From Bugula neritina (taxonomy: Eukaryota; Animalia; Bryozoa): a DNA stretch of 64,000 nucleotides. This document shows, piece by piece, positions 1 to 64,000 of this stretch. The notes beneath the pieces were generated by a model. That model saw only the letters and a program-made list of their open reading frames with translations. It ran no database searches and was not told where the DNA came from. Where the stretch lies: NCBI GenBank assembly GCA_964035545.1, contig OZ037772.1:9355150-9419149 (forward strand), given 5' to 3'. The position numbers were made by a program, and so were the translations under genes. Within the stretch, counting starts at the first letter, position 1. Every line of letters starts with the position of its first letter.

Positions 1-1951
1 GGAGTCCGGTCAAGTCTTGGGGGGTGACCCAGTCTTCTATTGCCCGTACCTTCTCGGGATCCGTTGCCACGCCGTTTCGACCGACAACGTGCCCCAGGTA
101 CTTAACCTCTGGCTGCAATAGAGCGCACTTAGAAGGCTTGAGCTTAAGACCGGCACCTCGGAGTCTCTCAAAGACCTCCTGCAGACGACTGACATGTGTC
201 TCGAAGTCTGGGGAGATCACGATGACATCATCGAGGTAGATCAGCAGTGTCTTCCAGTGGAGCCCGCTGAGGACTTGCTTCATCAGCCTCTGGAAGGTGG
301 CTGGGGCGGAGGTCAACCCGAAAGGCAGCACCTTCCACTTCCACAACCCGTCCCGTGTGATAAACGCCGCTTTCTCTTGGGCGTCGGGACTCAGAGGAAC
401 TTGCCAATAGCCGCTTAGCAAGTCTAACGTACTGAAGTACTTGCTGCCGGCTAGGGCATCCAATGACTCGTCAATACGAGGTAGAGGGTAGGCGTCCTGT
501 ATGGTTACGCTATTGAGTTTGCGGTAATCCACACAGAACCGCCAACTGCCGTCTTTCTTCCGGACCAGTACGACTGGCGAGCTCCACGCACTATGGGCGG
601 GCTCTATCAGTCCCCGGTCCAGAAGATCCCGTACTTGTCGGCTAACCTCCTTCTCTTTCTCCGGCCCCAGCCTGCGTGTGGGCTGCCGGACAGGGACTGT
701 CCCTGCAGTCAGCGGTATTTCGTGTCTGACAATTCCAGTCAGTCCCACGTCATGCTCTCCGCTGCTGAACACATCACCGTAGTCGCGTAGTAACTTAGCC
801 ATAACTTGGCGTTCTCTGTTACTCGCGCAGCCGCTACAGGCTGTGTCATACAACTCCCGGAGATGTGCGGGGACTGCCCCTCGCCCTTGAGTAGGGCACT
901 GAGGAAGTGCCTCTGCCGCATCACCCAGCGACGGGCCTACGTCTTTCTCCTGAACAGAGTGAAAACGGCCCAGCATCGACCCAGCCGGGAGCTTGATAGA
1001 CTCGGTAAAGGGGTTGACGCACTGCACTAAGATCTCCCCTTGCTCAGTCAGCTGATTCAGACTGCTGGCAAGTTGGATCTTTTCGTGCGCGCCTTCAACT
1101 ACCCCGAGTCCAGAGATCCGGCTATTATTCACCCTGCAGTGAATGGTAGCCCGGGAGCGGCCTGGTATGATACGGTTGCGTACCACTTGCACACCTCCCA
1201 CTAAAGGGCGGCCGAACTTGTCGACGCAGGCGAGTTCCCGCCCGGACATCATCATTGCAGATTTGCTAAAATCTATGTGACATCCGTGCCGTTTTAGGAA
1301 CGGCATCCTGAGGATGGCATCGTCCTTGAGCTGACTGACGATGAACGTCTCTTGGATCGTTTGATCACGGACTTGTCCCGTCAGCTCAATTATACCATAG
1401 AAGGGAAGGCACGACCCGTCAGCTAGGGTGCCGTACTCCCCTTCGTATGATTCCATCTCGCCCCTGACCCTAGCACTGAGGGTGTCGAAGAGTTGGCGGC
1501 TTAAGAGGTTCGTGGTACAGCCCGAATCAATAAGGAAAGTAACAGCTTTGCCTTCCAGTTTACCGGGCAAGAAATAGCTGTTCCCATGAGGCTGCACCTG
1601 AACTCTCTCTTCAGGCCTTACTCTCGCAGGGAGTACCTCCCTCGCTTTGGGTCGCGAAGGAGGTCTCTTGGGGCGGTGGTAGGTAGGCCTCGGGGGTGCC
1701 GAGGTTAGATTCTCGGCTACCTTTGTGGGCTCCCATCCAGATTCTTGGGCTTGTAGCCCTGCGAATCTGTTGTGAAGGGGCATAGAAAAGGCAGCCGCGG
1801 GGCGAAGCCCCTTGCTGGTCCGTCGTGGCTGTTGCCACTGTTGGTTGCCAGTACGCGGTACCCGTCTGGGTGACCTGCGTTTCTTCTTCCCTGGGGGTTT
1901 CATCGTCGGCCCGCAGGAGGTGGGAACATCTGCGGGCCGCGGTAGTTTAAC
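1..1951 (-). CDS. pol: Pol (protease-RT) of Gypsy 1, -1 frame relative to gag, open to window edge
   Basis: Manual translation from the slippery site: VKLPRPADVPTSCGPTMKPPG...QPHGNSYFLPGKLEGKAVTFLIDSGCTT..., with RT YLDD further on. No stop-terminated ORF is listed in this frame. Confidence 0.85.
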
Positions 1952-2854
1952 CCCTGATTTAGGAAGGGACAGTATCGGCGGAAATGCCCTTGATTTCCGC
2001 ACTCCCAGCAAAAGCTGACTGTTTCTCCCTGTGGCGGCGCCGGTGGCCGCATGGGCTCAGGGGCGGTACTCACTGGGGTTTGTGGTGTCAGTGTTGCTAT
2101 CAGCTTGGCTAGCATGTCTGTCAGTTGAGTGACTTTCGATGCCGTCGCCAACTGGGACACGGCAGCCGCGGCGGGGGTTTCCTCCCCTTGTCCCGCGGCC
2201 GTGTCTGCGCGGTCTATCTCCACTTGACGGGAGCTTCCGCGACTTTTATGCATTTGATTAGCTAGGAGGTAAGCTTCCCCCTCAGTCAGAGCATCTTCAA
2301 CGGTGGTGACTCCCCTAGCTAGAAACTGGTGGTGGAGACCCAGATCGTCGACAGATGCTATGAAAGCGTCGAGGGTATACCTCTCGCGGTTGACTGGGGG
2401 CAAGTCGCTGTACGCGATCTGTGCCAGCTTCATGACCGCGGCGGCGTGCTCCCGCAGCGGGGTGCGGGGATCACGCCGCAACCTCTGCAATCGGGCCCTG
2501 GCATCTGTAGCAGAGAGGCCGAAGCGGGCCCGCAGAGAAGCAAAGATGTTATCAATGTCTACGCCCAGCCCATAAGGCTTGGCTTTGTCCATCAATGCCA
2601 TTCTAAGCTTCAGCAAGGCCACCCTAGGGGGCCACTGGGCGACGTCCATTACGTCGCTAAACTCTTGGATAAATTGTTCCACCTCCTCTTCACCCGTGAA
2701 GGTGGGCGCCTTTAACCGGTAGCGGTCTTCAGTTAGTTCTCGCGGAACCCTTTCTCTCTTCTACTACATGGTTAACAGGCATTGTCTCTACAGCATTGTC
2801 TCTACGCTCACCTTCTACTGCCGGTGGTTGAGTTCCAGCATTTTCAGTCTCCAT
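1900..2854 (-). pseudogene. gag: Gag of Gypsy 1 with an apparent 1-nt frameshift near 2750
   Basis: ORF 1900-2682 has CWECGNQGHFRRYC. The ATG at 2854 (METENAG...) is 172 nt upstream of the ORF start, so 1 nt out of frame, whereas the homologous gag at 16471-17421 is continuous. Confidence 0.8.
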
Positions 2855-2866
2855 CTTGGATGCACT

Positions 2867-2884
2867 ATCCCACCGCTGCCACCA
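2867..2884 (-). promoter_or_regulatory. Primer binding site complementary to tRNA-Leu 3' end
   Basis: Plus strand ATCCCACCGCTGCCACCA matches the 3' 18 nt (with CCA) of metazoan tRNA-Leu(AAG/UAG). It lies 1 nt from the LTR, with identical copies at 17438-17455 and 59514-59531. Confidence 0.88.
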
Positions 2885-4246
2885 CTGTTATAATTTTCAG
2901 ATTTAGGGTTGATATGCTGTCCAGAGAGTCTATTTATTTGCTATAGAACTGCACCAGGATAAGTCGAGTGAACGAGTATATTTTACACACAATTATACAT
3001 TATAAAAACGATACATTACATCCAGACAAGTTATACATCTAATCTATTTGACACTCTAGCTTCGACTGACTTAGCAGCGGGAAACTATAATTGCTGCTAA
3101 CTATCCAATACGCTAATTGGCTATCCATTGTTCCGGGTCAATTACGCGACCCTACATGTTGTGCTGCTGGTAGTTCCACGAACCACCACAATATGAATAT
3201 ATCAATATATAGGAGCTCTTATTTGTTAAATTATCAAGATAATTGCTGGCCTTTAAAAATGCATTGCCATTTTATGAAAAGTTGTAATGTATTTTTTTTA
3301 GGATTAAAATGGAAATATTGTTTTTTTATTTCGTCTGGCACTTGACTATATCATAGTTTATTAATGAGAATTACTAGCTTGTTTTTATTCTCAAAAAGCA
3401 GTTATAATGGTGGTGGGGGCAATGACTTAGTGAACACAAAGCCATAGGTTCAAATTGAAGTGAAGCTATTGCAGATGTTAAGAAGAGCATTCAGTCATAA
3501 CAGTTTATACTTTGCCACAATAGAAAACAAGTTCTTACCAACATATTTCTATGGATGCAGTATTTGTCTACAAATTAGACAATAGCTTAGAATATGCACA
3601 GGAAAAGATAATTATTTTTCATTATTATAGAAATACACTATGCTACACTTTAATTTGCTTGCTTGTTATGGAAATTTTATTTTTATTAAAAAATAAAACT
3701 CAATGTTATTATACACCATTCACACCAAAACTAATTGATATTTTATTAATAATAATTAATAATCAATAATTAACAAATTACTCACTAAACTCAGAGTTTA
3801 AGTGATACAAGTTGAAATAAACTCAGAAGATAGGCACATGTTTTAATAAATTATAAAACTTAAGATTAATACAAAAAAATAAAAAACAATTCTTGTATTT
3901 TTACAAATGCTGTAAATTAAGAAACGCAAAGAAAAAAAACAAGCAAGATGTTTACAACATGCATTAATTGCAACTCATAAATGACGCATTTTAAGCTGGA
4001 AAATTGTTTCGTGAAAAATTCTGTATTAATCATATTTAGCATATAGCATAAAGTATAATTATTTTAGTTTTAAAATTACTTGGTAGAGTAAGTGAAGTAA
4101 GTGTGCATTAAATCTTAAAATATAGCAGTTTGTTCTTATGAATTCTTTTGATAAATAATTTATCCTATCAAAAATGTTTGCATCATACAAAAGTGAAAAT
4201 AGTAGCTAACATATTGTGAACTAATAACGGTCTTCTTATTTCCTCT

Positions 4247-7200
4247 TCATGTTATTCTGAACAAACATAACATATTATCATCCCAACCAGGTACAGCTAT
4301 TACTCCATCTCTGATACTTGGAACTCCTGTAAACTCTGAAGGTAGTTTGTCATGTGAAAGGGTTTGAAGTAACTCACCTGTAAAACATGAAACTTGTTGA
4401 ATCCACGTTTCCTGGCAAACACCATAATAATTGTTTTAATTTAAATATATACGTAGCTATAGTTGCAAAATTTACTTTAAAAAAGTGACAAATTAAGCTC
4501 GTGCAGATCGAAAACCTATTTAATATATTTTATATTTTTTCATACTTTAACTGAATATTTTTTAAAATAAACAAAATTTTATTTCTGTAATAAGCATATG
4601 AGCACGCAACAAACTTCTTTAATTATACTGTTGTAAAAGTGTATCATAAGTTACCACACCTGGAGAAGAGACAACGTATATCTTCTTCAATGATTTAGCT
4701 GATACATAGATGAGTCCATTAGAATCTGTACAGAGACTGTAGCCATCTATAATATCATCACATGTCCAGAGTTCAACCATCTGTCCATTCTCTATTTTAT
4801 ATTTCTTCAATTTACTTCCAGAAACTACTAACAAATTATCGTCTAGTCCAAACTATAAACCAAGCAGATTCATGAAACTGATTTTCTCTGTTTGTTGAGA
4901 TGTGAAGTCATAAATTATCAGCTGCTTAGTATCTGGATTCCTCACCACAACATATCTGTCAGAGACTGTCATTACTGCTGCTATATTACTTGTTTTAGGA
5001 AACTGAAACAGTTCTTTCCTTTTTGTAATGTCACTAGCTAAACACATATCAACCTTACATGTACCAGGTACTCTATGAAGTATGAATACATTCTGATGAT
5101 GTTCCACTACTGATGTAACCAATTCCACATCTGCGTTGCATGGATTCAGCCAACTCCCACTTCTACGGAGGACATACAATCCATCATCTGTACCTATGAG
5201 AAGATCTCCATTCTGTCTATAGCAAGTAGCCAGACACTGACTAGTTGTCACATGTTCAGATATGAATGTCAGTGATGATGGAACTGTCACCAGACTCACA
5301 CCCAGCAGTGATGAATCTCTTTCATCTGTAATGAATAAAATATAGTATTTATTATTCTAGTGCTGTTATTTGATTTAAAATTCTTACATTGCTTGAAAAC
5401 ACAGCATGCTACTTTATATAATTATCCAAGTAAAAACATGCATAGCTTAACAGTTCACAAGTATGAGTAGAATAAAATTTTCTGGCATCAGCTGTGCTAA
5501 TATTTATAACCTTTAGAGAGGGTTTTGACAGCTATAGATGCTATCAGCAACAGCATATAGTTGCACCTACATATATAATTCAGCTAAGATTGCATTAATA
5601 CAACTTTCAACGAGTAAACTTCAGGAACCAAACTGATGATTTGGAGATTGTTGTTTAGTTATAAGTAGCTAAAAAAACCTTAAATAAATAGTGATATTTG
5701 ACTTACAAGTGTGACATAGAGCTTGGGGTTTACTGATTGCATATGGATCAAGTTCTACTTCACTCAGTTCTTCTGTAATTCCTTTTCTCTGCTTCACTTT
5801 CTCAGTCACATGACTCTTTTGAATCAAATGATTCAATTTGATTTGCACTTTCTGTAACTCATTTCCCTTTATCATCAGGTTGTTGTAGCAAGCTTCTACC
5901 TCATTGGTCACTTTCTTCCTGTGACCTATGACCTTTTTCATGAGTTCTTGACTTTCCTCTTTAATTTTCTTTATCTGTTTGAAGCAAAATAGTACATACT
6001 ATAAGTACAAAAATTCTTCATTAATTTTGTTCTCCACCAAAAAAAATTTTCAAATAAAATTCGTAATCTATTATTTGAAGTGTCTCCTAATTTCTAAACT
6101 TTTAAAGCTGTTTATGAATGTTTTGGCAAAAGCTTATTTTTTACGAACATCCAGGAAGTTGGCAGAACAAAACTTTTCAAATTTTGTGTCTAAATAAAAT
6201 TATTAATGACTACAATCTAATTATAAGTTAGAAAATCAATGACTACATTTTTTCTGCTAAGGAATATGATTATAAACTCACCCTTTCTTTGCGAAGTTTT
6301 CTGATCTGTTTTACAAGTTTTTCACATGTCTGTTCCTGATCATCCAGTTCTCTCCATATCCTTTTGTCTAGTTCATTCACTTCATTTATCTTTTCTGCTG
6401 TAATCTGAAGTTGAGTCTGTAGATATGTATTTATCTTCTCTTGCAGAGAGGAAAGAGACTTGAAGTTGTGTTGATTCTCATCTACACAAAATAATAACAT
6501 TACAGTTATGATTTTTCTTGGAGGTTCAATGCAGTCTATCTTTATAGTAAACAGACACCGAAATTTTTGCTCTATGTATTTTGTAGCTATATAAATTGAA
6601 TATAGTCAATTATTTTAATTAATGTAGACTATATACTGCAATATATATGGATATTATTTTTATTGCTCTATAATATTCTGAAGGATAATATTATTGAATA
6701 ATACCTGTACAGTCAGTGCCATGAACATCACATTCAACACATATCAATCTGTCACATTTCTTACAAGCTCTATCTAAGATCTCTTCATGTTGTTCACACA
6801 CTGGTTTAGAATAAATAGCTGGTGATTTCTTGTAGACTTCAATGTCTATTTCCCTATGAGATTCTTTGTAGAGAGCTGTGTGAAGCTGAAAAAATATATT
6901 AAACCGTTTTATTTGGGTATAGTATTGGCGAGAAAATTTAATACAACACAATTTAGTAAAAAAAGTGACTGATTTAAAAAAGGTTGACGGGTAGCGTGTA
7001 AAAGAATCATAAATACTGGGAGAAGTACTTTTCATATTTCACATGTTGATTGAATTAACAGATTAGTATAATTGACCGGTGCTTGGTTGTACACCTCAAT
7101 ATCTATTTCGTTATGGTGTTCTCTGTAGGGAGTTCTATATGTGCTAAAATATGATGAACAACTGTTATATATGCTCTTGGCAAGGATGAATAGTTCTTTT

Positions 7201-8435
7201 TAATGTTTATGTATGACCAACTCAAAATTTAGAGAGGTTAGTTTTAAAACATAATTTTTGCTGATGACCAGTTTAAGTTGACATAGTAACGTCTTACATG
7301 AATTAGTACTATTTTAATTTGAAATGGGGGCTTTCCAATAATTTTTAAGTCATATTATCAAGTCAACAATCATAAACTAAAATTAATCAATTATTTTTTC
7401 GCTGCTATAACAATATTCAATTTTTCTCTACCAAATATATTATATGTTTTATAAGTACATTTTTTGTAAACAACAGCTAGACAATAATTAAGATGGTAAC
7501 ATATAATATCCTGAGCATTATCTTACACCTTATATGCAGCAGGAAACATACTATATTTATTTTTATATTACATTTAGCTTTTTCTTTTAACTTCGTTGAT
7601 CTAATATTTCAACATTATCTCTCTATATCACTTTTCAATTACTTTAAATAGCAGTGTGTTGCTGCATAATTTATAGATACATTATAATAGTTTTGGATTA
7701 GTATCTCTTTTATAGTATGGAAGTTTTTAAAAATATACATGTACTTGCATCATAAATTTGTATCAGAACTCTACGTGTAAACCATTTAATGACATACAAA
7801 GCTTTGCCCTCCATTATATTTAAAATTATTACCTTTTGATGGTCAGTACAGAATTTATCTCCACATGTAGTACAAAAGCAAATAGCTATTTGACCTTGAC
7901 ATCCATAAGCTGTACAATACAAAGTATCCAGGTCAGACTTGTTATTCTCTGTTTCAACTTTTTACAGTTCTTCAAAGTTAAGGGTTTCATGTACTTCTCT
8001 GTATAATAAAATGTATTGTGATATTAACCTCAATACTATAAATATTTCAATTGTCCGAAGGAATTAGAGAATTTTTTGTAACCTCCATCTTTTTAGGCTT
8101 TTTGATTTGTGACAGTAGAAAAACCTGGTTAAGATATGAGATTGTCAGCCACTGGCTGTTAGAAACTTTATCTTTCAATCAAATTAGATATGTTATTTGT
8201 TGTTAACTATAAAAGTTGTAGATATGTAAACCATCAGATATATATAAATATAATTCGCTATATTTACTCACCCACAAGTAGGGCAAGTCACAGAGCCATG
8301 TTGGTTGTAGTATCCTTCAATACAACTCAAACAGAATACATGCTGACAAGGTAACTTTTTTGGATCTACCATAGACTCTGTTTTGGATGCACAGAAACCA
8401 CATTCATAGTCTGGGGGTAGATGTTGGGCAGCCAT
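4247..8435 (-). pseudogene. TRIM-like gene copy A (RING-Bbox-Bbox-coiled coil-beta-propeller) with two nonsense codons
   Basis: Approximate exons: RING 8272-8435, B-box1 7833-7998, B-box2 ~6705-6885, CC1 ~6281-6481, CC2 ~5706-5974, propeller ~4659-5326, last 4247-4377. TAA at 7962-7964 (CAA in copy B) and TAG at 4853-4855 (CAG in D/F). Confidence 0.85.
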
Positions 8436-9633
8436 ATTGGTCAGAATATGTTGGAAGGATTTGAAACCTATGAAATAAGTTTGATTAATTTTTATCACTT
8501 ATAGCAAAGAGGTGGTTGTTGAATTGTTAACCATACCAATTAATAGAGAAAACAAATTAATAAAGAATTAAATGAAAGCTGAAAATTGATAAGAGCAAAA
8601 CTTGAAAAAAAACTGTCTCTACAAATTAGTTAGCAGACTTTTATTAAGGTAGTTATATATAATAACCAGTTCTGGTTGGTTGCAGATGTATAAAATTATG
8701 TATAATGTATAGTGTATAGAATTAGCAAGCATACCTTTGAAGTATTTATGATAACCATTTTAGAATTGGTTGCAGATATAATACCATGCAGACAGCTATA
8801 AAGTACTCTATATGATAGTAGAGTGTTACTTAATATATAAATTACCTGTTTAGTAGCTATAATCTAGCAGGCACACTGTATGGTATCAACTGGTACAATG
8901 AAAAATATGTTTCATAACTAGTATAGCAATTGATTACCAATAGTGTAAGTAAATAATATTGAATGTTATTGTAGACTCAGTTCCATTAAATATATTACCC
9001 TAAAACTGTTTACACAAAATTAAACCAAGTAAAAACAAAATCCTTTTGTCTGGTGCTCATACTGAAAGGGGAGCCACCAATTTGTCTGCTGCAAAAATCA
9101 TTCCAACTGAATAAAGTTAATGAAATGTACGAACATAGCATTGGTGTATTGAATATCATTACAATACAAAATATTGATTAGGTACAGCTAGTAACATAGC
9201 TGTGTAGTTTCATTATGTGATAAATTATGTGACAAGTATTGATTTAATCTAAACAATATTTATATGTTGTGTGTTGACCTGCATATTAATAGCTTTAAAT
9301 ACAGTAGCTATAATAATAATAAAATAGGCATATAATTAATTTTTATATATACTGTTTACATTCGGCTATTCTTTAGTACAATGCTATAATATCAACATCT
9401 CATGATAAAAAAGCTTTTTATTGCTGCATGAGTTTTAAACACTAATAGGCCTTTTAGAAATGTAGCATCTAGGTTCACTATATATAGCAGGTTATAACTT
9501 GTTTACAGATAGTTTAAAATTGTTAGATTTAATTTTCAGCATATATGCAGCATTTATAATAATATTGTAAACATTATAACTATAATAAAAATAATTAGTT
9601 TATTTTTATTTTCGGAATTGCGTGCTATATATA

Positions 9634-11415
9634 CAGTGCTGTGAAAAAGTTTAAGGACGCTTGCAGAAATTTCTATGTATTTCTATGTATTGTTTATTAG
9701 GCATTTCTTGGAAGTTCTTAGTATTTTCCTGCAAGTTCTATATATCAAAATGACTCTTAAAATGTGCACTACAATTTCCACCTTATAAATTCCAACTGCT
9801 GTGATGTTTTCTACCTATTTTCGGGCTAACTATACAAGCAGCTAGGAAAGCGCAACTCCTGTGTTTTTATGTTTCCAAAGTTTATCGCTTCTGATAATCA
9901 CAAAAGGCTAAACAGTGAAATTTTACTTTGTACATGGCATCATGATACCATAAAGTATGACTTTCTTTCATAATTTGAAATATGTCATTTAGTTGTAAGC
10001 TTTTACATGGTGTCTACTTAGGTGCTGCGCATAGACAAAATGAGAGCTGTAAATCTTACTTCAAAAGCAAGGTTTGTAATAATTTTTTTGCATAACGAAG
10101 GTTAGTCAATTAGGAAAATATCTGAAAAGGTTGGCAAAGAAAAGACAACTGTTTATCAAATTATCAAGAAGTTCATGGAGACTGGCAGTGTAGCAGATTG
10201 ACCTGGAAGTGGACGACCAAGAATAAGCACACTACGAGATGACAAGGTTTTCATTAGGATCAGCAAGAAAGATTGCCATAAAACAAGTCCTGAGTTGGCA
10301 AAGAATGGTCAGAATCAACAGGAACAACAGCTTCGACATCCCTGATAAGGCGAAGACTGCTGAGCCATGGTCTATGTGTCTGCAAAGCAAGAAGGAAGCC
10401 TCTACTAACCGAGAAGTAGCGAAAAAACCGGCTACGGTGGGCCAAGGAGCATGGTAGTTAGACAGTGAATGACTAGAAAAAAGTAATTATTTCAGATAGA
10501 TCTACATTTAATGTGAACAATCATGCTGGAAACTGTTTTGTTAGAAGATACCAGTGTGAGGAATATAACCCCTAATGTATTCTTACAACAATTAAGCACC
10601 CTATCGGTGTTATGTTCTGGGGTTGTATAACATCAAAAGGTGTAGGACGACTCAGTAATTGCTCTGGAATGATGTTAATGCCTAAAAATATATAGATAAA
10701 CTCAATGCTAAACTTCTTTCAATCATAAAAAAACTTCTTTTTAAATGAAATTAACATATTTGAAGATGACAATGCACCATGCCATTGGGCAAAAACTGTT
10801 AAAGAGTGGATGAAAAAGCAGAGGGTCTCAACGCTTAACTGGCCAGCCCAAAGCCGGGACTTGAACCCAATAAGAAATTCATGGTCAAGAATGGCTAAAA
10901 TAGTCTCTTTACAGAAGCCAACAACTAAGGTGACACTCATAGAGCCTGTAATTCATGCATAGCATCATGTTGTGACCGAAAACGAGTTGGAGAAGCTGTA
11001 CGAGTTGATGCCTCGTAGCTGCCGACTAGTGATTGAGAATAAAGGCTGGCCAACAAAACATTGATACTAAAATTTAAAGCACTGTGTGTTGCAATGCTGC
11101 TATAATGTGTAGAACAAATCACATACAATATTTTTCTATGTTTCAAGTAAAATATTCTGATATCCTACAGTACACACAAATTGTGAGAACATTGAATAAT
11201 TCCCATATATGCATAGTATCTCATTATTTTACCCATATTTTGGAAGGAAGTGAAAAGAAACACTAATGATTTATATAAATGAGATCAGGAGATCTTAAGG
11301 ATCATTTTGATAGGCATCATGCCTATGGAAATGCTTTTGTTATGTCTTAAAATTAGCTTGGAACATTGCTATTATGGAAAATAATGAGGCGTCCTTAAAC
11401 TTTTTCACAGCACTG
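9634..11415 (+). mobile_element. Tc1/mariner-superfamily (Tc1-like) DNA transposon
   Basis: 27-bp perfect TIRs CAGTGCTGTGAAAAAGTTTAAGGACGC at 9634-9660 and 11389-11415, with TA on both sides. Confidence 0.93.
10040..11064 (+). pseudogene. Decayed Tc1-like transposase
   Basis: Remnant motifs SGRPR, IFSD, VMFWGC, FEDDNAPCH and WPAQSRDLNPI are interrupted by stops and frameshifts. Confidence 0.85.
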
Positions 11416-11607
11416 TATGTCTATTATATTATCATGTATTTGCATGGTTTACACATGCAGAAGCATATTAACAAACTTCTCTCTAAATTCTTCTAGGTGA
11501 AGTAATTTTATTTCAATGAATAATATGGTTGAGATCAGGTTACTTTAGTCATTATATCTATCTAATTTTTCTATATGGTTCATATTTATCTGTGGGTCAA
11601 CTGTTTG

Positions 11608-11612
<5 letters not shown>

Positions 11613-11685
<73 letters not shown>
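11613..11685. repeat. (TA)n microsatellite
   Basis: Direct observation. Confidence 0.97.
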
Positions 11686-11688
<3 letters not shown>

Positions 11689-11984
11689 GATCTACACTAT
11701 TATATTAGTAAAAAGCTGTGTACATAAAATCTACTAACATTTGCAGCACATTAGCTAGTTGATCAACAAAAGATAGATACATTTTCTAAACTAAATAAAT
11801 TTAAAACTTATACTAGGTTACTTTGCAGTGATATTTTTAACTTAATTAACTCAGTAACATGAATTACCAAAATTAAAAGTACAAAAACTATTATATTTGA
11901 GGTGCATACCAGTCACAAGAATTATAGAGAGAGTATTTCCATTTTAATTGCTATAGGTGTTATCAGAAATTATTATCTTTTAGG

Positions 11985-12195
11985 AAGAAGTCGTGACCTC
12001 TACAGGGGCTATAAAGCGGTAGCTTATATAGTAAACTCTGAGATCATCGGTTCCATCCCCAGTAACTACTATTAGTAATGCTATGAGAAGCATCCAGACA
12101 TAATTTCTTCTGCGCCACATTAAAAAAGTCTTTAGCCCGCTTATATACAAACTCTCCCATCAAGGGTTTTTACAGGCATATTGACTATAAACAAA
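11985..12195 (+). mobile_element. Degenerate tRNA-SINE-like repeat
   Basis: B-box-like GGTTCCATCCC, core GAAGCATCCAGACATAAT and tail ATCAAGGGTTTT...GACTATAAAC are shared with 63185-63395. Confidence 0.55.
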
Positions 12196-13183
12196 ACAGG
12201 CGGGAGGGGGAGGGAGGGAGGGTGTTATAATTTATCATATATTGTTATTATGGTTTTTTTTAGAAATAAAAATAATTAATTGTCCAACAAGATTGTTTCT
12301 TCAGTTTGCGTAACACATTCTATTCTTATTGTAAATAACGTTGAACAGCCATTACATTGTAACAGCTTTATATATTATGAATAATTTGTATCTGTTTTTA
12401 AACAAGCATTATATGAGTGAGCTTTTTGCTATCGGGCCTGCACTTGAAGCATTTCGAAAGTAGTTTATTATGTTTTACAGATAAATTAAATATGACTTTA
12501 TTGAAGAATTTGTCTAAAAAAAGACAATATAGCATATAGAGTAGTAATTTGTGCAATTACTGTGCGTGAGTTATCTACTTGCGTATAGTTAGTTAGTTAT
12601 CCTGCTAGTAATTACTAGGGTAGCTGTCGAGTAATTATATTTATTATCCACAATAAAGCATAAAATAAACATCACATCAAATTATCCTAAACATCAGTCA
12701 ACTACTAATACATGTTTCTCCTTCAAGCCTCCGCTTACAACAACGTGATATAATGTTAATAGCCCGGGAAGTGTCACGTGAATCGGAAGCATATCTTCCG
12801 GAGCTGCTAATTGGTTGCTACATAAGGGCTAAGTATTCCAAGAGTAGGGAGAGGGCGATTCCCGTATTTGTACTTTGCACTACTCACTACACCGCCCCCC
12901 CAGCAGAAAGCCCTACTTTCTGATAACACAATAAAAAAACACATAATGAAAAACTATACAATAATCCAAAAAGAAAAACATACATAAGTAAACCCACAAA
13001 GAGTAAGAAGAGAAATAGTTGGGCACGACAACATTTACATTAGAAGACAACAGGGTGATCGATCACACACATCTAGTCAGCTATAAAGAGAGAGGGTGCT
13101 TACCAGCACGCGGGCCAATGTCGGAGCACTCGTTACTTTCCAGACGAGTTACAGCTCAACGAAGGTGCCTACCCCAGGCATTC

Positions 13184-14241
13184 TCATTGGGTGGACTCTG
13201 ATTCTTGTAGCGATCGTGCTCTGTGTCGAGCCTGTCGGGCACGTAGCCGCCTCTTCAGTCGCCCCACTGAGTCCTTCAACTGGTATAGACCTGTCGTCGT
13301 ATCCAGCAGGTCAGGGGCAAGTTGTGTGAACTCGGCTTGTAGTCTTACAAGCCGCTCTTCTACATTAGCCAGCTGGCTAGGCCTTGGCGGGGTTGTAGTA
13401 GTCTCTGTTAGAGGGGGTATTGTTGTTTCTTCTACTTCTGGGGTGTTGCTAGGGTTGACGGGGGTAGGAGACGGGCCCTGAACCATAGGGGACTTATGGC
13501 GGGCGGATAGCAGCAGTACGTGGAACCCTGACGCTAGTGCGGCCAGGGTGATAGCCTTCCTGATGACTGGCTTGATGGCATCCAGGTATAGGGGGAAACT
13601 GTCCTCATCAACAGTGTGGTTCTCTCCGGCGAAGCAGCTCAGCTTATGTACTGTCACGGGATACGGGTAGACGTCGTGGAACCCGCAGGGACAGAAGTGG
13701 AGTAGGAAATGGGCGTCTACATGTAAACGCAGGGAGCGGTGTGACGGGCACTCCTCAAAGCAGACCTGGCAGGTTCGGTGGGGTCCACTGGGTCCCCAGG
13801 CTTCCTCAATTCTCCTTTCCGTCGTGGGTGACACCCAACGGTGTCGTCGACGGAGCACCACGGGTATGCCATTCTCCATGACAGGCTCCTCTTCCATAGG
13901 CAGAGAGGTTGGCTGGTCCCGTGACCGGGAGGTGGTCACTCGAGTGTGATCTGAAAGAGTAGCAGTGTTAAAGATTATACACTGAGGTACCGTCGGCGTG
14001 TACAGCCTGACCGGTACTCTGTTCAGTTACACTCGTGAGATTCAGGCTAATGAATAGTTGATGGAGAACACACTCGCTATGACAGATTATTTAAAATCAA
14101 AGTCGACGTGTATTCCCACCACTGTTTATCATTATCGAATCTCCAGCTCGCTAGCTAGTGTAGCTAAAGCTGACTGATGCAGTCTAGTTATCGTACCAAA
14201 AACATAATTAACTCACCCTTCGATCCAGAATAGTAAGACAT
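13184..14241 (-). CDS. Two-exon accessory gene of Gypsy 2: C2H2 + C2HC zinc fingers, Pro/Thr linker, coiled coil and basic tail (~263 aa)
   Basis: Exon 1 14241-14217 (AAA ATG, MSYYSGSK+G), donor GTGAGT 14216-14211, acceptor CTCTTTCAG ending 13951, exon 2 13950-13184 in matching phase (ORF track 13184-13939). Confidence 0.75.
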
Positions 14242-14264
14242 TTTGGAATGAGAGCGGTAAATGA

Positions 14265-16522
14265 TTACTGTTTACTGGCACGTCTACTCTTGACTGCATC
14301 AACATAGGAAAAGACCGGACAGCGTGGTTGTGAAACGTGACTAGGGCTTTTCACTTCCAGCGGATGAATCTCGTGTGAGATTCCGCCGAGGCAAAAGTTG
14401 AGATTCTCGTGGTGATCACAACTCCCACGGCTCTTTGCCTGTTTTCCCATGCGAGGCCTCTCTAGACTTTCGTTACTGCCGCTTATACCGCGGTCACGTA
14501 CACAGTCTCTGAGACACGCTGGAAGTTGCCTAGTGTGTGGTCCTGGTCCTACGTTGGTATCTCCTTGCGGAGCCCCTCCTACGGGGGGTTTTTGCACTTC
14601 CGGACCTGTTTCTGGTTCCGGAAGTGGTGATGATGGCAGGCTTGACGTTGGGGGCGGTGGGCGCACTTTCAAGGACGGAAGTGGCCTTTCTCGCCTCGCC
14701 AAGTCTTCCTGACGTGTCATGGAGGTGTTTCCGGCCAGGTTGACAGTCTCCGCCTGCCGAGACCTTCTCGCACAATGCGTCTGCCGCCCCGCTTCACCAG
14801 GGAGACGGCTATGCTTGTTGGTCCGGCAGACTTTGCACCGTCTCACTCTGCGTCGGATATCCCGTTCCATGTTGGGCCAGTACCACCGGAGTTGTAGCTT
14901 GGTGACCACCCCTTGGACTCCTCCGTGAGTCTCCTCGTGGGTGTCTTGTATCAACTTCCGGCGGATGGTAACTGGGCAGACAACCCTCTTCCTGGCTGGC
15001 TGTCTGCTGTTGGCGGCCAAGGTCATGGTCAGCAGACCATCTGGCCCGACCCGCAGAGAGCTCCAACGTTGACAGTACAGCCGTAACTCGGCGCATCCCT
15101 GTCGCCGTTGTTTACTACTGGGTCGTCGCCCTTCCTGTTTCGCTCGGTACACGTCGGCTACCACCCCAGGAAGGCATTCCTGGAGCTTCGGCAGCTCCCT
15201 AACGTTACCAGCCCATACAGGTTTGGCGCGGAGGCTCTGGACAGCCTCCGGGGGCGTGTCAGCCCTCTGTTGGAGTAGCTGAGCAGGGGCGGTCCTCGCC
15301 GCCCGTGGTACCTCACGACAGCCTGCTCTATTTAGGCGGGCTCCGTGGTCTGTGTGGCGGAACGCCTCACTGTACCCATGTGGCAACCTAGCCATAGCCT
15401 GGCGCTTCCCGTTGCTTGTGCAGCCACGCGTCCCTGGAGGAGGGAGGGGTGGGTTGGGACGGTCCTCCGCCCTCGAGACGGGCTCTGCTGAGGACCTTCC
15501 GTCGTAGCTCCCGACGACGACCCAATGGCTTCCTCCTGGACAGGATGGAAGCGACCCAGCATGGATCTGGGTGGTAGGTCTACTGTCTCTGAGAAGGGGT
15601 TGACACACTGCACTGAGATCTCTCCTTGTCCCGTAAGCCGGCTAAAGCTATGGGCAAGTTGGACTCTCGAGTGCGTACTTTCGACAACTCTCAACTTAGA
15701 GGTTTGGCCACCGTCTACCTTGCAGCGGACGGTAGCCCGGGAGTGGCCTGGTATAGTACAGCTCCGTACTACCTGCACTGCTCCCGCTAGAGGACGACCA
15801 AACTTATCGACACAAGCGAGCTCCTTGTCGCCCATGATCATCGCAGATTTACTGAGATCGATGCGACAACCGTGTCGTTGTAAGAATGGCATCCCGAGGA
15901 TAGCATCCTCGTTGAGCTGCCCGACGATAAACGTCTCTTGGATGGCCTGGTTACGGACGTAACCAGTTAGCTCAATAATGCCGTAGAAGGGAATGCACGA
16001 CCCGTCTGCCAGGGTGCCATGATCCCCCTCATACGGTGCCAACCCGTCCTTGACCTTAGCGCTGAGGGTGTCAAAGAACTGACGGCTAAGGAGGTTGGTG
16101 GTGCAGCCTGAGTCCAGGAGGAAGTTGGCAGGCTTGCCGGCTAGCTTTTCTGGTAGGAAGTAGCTACTTCCGTGTGGCTGCAATTGTGTATGCCGTGGTT
16201 GCACCTCCCTCGCTGTGGCTCGAGGGGTCCACGGTTGGCGGCGACTATTGACCAGCTGCCGAGGTTGGGGCGGTACGCCTTGCGGCGCCTGTACCGTATC
16301 CCTCGCAGGCTCTGTGGTCAACCGTCTGCCGGCTCCGTGTTGGTGCTGGAGTGGCGTAGAGGACCCAGGCGGCGAGTGGCTTGAGCCTACTTGCCGCGGG
16401 GGTCGCCACTTCACAGCATCTCCGCGCGGCGCCCAGCGGGGCGACAGACGCGCGGGCCTCCCTGGGTGATTCACAGACGGCCCGCAGGAGGTGGGAACAT
16501 CTGCGGGCCGTGGTAGTTTAAC
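14265..16522 (-). pseudogene. pol: Internally deleted pol of Gypsy 2: protease and integrase HHCC domain only
   Basis: Protease LLDSGC; frame change near 15430; then joined directly to the pre-IN linker and H-x3-H...C-x2-C. RT, RNase H and the DDE core are absent compared with ORF 54647-58543. Confidence 0.88.
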
Positions 16523-17421
16523 CCTTGTGGGAGCTGAGGGCAGTTCCTCTGGAAATGTCCTGGCCTTCCGCATCCCCAGCAGAAGTGGTGCCCCATGCCT
16601 GGTGATTGTACCTGCGGCCCGCAAGGCTCACGGGCAGTATCTACCTGGCCTGGGGAAGCTAATGTGGTGACCAGTTTATCTAGCATGTCGGTCATCTGTG
16701 CGACTTTTGACGCTAGTGACATCTGGTTCACATTAGCCACCGCGGAGGGTTCCGCGTTTGGTTCGGCGTGAGCAGTAGTGTGCTCCGTGGTCACCTGGCG
16801 GGAGGCCACGCGGTTGCGGTGCATATGAGTCGCCAAGAGGTAGGCTTCTCCCACCGCAAGTGCATCTTCGACTGTGGTGACTCCTCTTGCTTGGAATTGA
16901 TGGTGGAGCCCCAAGTCGTTGATGGACTGCACGAAGGCATCATAAGTATACCTCTCACGGTGTACTGGAGGCAGATCGCGGAACGCGATCTGCGCTAGTG
17001 GGTACACCGTGGCAGCGTGCTCTTCTAGCGACGTGTGAGGATCACGCCGCATCCTTTGTAGACGGGCCCGCGCATCAATGGGAGAGATGCCAAAACGGGC
17101 CCACAGAGAAGCAAAGATTCCGTCTATGTCAGGTCCCGCTCCGTACGGCTTAGCTTTGCCCGCCAGCGCCATCCTGAGCTTTAGCAACGCCACCCTTGGT
17201 GGCCACTCTGCAATCTCCATCACATCTTGGAATTCTTGGATAAACTGCTCCACTGCTTCTTCGCCGGTGAAGGTGGGCACCTTCAGCCGGTATCTGTCTT
17301 CACCATGCTCTCTAAAAATTCTCACTTCTTCATCTAACACCACTGGTTCCACAGGTATATCAACATTATCTCTCTCACCTTCATTCAGTGGAACGGGTAG
17401 CTCCGTGCCGTCTTCTGCCAT
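16471..17421 (-). CDS. gag: Gag of Gypsy 2
   Basis: Uninterrupted ORF with PTFTGEEAVEQF and CCHC knuckle CWGCGRPGHFQRNC. Confidence 0.92.
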   Translation of the reverse strand: MAEDGTELPVPLNEGERDNVDIPVEPVVLDEEVRIFREHGEDRYRLKVPTFTGEEAVEQFIQEFQDVMEIAEWPPRVALLKLRMALAGKAKPYGAGPDIDGIFASLWARFGISPIDARARLQRMRRDPHTSLEEHAATVYPLAQIAFRDLPPVHRERYTYDAFVQSINDLGLHHQFQARGVTTVEDALAVGEAYLLATHMHRNRVASRQVTTEHTTAHAEPNAEPSAVANVNQMSLASKVAQMTDMLDKLVTTLASPGQVDTAREPCGPQVQSPGMGHHFCWGCGRPGHFQRNCPQLPQGLNYHGPQMFPPPAGRL

Positions 17422-18232
17422 GACTGCTATACGCAAGATCCCACCGCTGCCACCACTGTAGTAATTTGTGCAATTACTGTGCGTGAGTTATCTACTTGCG
17501 TATAGTTAGTTAGTTATCCTGCTAGTAATTACTAGGGTAGCTGTCGAGTAATTATATTTATTATCCACAATAAAGCATAAAATAAACATCACATCAAATT
17601 ATCCTAAACATCAGTCAACTACTAATACATGTTTCTCCTTCAAGCCTCCGCTTACAACAACGTGATATAATGTTAATAGCCCGGGAAGTGTCACGTGAAT
17701 CGGAAGCATATCTTTCGGAGCTGCTAATTGGTTGCTACATAAGGGCTAAGTATTCCAAGAGTAGGGAGAGGGCGATTCCCGTATTTGTACTTTGCACTAC
17801 TCACTACAATAGCACGCATGCATACTTGTATTATATAATTAGCTTGAATGATTACAGAAATACAATGTAATACACCCTAGTGAAATAATTTTCTTTTTAA
17901 AGCTAGATTTCAATGAAACAGAATATGCAACCCTATAATGAAACCCAAATTATGCCCTAGTGTTTACTCAACAAGATAGTTGCAAAAAATAAATTGCTAA
18001 AGGTGAAACAATATTGGTCATGCAATAAAAGCTGAATTCAAACATCACACATATGTACATAATTTAAGCATCAATCAAGTTAAGTAAACAAAAAAAATAA
18101 TAAATGCATTGTATTTGTTGCATAGTAAATTGTGTTTTCAAAACTTGCAATTTTGAAAATATAATATTATAGTATTGGCCATTCACATTGATAGTATACT
18201 GATTGGACTTGGCTCTAACTCATCACTTCTTT

Positions 18233-21200
18233 TCAAGTTACTCTAAACAAAGACAACTTCTTCTCATTCCAACCAGGTACAGCTATTACTCCATCTCTAA
18301 TACTTGGTACTCCTGCAAATCGTGATGGTAGTCTGTCGTGAGAAAGTGTTTGAAGTAACTCACCTGTAAAAGAGAAAGCTTGTTCAGTTTATAAAACTTG
18401 CAGTTGAGCACCATAATGAAAGCATCATAATTAAGTAAAGATCTATATATATATATATTATTAGTAATTAGGTAATCATCATGACAAGTAACAAAACATG
18501 CACATAAAGAATATCAAGCCTAAACAATATATATTAAGTTTTACACACCTATAATAAAATTTCATAAGAATTAAAAAAAAATGTATAAACTATGAATGTA
18601 CAAAACAATTTCTATAATTATACTATGTTCAACATTTGTCAAAATGTATTATAAGTGATCAAACCTTGAGAAGAGACAACATATATCTTCTTTAAGAATC
18701 TGGCTGACACGTAAATGAGTCCATTAGAATCTGTACAGAGACTGTATCCATCTTCAATATCATCACATGTCCAGAGTTCAATCAGTTGTCCATTCTCTAT
18801 TTTATATTCCTGTAATTCCGCTTTGACAATTCCTAACAAATTACCATTTGGTAACAAATGTAAACCAAACTGATTGCAATAAGTTCTCTCTGTTTGCTAA
18901 GATGTGAAGTCATAAATAATCAATTGGTTAGTATCTGGATCATCTACCACAACATATCTGTCAAAGACTGTCATTACTGCAACTTTATTGCTTGTTCTGT
19001 TGAACCGAAACAGTTCTTTTCTCTTTGTGATGTCATCAACTAAACACATCTCTACCTTAGAGATGTCACCTTCTCTGTGTAGTATGAATACATTCTGATG
19101 ATGTTCAACCATTGATGTAACTAATATCACATCTGTGCTGCACAAACTCAGCCGATTCTCACCTCCACAGAGGACATATAATCCATTACTTGTACCTACT
19201 AGTAGATCTCCATTCTGCCTATAGCATGCAGCCATACATTGACTAGTCGTTTCATGTTCAGATATAAATGTCAGTGATGATGGAACTGTTACCAGACTCA
19301 CACCTAGCAAAGATGCATCTTTTTTATCTGTAATGAATAAAATATATTATTTATTATTCTAGTGCTGTTATTTAATTTTAAATTCTTGCCCTACTTGATA
19401 ACACAGTGCTACTTTCTATAATTATCTATAAGTAAACAAATCTATAGCTTAACAATTCACCAATATTATTAGAATAAGATTATCTCGCATTAGCTAAGCT
19501 AATATTTATAATGTTTAAAGAGGGTTTTGACAGCTATATATGCTATCAGCAACAGAATAGTTGCACCTACGTGTATAATTCAGCTAAGATTGCGTTAATA
19601 CATGTTTGCACGCAATAAAATTGCAACAAGTAAACTTCAGAAGCAAAACTGATGATTCGGAAATTGTCGTTTATTTATAAGTAGCTAACATGCCCTAAAT
19701 AGATGATGATATTTGACTTACAAGTGTGACATAGAGCTTGGGGTTTACTGATTGCAGGTTCATCAAGTAATACTTCACTCAGTTCTTCTGTAATTCCCTT
19801 TCTCTGCTTCACTTTCTCAGTCACATGACTATTTTGAATCAAATGATTCAACTTGATTTGAACCTTCTGCAACTCATTTCCCTTTATCATCAGGTTGTTG
19901 TAACAAGCTTCCACCTCATTGGTCACTTTTTTCTTGTGACCTATGACCTTTTTCATGAGTTCTTGACTTTCTTCTTTAATTTTCTTTATCTGTTGGAAGC
20001 ACAATAGTACATACTAAGTAAAAAATTCTTCATTAATTTTGTTCTCCACCAAAAAAAATTTTTAAACAAAATTCGTAATCTATTAAATTTGAAGTGTCTC
20101 TTAATTTCTAAACTTTTAAAGCTGTTTATGAATATTTTGGCAAAAACTTATTTTTTACGAACATCCAGAAAGTTGGCAGAACAAAACTTTTCAAATTTTG
20201 TGTCTAAATAAAATTATTAATGATTACAATCTAATTATAAGTTAGGAAATTAATGACTACATTTTTTCTGCTAAAGAATATGATTAATGACGAGAAATCT
20301 AATCATTTTTAATGTGCTATTTGTTGAGTTATTATATATAAGTTTCAAATTAAAAAGTAAACTGCTGCATTGTAACTAGAAAGACAAAAGAAAAGATTTC
20401 ACACTCACTCTTTCTTTCCTCAACTTGCGTATCTGCCTTACAAGTTTTTCACATGTCTGTTCCTGGTCATCCAGTTCTCTCCAAATATTCTTGTCCAGAT
20501 CATAGACTTTATTTATCTTTTCTGTTGCAGTCTGAAGTTGAGTCTGTAGATATGTATTCATCTCCTCTTGCAGAGAGGAAAGAGACTTGAAGTTATGTTG
20601 ATCATCATCTACACAAAAGCAATAATATTGCAGTTATACTTTTTCTTGGAGGTTCAATGAAGTCTATCTTTATAGTAAACAAATACCAAAATGTTTGCTC
20701 TATATATTTTGTAGCTATATAGTTTGAATATAATCAATTGTTTTAATTAATGTAGACTATACTCTAATATATATGAATATTATTTTTATTTCTCCACAAT
20801 AATCTGAAGGATAATATTTAATAATACCTGTACAGTCTGTGCCATAAACATCACATTCATTACATATCAATCTGTCACATTTCTTGCAAGCTTTCATTAG
20901 AATCTCTTCGTGCTGTTCACACACTGGTTTGGTATACTTGGTTGGTGATTGCTTGTACACTTCAATGTTTATTTCCATGTGAGATTCTTTGTAGAGAGAT
21001 TCGTGATGCTGACAAAAATATATTAAACTGTTGTAATTGTGTATATTGGCGGGAAAATTCAATACAACACAATTTAGTAAAAAGGTGATTGATTTAAAAC
21101 AAGTTCACGGATAGCGTGTAAAATAAATCAGATATAGTGGGAGAATTATTTTTTATATTTCATATATTGATTGAATTAACGGTTTAGTATAATTGACTGG

Positions 21201-22035
21201 TGCTTGGTACAACTCAATGTCTATTTTGTTATGAAAGTCTCTGCAGAGAGTTCTATGTGCTAAAATATGATAGGCAACTGTTACATGCTGTTGGCAAGGA
21301 TGAATAGTTTATTTGCCTTCAACTCTTTAAAATTGTGTGTATGCAAATTTATGATGGCTATAGCCATCATAAATTTGCATCAAAACTATACCTGTGAACC
21401 ATGCATGCAGTAACATACAAAGCTTTGCCATTATATCTAAAAATTATTACCTTTTGATGGTCAGTGCAGAATTTGTCTCCACATGTAATACAAAAGCAAA
21501 TGGCCATTTGACCTTGACATCCATAAGCTGTACAATACAAAGTATCCAGGTCAGACTTGCCATCTTCTGTTTCAACTTTTTGCAGTTCTTCAGAGTTGAG
21601 GGTTTCATGTACTTCCCTGCATAATAAACTGCATTGTGCATGATATATATTTTAATTTCCTAAAGTGATTAGATAATTTTTTGTGTTCTCCATTTTTTTA
21701 GGCTTTTGATTTGTAACAGCAGAAAAACCTGATTAAGGGGAGATTGTCAGCCACTGACTGATAGAAACATTATCTTTCCACCAAATTAGATCTGTTATTG
21801 GCTGTGAACTATAAAAGTTGTAGATATGTAAGCCATCAGCTATCTATAAATATAATTCACTATATACTCACCCACAAGTAGGGCAGGTCACAGAGCCATG
21901 TAGGTTGTAGTATCCTTCAATACAACTCAAACAGAATACATGCTGACAAGGCAGCTCTCTTGGATCTATCATAGACTCTGTTCTAGATGCACAGAAACCA
22001 CATTCGTAGTCTGAGGGTAGGTGTTGGGCAGCCAT
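18233..22035 (-). pseudogene. TRIM-like gene copy B with a nonsense codon in the propeller exon
   Basis: All 7 coding exons are present with GT-AG sites. TAG at 18897-18899 where paralogs have Gln; the reading frame resumes after it (ORF 18639-18857). Confidence 0.85.
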
Positions 22036-22904
22036 ATTGATCAGTTTATTATGATGATGAAGTTAAAGCCTACAAAATACTTCCAATTATATTTGTATCA
22101 ATACTGTAGCAACTAGCAAGAAATGATTTTGAGCCAAGTCAAAAACAAAATGCCAGAAACAAATAACTTCATTCAAATGAAGTTTATTATTCTTGAAACT
22201 GAAATTACAACATAAGTTTTACGATCATGTTCAAACACTGGAAAACTATGTAAAGCAGCAAATATGATATTTTTGTATTATTATATTATATATCATTTCT
22301 TATATGATCCTAAATTATATAAATGACATACTCTTGCTGTAAACATGCCTAGGGGTTTCTATAATAGTATATTACAAGTATGGTATAGTATTTATGTTAT
22401 ATAATGTGTGGACTGCAACAAATTATATATAAATTCCTTGTTAGGAATCACTAGTGATAGCCAATATGTGCCAAATACAAGTAGATGTCCAAATAAACTC
22501 CTTTGGCAAAAAATTGACTATGACATATAACAGAAGCATATTGTGATTGCTAGCTCTAAATAAAAAAAGAGAGTTTAAAGTAAGCAGTAAAGGTGTAGTC
22601 ATTGTTTAGTTCTATGGCCAAGAGAGGAGATTTCCAATCTACTAATATTAAACACAAGTATGCTATAACTAGACAAAGCTGGTGAAATGTATACAACAGT
22701 GATATATTGAACTCATTACCACTACTACAATTTCAAACAAAATAAAAATACATATTCATAAATTTCATAAAAGGTTCACTTCACAGCTATGTAAATAAAA
22801 TGTGCTACAACAACTAATTAACTACACAATGCAATGCGGTGTCTATAATTAGTAGTTCCAAACTGAATAGTTTATATACTACTCAAGACTGAATGAATAG
22901 CTAA

Positions 22905-23360
22905 ATACTAATACTACTATTACTAGTACTACTACTACCAAAACTACTGCTATTACTGCTGCTACAACTACTACTGCTACTACTATACTAGGCCTACCAC
23001 TACTACTGCTATTACTTCTGCTAGTACTGCTATAATGCTAGCACTACCACCACCACTAGTACTACCACTACCACTAGTACTACCACTGCTAATAGTACTA
23101 CTACTACTGCTACTACTACTACTACTACTAGCTGACAATATCAATATGAATATTACTATCAGTATCATACTCTTACAAAACAAATATTACCAGTAGTTTA
23201 AGTATAAGTAACACTGCATTACTATTAGTATTACTATTACTATTACTGAGTATTAGCAGCACTATTGCTATTAGATTTAGTATTACTATTGATATTAGTA
23301 TTAGAAATACTGTACACAAGTGATGTACTACTACTAGTAGTAGTACTACGCTGAGCCTCA
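22905..23360. repeat. (CTA)/(TAC)-rich low-complexity tract in putative 5'UTR intron; paralog at ~40795-41260
   Basis: Degenerate trinucleotide repeats, duplicated with the flanking DNA. Confidence 0.85.
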
Positions 23361-23838
23361 TGTACTAATAGTAATGCTTATACTTATAGTTATATTATAA
23401 TTATTATTTATATAATACTATTATCATTATGATTATTAATATTATTAATACTAATTCTAATAGTAATACTAATAGCAAACTCGCACATTTTCATTTTGCA
23501 TTATGATTAATGTATCAGTTGATATTAACTAACAACAGACACAAACTATACACTATACCAGAAAACTAATATTCAACAATATAATGTAGTTCAACTACTC
23601 ACCGGTTAAATTGATAATTGATGATAACTAACAAGCAGTATGAGTATGACTATTCCGTGAAATTGAATACAATAACTCAGCTGTTGGTCAGTTCGATCTC
23701 TTCATGAGTATCAAAGCAAATGCAAATTGAAATACAGTACTCGGCACTACAGCCTTGGTTCCTAGTTGTTAGTAGTTTTCTACGTGTATTTACACTGATG
23801 TGAAGCTTTCAATGCAGCTATTGATTTAAGGCTAGAAA

Positions 23839-23924
23839 GGGGAAGTCCCTAGTTATTGCGATACGGAGAACCCACTTGAAAGCGGTAGTACTAAATGTTT
23901 AGCTCAGTATCAAGGGGAAGTCCC
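23839..23924. promoter_or_regulatory. Pair of kappaB-like sites upstream of copy B
   Basis: GGGGAAGTCCC at 23839-23849 and 23914-23924; the reverse complement GGGACTTCCC fits GGGRNYYYCC. A putative first-exon donor (GTGAGT) is at ~23597-23602. Confidence 0.55.
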
Positions 23925-24698
23925 TAACTTATCACATGATTAACCTCAGGGTTCAGTAGCAGCTATACTATAGTAATAAGCGTATGTAATTTGCTGATGA
24001 TAGGCATTACTATAGTGGAGTATTTCAGTGAAAAAAACACCTATCACGCTATGACAGGCTCACTTAGTATAGGCCTAAGTTACATTATAATACATCATTG
24101 TCTGAAAACAATTATGATGATAGTAACACTATTGATTTTGACTACTAACTGCTGATATTACTGCTGTTGCTGCTGCTACTACTAGCAGTAGTAGTGGAGC
24201 TACTATAACTGTATATTATACGGAGATGATATACTATATTTTAAGTATAGCCTATATACTAAGCTGGTATAGGCTACTGTAAATAGATGATATATACTGT
24301 ATAATATAATAAGGTGATATTGCTGCATACAACAAGCTCATTTGTTTTATTTATTCCACAAAGTTCAGACAAAATGTGTTATAATAACTCAACACCAAAC
24401 TGAATAATACAACAATTTACTGCATTGAACTGTTTCACTTACTAAACTAATACAAAGTAAAGCATAACATCATGAATTTTAGTTTGTGAGCAAAATGTTA
24501 AAAATAAGAAACTATTATTGCTTTAACATTTTCTTGGCACTTTTCAGAAATTAATATTTTAATGCAAAATATGATGATGAAACAATACAAAGTATACACA
24601 TACTTGAGAGTGCTGGTTTTTTATAGCTCATGGAGTGTGTTAGAAAGACCAGACAAGTTTAGCTTTAGGCAAACTTCAATCGATTTATGATACACAAA

Positions 24699-25320
<622 letters not shown>

Positions 25321-25907
25321 TTAAAAAAATATGCTTTTAAAAATACTAAAATTATGCGAAATATTCCATAGTGATTTGCAGTTTTACAGATAGCTTGAAG
25401 ATGTATTTATTTTTTACTAAACTACATTACAATTCAAACCAAAATTGCATATTTTCGTCTATTTAAACAAGGAATGACTTATAGATCAATGAAACATAAA
25501 TTGCCCTCTGAACACAGACCTTCTAACGCAATGATAAACTCTGTAAATAGTGACAATTAGTTAAAAGTATGAGAAAAAGAGTGCAGGTGTAATGAAGATA
25601 TAAACCATTTTATTACTAAAAATCTTGTTAATTGATAAAACAAACTGCAGTAAACAGGCAAACCTCAACATAATGGTCAGAACAAGCAATTAATAATTGC
25701 AACTCGTATAACTGACACATATATTTAGCTAGAAAATTGTTTAACGAAAAAAACTTGTCTATAAATAAATTCAAGCAGGTAGGTAGTATGAAACATAATA
25801 GTAAGTAAATTATTAATAAATCAAGTGAAATCTTGGAAGAGAAGGTCAACATGAAACTACGAACATAAATTATTGTAAACTCGCCATTCTTTCAGTCTTT
25901 ATACCCT

Positions 25908-28900
25908 TTACGTTATTTTAAACAAACACATGCTATCTCTCCAACCAGGTATAGCAATTACTCCATCTCTGATACTTGGTACTCCTATGTACTCAGATGG
26001 TAGTTTGTCATGGGAAAGGGTTTGAAGTAATTCTCCTGTAAACCAAATCAATCGTTCAATTTACAATATTCAAATTAAAACATCAAAATGACAGTTTCAC
26101 ATGGACAATTTGTAAGCTTAAATAATAATTATGTAATTAAAATGACAATATCAATAATGAATGTGCAAGAAGATCTTTATAATTATACTATTTTCAGCAT
26201 ATTTCAAAAAGAGTATATGATGAGTGATAACACCTCGAGAAGAGACAACATATATCTTCTTCAATGATTTAGCTGTTGCGTAGATGAGTCCATTAGAATC
26301 TGTACAGAGACTGTCTCCATCTTCAAAATCATTACATGTCCAGAGTTCAACCAGCTGTCCATTCTCTATTTTATATTTCTGCAATTTACCTCCACAAATT
26401 CCTAACAAATCACCATCTGGTAAAAACCGCAAACCAAGCAACTTGCGACAAGTTCTGCTCGTTTGTTGAGATATGAAGTCATAAAGTATCAAATGGTTAG
26501 TTTCTGGATTGTTTACTGCAATAAATCTGTCTGATACTATCATAACCCCAACTGCATCACTTGATCGTTCAAACCGAAACAATTCTTTTCTCTTTGTGAT
26601 GTCAACAGCCAAACACATCTCTACCTTGCACACACCTTGTGCTCTGTGCAGTATGAATACATTCTGATGATGCTCGACTACTGATGCAACTAATTTCATA
26701 TCTGTGCTGCATTCAACCAGTTTGCTCTCACCTCCACGGAGGACATATAATCCATCACTTGTACCTACGAGCAGATCTCCATTCTGTCTATAGCAAGCAG
26801 CAAGACACGAACTACTTGTCTTATGTTCAGATATGAATTTCAGTGATGATGGAACTGTCACCAGATTTGCACTCAGCAGTGATGCAACTCTCCCATCTGT
26901 ATAATAGATAGATACTAATCATTATTAGTCTTGTGCTGCTATTTGATTTTAAACATTTATATATTTCTTGGAAGGTAAGTGTCAATTAATTTTATATATT
27001 CATACAGACAAAAGGACTGATGGCTTAACAGCACCAACTTATCTGGCAATATAGCTCTAATTTATTTATAATTTTATAACAAAATTTAAAAGCTCAACTA
27101 TTGAAAACTGAAAAGTTTAAGCTGCAGCTTAAATAATTGCATCAAGTGTTTGAATATTCAATATAGATGGTAAATTTTAGGCAAAAAACTATTTATTTAA
27201 TTATTATTGTTTATTCATAAGCGTGCAGTATACATTATATTATAGCTAATAATATACCTGAAAAGAGATTGTAATACTTGACTTACACGCTTGGCTTAAA
27301 GCTTGAGGTTTACTGATTGTGAATTCATCAGGTTTTATCTTACTGACTTCATTCGTAATTCTCTTTTTCTGCTTCACTTTCTCAGTTACATGGCTATTTT
27401 GAATCAAATTATTTAAGTTGATTTGCACTTTTTGCAACTCATTTTTATTCAGCATCAGGTTGGTGTAACAAACTTCCACCTCATTGGTCACTTTTTTTCT
27501 GTGACCTATGACCTTTTTCATGAGTTCTTGACTTTTTTCTTTAATTTTCTTAATCTGTTAGAAGCAGACTATTTAATATACTAAGTTGAACATTCCCTAT
27601 TTTTTATTTAAAAACAATTTTTAGCAAACACGCTATTTTACTAAAAGCTAACTTTAAATTATGAAATCAAGATAGCCACATTGAGGCTAAAAACACAAAA
27701 TTTAAACTCACCCCTCCTTTGCGCAACTTTCGGATCTGCTTTACAAGTTTTTCACATGTCTGTTCCTGGTCATCCAGTTCTCTCCAAATCTTCTTGTCCA
27801 GATCATACACTTCATTTATCTTTTCTGTTGCAGTCTGAAGTTGAGTCTGTAGATATGTATTTATCTCCTCTTGCAGAGAGGAAAGAGACTTGAAGTTGTG
27901 TTGATCGGCCTCTATATAAAATAATAAAATTTTAGTTGAAAATGTAAAGTTTACTTGCAGGTTCAATACAGTTTGTCTTTCCAATAGACAACAGAAATAT
28001 TTTCTTGCTTTGTATTTTTTAGATACATCTTGCGTATAGTAAGTATTATAAATTGAATATACTGGTAATATATTTTCATTTTTGTTTTTGTTTTTCTTCA
28101 TGGTAGTATATAAAGGTTTCATCTCACTCAGACGATTCCCACAGACAATTCCCACTTGGACACTTTTTTTATGTTGGTACAATATATATAGTAATATACA
28201 TATACAACTGTTGCATTTACTGCTAAATATGAATAAGCTACCAAGCCAGCTATTTGCTTTAACTCAATACTAGTTTAGCTACAGTTTATTTTATTTAGGT
28301 TATTCAGGTAAAAACGGCACTGTAAATATGGCACAGGCAATAATAGAAAATTTGGTAAAAATAACACATTTTCAACACATTATAGGGGCTTGGGAAAATT
28401 TAACATCACTGTGCTATTTTTACCAACTTTTCTATTTGTGCCACTTTTACAGTACCATTTTTACCAGAAACCAATAATAGAATGTTTAATATCTTTTAAT
28501 ATATCACTTAATAAACATATTTGATATTTTTTCTTATCATATTTTGTCTATCTTTTACCTTTAAGTTTAAAGTTTGTGCAAGATGGCTTCTTATATAGAA
28601 GCATTGTTACTGTAAGTGGCTTGCTGATGGCTTCTTTGCTTTCTATTATGTGCTAAATAATAGCATAAAATACATATATTACGCTAAAATCTATAAATAT
28701 CGTCTATAAGTAGAAAACGTCTAAGTGAGATGACACCAGTATAAAAGATAAGATTAAATTATATACCTGTACAGTCAGTTCCATGAACATCACATTCAAC
28801 ACATATCAATCTGTCGCATTTCTTACAAGCTCTATCTAAGATCTCTTCGTGTTTTTCACACACTGGTTTAGTATATATAGCTGATGATTGAATGTAGACA

Positions 28901-31900
28901 TCAATATCTATTTCATGGTGAGATTCTTTGTAAAGGGCATTGTGAGCCTGAAAGAAACATAATAAAAACTGCTATGCTTTTTGAAAAATGAAAGAGCTCA
29001 GTCTTATAATAGTTATAGAGCCAGGGATGTTTGAGTATTAAATTTGAAGATGCATGCACATGTATAGTGAACCAAAACTTGAAATGGATATGTATTTATA
29101 GGCTGGATCCTTGGCATGCTGCAGTTAAAAATTAAACTTATCTGAACAACTATATGATCTGGACTCAACAGACCACTTATGACACATGACATCCATTTTG
29201 AATTTGTTTCAAATCATACCTGGGTCATTCCACGTCAACTCAACCAATGGCCCACGCCTTTGCGTCTCAGATTTTGTTCATATTTACACCAAATGGACCT
29301 ACACATGTCCTGAGTACTATTCTTGAATATTTCTGGCCTGACACAAAAACTTTTTGAGAAATAATTATTTTCATGTACAAAGGTTGGGAAAAATTTTGAG
29401 TAAAATTTGCGATTTTTACTTTTAGACCAATTTGTAAACGTTCATATCTCCATTATTTTTCTAGACTGAGCCTTAAAATTTGGTGTGTGATTTGATAACA
29501 CCTATCAATTTGCACTAGTAGTAACACATACTGCAGAATACTTTGCATGCATATATGCTAAGCCATTGAATATTGGCAAATTTTTATGAATTTTGAAAAA
29601 TTTCGATTATTTGCCACATCACAAAAGGCGTTAATTTTCATTTTACTTCTATAAATTTTTATCCATAAATAGTTGATTATGGCTACTTTATACTCCTTAA
29701 TTTGTGTACTTTTGAAAATAATATTTTCCGAGATATAGACACCCAAAGTGAAGAAAATGTGAAAATTCGCCCAACTTCACAAGGATGTAACCCGATGTTT
29801 GAATACAGTAAAATCTTTCAAACAAGCATTTTCTGTAATGTCATTTAGTGTATTTTGTAGATTCATAAATTTGGACATCCTTATATTGTCCAAACTTGAA
29901 GTAAATCGCCTGGAAAAATGGTATGCGTACAAAAATCGGCAAAATGCAATTTTTCAATATAATATGTTGGGATCATACATTTTTTATTATTCATATTGTT
30001 CAAAATATCAAGTAGATACATATATGTTTCCTATATATATCAAATCTACTGAAGATTACGATAAAATCTGATTTGTGTGTAATATCGTAAGAAAAATTCT
30101 GCCGATCGGCATTATATGATATTCCCATTAGGTTTCAGGTAGCAATTGTTATTTCGATCTGTGAGTGAATGGTGTGAAACAGCTGAAATCTTGCTGGAAT
30201 CAAGTACATTAAGTAGCTGAGGCAAGGGTAGCTTCAAAAAACATACCCAAATAAAACACCATGGCCCTGAACACAATAGGCCTAATTAATTCGATGACGG
30301 TGGTGTTTAATACATGCCGGAAATAATTGTGGCTTTTGAAACAGATGTGCCTAAATATAGCAAAATGGCCCTAACCTCGCCCTAATTTGGTCAGTACTGG
30401 TTAAAGAATCAAGTAATTGGCATCATGCCATGTCCAATGTTCATCATTCTGAAAAAATTTACAACTCTCTTTTTTATAACTGAAAGCAATGGTCTTCCAA
30501 CTTTAATATCTGGTTCACACAGAACTCCTTTTGCAGTCTTCTGGCTTGCTGTGCAAGGTAATTGTTGGGTTTTTACATAGGCTGGGAAAGCTTTTTCCTA
30601 ATACATGATAGCTTTTCACATGTCATCTCAGCTATATTATGCTTTTCCATTTTCATTATAGCTAATACACAAAAGCTAACTTTTTTACGACTATAAAGAC
30701 TCAGCAGTTTTTCTCTTATCCAGACTTGCATTTCACACCTGTACTGGCAACTTGTAACTCATGAGATAACCTTTTTTTACGTTGCTATTTCTTCAGTCTG
30801 CTACTATAATAAATATTTATTTCTCTAACTTAAAACACAACGATAATTGTTTACTCCAAATTCTATAGATGTCTTATCAATGGTCCAGCTTTCTGGTGCC
30901 AATGTCAATAACTGGACCTTCTTTTGTCCCAAAGAAACTTTCACCTTATTCAAGGAACATATTATAATATGTTCAAATCTTTATGATTAATAGGCTTTAT
31001 ACAGGCATTTGTTGCTTCTGGGTGGAGTTCCTCTCCCTCTATACTTGCAACTGTGGCAACCTTCTTAGCAATGACCTCCTCCACTTGATTCTGTTTTTTT
31101 CCATAGTTCACTCTACTGGAAGGGCTAATTTTTAGGGCTCTTCTGGTATAATTCTACTCCTTTGAACTGTAGAAACTGAGAGAAACTGTGCAATATTAAT
31201 TGCTTCAAAAAAAGCTGAGCTCTCAGAATACTCTCAGGAAACTGAAAGTGATGCATTTCTTGAAGTTGAGAAGGAGGCACAGACACTAAACACTGGAATG
31301 ACAGAATTGGGAGCTCCTCCCGTGAAAGTTGCAAAAATTAGCCCATCCGCAGTAAAGTGAGCTATAAGAAAAAAAAACGAAAGAAAGTGCAGGAGGTCAT
31401 TACTGAAAAGGTAGAAACAGTCTTTGGCATAGATGAAGAAGAACTCCACCCAGAAGCAACAAATGTCTGTATGAAGCGTAGTAATCATAAAGATTTGAAC
31501 AAATTGATGATCCTTGATCCTTGAATATAAGGTAAAGTAAAGTTGGTAGACCATTCTCTCCACATTTAAAAGAAAAAGTTGTAGATCTTTTCAGGATGAT
31601 GAATATTATTCTTAGCCTGGGCAAATTACTTACCTGATTAGGGTGCGGACCAATCTGCTATATTTAGGCACATCTGTTTCAAAAGCCACAATTATTTCCG
31701 GCATGTATTAAACACCACCGTCATCGAATTAATTAGGCCTATTGTGTTCAGGGCCATGGTGTTTTATTTGGGTATGTTTTTTGAAGCTACCCTTGCCTCA
31801 GCTACTTAATGTACTTGATTCCAGCAAGATTTCAGCTGTTTCACACCATTCACTCACAGAAATAACAATTGCTACCTGAAACCTAATGGGAATATCATAT

Positions 31901-33713
31901 AATGCCGATCGGCAGAATTTTTCTTACGATATTACACACAAACCAGATTTTATCGTAATCTTCAGTAGATTTGATATATATAGGAAACATATATGTATCT
32001 ACTTGATATTTTGAACAATATGAATAATAAAAAATGTATGATCCCAACATATTATATTGAAAAATTGCATTTTGCCGATTTTTGTACGCATACCATTTTT
32101 CCGTGCGATTTACTTCAAGTTTGGACAATATAAGGACGTCCAAATTTATGAATCTACAAAATACACTAAATGACGTTACAGAAAATGCTTGTTTGAAAGA
32201 TTTTACTGTATTCAAACATCGGGTTACATCCTTGTGAAGTTGGGCGAATTTTCACATTTTCTTCACTTTGGGTGTCTATATCTCGGAAAATATTTTTTTC
32301 AAAATTACACAAATTAAGGAGTATAAAGTAGCCAATATCAACTATTTATGGATAAAAATTTATAGAAGTAAAATGAAAATTAACGCCTTTTGTGATGTGG
32401 CAAATAATCGAAATTTTTCAAAATTTATAAAAATTTGCCAATATTCAATGGCTTAGCATATATGCATACAAAGTATTCTGCAGTATGTGTTACTACTAGT
32501 GCAAATTGATAGGTGTTATCAAATCACACACCAAATTTTAAGGCTCAGTCTAGAAAAATAATGGAGATATGAACGTTTACAAATTGGTCTAAAAGTAAAA
32601 ATCGCAAATTTTACTCAAAATTTTTCCCAACCTTTGTACATGAAAATATTCATTTCTCAAAAAGTTTTTGTGTCAGACCAGAAATATTCAAGAATAGTAC
32701 TCAGGACATGTGTAGGTCCATTTGATGTAAATATGAACAAAATCTGAGACGCAAAGGCGTGGGACTTTCTGAAATTTGGTTGATTTGACATGGAATGACC
32801 CACCTTTGAACTATAAAAAAAAACTCATGCAAGTTTATAGTCACTATCTCTGTGAGAAGCCCCTGATAGAAGGGGTTTTTGTTAAAGCAAGCTAACGACT
32901 TATTTAAATGAGGCACAGGAGCAATTATGACTGGATGCTCTTCCTAACATCACCGATAGTCTTTGTCCGGGCTCAAACCCATGACCTAGGCAAACGCTCT
33001 AATTTCTAGACCAGGGGTGCTATACCTAGCTTTAAACGATACAGTAACATTAAAAATTTTTCACTTCGTATTTTCATGAAGTGAAATAGAATTTTTACCT
33101 TTTGATGGCCAGTACAAAGTTTGTCTCCACATGTAATGCAAAAGCAAGTGGCAATTTCACCTTGACATCCATAAGCTGTACAATATAGCATATCCAAGTC
33201 AAGCTTGTAATCTTTAGTTTCAACTTTCTTTAGTTCTTCAAAGTTGAGGTTTTCATGTACCATCCTGTAATCACATGTGTATTTTCATACCTTGATTCTT
33301 ATAGTATATTAGTTTTTCTACAGGGAGCAGAGCATATTTTTAACATTCTATCTATTTTGTGATAGTTTTAACTTAAACCTACAGAAAAACGTTGAGAACT
33401 AAGATGAGACTGTCAGCCATTGACTGATAAAAACTTCATCTTTGCTTCAACTTGACTCTTTCGTTGGCAGTCAAATAAAAGTTGTAGGTATATAAACCAT
33501 ATACTATATATGAAAATTCAATTCCTTATAACTCACTGACCCACAATTGGGACACTTTACAGTGCCTTGTTGGTTGTAGTATCCTTCAATACAACTCAAA
33601 CAGAATACATGCTGACAAAGCAGCTCTCTTGGATCTATCATAGACTCTGTTTTGGATGCACAGAAACCACATTGATAAACTGAGGGCAAGTGTTGGACAG
33701 CCATCTTGCTCAT
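25908..33713 (-). CDS. TRIM-like gene copy C, apparently intact E3 ligase (RING-Bbox-Bbox-CC-beta-propeller)
   Basis: Approximate exons: RING 33541-33713, B-box1 33099-33264, B-box2 28767-28947, CC1 27711-27911, CC2 27286-27554, propeller 26234-26896, last 25908-26035. No stops seen and splice phases are compatible. Confidence 0.8.
28115..28737. mobile_element. MITE with ~20-bp TIRs, containing a nested ~175-bp hairpin MITE (28298-28472)
   Basis: GGTTTCATCTCACTCAGACG...CGTCTAAGTGAGATGACACC. The inner element has imperfect ~65-bp inverted arms built on GGTAAAAATRGCACA-like subrepeats. Confidence 0.65.
29222..32801. mobile_element. Sola2-like non-autonomous DNA transposon with ~1.14-kb TIRs, in an intron of copy C
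   Basis: Arms 29222-30362 and 31656-32801; termini GGGTCATTCC/GGAATGACCC; 4-bp TSD ACCT; empty site in the paralog at ~50012; transposase-like remnants KVQLLTLAPESW (minus) and LGAPPVK (plus). The Sola2 call rests on GRG termini, 4-bp TSD and long TIRs. Confidence 0.85.
32808..33005 (-). mobile_element. tRNA-SINE-like repeat (paralog ~50015-50215)
   Basis: The reverse complement shares CATGGGTTTGAGCCC, GGTGATGTTAGGAAGAGCATCCAGTCATAATTG and GACTATAAACTTG with 63185-63395. Confidence 0.65.
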
Positions 33714-34507
33714 AATATGATGATGGAGTCAAGATCTAAAACCTTAGGCAGCTAAATAAACAGCTAAGATGTTTTCAGGTTTGATAAAATAATATATGAG
33801 ATACAAATAATGCAAAACTGCTATTTCTTATAATAGGTGAAATAAACATCAAAGATCGGTTATAGCCCAAATTCTAGATATTAATAAGATAATCTAGTAT
33901 AATTTCCAAGCATTGCAGAACAAGTAAATAAAAATATTAGATTTTTTACTAAAATTAAAGGATTTATGTAATGAAAAGAAAGTCTTTAAAAGCAAGACAG
34001 GTCTTTTTTTAAAACTAAATGCATGCTTTCAATGATAATTTTGTTTAGTATGTAAAAAATTCCAAATAGAAAATCCAAATTTGCACTAACCGACAGTTGA
34101 GCAATCAATCAACAACTCTATCTCACAAATATCATATAACTTACCTTGAAGAGAGAATAATGTCCGCTGGTTTGATTGACAGCAGAAATACCACCATGCA
34201 AACAGTCAGGCAATCTATTTATATATAATACGAGATTGTTTGTGAGTAGGTAAACGATTTACCTAGTAGTAGCTACAATATAAGCCAACTGCTGGTATGA
34301 ACGGTTACAATGGCTATGTTTTAGAATGTTATACTACCTGCAATCAGCAGCTATATTCACTAATGTAAGCAAATGTAAAGCTTAAGGTTAAATGTAGTTA
34401 TAGATTTATAGTACCATATTGACTGTATCTCAGAACATTTATTACTCAATGCACAGGGTTAAAACTAATAAAACCGAAAGTCAATAAGTGTGGTGCTGAA
34501 GCTAAAA

Positions 34508-34518
34508 GGGGAACCCCC
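34508..34518. promoter_or_regulatory. kappaB-like site upstream of copy C (paralog 51713-51723; degenerate 9068-9078)
   Basis: GGGGAACCCCC about 290 bp upstream of a minus-strand TATATAAA (~34217-34228), with a 5'UTR donor GTAAGT at ~34139-34144. Confidence 0.45.
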
Positions 34519-35804
34519 AAGTTTATAAGCTAAGCACAATCACTTAGATGATCAAATTCAATGGAGTGTCTCAATAGAATATAAGTGATGTATTGAATTG
34601 TAGCACAATACAAAATATTGATTACAGCTAAACAATATATTTAGGTTAATTGTGTGTTCACCTGCTTATAAATAACTTTAAATATACAGCAGGTAATAGT
34701 AAACTAGGCTTAAGCTGTACACATTTATTTATATCCTTTAGCACAATGCTATATATAAATATATATAGGAGCTTTTATTTGTTGAATTATCAAGATAATT
34801 GTAGGCCTTTTAAAAATGCAGCGTCATTGTATAAAATGTTGTAATGTGCTATTTTACAAGATTAATATAGAAATACTGTTTTTTATTTCGTTTGGTAATT
34901 GACCATATCATAGTTTATTGATGAGAATTACTAGCTTGTTTTTATTCTCAAAAAGCAGCTATAATGATAAGGTGGTTGGGGCAATGACTAAGCGAACACA
35001 AAGGTTCAAATTGAAGTGAAGCTATTGCAGATGTTAAGAAGAGCATTCAGTCATAACAGTTTATACTTTGCCACAATAGAAAACAAGTTTTTACCAACAT
35101 ATTTCTATGGATGCAGTATTTGTCTATAAATTAGACAATAGCTTAGAATGCACAGGAAAATATAATTATTTTTCATTATAATAGAAATACACTATGCTAC
35201 ACTTCAATCTGCTTAATTGTTATGGAAATTCTTATTTTTACTAAAAAATAAAACGCAATGTTAATATACACAATTCACACCAAAAATAATTGTTATTTTA
35301 TTAATAACAAGCAAATAGGGCAGATAGATGAATGACAAATTACTCACTAAAATTAGAGTTTAAGTGATAAAAGTTTAAATGTCTCAAAAGATTTAATAAG
35401 TTATAAGACTTATGATTAATTTACAAAAAATGTAAAAAACATTCTTGTATTTTCACAAATACTGCAAATTAAAAAGCGTAAAGTTATAAAAACAAGCAAA
35501 ATGCTTACAACATGCATTGATTGCAACTTATAAATGACATATTTTAAACTAGAATATTGTTTTGTGAAAAATTCTGTAATAATTATATTTATCAGATAGT
35601 ATAAAGTATAATACCTGTATAGTATTAAAATTACTTGGTAAAGTGAGTGAAATTCTAAAATATAGCAGTTTGAACTTATACCTTTTTTTGATCGATAATT
35701 TATCTTAACAAAAATGTTTGCAGTGTTCAAATATAAAACTATACTAGCTAACATATTGTGGAGTAGTCACTGTTTTATTACTTCTTCTTCAAGTTACTTC
35801 TTCT

Positions 35805-38800
35805 TCATGTTATTCTGAACAAACACAACTTGTTTTCACTCCAGCCAGGTACAGCTATTACTCCATCTCTGATACTTGGTACTCCTGAAAATCGTGATGG
35901 TAGTTTGTCATGAGAGTGTTTGAAGTAACTCCCCTGTAAAACATAAAATTCGTTGATTCCACATTTCCAGTTGAACACCATAATAAATGCTTGAATGCAA
36001 ATATATATGTAGCTATAGTTGCAAAATTAACTTTTAAAAAGTGACAAATTAGACTCGTGCAGATTGAAAACCCATTTAGTATATTTTATGCTTTTTCATA
36101 CTTCAACTGAATTTTTTTTGAAATTGAAAAATTTTAATTCTGTAATAAGCATGAGCACGCAACAAACTTTTACAATTAAACTGTTGTAAAAGTGTATTAT
36201 AAGTGACAGCACCTTGAGAAGAAACAACATATATCTTCTTCGAGGATCTGGCTGCTACGTAGATGAGTCCAGCAGAATCTGTACAGAGACTGTATCCACC
36301 TTTAAGATCATCGCATGTCCAGAGTTCAACCAGCTGCCCATTCTCTATTTTATATTTCCGTAATTTACTTCCAAAAACTCCTAACAAATTACTGTCTGGT
36401 CCAAACTGTAAACCAAGCAGATTCATAGAACCGATTTTTTCTGTTTGCTGAGATGTGAAATCATAAATAATCAACTGCTTAAAATCTGGATTCGTCACCA
36501 CAGCATATCTGTCTGAGACTGCCATTACTGCTGCTATATTACTTGTTCTAGGAAACTGAAACAATTCTTTTCTCATTGTGATGTCACCAGCTAAACACAT
36601 CTCAACTATGCATGTGCCAGGTGCTTTATGAAGGATGAATACATTCTGATGATGTTCTACTACTGATGTAGCTAATTTCACATCCAACCTGCATACACCA
36701 AGCATATCCCCACCTCTACAGAGGGCATATAATCCACCACTTGTACCTACTAGTAGATCTCCATTTTTTCTATAGCAAGCAGACACACACTGACTAGTTG
36801 TCTCATGTTCAGATATGAATGTCAGTGAAGATGGAACTGTCACCAGACTCACAGCTAGCAGAGATGTCACTCTTTCATCTGCAAGAATTAGATACATTGT
36901 AATATTTATCAGCCTGATGTTGCAATTTTATTTTAAAATTTTACATTGTTTGAAAATACAGTCTCTAGTTACATATAGTTAGTTATCTTAGCAAAAAAGC
37001 CTATAGCATATTCACACCGCTTAGTAAAAAAAGCTTATCTGGCATTAACTGTCTTAATATAATTATATTATTAAGAGAGGGTTTTGACAACTAATGCTAT
37101 CAGCACCATAAAGTTTCACCTGCAGTTTAGCTGATACATATTGCTTAAAAATCTTTCCATAAAAATAAGCTTTCAACAAGTAAATTTCAAGAAAGAAGCT
37201 GCTTGTTTTGAAACTGCTAATTTATAAACTCAAAGATTAGTTAGTGTTGTAGTTAATATATTATGGTGACTTAAATTGTAAAATTTAGGGGGAAATGCTG
37301 CTTATTAGAATTTTTTTGCCAAGCAGTTTAGAATTATTATATAACTTACGTGTGAAACATAAAACATGGGGTTTACTGATTGCAGGTTCATCAAGTTCTA
37401 CTTCACCCAGTTCCTCCGTTACTCCTTTTCTATGTTTCACTTTCTCAGCCACGTGACTATCTTGGATTAAATGATTCAATTTGACTTGCACTTTCTGCAA
37501 CTCATTTCTTTTCAACATCAGGTTGTTGTAGCAAGCTTCTACCTCATTGGTCACTTTTTTCCTGTGCTCCATGACTTTTTCCATGAGTTCTTGACTTTTT
37601 TCCTTAATTTTCTTTATCTGTTTTACACAAAAAAAGAAATTAAATCAACAAATTTTTGCTCAGTAATAAGTTGATTATCTACAAACAAACAAATTCAAGT
37701 TGAGGATTTTTTAATATCATTATATATGCTTCGTAACTATCAGTGAAGAACTTTTCAAAGTACCTATATTCACTAGTATTTTCAGATTGAATAAACATAT
37801 AGAAATTAAAGTGCAAATCATAACGTAGATTAAGAATTGCCAGCAGTTACTAAAACTGGAATATTCAAATACATGCTACAGATCTTGACTACATAAAATC
37901 TTACACTTTAAATTTAACAATAAAATCGAAGTTGGTACAGAATAGTTTTAAACTCACTCCTTCTTTGCGCAACTTTCGGATCTGCTTTACAAGTTTTTCA
38001 CATGTCTGTTCCTGATCATCCAGCTCTCTCCATATCCTCTTGTCCAGATTATACACTTCATTTATCTTTTCTGTTGCAGTCTGAAGTTGAGTCTGTAGAT
38101 ATGTATTCATCTCCTCTTGCAGAGAGGAAAGAGACTTGAAGTTGTGTTGATTCTCATCATTAATGAAAATAGAAACCAGGTCAGCATCGCTTATAAAAAC
38201 AAAGTTGATCTGAGAATCAATTTGATTTTTCCAGCTTAAAGATGTCCGTTTTTGGTAATAAATAAATGGCATATAGAAAATATACTTTTCAAACCCATAA
38301 ACCAATATATTATTATTTATTTCAAGCTTACTGCATTTAACTTTTTACAAATTGCAAAGTATCTCTGAGTAAGACATTTCAATATTGTATATATACTAGT
38401 AATATTTATTTTATTTGAATCGAGCTTTTTGCTATTTTTCTGTAAAAATATAAATCATAATAATTATTATTCATACCTGCACAGTCAGCGCTGTAAATGT
38501 CGCATTCATTGCATATGAGCCGATCGCAACTCTTACAGGCTTTAATCAAGATCTCTCCATGTTTTTCACATATGGGTTTATCATAAATTGTCGGTGAATG
38601 CTTGTAGACAGCAATGTCTATTTCTGTGTGTGACTTGTTGTAGATGGCTTTGTGGAACTGATAAAATAATTAAACTTGTACAAATTGTAATTGAACATAA
38701 TAGAACAATGTAGCTTTGCAATCAGTACTGTTGTATACTGACATTTGACCTCTAAGTGTTATATACTGAAAATATATTGCATATATTATATCTATATGTG

Positions 38801-39931
38801 TGATATAAAACATTGCATATACTTTTAGACATATAAATTATATTTATACATCCAAATTTGGAGTAATGATGGTTTAATTACAAAGTGTTTTAAATTTAAT
38901 TATAGTTTCTACAACAGGATTGGAGTTTTCTTTTATTTAGCTTATTCAGGTTTATAAATTTTCAATTTGAAAGAAGATGCAAAAACCAGTTACATCATTT
39001 TCCTGAAGTAATATATATAAGTAGAAGCTTGCTTACAAAATAGTTATTACTGTATAATTTCATAAGTAAAATAGATATATAGATTTACATTGATGTTATC
39101 ACCGAAGGATGCTATCATGCAAATTATAAGTAACTTTGGAAGTCATGCAAATTATAACAAATTCATTGTGCTTTCCTATTGTTTTCCACACTATATATGG
39201 AGGCATATATAGAGCCGATTATTGGAAGATATTTTTAAAGAAAAAGCTAAATTTGTACCCTGCAGAGAGATAAAATGTTTTGGCAGTCGGAAACCTAATA
39301 ATTGCTAAATTTTAAATTATTAAAGGTTTTTACCTTTTGATGGCCACCACAAAACTTATAGTCACATGTCACGCAGAAACATACAGCCAGTTGACCTTCA
39401 CATTGATCAACTGTACAAAACAGAGTCTCAGATTCTAGTGTGTGTTCTTCTGTCTCAACTTCTCGTAATTCTTCAAGGTTCAGTGCTTCAAACAGTAGTC
39501 TGCAATTGGATATATAGTTAACCGTTGAGTATAAGAAAATCCCGGTTATATGAATAAAAATGAATGTATACGTTTAGCACTTTCTCTTTATTTCTAGTGT
39601 TTACAATATTATGGTGGGAAAAAATGTTTAAAAAATTGATAGATTTTATTTTACCAAAATATTCTTCACAGTATTTAAGCAACATAGATTGTATTGACAA
39701 TATAGTAAGTGTTGCAGGTTTATAGGTATTTGACTATTTAGACAAAAAGAACTTCTCACACACTCACCCACAAGTAGGGCAGGTTACAGAGCCATGTTGG
39801 TTGTAGTATCCTTTAATACAACTCAAACAGAATACATGCTGACAAGGGAGCTCTCTTGAATTTATCATAGACTCTGTTCTGGATGCACAGAAACCACATT
39901 CATAGTCTGGGGGCAGGTGTTGGGCAGCCAT
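35805..39931 (-). pseudogene. TRIM-like gene copy D, defective
   Basis: All exons are recognisable. A 2-nt deletion in the last exon gives TGA at 35908-35910, and the canonical AG of the CC1 exon is absent at ~38158 (TTAATG|ATGAG vs GTGTAG|ATGAG). Confidence 0.75.
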
Positions 39932-41786
39932 CTTGTTCAGAATATGATGATGAAGTTAAAGCTTACAAAATATTTCCAATTATATTTGTATCAATACTGT
40001 AGCAACTAGCAAGAAATGATTTTGAGCCAAGCCAAAAACAAAATGCCAGAAACAAATAACTTCTTCTAAATAAAGTTTATTATTCTTGAAACTGAAATTA
40101 CAACATAAGTTGTACGATCATGTTCAAACACTGGAAAACTATGTAAAGCAGCAAATATGATATTTTTGTATTATTATATTATATATCATTCTTATATGAT
40201 CCCAAATTATATAAATGACACACTCTTGCTGTAAACATGCCTAGGGGTTTCTATAATAGTATATTACAAGTATGGTATAGTATTTATCTTATATAATGTG
40301 TGAATTGCAGCAAATTATATATAAATTCCTTGTTAGGAATCACTAGTGATAGCCAATCTGTGCCAAATACAAGTAGATGTCCAAATAAACTCCTTTGGCA
40401 AAAAATTGACTATGACATATAACAGAAGCATATTGCTCTAAATGAAAAAAGAGAGTTTAAAGTAAGCAGTAAAGGTGTAGTCATTGTTTAGTTCTATGGC
40501 CAAGAGAGGCGATCTCCAATCTATTAGTTAAACACAATTATGTTATAACTAAACAAAGCTGGTGAAATGTATACAACAGTGATATATTGAACTCATTACC
40601 ACTACTAGTAGATACCGATCACAATTTAAAACAAAATAAAAATACATATTGACAAGTTTTCACAGAAGGTTCACAGCAATGTAAATAATACGTGCTACAA
40701 CAACTAATTAATTACACAATACAATGTAGTGCCTATAATATAGTAGTGCCAAACTGAATAGTTTATATATCCTTTAAGACTGAATAAATAACTCACTAGT
40801 AATACTACTAGTACTAGTACTACTACTACCAACACTACTGCTATTACTGCTTCTGCTACAACTACTACTGCTATTACTATACTAGGCCTACCACTACTAT
40901 ACTGCTATTACTTCTGCTAGTACTGCTACTACTGCTATAATGCCAGCACTACCACTACCACTAGTACTACCACTACCACTAGTACTACCACTGCTAATAG
41001 TACTACTACTACTGCTACTACTACTACTACTAGCTGACAATATCAATATGAATATTACTATCAGTATCATACGCTTACAAAACAAATATTACCAGTAGTT
41101 TAAGTATAAGTAACACTGCATTACTATTAGTATTACTATTACTATTACTGAGTATTAGCAGCACTATTGCTATTAGTATTAGTATTAGTATCAGATTTAG
41201 TATTACTATTAATATTAGTATTAGAAATACTGTACACAAGTGATGTACTACTACTAGTAAATCTTATACTTAAGTTATATTATAATTATTATTTATATAA
41301 TATTATTATCATTACGATTATTATTATTAATACAAATACAATAGTAATTCTAATAGCAAACTCGCACATTTTGCATTATGATTAATGTATCAGTTGATAT
41401 TAACTTACAACAGACACAAACTATACACTATACCAGGAAACCAATATTCAACAATATAGTGTAGGTCAACTACTCACCGGTTAAATTGATGATAACTAAC
41501 AAGCAGTATGAGTATGACTACTCCGTGAAATTGAATACAATAACTCAGCTGTTGGTCAGTTCGATCTCTTCATGAGTATCAAAGCAAATACAAATTAAAA
41601 TACACTACTCGGGACTACAGACTTGGTTCCTAGTTGTTAGTAGTTTTCTACGTAAATTTACACTAATGTGAAGCTTTCAATGCAGCTATTGATTTAAGGC
41701 TAGAAAGGGGAAGTCCCTGGCTATTGCGACACGGAGAACCCACTTGAAAGCGGTAGTACTAAATGTTTAGCTCAATATAAACAGGG

Positions 41787-44700
41787 TATAGAATGACACT
41801 CTTTGCTATGACTCTTGCTTTAGAGTGACACTCTAGCTTATACAGCCTGACTAGGAATAGGGAGGGTTTTAGACGTGATCAGAGTTTATTTGAGTCACCA
41901 AATGTTGATCAAATACTGACCAAACACTGACCAAACACTGACCGTAAAAACTAAAATAATAATGATACAACATAAGGCATAAGGCAAACAAAATGTACGT
42001 AATATAATAAGTATGTATGTAAAAGCACTAGCAATGTATATCATAAATTGTAGATAGCAGCATGAAATAATGATTCAACATAGCATGCAACTACAGCCCA
42101 TATTATTAAAACTTTATAACATAAAAATGTAATCACAATATATATATATTTTGTAAATAGTAGTTTATTACCTCTTTTCTCTCTCTCCTAGTCTACTGTT
42201 ATGTTAATGCTGTGGCTTTGCACAGTCTTTCAAATAATGCTACTCTTTAGTAGTCTTACATAAACTTAATGCTGTCCAAACTGACAGCATGACTCTAACA
42301 ATCTTGCAACTACTAAAAATGGTTTTGTCTTATATACTAATCCATTTGATAAACATTATTGTGTTGTAAGAGGTATGATTTTACAATTTACTATTTTGGG
42401 GTGGGATCTTACTGTTTCAAGAAGTGGGCTGAAGTAAACAAGCATGTGTGACATCACAGCTGATGCAAGCATAACTGCTGACTATGAATCATTCTACATG
42501 CGTAGCTACTGTTTTGGGGTAGTAATTAAAGAAGCATTAGGTTGACTACTGGCAGCTAGTGGTTATAGGCTAATTTGAGGTTGATGACATTGTGATTGTG
42601 TGTGATTGTACTACAAGTTATAATTTCTGTAAACATCCTATTTCGTAACATTACACTCCCCCCTTTAATTTCTCTCTATTCACTTAGAGGGAATTAACAA
42701 TTATATTATTATGCATTTAAAATACTAATGTAGGTATGCATGCAAAGGTTATGGGGTAAATAGGTAAATTAATTTGTGGATAGGCCTATCTAAGTATGTG
42801 GGTGGAGCTAGTCTCACATCTTTACTGTTCAACTCTGTAGTTGCTAGTTGTACTTTTACCTTACGAATTAGGTCATCTCAGTTTTATGTGTTTCTATCTT
42901 ACTTACACAATTGTCTTTACTTAGCCTGTAATATTCATCTAAAAATGACTCTTTTTGTACCCACTGCATTATAAGATGTTTAGCATCTGTCAAGTCAATA
43001 ATTGTGAGTCTGGGAGTTATGCTACCTTTATGCTTTACTAATCTTTTTCTTTTTGGGGTGATACACGCCAAAGTGGGGAATGTACCACTGATGGTTGCTT
43101 GCCTCACAAGTTGTAGGTACCAATTCTGCATCGCCATTGTTTGTTATGTCTGTCATGAATGCCACGTAGTCTGTTCCATATTCCTGGTCTTTAAGCATTT
43201 TAGTTTTGAGGGTATCAAGTCTGTGCACAGCTAATTGTCTATTGTTTGGTAATTGTGGCTTAGCATTTTTAAAGGGCAGTGGCATGCTGTAATAATTGTC
43301 TTCTCTTTGTTTAATATTGTTACGCATGTTATCTAAAAACTTGGCATCTTCCTGTGACATTTTATGAGAAGCAATGCACTTTGTGTCAGTATAATCTTGC
43401 TGTAGGACATTCAAGATATCTGAGCACAAGTTCTGCTCATGAGCCATAGCCCTATTGCATGTGGGAAATGAGTTTGTTTCATGCTTACCACTATTGCCTA
43501 CAATACACCATCCTAGAGGTGTTCTCAGAGCAAAGGGATCATTGATTGCAGGGCCTATTTTAGTTTCAAGTGGCACTAAAGCTCTGGAGTTGTCATACCC
43601 TATAAGCATTCCTATCTCTATATCTAAACTTTGAGGTATTTCACCTGCAATGCATTTAAGGTGTGGCCATCTATTGGCAATTTCTGGTGTGGGTATGTGC
43701 TGCTTGTTAATTGGAATGCTGTCCCTACTGTAAGTCTTTCCTACTTGTATCTGCTCATGCATGTTCAGTCCTCTAATGGTCAAGTTATTGTACACCTTAC
43801 ACTTCATTTCCAAGTTGTCAGCTGTCATTGTTGTTAGTTTAAGAGAAACTGGTTTGCTTGTAGCTGTTTGTAGCTTACTAACAACTCGGTTGGTTACAAA
43901 TGTGGTATCTGACATGCTATCTAAGAGTGCATAAGTTAGCACTTCCTCATCTGGGTTATCTACAGTTGCTAGGTATATAGGCACAACCATTGAGCACAAG
44001 CCATTTGTTTTAGTCACTGTATTGTTGCTGTTAGCTGTTACTTGCTCTGGGTTGTTGCTACTTGCTAATTCATTTACCTGCACTGTTTCTACATTGGTAT
44101 TGCTGTTGTTAGCTTGTGTAGCTGGCTGATTGCTTCTATGTGTTACAGTAGGATGCCTTTTTTGGCATATTTTACAAGTAGCTCTATTTCTGCATTCTTT
44201 TGTCATGTGACCTATTCTCAAGCAACCAAAGCATAATCTTTTACTAGTAATGAACTGTTGTTTTTGATCAACTGGTATGCTAGCCAGTTTTCTACACTCA
44301 TGTGTGCTATGATTACTGTAATTGCAGTAGAGGCATAGTTTAGCTTTGTGATTTTCTGTACTTTTAACATCAGGAGAATGCTTTTCCATGCTAGTAGCAA
44401 AGCTAATGCCCTTGTTGTTGTGCTTTTGAGGCTTATGTGAGTCTATGACCCTTGAACCTGACAAAGATGAAGTGATTGGATCATTTAGGATTTCTGCTTC
44501 TGTTTGTACAAACTTTACAAACTGACTAAAACTGGGGTAACTCCTGTGATTTTTCCTATGTGTGGTTACCTCCCGCTTCCATCTGTTTATCATGTTATCT
44601 GGCAGCTTGGACATGAGCTCAAGATTCTTTTCGCAATCATTTAAAATTTCCAACTCTTTAATATCTTTTGCTGCTATTTCGCAATGTGTGAGGAAGTCAG

Positions 44701-47240
44701 AAAATGATTGTATCTGCTTATGTTCATGTGGTTTCATTTTGGGCCAAGCATTAATTTTCTTTCGAAATTCATTAGCAACTGTGAATTCTGACCCAAATCT
44801 TTCTTTCAAAATTATTCTGGCCTTTTGGTATGCTGCTAGTGTATGTAAACTGCATAGGCCACTAATTGCTTCTCTAGCAGGTCCATCAACATGCTGTTTC
44901 AAGACATACATTTTACCACCATCACCTATCATTTTATCCTTGATGTAACTCTCTATGGCATATTCCCAATCTATAAAGTCTAAGGGATTTCCCTTAAATA
45001 TTGGTGGCTTCGGCACATTGTTGGCTTGTATTGCTTTTGTTAAGCATGTGGCCAGGTATTCATTACTGCATGTAGAATGCTGTGATTCATTGTTTTGCAT
45101 GCTGCCTATTTGCTGTGGTTGGTTGCTTTGCAAAACTTCTACTGGCCTACTAAAAATAACTTCACTATTGCTTTCCTGATTCACTATTGGTTGGCAATTA
45201 TCTAAATACTCTGCTAGCTCATCTCTAACATCTACATCATGTTCCTCTATTATTTCCTGCCTTATTCTCAGTTGTTTCTGTTTTTCTAACAGCTTACTTT
45301 TACTTAATTCCAACTGGACATTGGCTAACTGCCTTTCTAGCTCAGCCTGTCTTTGCATGGCTTCCATTTCAATTTCTAATTGTGCAACTTGCAATTTTGT
45401 CTTGGCTGAGATGAATGAGCTTGCTTTTGATGTGTGTTTACTGCTAGCATGTACTGAATGGCTTTCGCCCTTACATTGTTCATGTATACTGTTAATTTGC
45501 TGTGTTAAGTCCTCAAGGTGAGGATGACTTGGAGCTAATGACTTTAGAATTGCTAAGTCAGCATCTGCATCTAACATAATTCGTTGTATGTCATCCCAAA
45601 ATTCATTATCATGATTGTCTGTTGCTGCATGCCTACTTCTAAACCTTTTAATTGCACTTGTGACAGATTTAAACCTTTTTTCTACCTCTAATTGTTTTCC
45701 CTTTGTAGATAGGGTTTTGACTCGGCTGCTAATCCTAATGCTATTACTACATGTGGATGTGTCATCATTCATTGTTGCTGTGTTAGTAATAGAGACAGTT
45801 AGTGAAAAGCATGCATTTACTTACTACAGCTATTTTATAACCTAAATTCAGTAGGAAAACTAGTTTGAACTAGTTTGTCAAGAACTATCACTAGCCAACA
45901 GCTAATGCAAACAAACAGCTGATGCCAGCACAGGGATTGCACCCAACTGCCCAATCAGAAACAGGGAGATCCTAATTGATTTTATGGGGCTTTGACACAA
46001 TGTCTATCAAATGGAGTTTCTATAATTACAATACTTCAAAAAATAAAACTGCATGCAAGCCTAACTGTTCTAATAACTTTCAATTCGACTATTTTCTTTA
46101 TAATTATGTCACTTATATGTGAAGGTGAGGGTTATATGGTAATCTCTCACCAATCTGCTGATTCCAGGTCACCTTTGTATGTAGTTGAGAGTAGTTGAAA
46201 ATAATCCTGATAAATGTTAGTAATGTTTATATAGTTGAGGTGGGTAGAAGTGAGGTTCTCTTTGTGGTCGTCTTATGTTTGTCGACTTCTTTTGTTGGAC
46301 TTGAGATGGAGCTTTTTCTCCCGGACTTGAGAAAGAGTTTTTACTCCCAGACTTTGAGAAAGAGTTTTTACTATAGAATGACACTCTTTGCTATGACTCT
46401 TGCTTTAGAGTGACACTCTAGCTTATACAGCCTGACTAGGAATAGGGAGGGTTTTAGACGTGATCAGAGTTTATTTGAGTCACCAAATGTTGATCAAATA
46501 CTGACCAAACACTGACCAAACACTGACCGTAAAAACTAAAATAATAATGATACAACATAAGGCATAAGGCAAACAAAATGTACGTAATATAATAAGTATG
46601 TATGTAAAAGCACTAGCAATGTATATCATAAATTGTAGATAGCAGCATGAAATAATGATTCAACATAGCATGCAACTACAGCCCATATTATTAAAACTTT
46701 ATAACATAAAAATGTAATCACAATATATATATATTTTGTAAATAGTAGTTTATTACCTCTTTTCTCTCTCTCCTAGTCTACTGTTATGTTAATGCTGTGG
46801 CTTTGCACAGTCTTTCAAATAATGCTACTCTTTAGTAGTCTTACATAAACTTAATGCTGTCCAAACTGACAGCATGACTCTAACAATCTTGCAACTACTA
46901 AAAATGGTTTTGTCTTATATACTAATCCATTTGATAAACATTATTGTGTTGTAAGAGGTATGATTTTACAATTTACTATTTTGGGGTGGGATCTTACTGT
47001 TTCAAGAAGTGGGCTGAAGTAAACAAGCATGTGTGACATCACAGCTGATGCAAGCATAACTGCTGACTATGAATCATTCTACATGCGTAGCTACTGTTTT
47101 GGGGTAGTAATTAAAGAAGCATTAGGTTGACTACTGGCAGCTAGTGGTTATAGGCTAATTTGAGGTTGATGACATTGTGATTGTGTGTGATTGTACTACA
47201 AGTTATAATTTCTGTAAACATCCTATTTCGTAACATTACA
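41787..47240 (-). mobile_element. Internally deleted BEL/Pao LTR retrotransposon
   Basis: 869-bp LTRs at 41787-42655 and 46372-47240, apparently identical; 5-bp TSD CAGGG; PPT AAAGGGGGAG at 42656-42665; empty site at ~23912. Confidence 0.95.
43028..45772 (-). CDS. BEL/Pao Gag-protease polyprotein truncated at the start of RT
   Basis: 914 aa with FKGNPLDF, three Cys-His knuckles (CLYC, CFGC, CKIC), protease YALLDSMS and RT start WYIPHFGVYHPKK. Only remnants follow (LIMQWVQKE; IRKVKV...RPIHKL). Confidence 0.9.
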   Translation of the reverse strand: MNDDTSTCSNSIRISSRVKTLSTKGKQLEVEKRFKSVTSAIKRFRSRHAATDNHDNEFWDDIQRIMLDADADLAILKSLAPSHPHLEDLTQQINSIHEQCKGESHSVHASSKHTSKASSFISAKTKLQVAQLEIEMEAMQRQAELERQLANVQLELSKSKLLEKQKQLRIRQEIIEEHDVDVRDELAEYLDNCQPIVNQESNSEVIFSRPVEVLQSNQPQQIGSMQNNESQHSTCSNEYLATCLTKAIQANNVPKPPIFKGNPLDFIDWEYAIESYIKDKMIGDGGKMYVLKQHVDGPAREAISGLCSLHTLAAYQKARIILKERFGSEFTVANEFRKKINAWPKMKPHEHKQIQSFSDFLTHCEIAAKDIKELEILNDCEKNLELMSKLPDNMINRWKREVTTHRKNHRSYPSFSQFVKFVQTEAEILNDPITSSLSGSRVIDSHKPQKHNNKGISFATSMEKHSPDVKSTENHKAKLCLYCNYSNHSTHECRKLASIPVDQKQQFITSKRLCFGCLRIGHMTKECRNRATCKICQKRHPTVTHRSNQPATQANNSNTNVETVQVNELASSNNPEQVTANSNNTVTKTNGLCSMVVPIYLATVDNPDEEVLTYALLDSMSDTTFVTNRVVSKLQTATSKPVSLKLTTMTADNLEMKCKVYNNLTIRGLNMHEQIQVGKTYSRDSIPINKQHIPTPEIANRWPHLKCIAGEIPQSLDIEIGMLIGYDNSRALVPLETKIGPAINDPFALRTPLGWCIVGNSGKHETNSFPTCNRAMAHEQNLCSDILNVLQQDYTDTKCIASHKMSQEDAKFLDNMRNNIKQREDNYYSMPLPFKNAKPQLPNNRQLAVHRLDTLKTKMLKDQEYGTDYVAFMTDITNNGDAELVPTTCEASNHQWYIPHFGVYHPKKKKISKA

Positions 47241-47703
47241 CAGGGGAAGTCCCTAACTTATCACATGATTAACCTCAGGATCCAGTAGTAGCTATACTAT
47301 TAATATAGTAATAAGCGTATGTAATTTGTTGATGATAGGCATCACTATAGTGAAGTATTCCAATGAAAAAACATTAATCATGCCATGACAAGCTCACTTA
47401 CTAGTTATATATCATTGTCTGAAAACAATCATGATGACAGTAACACTATTGACTTTGACTGCTAACTGCTGATATTACTGCTGCTGCTACTATACTAGCA
47501 GTAGTAGTGGAGCTACTATAACGGTATATTATACTGAGATGATATACTATATGAAGTATAATATATACTGAGCTGGTATAGGCTACAGTTTCACGTGAAA
47601 AATTTGTAAGCTTTAATATTAGGCCTGCTTATGTAATTAAAATGACTATATCAATAATGAATGTGCAAGAAGATCTTTAAGATTATACTATTTTCAACAT
47701 GTT

Positions 47704-50700
47704 TTAAAGAGTATGATAAGTGAAAGCACCTTGAAAAGACACAACATATATTTTCTTCAATGACTTAGCTGCTATGTAGATGAGTCCATTAGAATCTGCA
47801 CAGAGACTGTCTCCACCTTCAATATCATCACATGTCCAGAGTTCAACCAGCTGTCCATTCTCTATTTTATATTTCTGTAATTTACCTCCACAAACTCCTA
47901 ACAAATCACCATCTGGTAAAAACCTCAAACCAAGCAACTCGCGACAAGTTCTGCTCGTTTGTTGAGATATGAAGTCATAAAGTATCAAATGGTTAGTTTC
48001 TGGATTGTTTACTGCAATAAATCTGTCTGATACTATCATAACCCCAACTGCATCACTTGATCGTTCAAACCGAAACAATTCTTTTCTCTTTGTGATGTCA
48101 ACAGCCAAACACATCTCTACCTTGCACACACTTTGTGTTCTATGCAGTATGAATACATTCTGATGATGCTCGACTACTGATGCAACTAATTTCATATCTG
48201 TGCTGCATTCAACCAGTTTGCTCTCACCTCCAAGGAGGACATATAATCCATCACTTGTACCTACGAGTACATCTCCATTTTGTCTATAGCAAGCAGCAAG
48301 ACACGAACTACTTGTCTTATGTTCAGATATGAATTTCAGTGATGATGGAACTGTCACCAGATTTGCACTCAGCAGTGATGCAACTCTCCCATCTGTATAA
48401 TAGATAGATACTAATCATTATTAGCCTTGTGCTGCTATTTGATTTTAAACATTTATATATTTCTTGGAAGGTAAGTGTCAATTAATTTTATATATTCATA
48501 CAGACAAAAGGACTGATGGCTTAACAGCACCAACTTATCTAGCAATATAGCTCTAATTTATTTATAATTTTATAACAAAATTTAAAAGCTCGAATATTGA
48601 GAACTAAAAAGTTTAAGCTGCAGCTTAAAAAATTGCATCAAGTGTTTGAATATTCGATATAAATGGTAAATTTTAGGCAAAAACCCATTTATTTAATTAT
48701 TATTGTTTATTCATAAGCCTGCAGTATACATTATGTTATAGCTAATAATATACCTTAAAAAAGATTGTAATACTTGACTTACACGCTTGGCTTAGAGCTT
48801 GAGGTTTACTGATTGTGAATTCATCAGGTTTTATCTTACTGACTTCATTGGTAATTCTCTTTTTCTGCTTCACTTTCTCAGTCACATGGCTATTTTGAAT
48901 CAAACTATTTAAGTTGAATTGCACTTTTTGCAATTCATTTCTATTCAACATCAGGTTGGTGTAACAAACTTCTACCTCATTGGTCACTTTTTTCCTGTGA
49001 CCTATGACCTTTTTCATGAGTTCTTGACTTTTTTCCTTAATTTTCTTTATCTGTTAGAAGTTGAACATTCCCTATTTTTTATTTATTAAACAATTTTTAG
49101 CAAACATGCTATTTTATTAAAAGTTAACTTTAAATTATAAAATCAAGATAGCCACATTGCATGAGGCTAAAAGCACAAAATTTAAACTCACCCCTCCTTT
49201 GCGCAACTTTCGGATCTGCTTTACAAGTTTTTCACACGTCTGTTCCTGGTCATCCAGTTCTCTCCAAATCTTCTTGTCCAGATCATACACTTCATTTATC
49301 TTTTCTGTTGTAGTCTGAAGTTGAGTCTGTAGATATGTATTTACTTCCTCTTGCAAAGAGGAAAGAGACTTGAAGTGGTGTTGATCGGCCTCTATATAAA
49401 ATAATAAAATTTTAGTTGAAAATGTAAAGTTTACTTGCAGGTTCAATACAGTTTATCTTTCCAATAGACAACAGAAATATTTTTTTTGCTTTGTATTTTT
49501 TAGATACATCTTGCATAATTATAGCAAGTATTATAAATTGAATATACTGGTAATATATTTTCATTTTTGTTTTTGTTTTTTTTTATGGTAGTATATAAAG
49601 GTTTCATCTCACTCAGACGATTCCCACTTAGACAATTCCCACTTAGACGATTCCCACTTAGACGATTCTCACTTAGACGATTCTCACTTGGACACTTTTT
49701 TTATGTTGGTACAATATATATAGTAATATACATATATAACTGTTGCATTTACTGCTAAATATGAATAAGCTACCAAGCCAGCTATTTGCTTTAACTCAAT
49801 ATTAGTTTAGCTACAGTTTATTTTATTTAGGTTATTCAGGTAAAAATGGTACTATAAATATGGCACAGGCAATAATAGAAAATTTGGTTAAAATGACATA
49901 TTTTTAACATATTATAGGGGTTTGGGAAAACTTATCTGAACAACTATATGATCTGGACTCAACAGACCACTTATGACACATGACATCCATTTTGAATTTG
50001 TTTCAAATCATACCTTTGAACTATAAAAAAAACTCATGCAAGTTTATAGTCACTATCTCTGTGAGAAGCCCCTGATAGAAGGGGTTTTTGCTAAAGCAAG
50101 CTAAGGATTTATTTAAATGAAGCACAGGAGCAATTATGACTGGAGGCTCTTCCTAACATCACCGATAGTCTTTGTCCGGGCTCAAACCCATGACCTAGGC
50201 AAACGCTCTAACTTCGAGACCAGGAGTGCTATACCTAGCTTTAAACGATACAGTAACATTAAAAAATTTTCACTTCGTATTTTCATGAAGTGAAATAGAA
50301 TTTTTACCTTTTGATGGCCAGTACAAAGTTTGTCTCCACATGTAATGCAAAAGCAAGTGGCAATTTGACCTTGACATCCATAAGCTGTACAATATAGCAT
50401 ATCCAAGTCGGGCTTGTAATCTTTAGTTTCAACTTTCTTTAGTTCTTCAAAGTTGAGGTTTTCATGTACCATCCTGTAATCACATGTGTATTTTCATACC
50501 TTGATTCTTATAGTATAATAGTTTTTCTACAGGGAGCAGAGCATATTTTTAACATTCTATCTATTTTGTGATGGTTTTAACTTAAACCTACAGAAAAACG
50601 TTGAGAACTAAGATGAGACTGTCAGCCATTGACAGATAAAAACTTCATCTTTGCTTCAACTTGACTCTTTCGTTGGCAGTCAAATAAAAGTTGTAGGTAT

Positions 50701-50922
50701 ATAAACCATATACTATATATGAAAATTCAATTCCTTATAACTCACTGACCCACAATTAGGACACTTTACAGAGCCTTGTTGGTTGTAGTATCCTTCAATA
50801 CAACTCAAGCAAAATACATGCTGACAAGGCAGCTCTCTTGGATCTGTCATAGACACTGTTCTGGATGCACAGAAACCACATTCATACTCTGGGGGTAAGT
50901 GTTGGGCAGCCATCTTGTTCAA
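47704..50922 (-). pseudogene. TRIM-like gene copy E, a recent duplicate of C lacking the B-box2 exon and the last exon
   Basis: Near-identical to C. The junction at ~49930 removes the equivalent of ~28400-29133 and the junction at ~47586 removes the equivalent of ~24278-26090. Confidence 0.85.
49611..49694. repeat. 15-bp tandem repeat (ACTTAGACGATTCCC) x ~5.5 in the MITE subterminal region
   Basis: Direct observation; about 2.5 copies at the paralogous 28126-28162. Confidence 0.9.
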
Positions 50923-53193
50923 AATATTACGATGGAGTCAAGATCTAAAACCTTAGGCAGCTAAATAAACAGCTAAGATGTTTTCAGGTTTGATAAAATA
51001 ATATATGAGATACAAATAATGCAAAACTGCTATTTATAGATGAAATAAACATCAAAGATTAGTTTTAGCTCAAATTCTATAGATATCAATAAGACAAATC
51101 TAGTATAACTTCCAAACATTGCAGAACAAGTAAATAAACAATAATTGATTTTTCACTAAAATTAAAGGATTTATGTAATGAAAAGAAAGTCTTTAAAAGC
51201 AAGACAGGTCTTTCTTTAAAACTGAATGCATGCTTTCAATGACAATTTTGTTTAGTATGTAAAAAAATCCAAGTATAAAATAAAATTTGCACTAACTGAC
51301 AGTTGGGCAATCAATCAACAACTCTATCTCACAAATATCATACCTACCTTGAAGAAGGATTAATGACCGCTGGTTTGATTGCGGCAGAAATACCACCATG
51401 CAAACAGTCAGGCAATCTACTTATATATAATACGAGATTAATTTTTTAAGTGCAGGTAAAAGATTTACCTAGTAGTAGCTAAAATATAAGCCAACTGCTA
51501 GTATAAACTGCTACAATGGCTATGTTTTAGAATGTTATACTACCTGTAATCAGCAGCTATATTCATTAATGTAAGCAAGTGTAATGCTTAAGGTTAATAA
51601 GCTAGTCATAGAGTTAGTACCATATTGACTGTATCTCAGAACATTTATTTCTCAATGCACAGGGTTAAACTAATAAAACCTATAATCAATAAATATAGTG
51701 CGGAGGCTAAAAGGGGAACCCCCAATTTATAAGCTAAGCACAATCACTTAGATTATCAAATTCAATAGAGTGTCTCAATAGAGTATAAGTGATGTATTGA
51801 ATTGTAGCACAATACAAAATATTGATTACAGCTAAACAATAATATATTATATTTAGGTTAATTGTGTGTTCACCTGCTTATAAATAACTTTAAATATACA
51901 GCAGGTAATAGTAAACTAGGCTTAAGCTGCACACATTTAGTTATCCTTCAGCACAATGCTATACGGATATATCAATATATAGGAGCTTTTATTTGTTGAA
52001 TTATCAAGCTAATTGCATGCCTTTTAAAAATGCAGCGTCATTGTATAAAATGTTGTAATGTGCTATTTTACAAAATTAATATAGAAATACTGTTTTTTTA
52101 TTTCGTTTGGTAATTGACCATATCATAGTTTATTGATGAGAATTACTAGCTTGTTTTTATTCTCAAAAAGCAGCTTATATAATGATAAGGTGGTTGGGGC
52201 AATGACTATAAGTGAACACAAAGCCATAGGTTCAAATTGAAGTGAAGCTATTGCAGATGTTAAGAAGAGCATTCAGTCATAACAGTTTATACTTTGCCAC
52301 AATAGAAAACAAGTTCTTACCAACATATTGTAGTGAATTTTGCCAGTTCACTATTATTATTTGTGGGTCTACTTAATCAAAGCCACTGCGACAGGTTGTT
52401 TACGATAAGATACTTTATTATTTACACAAATACAAGAAGGTTATTTACTGCTAGCATGAATAGAAAACGATTACATAATTAGTGAGCTTTAATACACAAC
52501 TGTTCTAAATGAAGTCCCAAGCTGCTCTGCCGGCTAGCTACTCAGCGCACTGCAACTACGAGTAGCTAGCTCCACCTGCTATCAATTAGTGTCACTGTCC
52601 TGATTGGTGGCTACTAATGGTGCCACTACTGTCCATAGTTACACTCCGACAGTGTCGAACTCACAAGATACATAAAACAATATAGAGTAAACCTTTTCGA
52701 TTAATACAATATACTTGCACCACTAAAATCTACCACACTCGCCACACCTATCGAAAAGTACACTCTACGATTGATGCACATAATCTCAAAAAAATAACAA
52801 AAGGAATAAAGGCAAAATAAAACAAAAAGATCAAAACCACCAGGAATGAGAGAACACAAAATATGTATTCAAAACGATGTCCATGTTGTACACGATCGAT
52901 CCGGGTCAGTCACAGGGTAGGGGGGGGGAATCTCTTCACCAAATGATGTAGGGTAGCATGAACTTAGTGAAAAGGAGATGTACTGCTTCACACTCGTCTA
53001 GTCGAAGCCAAGCGATGGGGGAATCGATGAGTCCCCAGAAGAATCAAGCGTGGCAAAGGAGTCTCTCCCAAAGGGGGGAGAGAGTGGAAGGAATCTCTCC
53101 AAAGGGGGGAAAGATGGAGGGGGGGTTGACTGGTCTCTTTACTACCAACGTCTACCTCGTCGCCGTCGAATTCCCAAAAGGAAGAAAGGGAAG

Positions 53194-53382
53194 ACTTCTT
53201 CTTCTTAACTTCTATTTTTCTTTTTACTTCATGCAGGAATCTTTAATATTACTTCTTTTTCTTAACTTCTATTTTTACTTTTTAACTTCATGCAGGAATC
53301 TTTAGTATTACTTCTTCTTCTTAACTTCTATTTTTACTTTTTAACTTCATGCAGGAATCTTTAATATTACTTCTTCTTCTTA
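53194..53382. repeat. 59-bp tandem repeat (~3.2 copies) in the 3' UTR of Gypsy 3
   Basis: ATGCAGG recurs at 53231, 53290 and 53349. Confidence 0.92.
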
Positions 53383-54081
53383 TTAGGATGTAGCCACAGG
53401 GGAGAAGAGGGAAGAACTACTCTGCCTATACCGGAACGTGATCGCCAGAGGAGGGGAGGAAGGAGCTACGTGCCAGTTGTCTCTGGCACTTCTGTGATGA
53501 CAGCCATCAGCACTGCTGTCATGTCGCTACAAGAATCTAGTCAAGCAGCCAGCATCTAGCCAAAAGTTGAGATGAATAATGTGACTGCGTTATGCCATGA
53601 GAAGGAATTTGGCCCCGCCATTCCAGTCTCACCTGCAACAGAATGCCAACAACTGTTGAAGGGGTTTGCACCTGTCAGTACGACACCTCGACTGAGTCTC
53701 GCAATCACTAACCACTGATTAATAATTAATCATGTGGTCGACCGCCCCACTCAAGTCATCAGTGAATCACCTGACTTGGGAAATCAACTTTATCGTTATG
53801 ATAAAGCGAGACTGATTTAGGCTACCAGCTTGAATTCTACTTAAATAATAGAATTATACTAGTAGACTTACCATAAGACAGCCCTGACTTTAGTCTGCTG
53901 CCCACTTAGGCTACGTAGTGCGCCAGCCTGCCAAGTACATGCGTGCACGTTGGCAGTTGAATCAGAAAAGAACGCTTTCCGCAGTGAAAGTGATTGTATA
54001 ACACCCCTTTCACTAGCGAGCTGACTTCGCTCATTTCTTACCCCCGGTGGTGTTTTGTGTCACACTACTGGGGTAGGCAAC

Positions 54082-57000
54082 TCACAATTGCGTCTCCTTA
54101 TACCTTGGAAACGCAACTCTCAATTGCTCGTCCCCCCAGATTTCTTTTATGATAGCTGCTGGATGTTTTTCCACTGCATCACACAAGAAATCTTTTAAAT
54201 AAGATGGAGGCGCCCTAGTGCGTTGGCTACGCTCCAACTGCACTGGGGAATTTGCTACGACTGGTGACTCTTCCACCACGAGTGGTGTCGCCAGTACGGG
54301 GGGGTCTACCAGTACGGGTGGTCCCCCCCCCAGCTGCCTCTTCCTCATGATTTTGAGGAATTGCCATCTCATCCGGGACGATGGGCCTGTCGACCGGCTC
54401 CACAGGTGGTGGTGCCGGCTCCGACAGGTCTTCAGGTGTGTCGACCTCCTCTTCCTGGGGTGGAGGAGGTTGGGGCTGGTCGGCTGGCGCATCAGCCGCC
54501 CCGTCCTGGTCTGGCAGTATCTCCTCAATCTCTCGATATGCCATGGGTCGCCCCCTCATAGGAGGGCGCCTAGCTGGCTCTAAGAGAGGAGGTGCTTGAC
54601 CTGCCGCCTCAGGACTTGCCCAGTGAGGTTTTAGCCGTGCCTCGTTCTAGACCGACACTTGTCCAGACCGTTCCACTTTGTATGTATGATTTGGCATTAC
54701 CTCAATTACGCAGTAGGGACCTACGAACTTCGGCTGCAACTTGGCTGCCTGTCCGCGCCTGCGGCGATGACTGGTCATCCAGACCCAGTCCCCCACCTTG
54801 TATAAAGGTGGGTCGTCAGAGTCACCACTCCTGACCTGCCACTGCTGCTCACGTAGCACCTCGTGAGCCGTCCCCATGCGTTTTACGAGCTTGTCCACGT
54901 AGTCGTGGACATTGCTCTCTGGATTCGGAACATGATAGGTTACGTGCTCAGGAACCCTTGTTTCTCTCCCCAGCATGAGAAAATTAGGGGTCTCCAGTGT
55001 ACTGGAGTGAGGGGTACTACGGTACGCTCGCATGATCTGCGGCAACACCAAGTCCCACTCTTCCTGGCTCCTACCGATAAGCAGGCTTCTCAGAGAGTCC
55101 CCTAGCATTCGGTTGTTCCGCTCCACGACCCCGTTCCCTTGCGGGTGATACGGGGTCGTCCGACTCTGGTTTACCCCCCACATTCTACAGAGATCGCTCA
55201 TAAGTTGCGACTGAAACTGGGCGCCCTGGTCAGAGTGTATCTGCTCCGGCAAGCCGAAATAGCAGAACACTTGTTGATCCAGAGCTCTGGCCACCGAGGG
55301 GGCCGACGCATCTGGAATAGCCAGTGCATCAGACCACCGCGTGAAATGGTCAGTTAATACCAGTATCCAGTTATTACCTCTCGCTGTAGTGGGCATGGGG
55401 CCTACCAGATCGACAGCAACCACCTGCCACGGACGACCGGCATGGAGGCGACGCCTCCCTGCGGTCTCAGTGGGGCGGCCATGCTTGCTAGCTTGGCACA
55501 CCTCGCACTTCCGCACCCGGAGTCGGACATCCCGGGTCATACCGGGCCAAAACCACTGGAGTTGAAGACACCTGATCACCCGGCTAGCTCCTGCGTGAGC
55601 TTGCTTATGGGTGTCCCAGATCAACTCCCGCCGCAGAGCTGACGGGCAGACTACCCTCTCTCGTTCACTGCGATTGGTGCCGACTGCCAACGTGATCGTT
55701 AGCAGCCCATCGCTGTTGAACCTTAGGGAGTCCCAGCGGTCACAGAAGTACTTAAACTCAGTACTCTTCACTCGCTGTTCGGCCTCACTCGGCCGCCGTC
55801 CCTCCTTCTTGGCCCGGACTAGGTCAGCTACCACTCCTGGTAGCGTGGACTGGAGCCGACATAGCTCCCTGACGTTCCGAAGCAACGTGGGGTTTGCGTG
55901 AAGGTTGTTAACAGCTTTGTTGGGTGATTCGGACAGGAGTTGCCCTTCTTCCCAGCTGTACACACCCGCTTTCCCCAACTGCGCTTCGACGTCCGAGCGA
56001 GGGGGTCCACCGTCCCTGCGCTCGATATTCTGGCATTGCTTACACCCATCTGCCTGGCGGCGGCTGAGTCCATCTGCATTACCGTGTTTCTTACCGGGTC
56101 GATGTTCGATCCGATAAGAAAACTCTGCCAGGATCTCTAGCCAGCGCGCCACTTGGCTGGATGGTTCTGCCCGTCGACACAGCCATATCAGGGACGCATG
56201 ATCCGTCCGAAGCCGGAATGTGCGCCCGTATAGATATGGTCTAAAGTGTTTGACCGCCTTGACTACTGCCAAGAGTTCCCTCCTGGTTGTACAGTAGTTC
56301 TTCTCAGGTGCCGACAGGGCCTTGCTATAGTAAGCTACCACCACCTCGCGACCATCTTGGACCTGCGATAGCACAGCCCCCACATTATGGTTACTGGCAT
56401 CAGTATCCAAAATGTACTCCTTCGCAGGGTCAGGATACGCCAAGATGGGTGCCTCCACCAGGCGATCCTTCAGGTGGTCAAATGCCTTCTGCTCAGCCTG
56501 CGTCCACTGCCATCGCACCCCCTTTGCGGTCAGCCGATTTAACGGCTGTGCAATTCCTGCGAAGTCTGGTATGTACTGACGATAGTACCCAACCAGCCCC
56601 AGGAATGCCCGCAATTCAGAGAGGTCGACAGGAACGGCCCAGTCCCTCACGGCCCGTACCTTCTCGGGGTCGGTGGCGACCCCGTCTCGACCAACTACAT
56701 GGCCCAGGTACTTGACCTCGCGTTGCAGTAATGCACACTTCGAGGGCTTCAGCTTCAGGTTAGCAGCTCGGAGTCTGTCGAACACCTCCCTGAGTCGACT
56801 GACATGTGTGTCGAAGTCGGGGGAGATGACGATGACATCATCGAGATATATGAGCAAGGTCTTCCAGTGCAGTCCACTCAGGACCTGCTCCATGAGTCGC
56901 TGGAAGGTGGCTGGTGCGGACGTAAGTCCGAATGGCAACACCTTCCATTTCCAGAGCCCATCCCGCGTTATAAACGCGGCCTTGTCCTGTGCTTCAGGAC

Positions 57001-58632
57001 TCAGGGGCACCTGCCAATACCCGCTTAACAAGTCTAACGTGCTGAAGAACTTGCTACCAGCTAAGGCATCGAGCGACTCATCAATCCTCGGGAGAGGGTA
57101 AGCGTCCTGGATGGTCACGCTGTTCAGCCTGCGATAATCAACGCAAAACCTCCAGCTACCATCCTTTTTCCGAACCAGGACGACTGGAGAACTCCAGGCC
57201 CCATGGCCTGGCTCAATCAGGTCCCGGTTCAGAAGGTCTTGCACCTGACGGCTCACTTCTCTCTCCTTCTCAGGACCTAACCGGCGGGTCGGCTGCCAAA
57301 TCGGCACCGTCCCCGCCGCCAGGGGTATCTCATGACGAACCGTCTCAGTCAGACCCATGTCATGGTCGCCGCAACTGAACACATCCTTGTACTCAGAGAG
57401 TAGCCGCGCCATCTCCAGGCGTTCTCGCTTGCTCTCGCAGCCATCACAGGCATCCTCGTACAACTCTGCTACGTGTTCAAGCACCGGCCCCCTGCCGTCT
57501 CTAGTGGGTACTCCCCGGGCACCGCCTGCTGTTTCCAGCGCGGGCCCTACATCCTCCTCTTGCACGGAGTGGAACTTCCCTACTAGAGACCCAGCCGGTA
57601 ATTCTACCGGCTCCGTGAAAGGGTTTACGCACTGGACCAGGAACTCCCTCCGCTCATCCAGTCTATTCAGACTGTTAGCGAGCTGGACGCCCCCCAGTGC
57701 ACCTTCCACCACTCCGAGCTCGGAGATCTCCCTACAGTTCACTCTGCAGCGAACTGTAGCCCGGGAGCGCCCAGGTACAGTACAGCGCTGTACCACCTGC
57801 ACTCCCCCCACCAAGGGTCGGCCAAATCGGTCGACACAGGCCAGCTCACGCCCCGCCATCACTACTGCCGACTTGCTAAAGTCGATGTAGCACCTGTGTC
57901 GCTTCAGAAATGGCATGCCCAAGATGGCATCCTCCTTGAGTTGACTGACGATGAAGGTCTCACTGATCATCTGATCACGGACTCTACCAGTCAACTGGAT
58001 TACCCCATAGAAAGGAATACACGACCCGTCCGCCAACGTGCCGTGTTCCCCCTCATATGGTTCTAGGCTAGCCCTGTCCTTGGCACTGAGAGTGTCGAAG
58101 AGACGTCGACTCAGTAGATTTGTGGTACACCCAGTATCCAACAGGAATGTGGCAGCTTTACCAGCAATTTTGCCGGGGAGGAAATAGCTGCTTCCATATG
58201 GCTGGGCGCTCACTGAGCGATTTGTCTCTTGAGGCGACACCTCATGTGCATGGAATTGGGGATGCACCTGTGCTTTTCGGTTGCGAGGGGGTCGTCGACG
58301 TTGCATGGGCGGGCAGGGTACGTCTCGGTCTCGCTCACACACGGGCGGCCGAGTGAATTCTCGGACTGATGCTCGTGTGGGCAACCGAGGAAAATCCCTG
58401 TTGTGCTCCCATTCGTCGTTCACTCCCTCATCAAGCAAACCTTCAAAGCGGTTTTTGAGTGCCCAAGCCGGAGGTATTGGTGGGCCTTGCGGCCGACTCA
58501 CTCTCCTTGGGACTTGCCACTCTGGCGAAGGCGGCCTCCTCACCCGATGGGGTGGGGGCCGTAGCCTTTGCCTTGGGGGTTAAACTCGGGCCCACGGTAG
58601 GCGGAAGTTACCGTGGGCCGTCGCTGTTTAAC
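54082..58632 (-). CDS. pol: Pol (PR-RT-RNase H-IN) of Gypsy 3 with three small lesions
   Basis: LLDTGC, YLDD, DTDAS, HHCC, DDE core and GPY motif in the Gypsy order. Lesions: 1-nt loss at ~58580, in-frame TAG at 54647-54649, G-run indel at 54323-54331. Confidence 0.93.
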
Positions 58633-59477
58633 CGCCTCCCACTGCCGCGGGGGCAACTTCGTAGGAAGTGCCCACCACTACCACAGCCCCAGCATACGGG
58701 GCCGCGCCTGTCGGCGACAGCTACCGACGACCTCTTGGGTCTCTCGGCTGTCGCCTGCTGGCGCAGTTGCCTGAACTCGGCGAGCAGTTCTCGAATCAAG
58801 CTCGTGGTTAAGCTAGATTCGTCTGCTGCTGCCGCTGCGACTTGTACAGCTGTCTTCGTTGACGACGTCGACACGTCGTCTGCCCCGACTTGCTGTACTG
58901 TCGCGCCAGGTCGACTTGCACTGTCGGCTTGGAAATAGGCATTCCCAAGCCTTAGAGCTCTCTCCATAGTCTCAACTTCGGCCACCAGCAGATGCTGTTT
59001 AAGACCGAGGTTGTTAATGGACTGGAGGAATGCATCCAGTGCTAGGCTCTGTCGACCATCGGCAGGCAAGTCGCTGTAAGCAACTTGTGCCAGTCGTTCG
59101 ACTACGGTAGCGTGCTCTCGCAGATTGGTCTTAGGATTTCTCCTAAGACTCTGCAGTTGCACGCGAGCATCTCGAGCGGTTAATCCAAACCTAGCTCGTA
59201 TTGCTTCAAATATGTCACCGACATTCTGGCTTATCCCATAGGGTTTAGCCGGCCCTGTCAGACACAACCGCAGCTGGATCAGAGTAACCCTGTTCGGCCA
59301 TCCGCAGATGTCCGCCACATCACTGAACTCAGTGATGAATTGCTCCACATCTTCTTCTCCAGAGAAGGTGGGAGCCCGCAAGTGGTACCTGTCCATAGGC
59401 AGCGCTGGGCCGCCTATGTGATCCTCCTCTATTGCTGCTGGCTCCTGTCGGGGCGCGTCGACGACTTCGTCGGCCAT
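58608..59477 (-). CDS. gag: Gag of Gypsy 3
   Basis: 289 aa with PTFSGEEDVEQF and CCHC knuckle CWGCGSGGHFLRSC. Confidence 0.93.
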   Translation of the reverse strand: MADEVVDAPRQEPAAIEEDHIGGPALPMDRYHLRAPTFSGEEDVEQFITEFSDVADICGWPNRVTLIQLRLCLTGPAKPYGISQNVGDIFEAIRARFGLTARDARVQLQSLRRNPKTNLREHATVVERLAQVAYSDLPADGRQSLALDAFLQSINNLGLKQHLLVAEVETMERALRLGNAYFQADSASRPGATVQQVGADDVSTSSTKTAVQVAAAAADESSLTTSLIRELLAEFRQLRQQATAERPKRSSVAVADRRGPVCWGCGSGGHFLRSCPRGSGRRLNSDGPR

Positions 59478-60624
59478 CTTACTCCCTGACTAGGGGCATT
59501 TGTATTAAGTGAGATCCCACCGCTGCCACCAGTGTAGTGAATTTTGCCAGTTCACTATTATTATTTGTGGGTCTACTTAATCAAAGCCACTGCGACAGGT
59601 TGTTTACGATAAGATACTTTATTATTTACACAAATACAAGAAGGTTATTTACTGCTAGCATGAATAGAAAACGATTACATAATTAGTGAGCTTTAATACA
59701 CAACTGTTCTAAATGAAGTCCCAAGCTGCTCTGCCGGCTAGCTACTCAGCGCACTGCAACTACGAGTAGCTAGCTCCACCTGCTATCAATTAGTGTCACT
59801 GTCCTGATTGGTGGCTACTAATGGTGCCACTACTGTCCATAGTTACACTCCGACAGTGTCGAACTCACAAGATACATAAAACAATATAGAGTAAACCTTT
59901 TCGATTAATACAATATACTTGCACCACTAAAATCTACCACAATATTTCTATGGATGCAATATTTGTCTACAAATTAGACAATAGCTTAGAATGCACAGGA
60001 AAATATAATTATTTTTCATTATAATAGAAATACACTATGCTACACTTCAATTTGCTTAATCGTTATGGAAATTCTTATTTTTACTAAAAAATAAAACACA
60101 ATGTTAATATACACAATTCACACCAAAAATAATTGTTATTTTTTGTATGAATAACAAGCAAATAGGTAGATAGATGAATGACAAATTACTCACTAAAATT
60201 AGAGTTTAAGTGATAAAAGTTTAAATGGCTCAAAATATTTAATAAGTTATAAGACTTATGATTAATTCACAAAAAAATGTAAAAAATATTCTTGTATTTT
60301 CACAAATTAAAAACCGTAACATTATAAAAACAAGCAAAATGCTTACAACATGCATTGATTGCAACTTATAAATGACATATTTTGAGCTAGAAAATTGTTT
60401 TGTGAAAAATTCTGTAAAAATTATATTTATCGGATAGTATAAAGTATAATACTTGTAGTTTTAAAATTACTTGGTAAAGTAAGTGAAATCCTAAAATATA
60501 GCAGTTTGTTCTTACGAATTCTTTTAATGAATAATTTATCTTAACAAACATTTTTGCAGCGTACAAATATGAAACTATACTAACTAACATATTGCGAACT
60601 AGTCACTATTTTATTACTTCTTCT

Positions 60625-63600
60625 TCAAGTTATTCTGAACAAACACAACTTGTTATCACTCCAACCTGGTACAGCCATTACTCCATCTCTGATACTTGGT
60701 ACTCCTGCGGGTGGTAGTTTCTCATGAAAGAACGTTTGAAGTAACTCACCTGTAAAACATAAAATTCGTTGATTCCACATTTCCAGTTGAACACCATAAT
60801 AAATGCTTGAATGCAAATATATGCGTAGCTATAGTTGCAAAATTAACTTTTAAAAAGTGACAAATTAGACTCGTGCAGATTGAAAACCCATTTAGTATAT
60901 TTTATGCTTTTTCATACTTCAACTGAATTTTTTTTGAAATTGAAAAATTTTTATTCTGTAATAAGCATGAGCACGCAACAAACTTTTAGAATTAAACTGT
61001 TGTAAAAGTGTATTATAAGTGACAGCACCTTGAGAAGAGACAACAAATATCTTCTTCGAGGATCTGGCTGCTACATAGATGAGTCCATCAGAATCTGTAC
61101 AGAGACTGTAACCATCTTCTATATCAACACATGTCCAGAGTTCAACCAGCTGCCCATTATCTATTTTATATTTCCGTAATTTACTTCCAAAAACTCCTAA
61201 CAAATTACTGTCTGGTCCAAACTGTAAACCAAGCAGATTCATAGAACCGATTTTTTCTGTTTGCTGAGATGTGAAATCATAAATAATCAACTGGTTAAAA
61301 TCTGGATTCGTCACCACAGCATATCTGTCTGAGACTGCCATTACTGCTGCTATATTACTTGTTCTAGGAAACTGAAACAATTCTTTTCTCATTGTGATGT
61401 CACCAGCTAAACACATCTCAACTATGCATGTGCCAGGTGCTTTATGAAGGATGAATACATTCTGATGATGTTCTACTACTGATGTAGCTAATTTCACATC
61501 CAACCTGCATACACCAAGCATATCCCCACCTCTACAGAGGGCATATAATCCACCACTTGTACCTACTAGTAGATCTCCATTCTGTCTATAGCAAGCAGAC
61601 ACACACTGACTAGTTGTCTCATGTTCAGATATGAATGTCAGTGATGATGGAACTGTCACCAGACTCACACCTAGCAGTGATGTCACTCTTTCATCTGCAA
61701 GAATTAGATACATTGTAATATTTATCAGCCTGATGTTGCAATTTTATTTTAAAATTTTACATTGTTTGAAAATACAGTCTCTAGTTACATATAGTTAGTT
61801 ATTTTAGCAAAAAAGCCTATAGCATAAAAACACCGCTTAGTAAAAAAAGCTTATCTGGCATTAGCTGTCTTAATATAATTATATTATTAAGAGAGGGTTT
61901 TGACAACTAATGCTATCAGCACCATAAAGTTGCACCTGCAGTTTAACTGATACATATTGCTTAAAAATGTTTTTCATAAAAAGCGTTCAACAAGTACATT
62001 TCAAGAGAGAAGCTGCTTGTTTCGAAACTGCTAATTTATAAACTCAAAGATTAGTTAGTGTTGTAGTTAATATATTATGGTGACTTAAATTGTAAAATTT
62101 AGGGGGAAATGCTGCTTATTAGAATTTTTTTGCCGAGTAGTTTAGAATTAATATATAACTTACGTGTGAAACATAAAGCATGGGGTTTACTGATTGCAGG
62201 TTCATCAAGTACTACTTCACTCAGTTCCTCTGTAACTCCTTTCCTCTGTTTCACTTTCTCAGTCACATGAGTATTTTGAATCAAATGATTCAATTTCACT
62301 TGCACCTTCTGCAACTCATTTCTCTTTAACATCAGGTTGTTGTAACAAGCTTCCACCTCATTGGTCACTTTTTTCCTGTGACCTATGACCTTTTCCATGA
62401 GTTCTTGACTTGTTTCCTTAATTTTCTTTACCTGTTTTACACAAAAGAATGAAATTAAATTAGCAAATTTTTAAGTTCAGTAATAAATTGATAATATGTA
62501 AACAAACAAATTTTAGGTGAAAACTTTTTAATATATTTTTATATGTTTCATAACTATGCAGTGTAGAACTTTCCAAAGAATATTCACTAGCATTCTGAAA
62601 TTGAACAAACATATAGAAATTGAGTCTGTAAATTAGGATGCAAATCATAATACATTAAGAATTGCCAGCAGTTGTTGAAAATGAAATATTTAAATGCATG
62701 TTACAAATCTGGTTTACTACATAAAATCTTACAACTTAAATCTAAGAATTAACCATAAAATTTAAGTTGGTACGGAATAGTTTTAAACTCACTCCTTCTT
62801 TGCGCAACTTTCGGATCTGCTTCACAAGTTTTCCACATGTCTGTTCCTGATCATCCAGTTCTCTCCAAATATTCTTGTCCAGATCATATACTTTGTTTAT
62901 CTTTTCTGTTGTAGTCTGAAGTTGAGTCTGTAGATATGTATTTATCTCTTCTCTTAAGGAAGAAAGAGACTTGAAGTTGTGTTGGTTGTCATCTACATGG
63001 AACATTAAAATGGTGTTTAAACTTTGTAGCAGGTTCAATACAGTCTATGTTTAGAGTAAAAAAATTAAATGCTGTGTAAACCTCTTTGCTCAATATTTTT
63101 TTCAATTTTACATAACCTAAGCACAGTAGAATTTGTTTTAAATTGAGGTGTACTATTAATAGGTATTATTATATATGTGCATGAGGGAGCAGCCGAAGTC
63201 TAAGGGTAAGAGCATTTGCTTTGTGAACACGAAGTCATGGGTTTGAGCCCCACAAAGGCCATTGGTGATGTTAGGAAGAGCATTCAGTCATAATTGATCT
63301 TGTGCTTTTTCTTACTAAGTTCTTAGCCAGATTTAATAAAAACCTCTTTCATCAAGGGTTTCTCACAGGAATAGCGACTATAAACTTGGTTGAGTTTCTT
63401 TTTGTATTATATATGTGCATGGCTATTCTCTTATGACAATATTTATCTATGATAATCTGAAGGGTAACATTAATTACTCATACCTGTACAGTCTGTGCCA
63501 TAAACATCACATTCAACACATATCAATCTGTCACATTTCTTACAAGCTTTGATTAGGAGCTCTCCATGCTGTTCACACACTGGTTTAATATAAATATCTG

Positions 63601-64000
63601 GTGATTGCTTGTACACTTCAATGTCTATTTCCATATGTGATTCTTTGTAGAGAGCTGTGTGAAGCTGACAAAAATATATTAAACAGTTGTATTTGTGTAT
63701 ATTGGCTAGAAAATTCAATGCAACAAAATTTGGTAAAAAGGTGATTGATTTAAAAAAGTTGACTGATGGCGTGTAAAAAAATCAAATACTGGGGGAGTTA
63801 CTTTTTATATTTTATATATCAATTGAATAAACAGTTTATTATAATTGACTGGTGCTTGGTTGTACACCTCAATGTCTATTTTGTTATGAAATTCTCTGTA
63901 GAGAATTCTATATAATATAATGAACAACTGCTATATGCTCTTGGCAAGGATGAATAGTTCATTTACGTTTAACTCTTCATAAGGGTGTATATGCGAATAT
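60625..64000 (-). CDS. TRIM-like gene copy F (B-box2, CC1, CC2, propeller, last exon; 5' exons beyond window)
   Basis: ORFs 63470-63718, 62742-63038, 62099-62398, 60919-61713 and 60625-60816; no lesion seen in the visible exons. Confidence 0.8.
63185..63395 (+). mobile_element. tRNA-derived SINE-like element in an intron of copy F
   Basis: A-box-like CAGCCGAAGTC and B-box-like GGTTTGAGCCC; the core is shared by other dispersed copies (11985, 32808, 50015; degenerate at ~3415, ~34975, ~52195). Confidence 0.7.

What the first reader, a model, noticed from the sequence alone, without database searches (positions are those of the whole stretch)
4247..64000. Rapidly evolving array of six RING/B-box/coiled-coil/beta-propeller genes with birth-and-death signature
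Seen: six co-oriented paralogs, four disabled by different lesions. RING and coiled-coil parts are conserved while some propeller segments vary strongly (GSWLNPCNADVE / ENRLSLCSTDVI / ESKLVECSTDMK / GDMLGVCRLDVK; PKTSNIAA / NRTSNKVA / ERSSDAVG). Established: expanded TRIM clusters with variable C-terminal recognition domains (TRIM5, fish finTRIMs) act in innate antiviral defence. Inference: a lineage-specific invertebrate defence family using a propeller as the sensor. Targeting of the neighbouring Gag proteins is speculative.
Basis: partly seen in the sequence, partly recalled or inferred. Interest (0 to 1): 0.72.

Follow-up and report, generated by a model that had tools for sequence, protein, structure and literature searches.

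The report
Bryozoan array of shuffling TRIM-propeller genes
A moss-animal (bryozoan) carries six tandem copies of a TRIM gene, four of them broken, that have swapped pieces with each other and vary most on the predicted binding face of their propeller head; they likely belong to a large repertoire of intracellular defence sensors, but no target, induction or strong adaptive selection is shown.

Summary
Observation confirmed: six minus-strand, seven-exon RING-B-box1-B-box2-coiled-coil-propeller paralogs. A and B carry nonsense codons, D a lost acceptor plus frameshift, E two deletions; C is intact (589 aa) and F is open but cut by the window. Named relatives are all bryozoan (Bugula neritina, Watersipora subatra), and the family runs to dozens of close variants and over 100 distant clusters. 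The C-terminus is a predicted six-bladed propeller whose deep profile's best natural animal hits are TRIM3/TRIM2/Thin/TRIM71 NHL domains: a derived TRIM-NHL, built like TRIM56. Copies are recombination mosaics. The propeller's predicted top face evolves about twice as fast as its bottom face (omega 0.77 vs 0.32), but site models find no positive selection and strong finTRIM-type selection is excluded for these six copies; weak selection stays open. Family members are spliced in RNA-like runs. The RING has Gly at the linchpin position, so ligase activity may be weak. A defence-sensor role is likely but inferred; Gag targeting is unsupported. The scan noted similar RING-less arrays in clams, not this family.

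The parts
4247..8435 (-). Copy A, seven exons (8435-8272, 7998-7833, 6885-6705, 6481-6282, 5974-5707, 5325-4660, 4377-4247); pseudogene, stops at 7964-7962 and 4855-4853; B-like 5' half, D/F-like 3' half
18233..22035 (-). Copy B, seven exons (22035-21872, 21616-21451, 21008-20828, 20608-20409, 19989-19722, 19327-18665, 18363-18233); pseudogene, stop at 18899-18897 in the propeller exon
25908..33704 (-). Copy C, intact 589-aa frame (33704-33541, 33264-33099, 28947-28767, 27911-27712, 27554-27287, 26896-26234, 26035-25908): C3HC4 RING, B-box1, B-box2, coiled coil, predicted six-bladed propeller
26547..26729 (-).
29221..32802 (.). 3.6-kb DNA-transposon-like insertion with about 1.3-kb terminal inverted repeats and a 4-bp target duplication, in intron 2 of C; the site is empty in E
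35805..39931 (-). Copy D (39931-39768, 39499-39334, 38657-38477, 38157-37958, 37617-37350, 36878-36213, 35933-35805); exon-4 acceptor reads ATG, 2-nt deletion in exon 7; B-box exons from a distant lineage
47585..50913 (-). Copy E, sister of C (50913-50750, 50473-50308, 49391-49192, 49050-48783, 48392-47730); B-box2 exon deleted, last exon lost
60625..63664 (-). Copy F, exons 3-7 open (63664-63484, 62992-62793, 62431-62164, 61694-61029, 60749-60625); RING and B-box1 exons lie beyond the window
7063..7127 (-). Decayed second copy of the B-box2 exon upstream of exon 3 in A (also at 63903-63834 in F)
1..3190 (-). Gypsy-type LTR retrotransposon (partly in window), interrupting sequence homologous to the spacer between D and C
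12540..17808 (-). Gypsy-type LTR retrotransposon between B and A, LTRs 351 bp 99.7% identical, pol decayed
41787..47241 (-). BEL/Pao-type LTR retrotransposon (DUF1759) between E and D, 870-bp repeats 100% identical
52329..59941 (-). Gypsy-type LTR retrotransposon between F and E, 409-bp LTRs 100% identical, 4-bp target duplication, long open pol frame

Best explanation
These six genes are tandem, recombining copies of a large bryozoan TRIM family whose predicted six-bladed NHL-derived propeller varies most on its predicted top face, and they likely act as cytosolic coiled-coil dimers in which each propeller binds a different foreign or damage-associated ligand while the RING/B-box end likely nucleates signalling or disposal. 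Shown: exon structure, lesions, mosaicism, family size, top-face bias of variation, splicing of family members. Predicted: fold and face assignment. Inferred from TRIM biology: antiparallel dimer, cytosolic location, top-face ligand binding, defence role. Unequal crossover and conversion among the repeats would both create new propeller combinations and kill copies. The Gly at the RING linchpin suggests weak or partner-dependent ubiquitin transfer, so a scaffold or lattice role is as likely as direct ligation.
For: Architecture RING-BB1-BB2-CC-propeller without filamin, the same as TRIM56, an antiviral TRIM with a divergent six-bladed NHL-like domain (PMC13236048, passages). Profile of 94 family members hits TRIM3 NHL (E 8e-24), TRIM2 (2.5e-19), Thin (1.9e-16), TRIM71 (9.5e-16), Brat (9e-11). 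45 relatives in the 90%-identity collection, 33 of 41 tree rows in a star-like crown that interleaves window copies with outside ones; 115 of 149 tested sequences from the 50%-identity search cover the domain; full-length RING-to-propeller relatives in Watersipora. 4 of 6 copies dead while omega in RBCC exons is still about 0.3, so deaths are recent. Mosaics: MaxChi permutation p=0.0005 in 6 of 8 triplets, one breakpoint inside the propeller exon; the A+B grouping is rejected for E6 (AU p=0.014). Across 31 crown sequences, 10 top-face loops change faster than 9 bottom loops (rate 1.47 vs 0.79, p=0.005), 19 of the 30 fastest sites are on top against 4 on the bottom. In the six copies omega is 0.77 (top) vs 0.32 (bottom), p=6e-6; sites chosen as hypervariable from 27 outside sequences have omega 1.1-1.5. 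Top-face net charge varies from -6 to +5 across 29 sequences, bottom -9 to -2. Spliced contigs at predicted introns 3, 4 and 6. Ten TRIM-annotated genes were among oyster herpesvirus-resistance candidates (PMC9437489, passages).
Against: No site model is significant for E6, whole or split, and simulations show strong selection would have been seen; finTRIM B30.2 gave 15-17% of sites with omega above 1 at p<0.001 (PMC2657112, passages). Omega above 1 at preselected sites is significant in only 4 of 12 model settings (p 0.02-0.05; none under F61) and is open to inflation by CpG decay (CpG observed/expected 0.32) and multi-nucleotide changes (71 of 240 codon pairs). Top-face omega overall is below 1 (0.62-0.95). 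DA and BC loops may simply be looser than AB and CD turns in any propeller; no control family was available. The face labels come from DSSP strings, not coordinates. No ligand, induction or phenotype data. Spliced contigs are about 90-93% identical, so expression of C or F themselves is not shown.
Confidence: 0.5

Rival explanations
1. Drift-driven expansion: an unstable, transposon-rich array multiplies and loses redundant copies of a TRIM scaffold with one generic host role (for example protein quality control or autophagy); the top face is merely unconstrained.
For: Site models fit M1a/M7/M8a as well as selection models; about half of E6 sites behave neutrally; 4 of 6 copies are dead; four LTR elements and a DNA transposon entered the array, three with 99.7-100% identical terminal repeats.
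Against: RBCC and the propeller core stay under clear purifying selection in every copy (omega about 0.3); over 100 clusters below 50% identity keep the domain open; preselected sites lean above omega 1 in 12 of 12 settings.
Confidence: 0.3
2. Restriction factors against retrotransposon capsids: propellers recognise Gag of Gypsy or BEL elements, as TRIM5 recognises retroviral capsid.
For: Four LTR elements sit between the genes; TRIM dimers are suited to lattice recognition (recalled).
Against: Proximity is expected in any repeat-rich array; the elements inserted after the genes arose (identical LTRs) and none is captured into a gene; no arms-race level of selection.
Confidence: 0.08
3. RNA-binding post-transcriptional regulators like Brat, LIN-41/TRIM71 and Mei-P26.
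For: NHL ancestry; Brat NHL aligns at Z 17.9, rmsd 3.1 over 215 residues, tied with WD40 proteins; a few basic top residues are kept (R110, K170, K212, K213).
Against: Those proteins have a strongly basic top patch (PMC9070667, passages); here the top face in E6 averages +0.9 and is the least conserved surface; rapid gene death is unlike developmental regulators.
Confidence: 0.08
4. Intracellular part of colony self/non-self recognition (fusion or rejection between colonies).
For: Polymorphic multigene locus in a colonial animal (inference only).
Against: No signal peptide or membrane segment is evident in the sequence; no genetic link tested.
Confidence: 0.03

Closest known systems
TRIM56 (class VII / Marin subfamily C)
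   Same: RING-BB1-BB2-coiled coil followed by a six-bladed NHL-like domain with limited homology to classical NHL repeats, no filamin (PMC13236048).
   Different: TRIM56 is single-copy with a long disordered linker and shown ligase activity; these have a roughly 40-residue linker, Gly at the linchpin and dozens of recombining paralogs. Orthology was not tested.
TRIM2, TRIM3, TRIM32/Thin, TRIM71, Brat (TRIM-NHL)
   Same: Best natural animal hits of the family profile; TRIM2 and TRIM32 RINGs among the RING hits; six blades.
   Different: No Pfam NHL match listed for 43 close members; only blade 5 is a recognisable NHL repeat; no conserved basic top patch; no filamin domain.
TRIM5 cluster and fish finTRIMs
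   Same: Tandem birth-and-death, recombination, variation concentrated in loops of the C-terminal domain.
   Different: They use B30.2/PRY-SPRY and show strong positive selection; here the domain is a propeller and strong selection is excluded for the six copies.
Watersipora subatra XP_067933727 ('TRIM25-like') and Bugula neritina EB796_020022, _020024, _020296
   Same: Same family: 24-84% identity over the propeller exon, same architecture where full length.
   Different: Only automatically annotated; the TRIM25-like label does not fit, as the C-terminus aligns with the propeller rather than PRY-SPRY.

Membership tests
TRIM/RBCC proteins | N-terminal C3HC4 RING | tested here: met
   Pfam zf-C3HC4 E 3e-7, above cut-off, copy C; eight ligands present in 5 of 5 copies with exon 1 in the window
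TRIM/RBCC proteins | One or two B-boxes after the RING | tested here: met
   B-box2 Pfam zf-B_box E 1.2e-5, above cut-off; B-box1 weak (ANCHR-like BBOX E 0.02) with Cys/His pattern visible
TRIM/RBCC proteins | Long coiled coil after the B-box | tested here: met
   120-residue helix in the AlphaFold model of the Bugula relative; TRIM_CC E 0.006, below cut-off
TRIM/RBCC proteins | E3 ligase activity | not testable with these tools
   Residue after the last RING Cys is Gly in 5 of 5 copies, Asn or Ser in two Watersipora relatives. In RNF38, Arg-to-Gly at the linchpin lowered E2-Ub affinity 36-fold (PMC12326332), yet 30 of 66 human TRIMs lack Arg there (PMC13591260). That this position is the linchpin is recalled.
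TRIM-NHL (class VII, subfamily C) | Six-bladed beta-propeller at the C-terminus | tested here: met
   24 strands in the model, six four-stranded blades with N-terminal closure; fold searches return propellers only
TRIM-NHL (class VII, subfamily C) | NHL-repeat sequence homology | tested here: inconclusive
   No Pfam NHL hit listed for 43 close members; deep profile hits TRIM3/2/71, Thin, Brat NHL at E 1e-24 to 1e-10 mainly through blade 5, but a repetitive bacterial WD40 ranks first by summed repeats
TRIM-NHL (class VII, subfamily C) | Conserved, strongly basic RNA-binding top surface (Brat, LIN-41, Mei-P26 type) | tested here: not met
   Top-face residues of blades 1-5: net charge mean +0.9, range -6 to +5 in 29 sequences; most variable surface; blade 6 loops not included
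TRIM-NHL (class VII, subfamily C) | Phylogenetic placement within subfamily C | not tested
   No tree with reference TRIMs was built
TRIM5/finTRIM-type antiviral clusters | B30.2/PRY-SPRY C-terminal domain | tested here: not met
   The C-terminus models and aligns as a propeller
TRIM5/finTRIM-type antiviral clusters | Tandem expansion with pseudogenes and recombination | tested here: met
TRIM5/finTRIM-type antiviral clusters | Strong positive selection in the recognition loops | tested here: not met
   Site-model LRTs not significant, with power shown for strong selection; weak selection inconclusive; only six copies had DNA
TRIM5/finTRIM-type antiviral clusters | Induction by infection or restriction activity | not testable with these tools
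   No challenge data available

The most novel reading that the evidence does not exclude
Bryozoans have turned a degenerate TRIM-NHL into a repertoire of a hundred or more cytosolic pattern receptors whose propeller tops are diversified by crossover within the propeller exon, signalling as ligase-poor scaffolds: a lophotrochozoan counterpart of TRIM5/finTRIM built on a different recognition fold.
Probability: 0.25. Interest if true: 0.7.

Novelty: new variant of a known kind. Interest (0 to 1): 0.42.

Why it matters
Bryozoan immunity is nearly undescribed, and this family gives a concrete, testable candidate repertoire with a defined variable surface. If the defence role holds, TRIM scaffolds have been turned into variable sensor arrays with an NHL-type propeller as well as with B30.2, and the mechanism of diversification (crossover inside the propeller exon) is visible in one locus. 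The propeller is also a Pfam orphan with over 100 sequence clusters. If it fails, the locus is an ordinary unstable gene array.

Tried and rejected
No whole genome is held for this window, so copies could not be counted genome-wide. The metagenome scan for DNA of relatives gave only 3 distant loci at 25-27% identity out of 92 pattern matches, so dN/dS rests on six copies. Single-sequence PDB search and the 39-row profile gave nothing specific. Foldseek and VIA-align cannot separate NHL from WD40 or other propellers: the top 50 rows are within about 2 Z units. The ESM Atlas gave NHL/SGL/Vgb-type clusters at 0.91-0.92 with recognition below threshold, a weak lead only; a second Atlas look-up did not complete. 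Sequencing runs: no RNA holder listed on record. Topology tests on E4, E5 and E1+E2+E5 rejected no tree; A vs B/F and B vs A/C MaxChi were not significant (2 of 8 triplets). Branch lengths for M7/M8/M8a were scaled from M0, and my codon code is a home-made GY94, not PAML. No complex prediction with Gag was run, since adjacency alone gives no reason. No tRNA genes in the window. Literature: ten searches listed no paper on bryozoan TRIM genes; PMC12373286 and PMC9679249 held no relevant TRIM passage; PMC9334734 lists 22 TRIMs in Aplysia. The library lacks most subscription papers and I read no supplements, where gene-family tables of bryozoan genome papers could list this expansion. Assembly artefact was considered and rejected: copies differ by 3-35%, one run matches F pieces exactly; the stop codons themselves were not checked against reads.
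Full report
Gene models. Reading the minus strand gave six paralogs with one seven-exon plan and matching phases. C encodes 589 aa: C3HC4 RING (Pfam E 3e-7), B-box1, B-box2 (E 1.2e-5), coiled coil and a C-terminal domain with no Pfam family above cut-off. A has two nonsense codons, B one, D a lost exon-4 acceptor and a 2-nt deletion in the last exon, E has lost exon 3 and exon 7 by deletion; F is open from exon 3 on and runs out of the window. The Bugula neritina protein EB796_020022 aligns across exons 4-7 and supports the splice model. Contigs from four RNA-like runs (at most 3 samples, 2 studies) skip exactly predicted intron 4 (4 of 4 runs) and intron 3 (3 of 4), and one joins exon 6 to exon 7; the listed pieces are about 90-93% identical to C or F, so they show that the family is spliced, not that C or F is.

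Organism and family. The named close relatives are from Bugula neritina: 5 of 45 hits, with 39 unnamed JGI and 1 Logan protein. In a tree of 41 rows (six window copies and 35 of the 45 hits; 10 short ones left out) 33 rows form a star-like crown in which the window copies do not group together. A profile search of 50%-identity representatives found 903 proteins at E 0.001 and 55 at 1e-30; of 149 sequences re-tested, 115 cover at least 150 profile positions and 96 of these end at the exon 6/7 boundary, as expected for single exons called from eukaryotic DNA. Of 20 clusters looked up, 5 carry a name, all Watersipora subatra, including full-length RING-to-propeller proteins. The window is therefore from a bryozoan close to Bugula, and six copies are a small part of an old, large family. 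The unnamed sequences may mix species, alleles and pseudogenes, so they give no copy number.

The C-terminal domain. AlphaFold2 on the Bugula relative gives a 120-residue helix and 24 strands, read as six blades with N-terminal closure (mean pLDDT 76); exon 6 of C alone gives five blades (pLDDT 80.5). Fold searches return only propellers and cannot choose among them. A 94-sequence profile can in part: after one repetitive bacterial WD40 and designed proteins, its hits are the NHL domains of TRIM3, TRIM2, Thin, TRIM71 and Brat, mostly through blade 5. With the RBCC front this makes a derived TRIM-NHL the simplest reading. TRIM56 has the same plan, with an NHL-like domain of limited homology, and is antiviral (PMC13236048, passages). 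Subfamily C TRIMs occur across animals, and tandem TRIM expansions were already noted (PMC3503706, passages).

History of the array. Self-comparison shows a duplicated block (C with E at 92-93%, the 3' part of D with F at 92%, the 5' flank of B with that of D at 89%). Copies are mosaics: A follows B through introns 2-5 and D/F from inside exon 6 onward; F follows A/B in exon 3 and D later; D's B-box exons are 66-72% identical to all others. MaxChi was significant in 6 of 8 triplets. Three LTR elements have 99.7-100% identical terminal repeats and lie between genes; a DNA transposon sits in intron 2 of C but not E. Sequence below A matches the D-C spacer up to the first LTR element, so a further C-type gene probably lies beyond position 1 (inference).

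Selection. One-ratio omega is 0.31 for RBCC exons and 0.50 for exon 6 (p=0.019). No site-model test is significant. Simulations on the same tree detected 16 of 16 cases with 15% of sites at omega 4, 11 of 16 with 10% at omega 3, and 1 of 16 with 20% at omega 1.5; the observed LR of 0.29 was reached in none of the 32 strong cases and 3 of 16 weak ones. So selection of the finTRIM kind (PMC2657112, passages) is excluded for these copies, weak selection is not. Four copies are pseudogenes, but their RBCC omega of 0.2-0.35 shows recent death. Assigning residues to faces from the DSSP strands (DA and BC loops as top, a recalled convention consistent with the TRIM3 alignment), 31 crown sequences (outgroups and near-duplicates D and E dropped) vary about twice as fast on top as below (loops p=0.005), and omega in the six copies is 0.77 on top and 0.32 below. 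Sites picked from 27 outside sequences have omega 1.13-1.54 in the window copies, above 1 at p<0.05 in 4 of 12 settings.

Mechanism. Shown: structure of the genes, turnover, mosaicism, top-face bias. Inferred: coiled-coil dimers present two propellers whose top faces bind ligands that differ among paralogs; no shared basic patch suggests proteins or mixed ligands rather than one RNA motif (PMC9070667, passages). The RING ends in Cys-Gly in all five copies; in RNF38 that change cut E2-Ub binding 36-fold (PMC12326332, Results part 1), though 45% of human TRIMs lack Arg there (PMC13591260, passages), so ligase activity may be weak or partner-dependent. I put a defence-sensor role at 0.5, drift of a generic scaffold at 0.3, and Gag restriction or RNA regulation at under 0.1 each.

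Novelty. Ten literature searches listed no description of bryozoan TRIM expansions (see Tried and rejected). The scan holds unchecked notes on RING-less B-box/coiled-coil/propeller arrays in clams, none on this sequence or genome. The parts and the evolutionary pattern are known separately; their combination in bryozoans, with an orphan propeller, is a new variant.

Noticed in passing
window 60599-60717 and 62171-62366 (run X2, record 9): One low-depth 490-nt contig joins exon 5 to exon 7 with only about 60 nt between, as if a family member makes a transcript lacking nearly all of the propeller exon (an RBCC-only form).
   Followed up: no
window 29221-32802: DNA-transposon-like element with about 1.3-kb terminal inverted repeats starting GGG and a 4-bp target duplication; it would form a very long hairpin in the pre-mRNA of the only intact gene.
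   Followed up: partly
window 52329-59941: Gypsy-type element with identical LTRs and a 1310-codon open pol frame (protease, RT, RNase H, integrase by Pfam): a very recent insertion.
   Followed up: partly
window 41787-47241: BEL/Pao-type element with identical 870-bp repeats but an internally short coding region (930-codon frame with DUF1759).
   Followed up: partly
window 32830-32990, 50025-50194, 63234-63406, 12068-12192: A short, very abundant interspersed repeat (SINE-like) in introns; extreme contig depth in all runs laid.
   Followed up: no
window 7063-7127, 63834-63903: Decayed duplicate of the B-box2 exon just upstream of exon 3 in A and F (and by alignment in B): an old internal duplication that marks the A/B/F 5' lineage.
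   Followed up: partly
whole window outside LTR elements: CpG observed/expected is 0.32, suggesting a methylated genome.
   Followed up: no
window 24699-25316: A 470-bp TG microsatellite next to a 16-bp AT-rich tandem repeat between C and B.
   Followed up: no
L001 622-1329, L002 1648-2451, L003 50-784: Distant family members (25-27%) with a 22-residue insertion in blade 3; L002 has a helical, coiled-coil-like frame upstream.
   Followed up: partly

Follow-up and report, generated by a model that had tools for sequence, protein, structure and literature searches.

The sequence evidence supports a genuine, conserved and spliced accessory gene in a lineage of Gypsy retrotransposons, the product of which is not an envelope protein and belongs to no known family. 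The gene is located in a 64,000-nucleotide stretch of Bugula neritina DNA (the window), within a Gypsy LTR element of 5,269 bp (12540–17808), all features of which are on the minus strand. The 352-nucleotide 5′ LTR (17457–17808) has TG...CA ends, and the 3′ LTR (12540–12891) is preceded by a G-rich polypurine tract. Two of the 352 bases differ between the LTRs, and the target duplication CTAT lies outside both of them, which agrees with the near-identical LTRs and target site duplication claimed in a preliminary description of this DNA. The terminus of the 3′ LTR at 12540 is CT, not CA; the 5′ LTR ends with CA. The primer-binding site (17438–17455) was assigned from sequence, starts with TGG, and presumably matches tRNA-Leu.

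The gag frame (16471–17421) is open and encodes a C-terminal CCHC knuckle (Pfam zf-CCHC, E = 5e-4, marginally under the cut-off). The 5′ part of pol (15332–16627) encodes an aspartyl protease, and the reverse transcriptase and RNase H are absent from it. The remnant of pol (14265–15272) contains the integrase H2C2 domain and a tail, ends with the stop codon TAA at 14267–14265, and has the integrase core deleted near 14715. The missing reverse transcriptase and RNase H, and the missing integrase core, were identified by comparison with the intact pol of the related element B from the same window (52329–59832, minus strand), which has an open gag, a 1,310-codon pol with the full PR-RT-RH-IN order, and matching LTR ends. 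Judged by its LTRs, primer-binding site, polypurine tract, target site duplication, and gag, the element with the zinc-finger gene is a non-autonomous Ty3/Gypsy LTR retrotransposon.

A 139-nucleotide contig (14661–14799) from the public sequencing run X1, characterized below, bridges the integrase-core deletion without a difference at a depth of 4,535. In the related protein P0092, the same deletion junction recurs at 55% identity, although the match extends upstream of it by no more than about ten residues. Together, they indicate the amplification of a non-autonomous lineage in which gag, protease, and the finger gene are retained. The intact accessory frame next to a gutted pol, to which the preliminary description drew attention, was seen again, but the gutting is common to an amplified family rather than private decay of one copy.

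The accessory gene is a sense ORF flanked by the pol remnant and the 3′ LTR; its sequence points to expression through splicing. A 25-nucleotide micro-exon (14217–14241), formed by eight codons plus one nucleotide from the ATG at 14241, is followed by a GT..AG intron of 266 nucleotides (13951–14216), which has the donor G/GTGAGT at 14216 and a CAG acceptor. Exon 2 (13184–13950, 767 nucleotides) is open and in phase, and continues for 254 codons past the junction codon to a TGA. The arrangement of an ATG after the pol stop, micro-exon, donor, intron, acceptor, and in-phase second exon had been proposed before, and its coordinates are confirmed on the minus strand; the ORF length given as 251 has to be corrected, as the product measures 263 amino acids (792 coding nucleotides including the stop). 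The GC content of the intron is 42%, compared to 57–59% in the flanking coding DNA.

The product can be divided into a conserved folded domain (13493–13870, exon-2 residues ~27–152), a variable Pro/Thr-rich linker (13379–13495, residues 152–190), and a coiled coil with an Arg-rich tail (13214–13372), and contains all the motifs listed for it previously. The folded domain includes, at 13634–13771, a C2H2 finger with the pattern C60-x2-C63-x12-H76-x3-H80 and an atypical finger C86-x-C88-x12-H101-x3-C105 (exon-2 numbering). The coiled coil is formed by a heptad repeat at residues 193–238, in which 12 of the 14 a/d positions are hydrophobic. The tail has nine Arg or Lys and zero Asp or Glu across 19 residues, a composition by which it qualifies as an Arg-rich motif with putative RNA-binding activity. 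Eight matches to a generic leucine-rich NES-like pattern are located in the folded domain or the heptad. A Pfam scan of exon 2 returned a single match, to ATG16, which at E 0.053 fell well short of the cut-off, and the window protein has no Pfam C2H2 match despite the motif of finger 1. ARAGORN detected 0 genes.

Splicing into a common acceptor

Of the sampled words, 61% occur in sequencing run X1, the type of which is unrecorded. The listing of runs showed none of RNA, a negative that has no bearing on expression. A contig from X1 skips exactly positions 13951–14216 (joint 13950–14217), with CT..AC ends on the plus strand. The joint was seen at both 85% and 95% likeness, and at 95% likeness it is the sole joint in 7,001 bases. 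It comes from one contig in one run, with a short side of 29+1 letters, slightly under the bridging guide of the tool, and X1 possibly has the same source as the window. The intron-less contig carries two substitutions relative to the window and has a depth of 843, about ten times the single-copy depth, given that contigs from the host gene and the flank have depths of 64–84.

We read X1 as DNA because the border of the LTR and its flank is crossed by a contig without difference, the putative introns of the host gene are covered at similar depth without spliced joints, and an empty site is present. The empty-site joint skips 5,273 bases with a 4-base overlap, in agreement with the CTAT duplication. 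If X1 is DNA, there are approximately ten integrated intron-less copies per single copy, and their formation needs splicing, packaging, and reverse transcription. If X1 is RNA instead, the 13950–14217 joint is direct evidence of splicing. In addition, the donor at 14216 ties for the best consensus match among the 312 GT sites in the element. These sequences directly support the 266-nucleotide intron as genuine, and spliced RNA has likely been copied back into the genome too. The earlier proposal that unspliced RNA was packaged holds for the window copy but is incomplete, since intron-less copies apparently exist in DNA, and spliced RNA was therefore likely packaged as well. Intron-less DNA copies enable splice sites to be read from genomes alone.

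Four further, non-canonical deletions of 83, 86, 93, and 130 nucleotides at or inside the intron (13945–14204 of the window) were observed in X1 at depths of 120–1,478 and at 85% likeness only. They could originate from template jumps across hairpins. Part of the intron is thinly covered by X1 contigs.

The intron is predicted to fold strongly (z −4.5), and z ≤ −2 is reached by 22 of the 58 folding windows in the spliced-out region, compared to 3 of 28 elsewhere. However, the opposite strand of the intron folds nearly as strongly (z −3.9), and the segment after pol of element B more strongly (z −6.1). For this reason, the folding does not point specifically to a response element. The Rfam search returned 0 matches.

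The sequences predict two splice forms of the gene, in which the micro-exon or a Gag leader is joined in phase to one acceptor. The Gag leader (17379–17421) comprises 14 codons plus one nucleotide and ends at the donor GTGAGA at 17378, in phase 1; this donor and that of the micro-exon are the two best consensus matches of the 312. The first 14 residues of P0009, one of the 120 listed homologs, match the start of the window Gag at 11 of 14 positions and are followed by an Asp and then directly by exon 2. The contig of P0009 is 5,320 bp long, whereas such a Gag-leader-spliced element would have 1,841 bp, and P0009 is therefore likely to come from an integrated copy. In the sister element C (window 1–2900, minus strand, truncated at the edge of the window), the same donor follows the corresponding 14 codons at 2811 and is the best of the 152 GT sites of that element. 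The donor is kept even though only 3 of 14 residues agree between the leader peptides of element C and the window. Of the 33 homologs that extend upstream, 32 have Ser or Leu before the junction residue. This is the expectation for a YAG acceptor and indicates that the acceptor is conserved. Translated sequence resembling the window intron is contained in P0002, P0007, P0047, and P0090.

Joining of the gag donor to the same acceptor would give one product an N-terminus in common with Gag. This form is represented by the single protein P0009, the first 40 residues of which, used as a query, returned P0009 only (1/1 candidates), and the Gag-leader joint is not among the joints shown for X1. The intron of the single-intron gene of the preliminary description is thus real, but the second donor, 14 codons into gag, had been overlooked. 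A three-exon mRNA with a middle exon placed in frame between the Gag leader and exon 2 was considered and rejected: going upstream, the frame of the micro-exon stays open no further than 14271, and the three acceptor candidates upstream all fall outside it.

Finger domain and its relatives

The AlphaFold2 model of residues 20–160, calculated from 88 rows, has a pLDDT of 93.8 and a pTM of 0.86, and all five models scored above 91. In the predicted structure, the two-finger domain has about 125 amino acids, and extra helices wrap around the finger pair. When the whole protein was modelled from 46 close rows, the result was poor (pLDDT 57) and added one long C-terminal helix. A two-copy complex model, in which the alignment was not used, had an uninformative score of 0.00. 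With the 141-residue domain model as query, neither PDB nor BFVD gave a Foldseek match at E ≤ 0.001, and VIA found none at Z ≥ 5 among 48,161 chains (best Z 3.9), an absence that does not establish a new fold. No G-protein-like match was found in the fold searches of the 141-residue domain.

The only coherent VIA rows were tandem C2H2 DNA-binding domains, which align over the finger pair (about 51–59 residues). The superpositions of the pair onto Kaiso (ZBTB33), SALL4, and CTCF, with rmsd 2.9–3.6 and Z 3.0–3.8, are weak and at background level. Profile matches were found to single C2H2 fingers of SALL3 (E 9e-6) and HIC2 (E 9e-6), and finger 1, but not finger 2, is predicted to be a classical C2H2 finger with the beta-beta-alpha fold. 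The protein thus resembles Kaiso, SALL4, and CTCF in its first finger by profile and in the pair by weak superposition. It differs from them in finger 2, a CxC-x12-H-x3-C finger with a variable last ligand, and in the placement of the pair within a larger helical domain without a whole-domain match.

A word-index search identified 134 close homologs from 1,982 candidates, and 128 matches were obtained when 1.84 billion representatives were searched with a profile; the relatives of the protein include the 134 close and about 70 distant ones. The 120 listed homologs (115 from JGI) are 50–96% identical and have neither a Pfam domain nor a name. Across 45 rows, mean pairwise identity reaches 0.73 for the fingers and 0.80 for the coiled coil and tail but 0.35 for the linker, as would be expected if the protein is under selection. 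In 65 distant rows, each of C60, C63, C86, C88, H76, H80, and H101 is kept in at least 61, whereas C105, the last ligand of finger 2, is Cys in 38. Position 71 is Arg or Lys in 57 of the 65 rows, and position 74 in 53. By a simple ad hoc score, the C-terminal heptad exceeds shuffles in 20 of the 35 distant rows in which the tail is of sufficient length.

Protein P0263 (1,460 residues) contains an RNase H and integrase 57% identical to the pol of element B, followed in frame by the finger domain and coiled coil, a layout indicating that in the distant branch, too, the gene occupies the 3′ position of a Gypsy element. In P0092, a pol tail is positioned upstream of the finger gene. Among 30 clusters looked up, the only ones named by organism were four uncharacterised clusters, which come from Watersipora subatra and Bugula neritina. 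The bryozoan relatives XP_067940963/4 and XP_067944745 (W. subatra) and KAF6040922/3 (B. neritina) have the same finger domain and often a C-terminal coiled coil, but they are longer, some contain two domains, and they may be either host genes or annotated elements. Three bryozoan proteins with the finger domain (P0190, P0255, and P0258), two of them from neighbouring Bugula loci, appear on inspection by eye to share a further N-terminal motif, which suggests a host gene family. The tree was calculated from 84 domain rows, with 12 close rows left out; 25 of its 80 branches are starred, and it therefore gives no direction of transfer between host and element.

The preliminary description did not recognise the architecture of the product, and this is borne out, as the protein has no Pfam family, no fold match, and only unnamed or uncharacterised relatives. 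Scans of metagenome, viral, and prokaryote contigs confirmed 0 of 595, 40, 20 and 202 pattern matches. A search for longer fused forms among proteins of 1,023–2,920 residues found 0 of 7,622 candidates, and is uninformative because it missed P0263. The literature, covered mostly at the level of listings and the beginnings of abstracts, contained no description of the domain or of a C2H2 third ORF in such elements. The two-finger domain is apparently undescribed.

Possible roles of the product

Few LTR elements have a shown route for intron-containing RNA out of the nucleus, and full-length RNA with strong splice sites needs a way past nuclear retention. The product of this conserved, spliced third gene of a Gypsy lineage is probably a nuclear nucleic-acid-binding regulator of the element. 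By analogy, it may act like Rev or CERV in exporting unspliced element RNA, a reading that is plausible, if short of probable, and that is favoured by the CERV-like layout, the Arg-rich tail, and the predicted structure of the spliced-out region. The likeness of the fingers to DNA-binding ones, the lack of the gene in element B, the folding of the control segments, and the generic nature of the NES-like matches speak against it. In such a mechanism, the LTR transcript would be spliced by default into a short mRNA encoding the finger protein, which would enter the nucleus by means of its basic tail, multimerise through the coiled coil, and bind structured RNA in the part removed by splicing. 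Export of the full-length RNA would then enable Gag translation and packaging. The spliced RNAs would retain the primer site, the polypurine tract, and both R ends, and their occasional packaging would give rise to intron-less DNA copies.

According to PMC10309623, CERV of the Caenorhabditis elegans Gypsy/Ty3 element Cer1 is the product of a spliced 3′ ORF and solves the export of unspliced RNA; this protein of 517 residues is encoded by five exons, contains a C4-type loop in addition to H, M, and G-protein-like domains, and reportedly lacks homologs beyond the nematodes. Both genes are non-envelope ORFs that lie after pol and before the 3′ LTR and are expressed from a spliced mRNA, and both encode an N-terminus in common with Gag (here indicated by one protein, P0009, and the conserved donor) and a Cys-rich putative zinc site together with a leucine zipper; the last exon of CERV is in frame with the polyprotein (PMC10309623). 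P0263 shows the same in-frame arrangement. In contrast, the finger protein, with its 263–269 residues, is half the size of CERV, is encoded by two exons, and has a C2H2 and an atypical finger and a C-terminal coiled coil. The likeness is one of layout, set out from the description of CERV and not from homology. CERV was the sole retrotransposon-encoded export case found in the literature search with the coverage given above, and if the export reading is true, the finger protein would be a second, apparently unrelated protein with the CERV layout, implying that Rev-like regulation arose repeatedly.

Rev-type proteins are not known to have a C2H2 domain. Rev (PMC10309623, PMC7264820), like Rex and Rec, resembles the finger protein as a small product of a spliced subgenomic RNA with an Arg-rich motif, a multimerisation surface, and structured RNA in the spliced-out region, the last two being predicted for the finger protein; the likeness is one of features. 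The non-env ORF3s of bdelloid rotifer LTR elements (PMC5408684) and the sense aORFs of plants (PMC7264820) are also family-specific third ORFs after pol. They are typically expressed from spliced messages, and the third ORF is also kept in the non-autonomous family TelKA2n. They differ from the finger gene in being of env-like, GDSL, DEDDy, coiled-coil, or TM types, and the words "zinc" and "intron" have 0 occurrences in the main text of either source. Third ORFs described in published work encode env, GDSL, DEDDy, coiled-coil, TM, and sORF2 products (PMC5408684, PMC7264820, PMC13524379, PMC8220671, PMC11952523).

As the main alternative to exporting RNA, the product may be a DNA-binding transcriptional activator or anti-silencer, with its fingers on the LTR or internal DNA and the coiled coil dimerising or recruiting cofactors. 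This is possible, if on the unlikely side. The classical profile of finger 1, the best superposition of the pair onto tandem DNA-bound C2H2 domains, and the basic residues 71 and 74 of the distant rows speak for it, as do the chromosome-encoded bryozoan proteins, some of which carry two copies of the domain, as transcription factors often do. However, the superposition Z-scores are at background level, finger 2 is atypical, the pair is wrapped by extra helices, and activation explains the Gag-leader splice and the Arg-rich tail no better than export does. The coiled coil and basic tail would also suit a cytoplasmic RNA chaperone or particle-associated factor, which would form coiled-coil multimers and act in the packaging or traffic of its own RNA with cis preference. 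The fact that the amplified pol-deleted family has kept the gene alongside gag and protease, the form with a Gag N-terminus, and the in-frame position of the domain behind pol in P0263 are in line with such a role. Nevertheless, we consider it improbable, since a CCHC knuckle is already present in Gag, the gene is missing from element B, and a C2H2 finger with a basic tail more often has a nuclear function.

It is very improbable that the gene is a neutrally captured fragment of a host gene or encodes an envelope or membrane protein. Host-annotated bryozoan proteins do share the domain, but its domain-shaped conservation among relatives and the position of the gene behind pol in the distant family argue against neutral capture. 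The most hydrophobic stretch of the product (19 residues) has a hydropathy of 1.56; however, the same stretch ranges from −0.07 to 1.56 across 46 rows, with the window protein highest, and falls within the globular domain of the structural model. A signal peptide, a transmembrane anchor, and a fusogen fold were looked for in the product and not found, its N-terminus is hydrophilic, the rows of close relatives have no conserved membrane segment, and the fold searches of the domain model gave no viral glycoprotein match. Together with the zinc-finger and coiled-coil models, these observations uphold the earlier claim that the product is not an envelope glycoprotein.

An extension of the export reading, which we regard as doubtful, is that the undescribed finger family could supply a Gypsy lineage widespread among marine invertebrates with a Rev-like switch for export. 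In this lineage, the pol-deleted family would trade gag and the regulator in trans with pol-bearing elements devoid of the regulator, and bryozoan hosts would have domesticated the domain. The gene provides a compact, well-modelled domain for testing, and even under the rival explanations, it would represent a new finger domain common to retroelements and uncharacterised bryozoan proteins.

Neighbouring elements in the window

Sister element C has a gag 67% identical to that of the element with the finger gene and contains a reverse transcriptase region, which makes it a candidate pol-bearing partner. Element B has neither a homolog of the finger gene nor the gag donor; because its pol is intact and its LTR ends match, the lineage can apparently move without the gene in cis. 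Element B has its own donor, ATG/GTAAGT, at 53871 after pol and a possible acceptor near 53633, with no long ORF beyond. An antisense ORF of 117 codons in its 3′ region (52952–53305, plus strand) has no Pfam match, and the hydrophobic C-terminus it encodes arises from a threefold repeat of ~59 nucleotides.

At ~4200–63800, about six TRIM-like host genes, each encoding a B-box, a coiled coil, and a beta-propeller-like part, are arranged in tandem and interspersed with mobile elements. An element at 29246–32768 has terminal inverted repeats of about 1.1 kb that are 98% complementary. Identical direct repeats of at least 300 nucleotides, located 4,585 apart at 41787–46671, probably belong to an LTR element.
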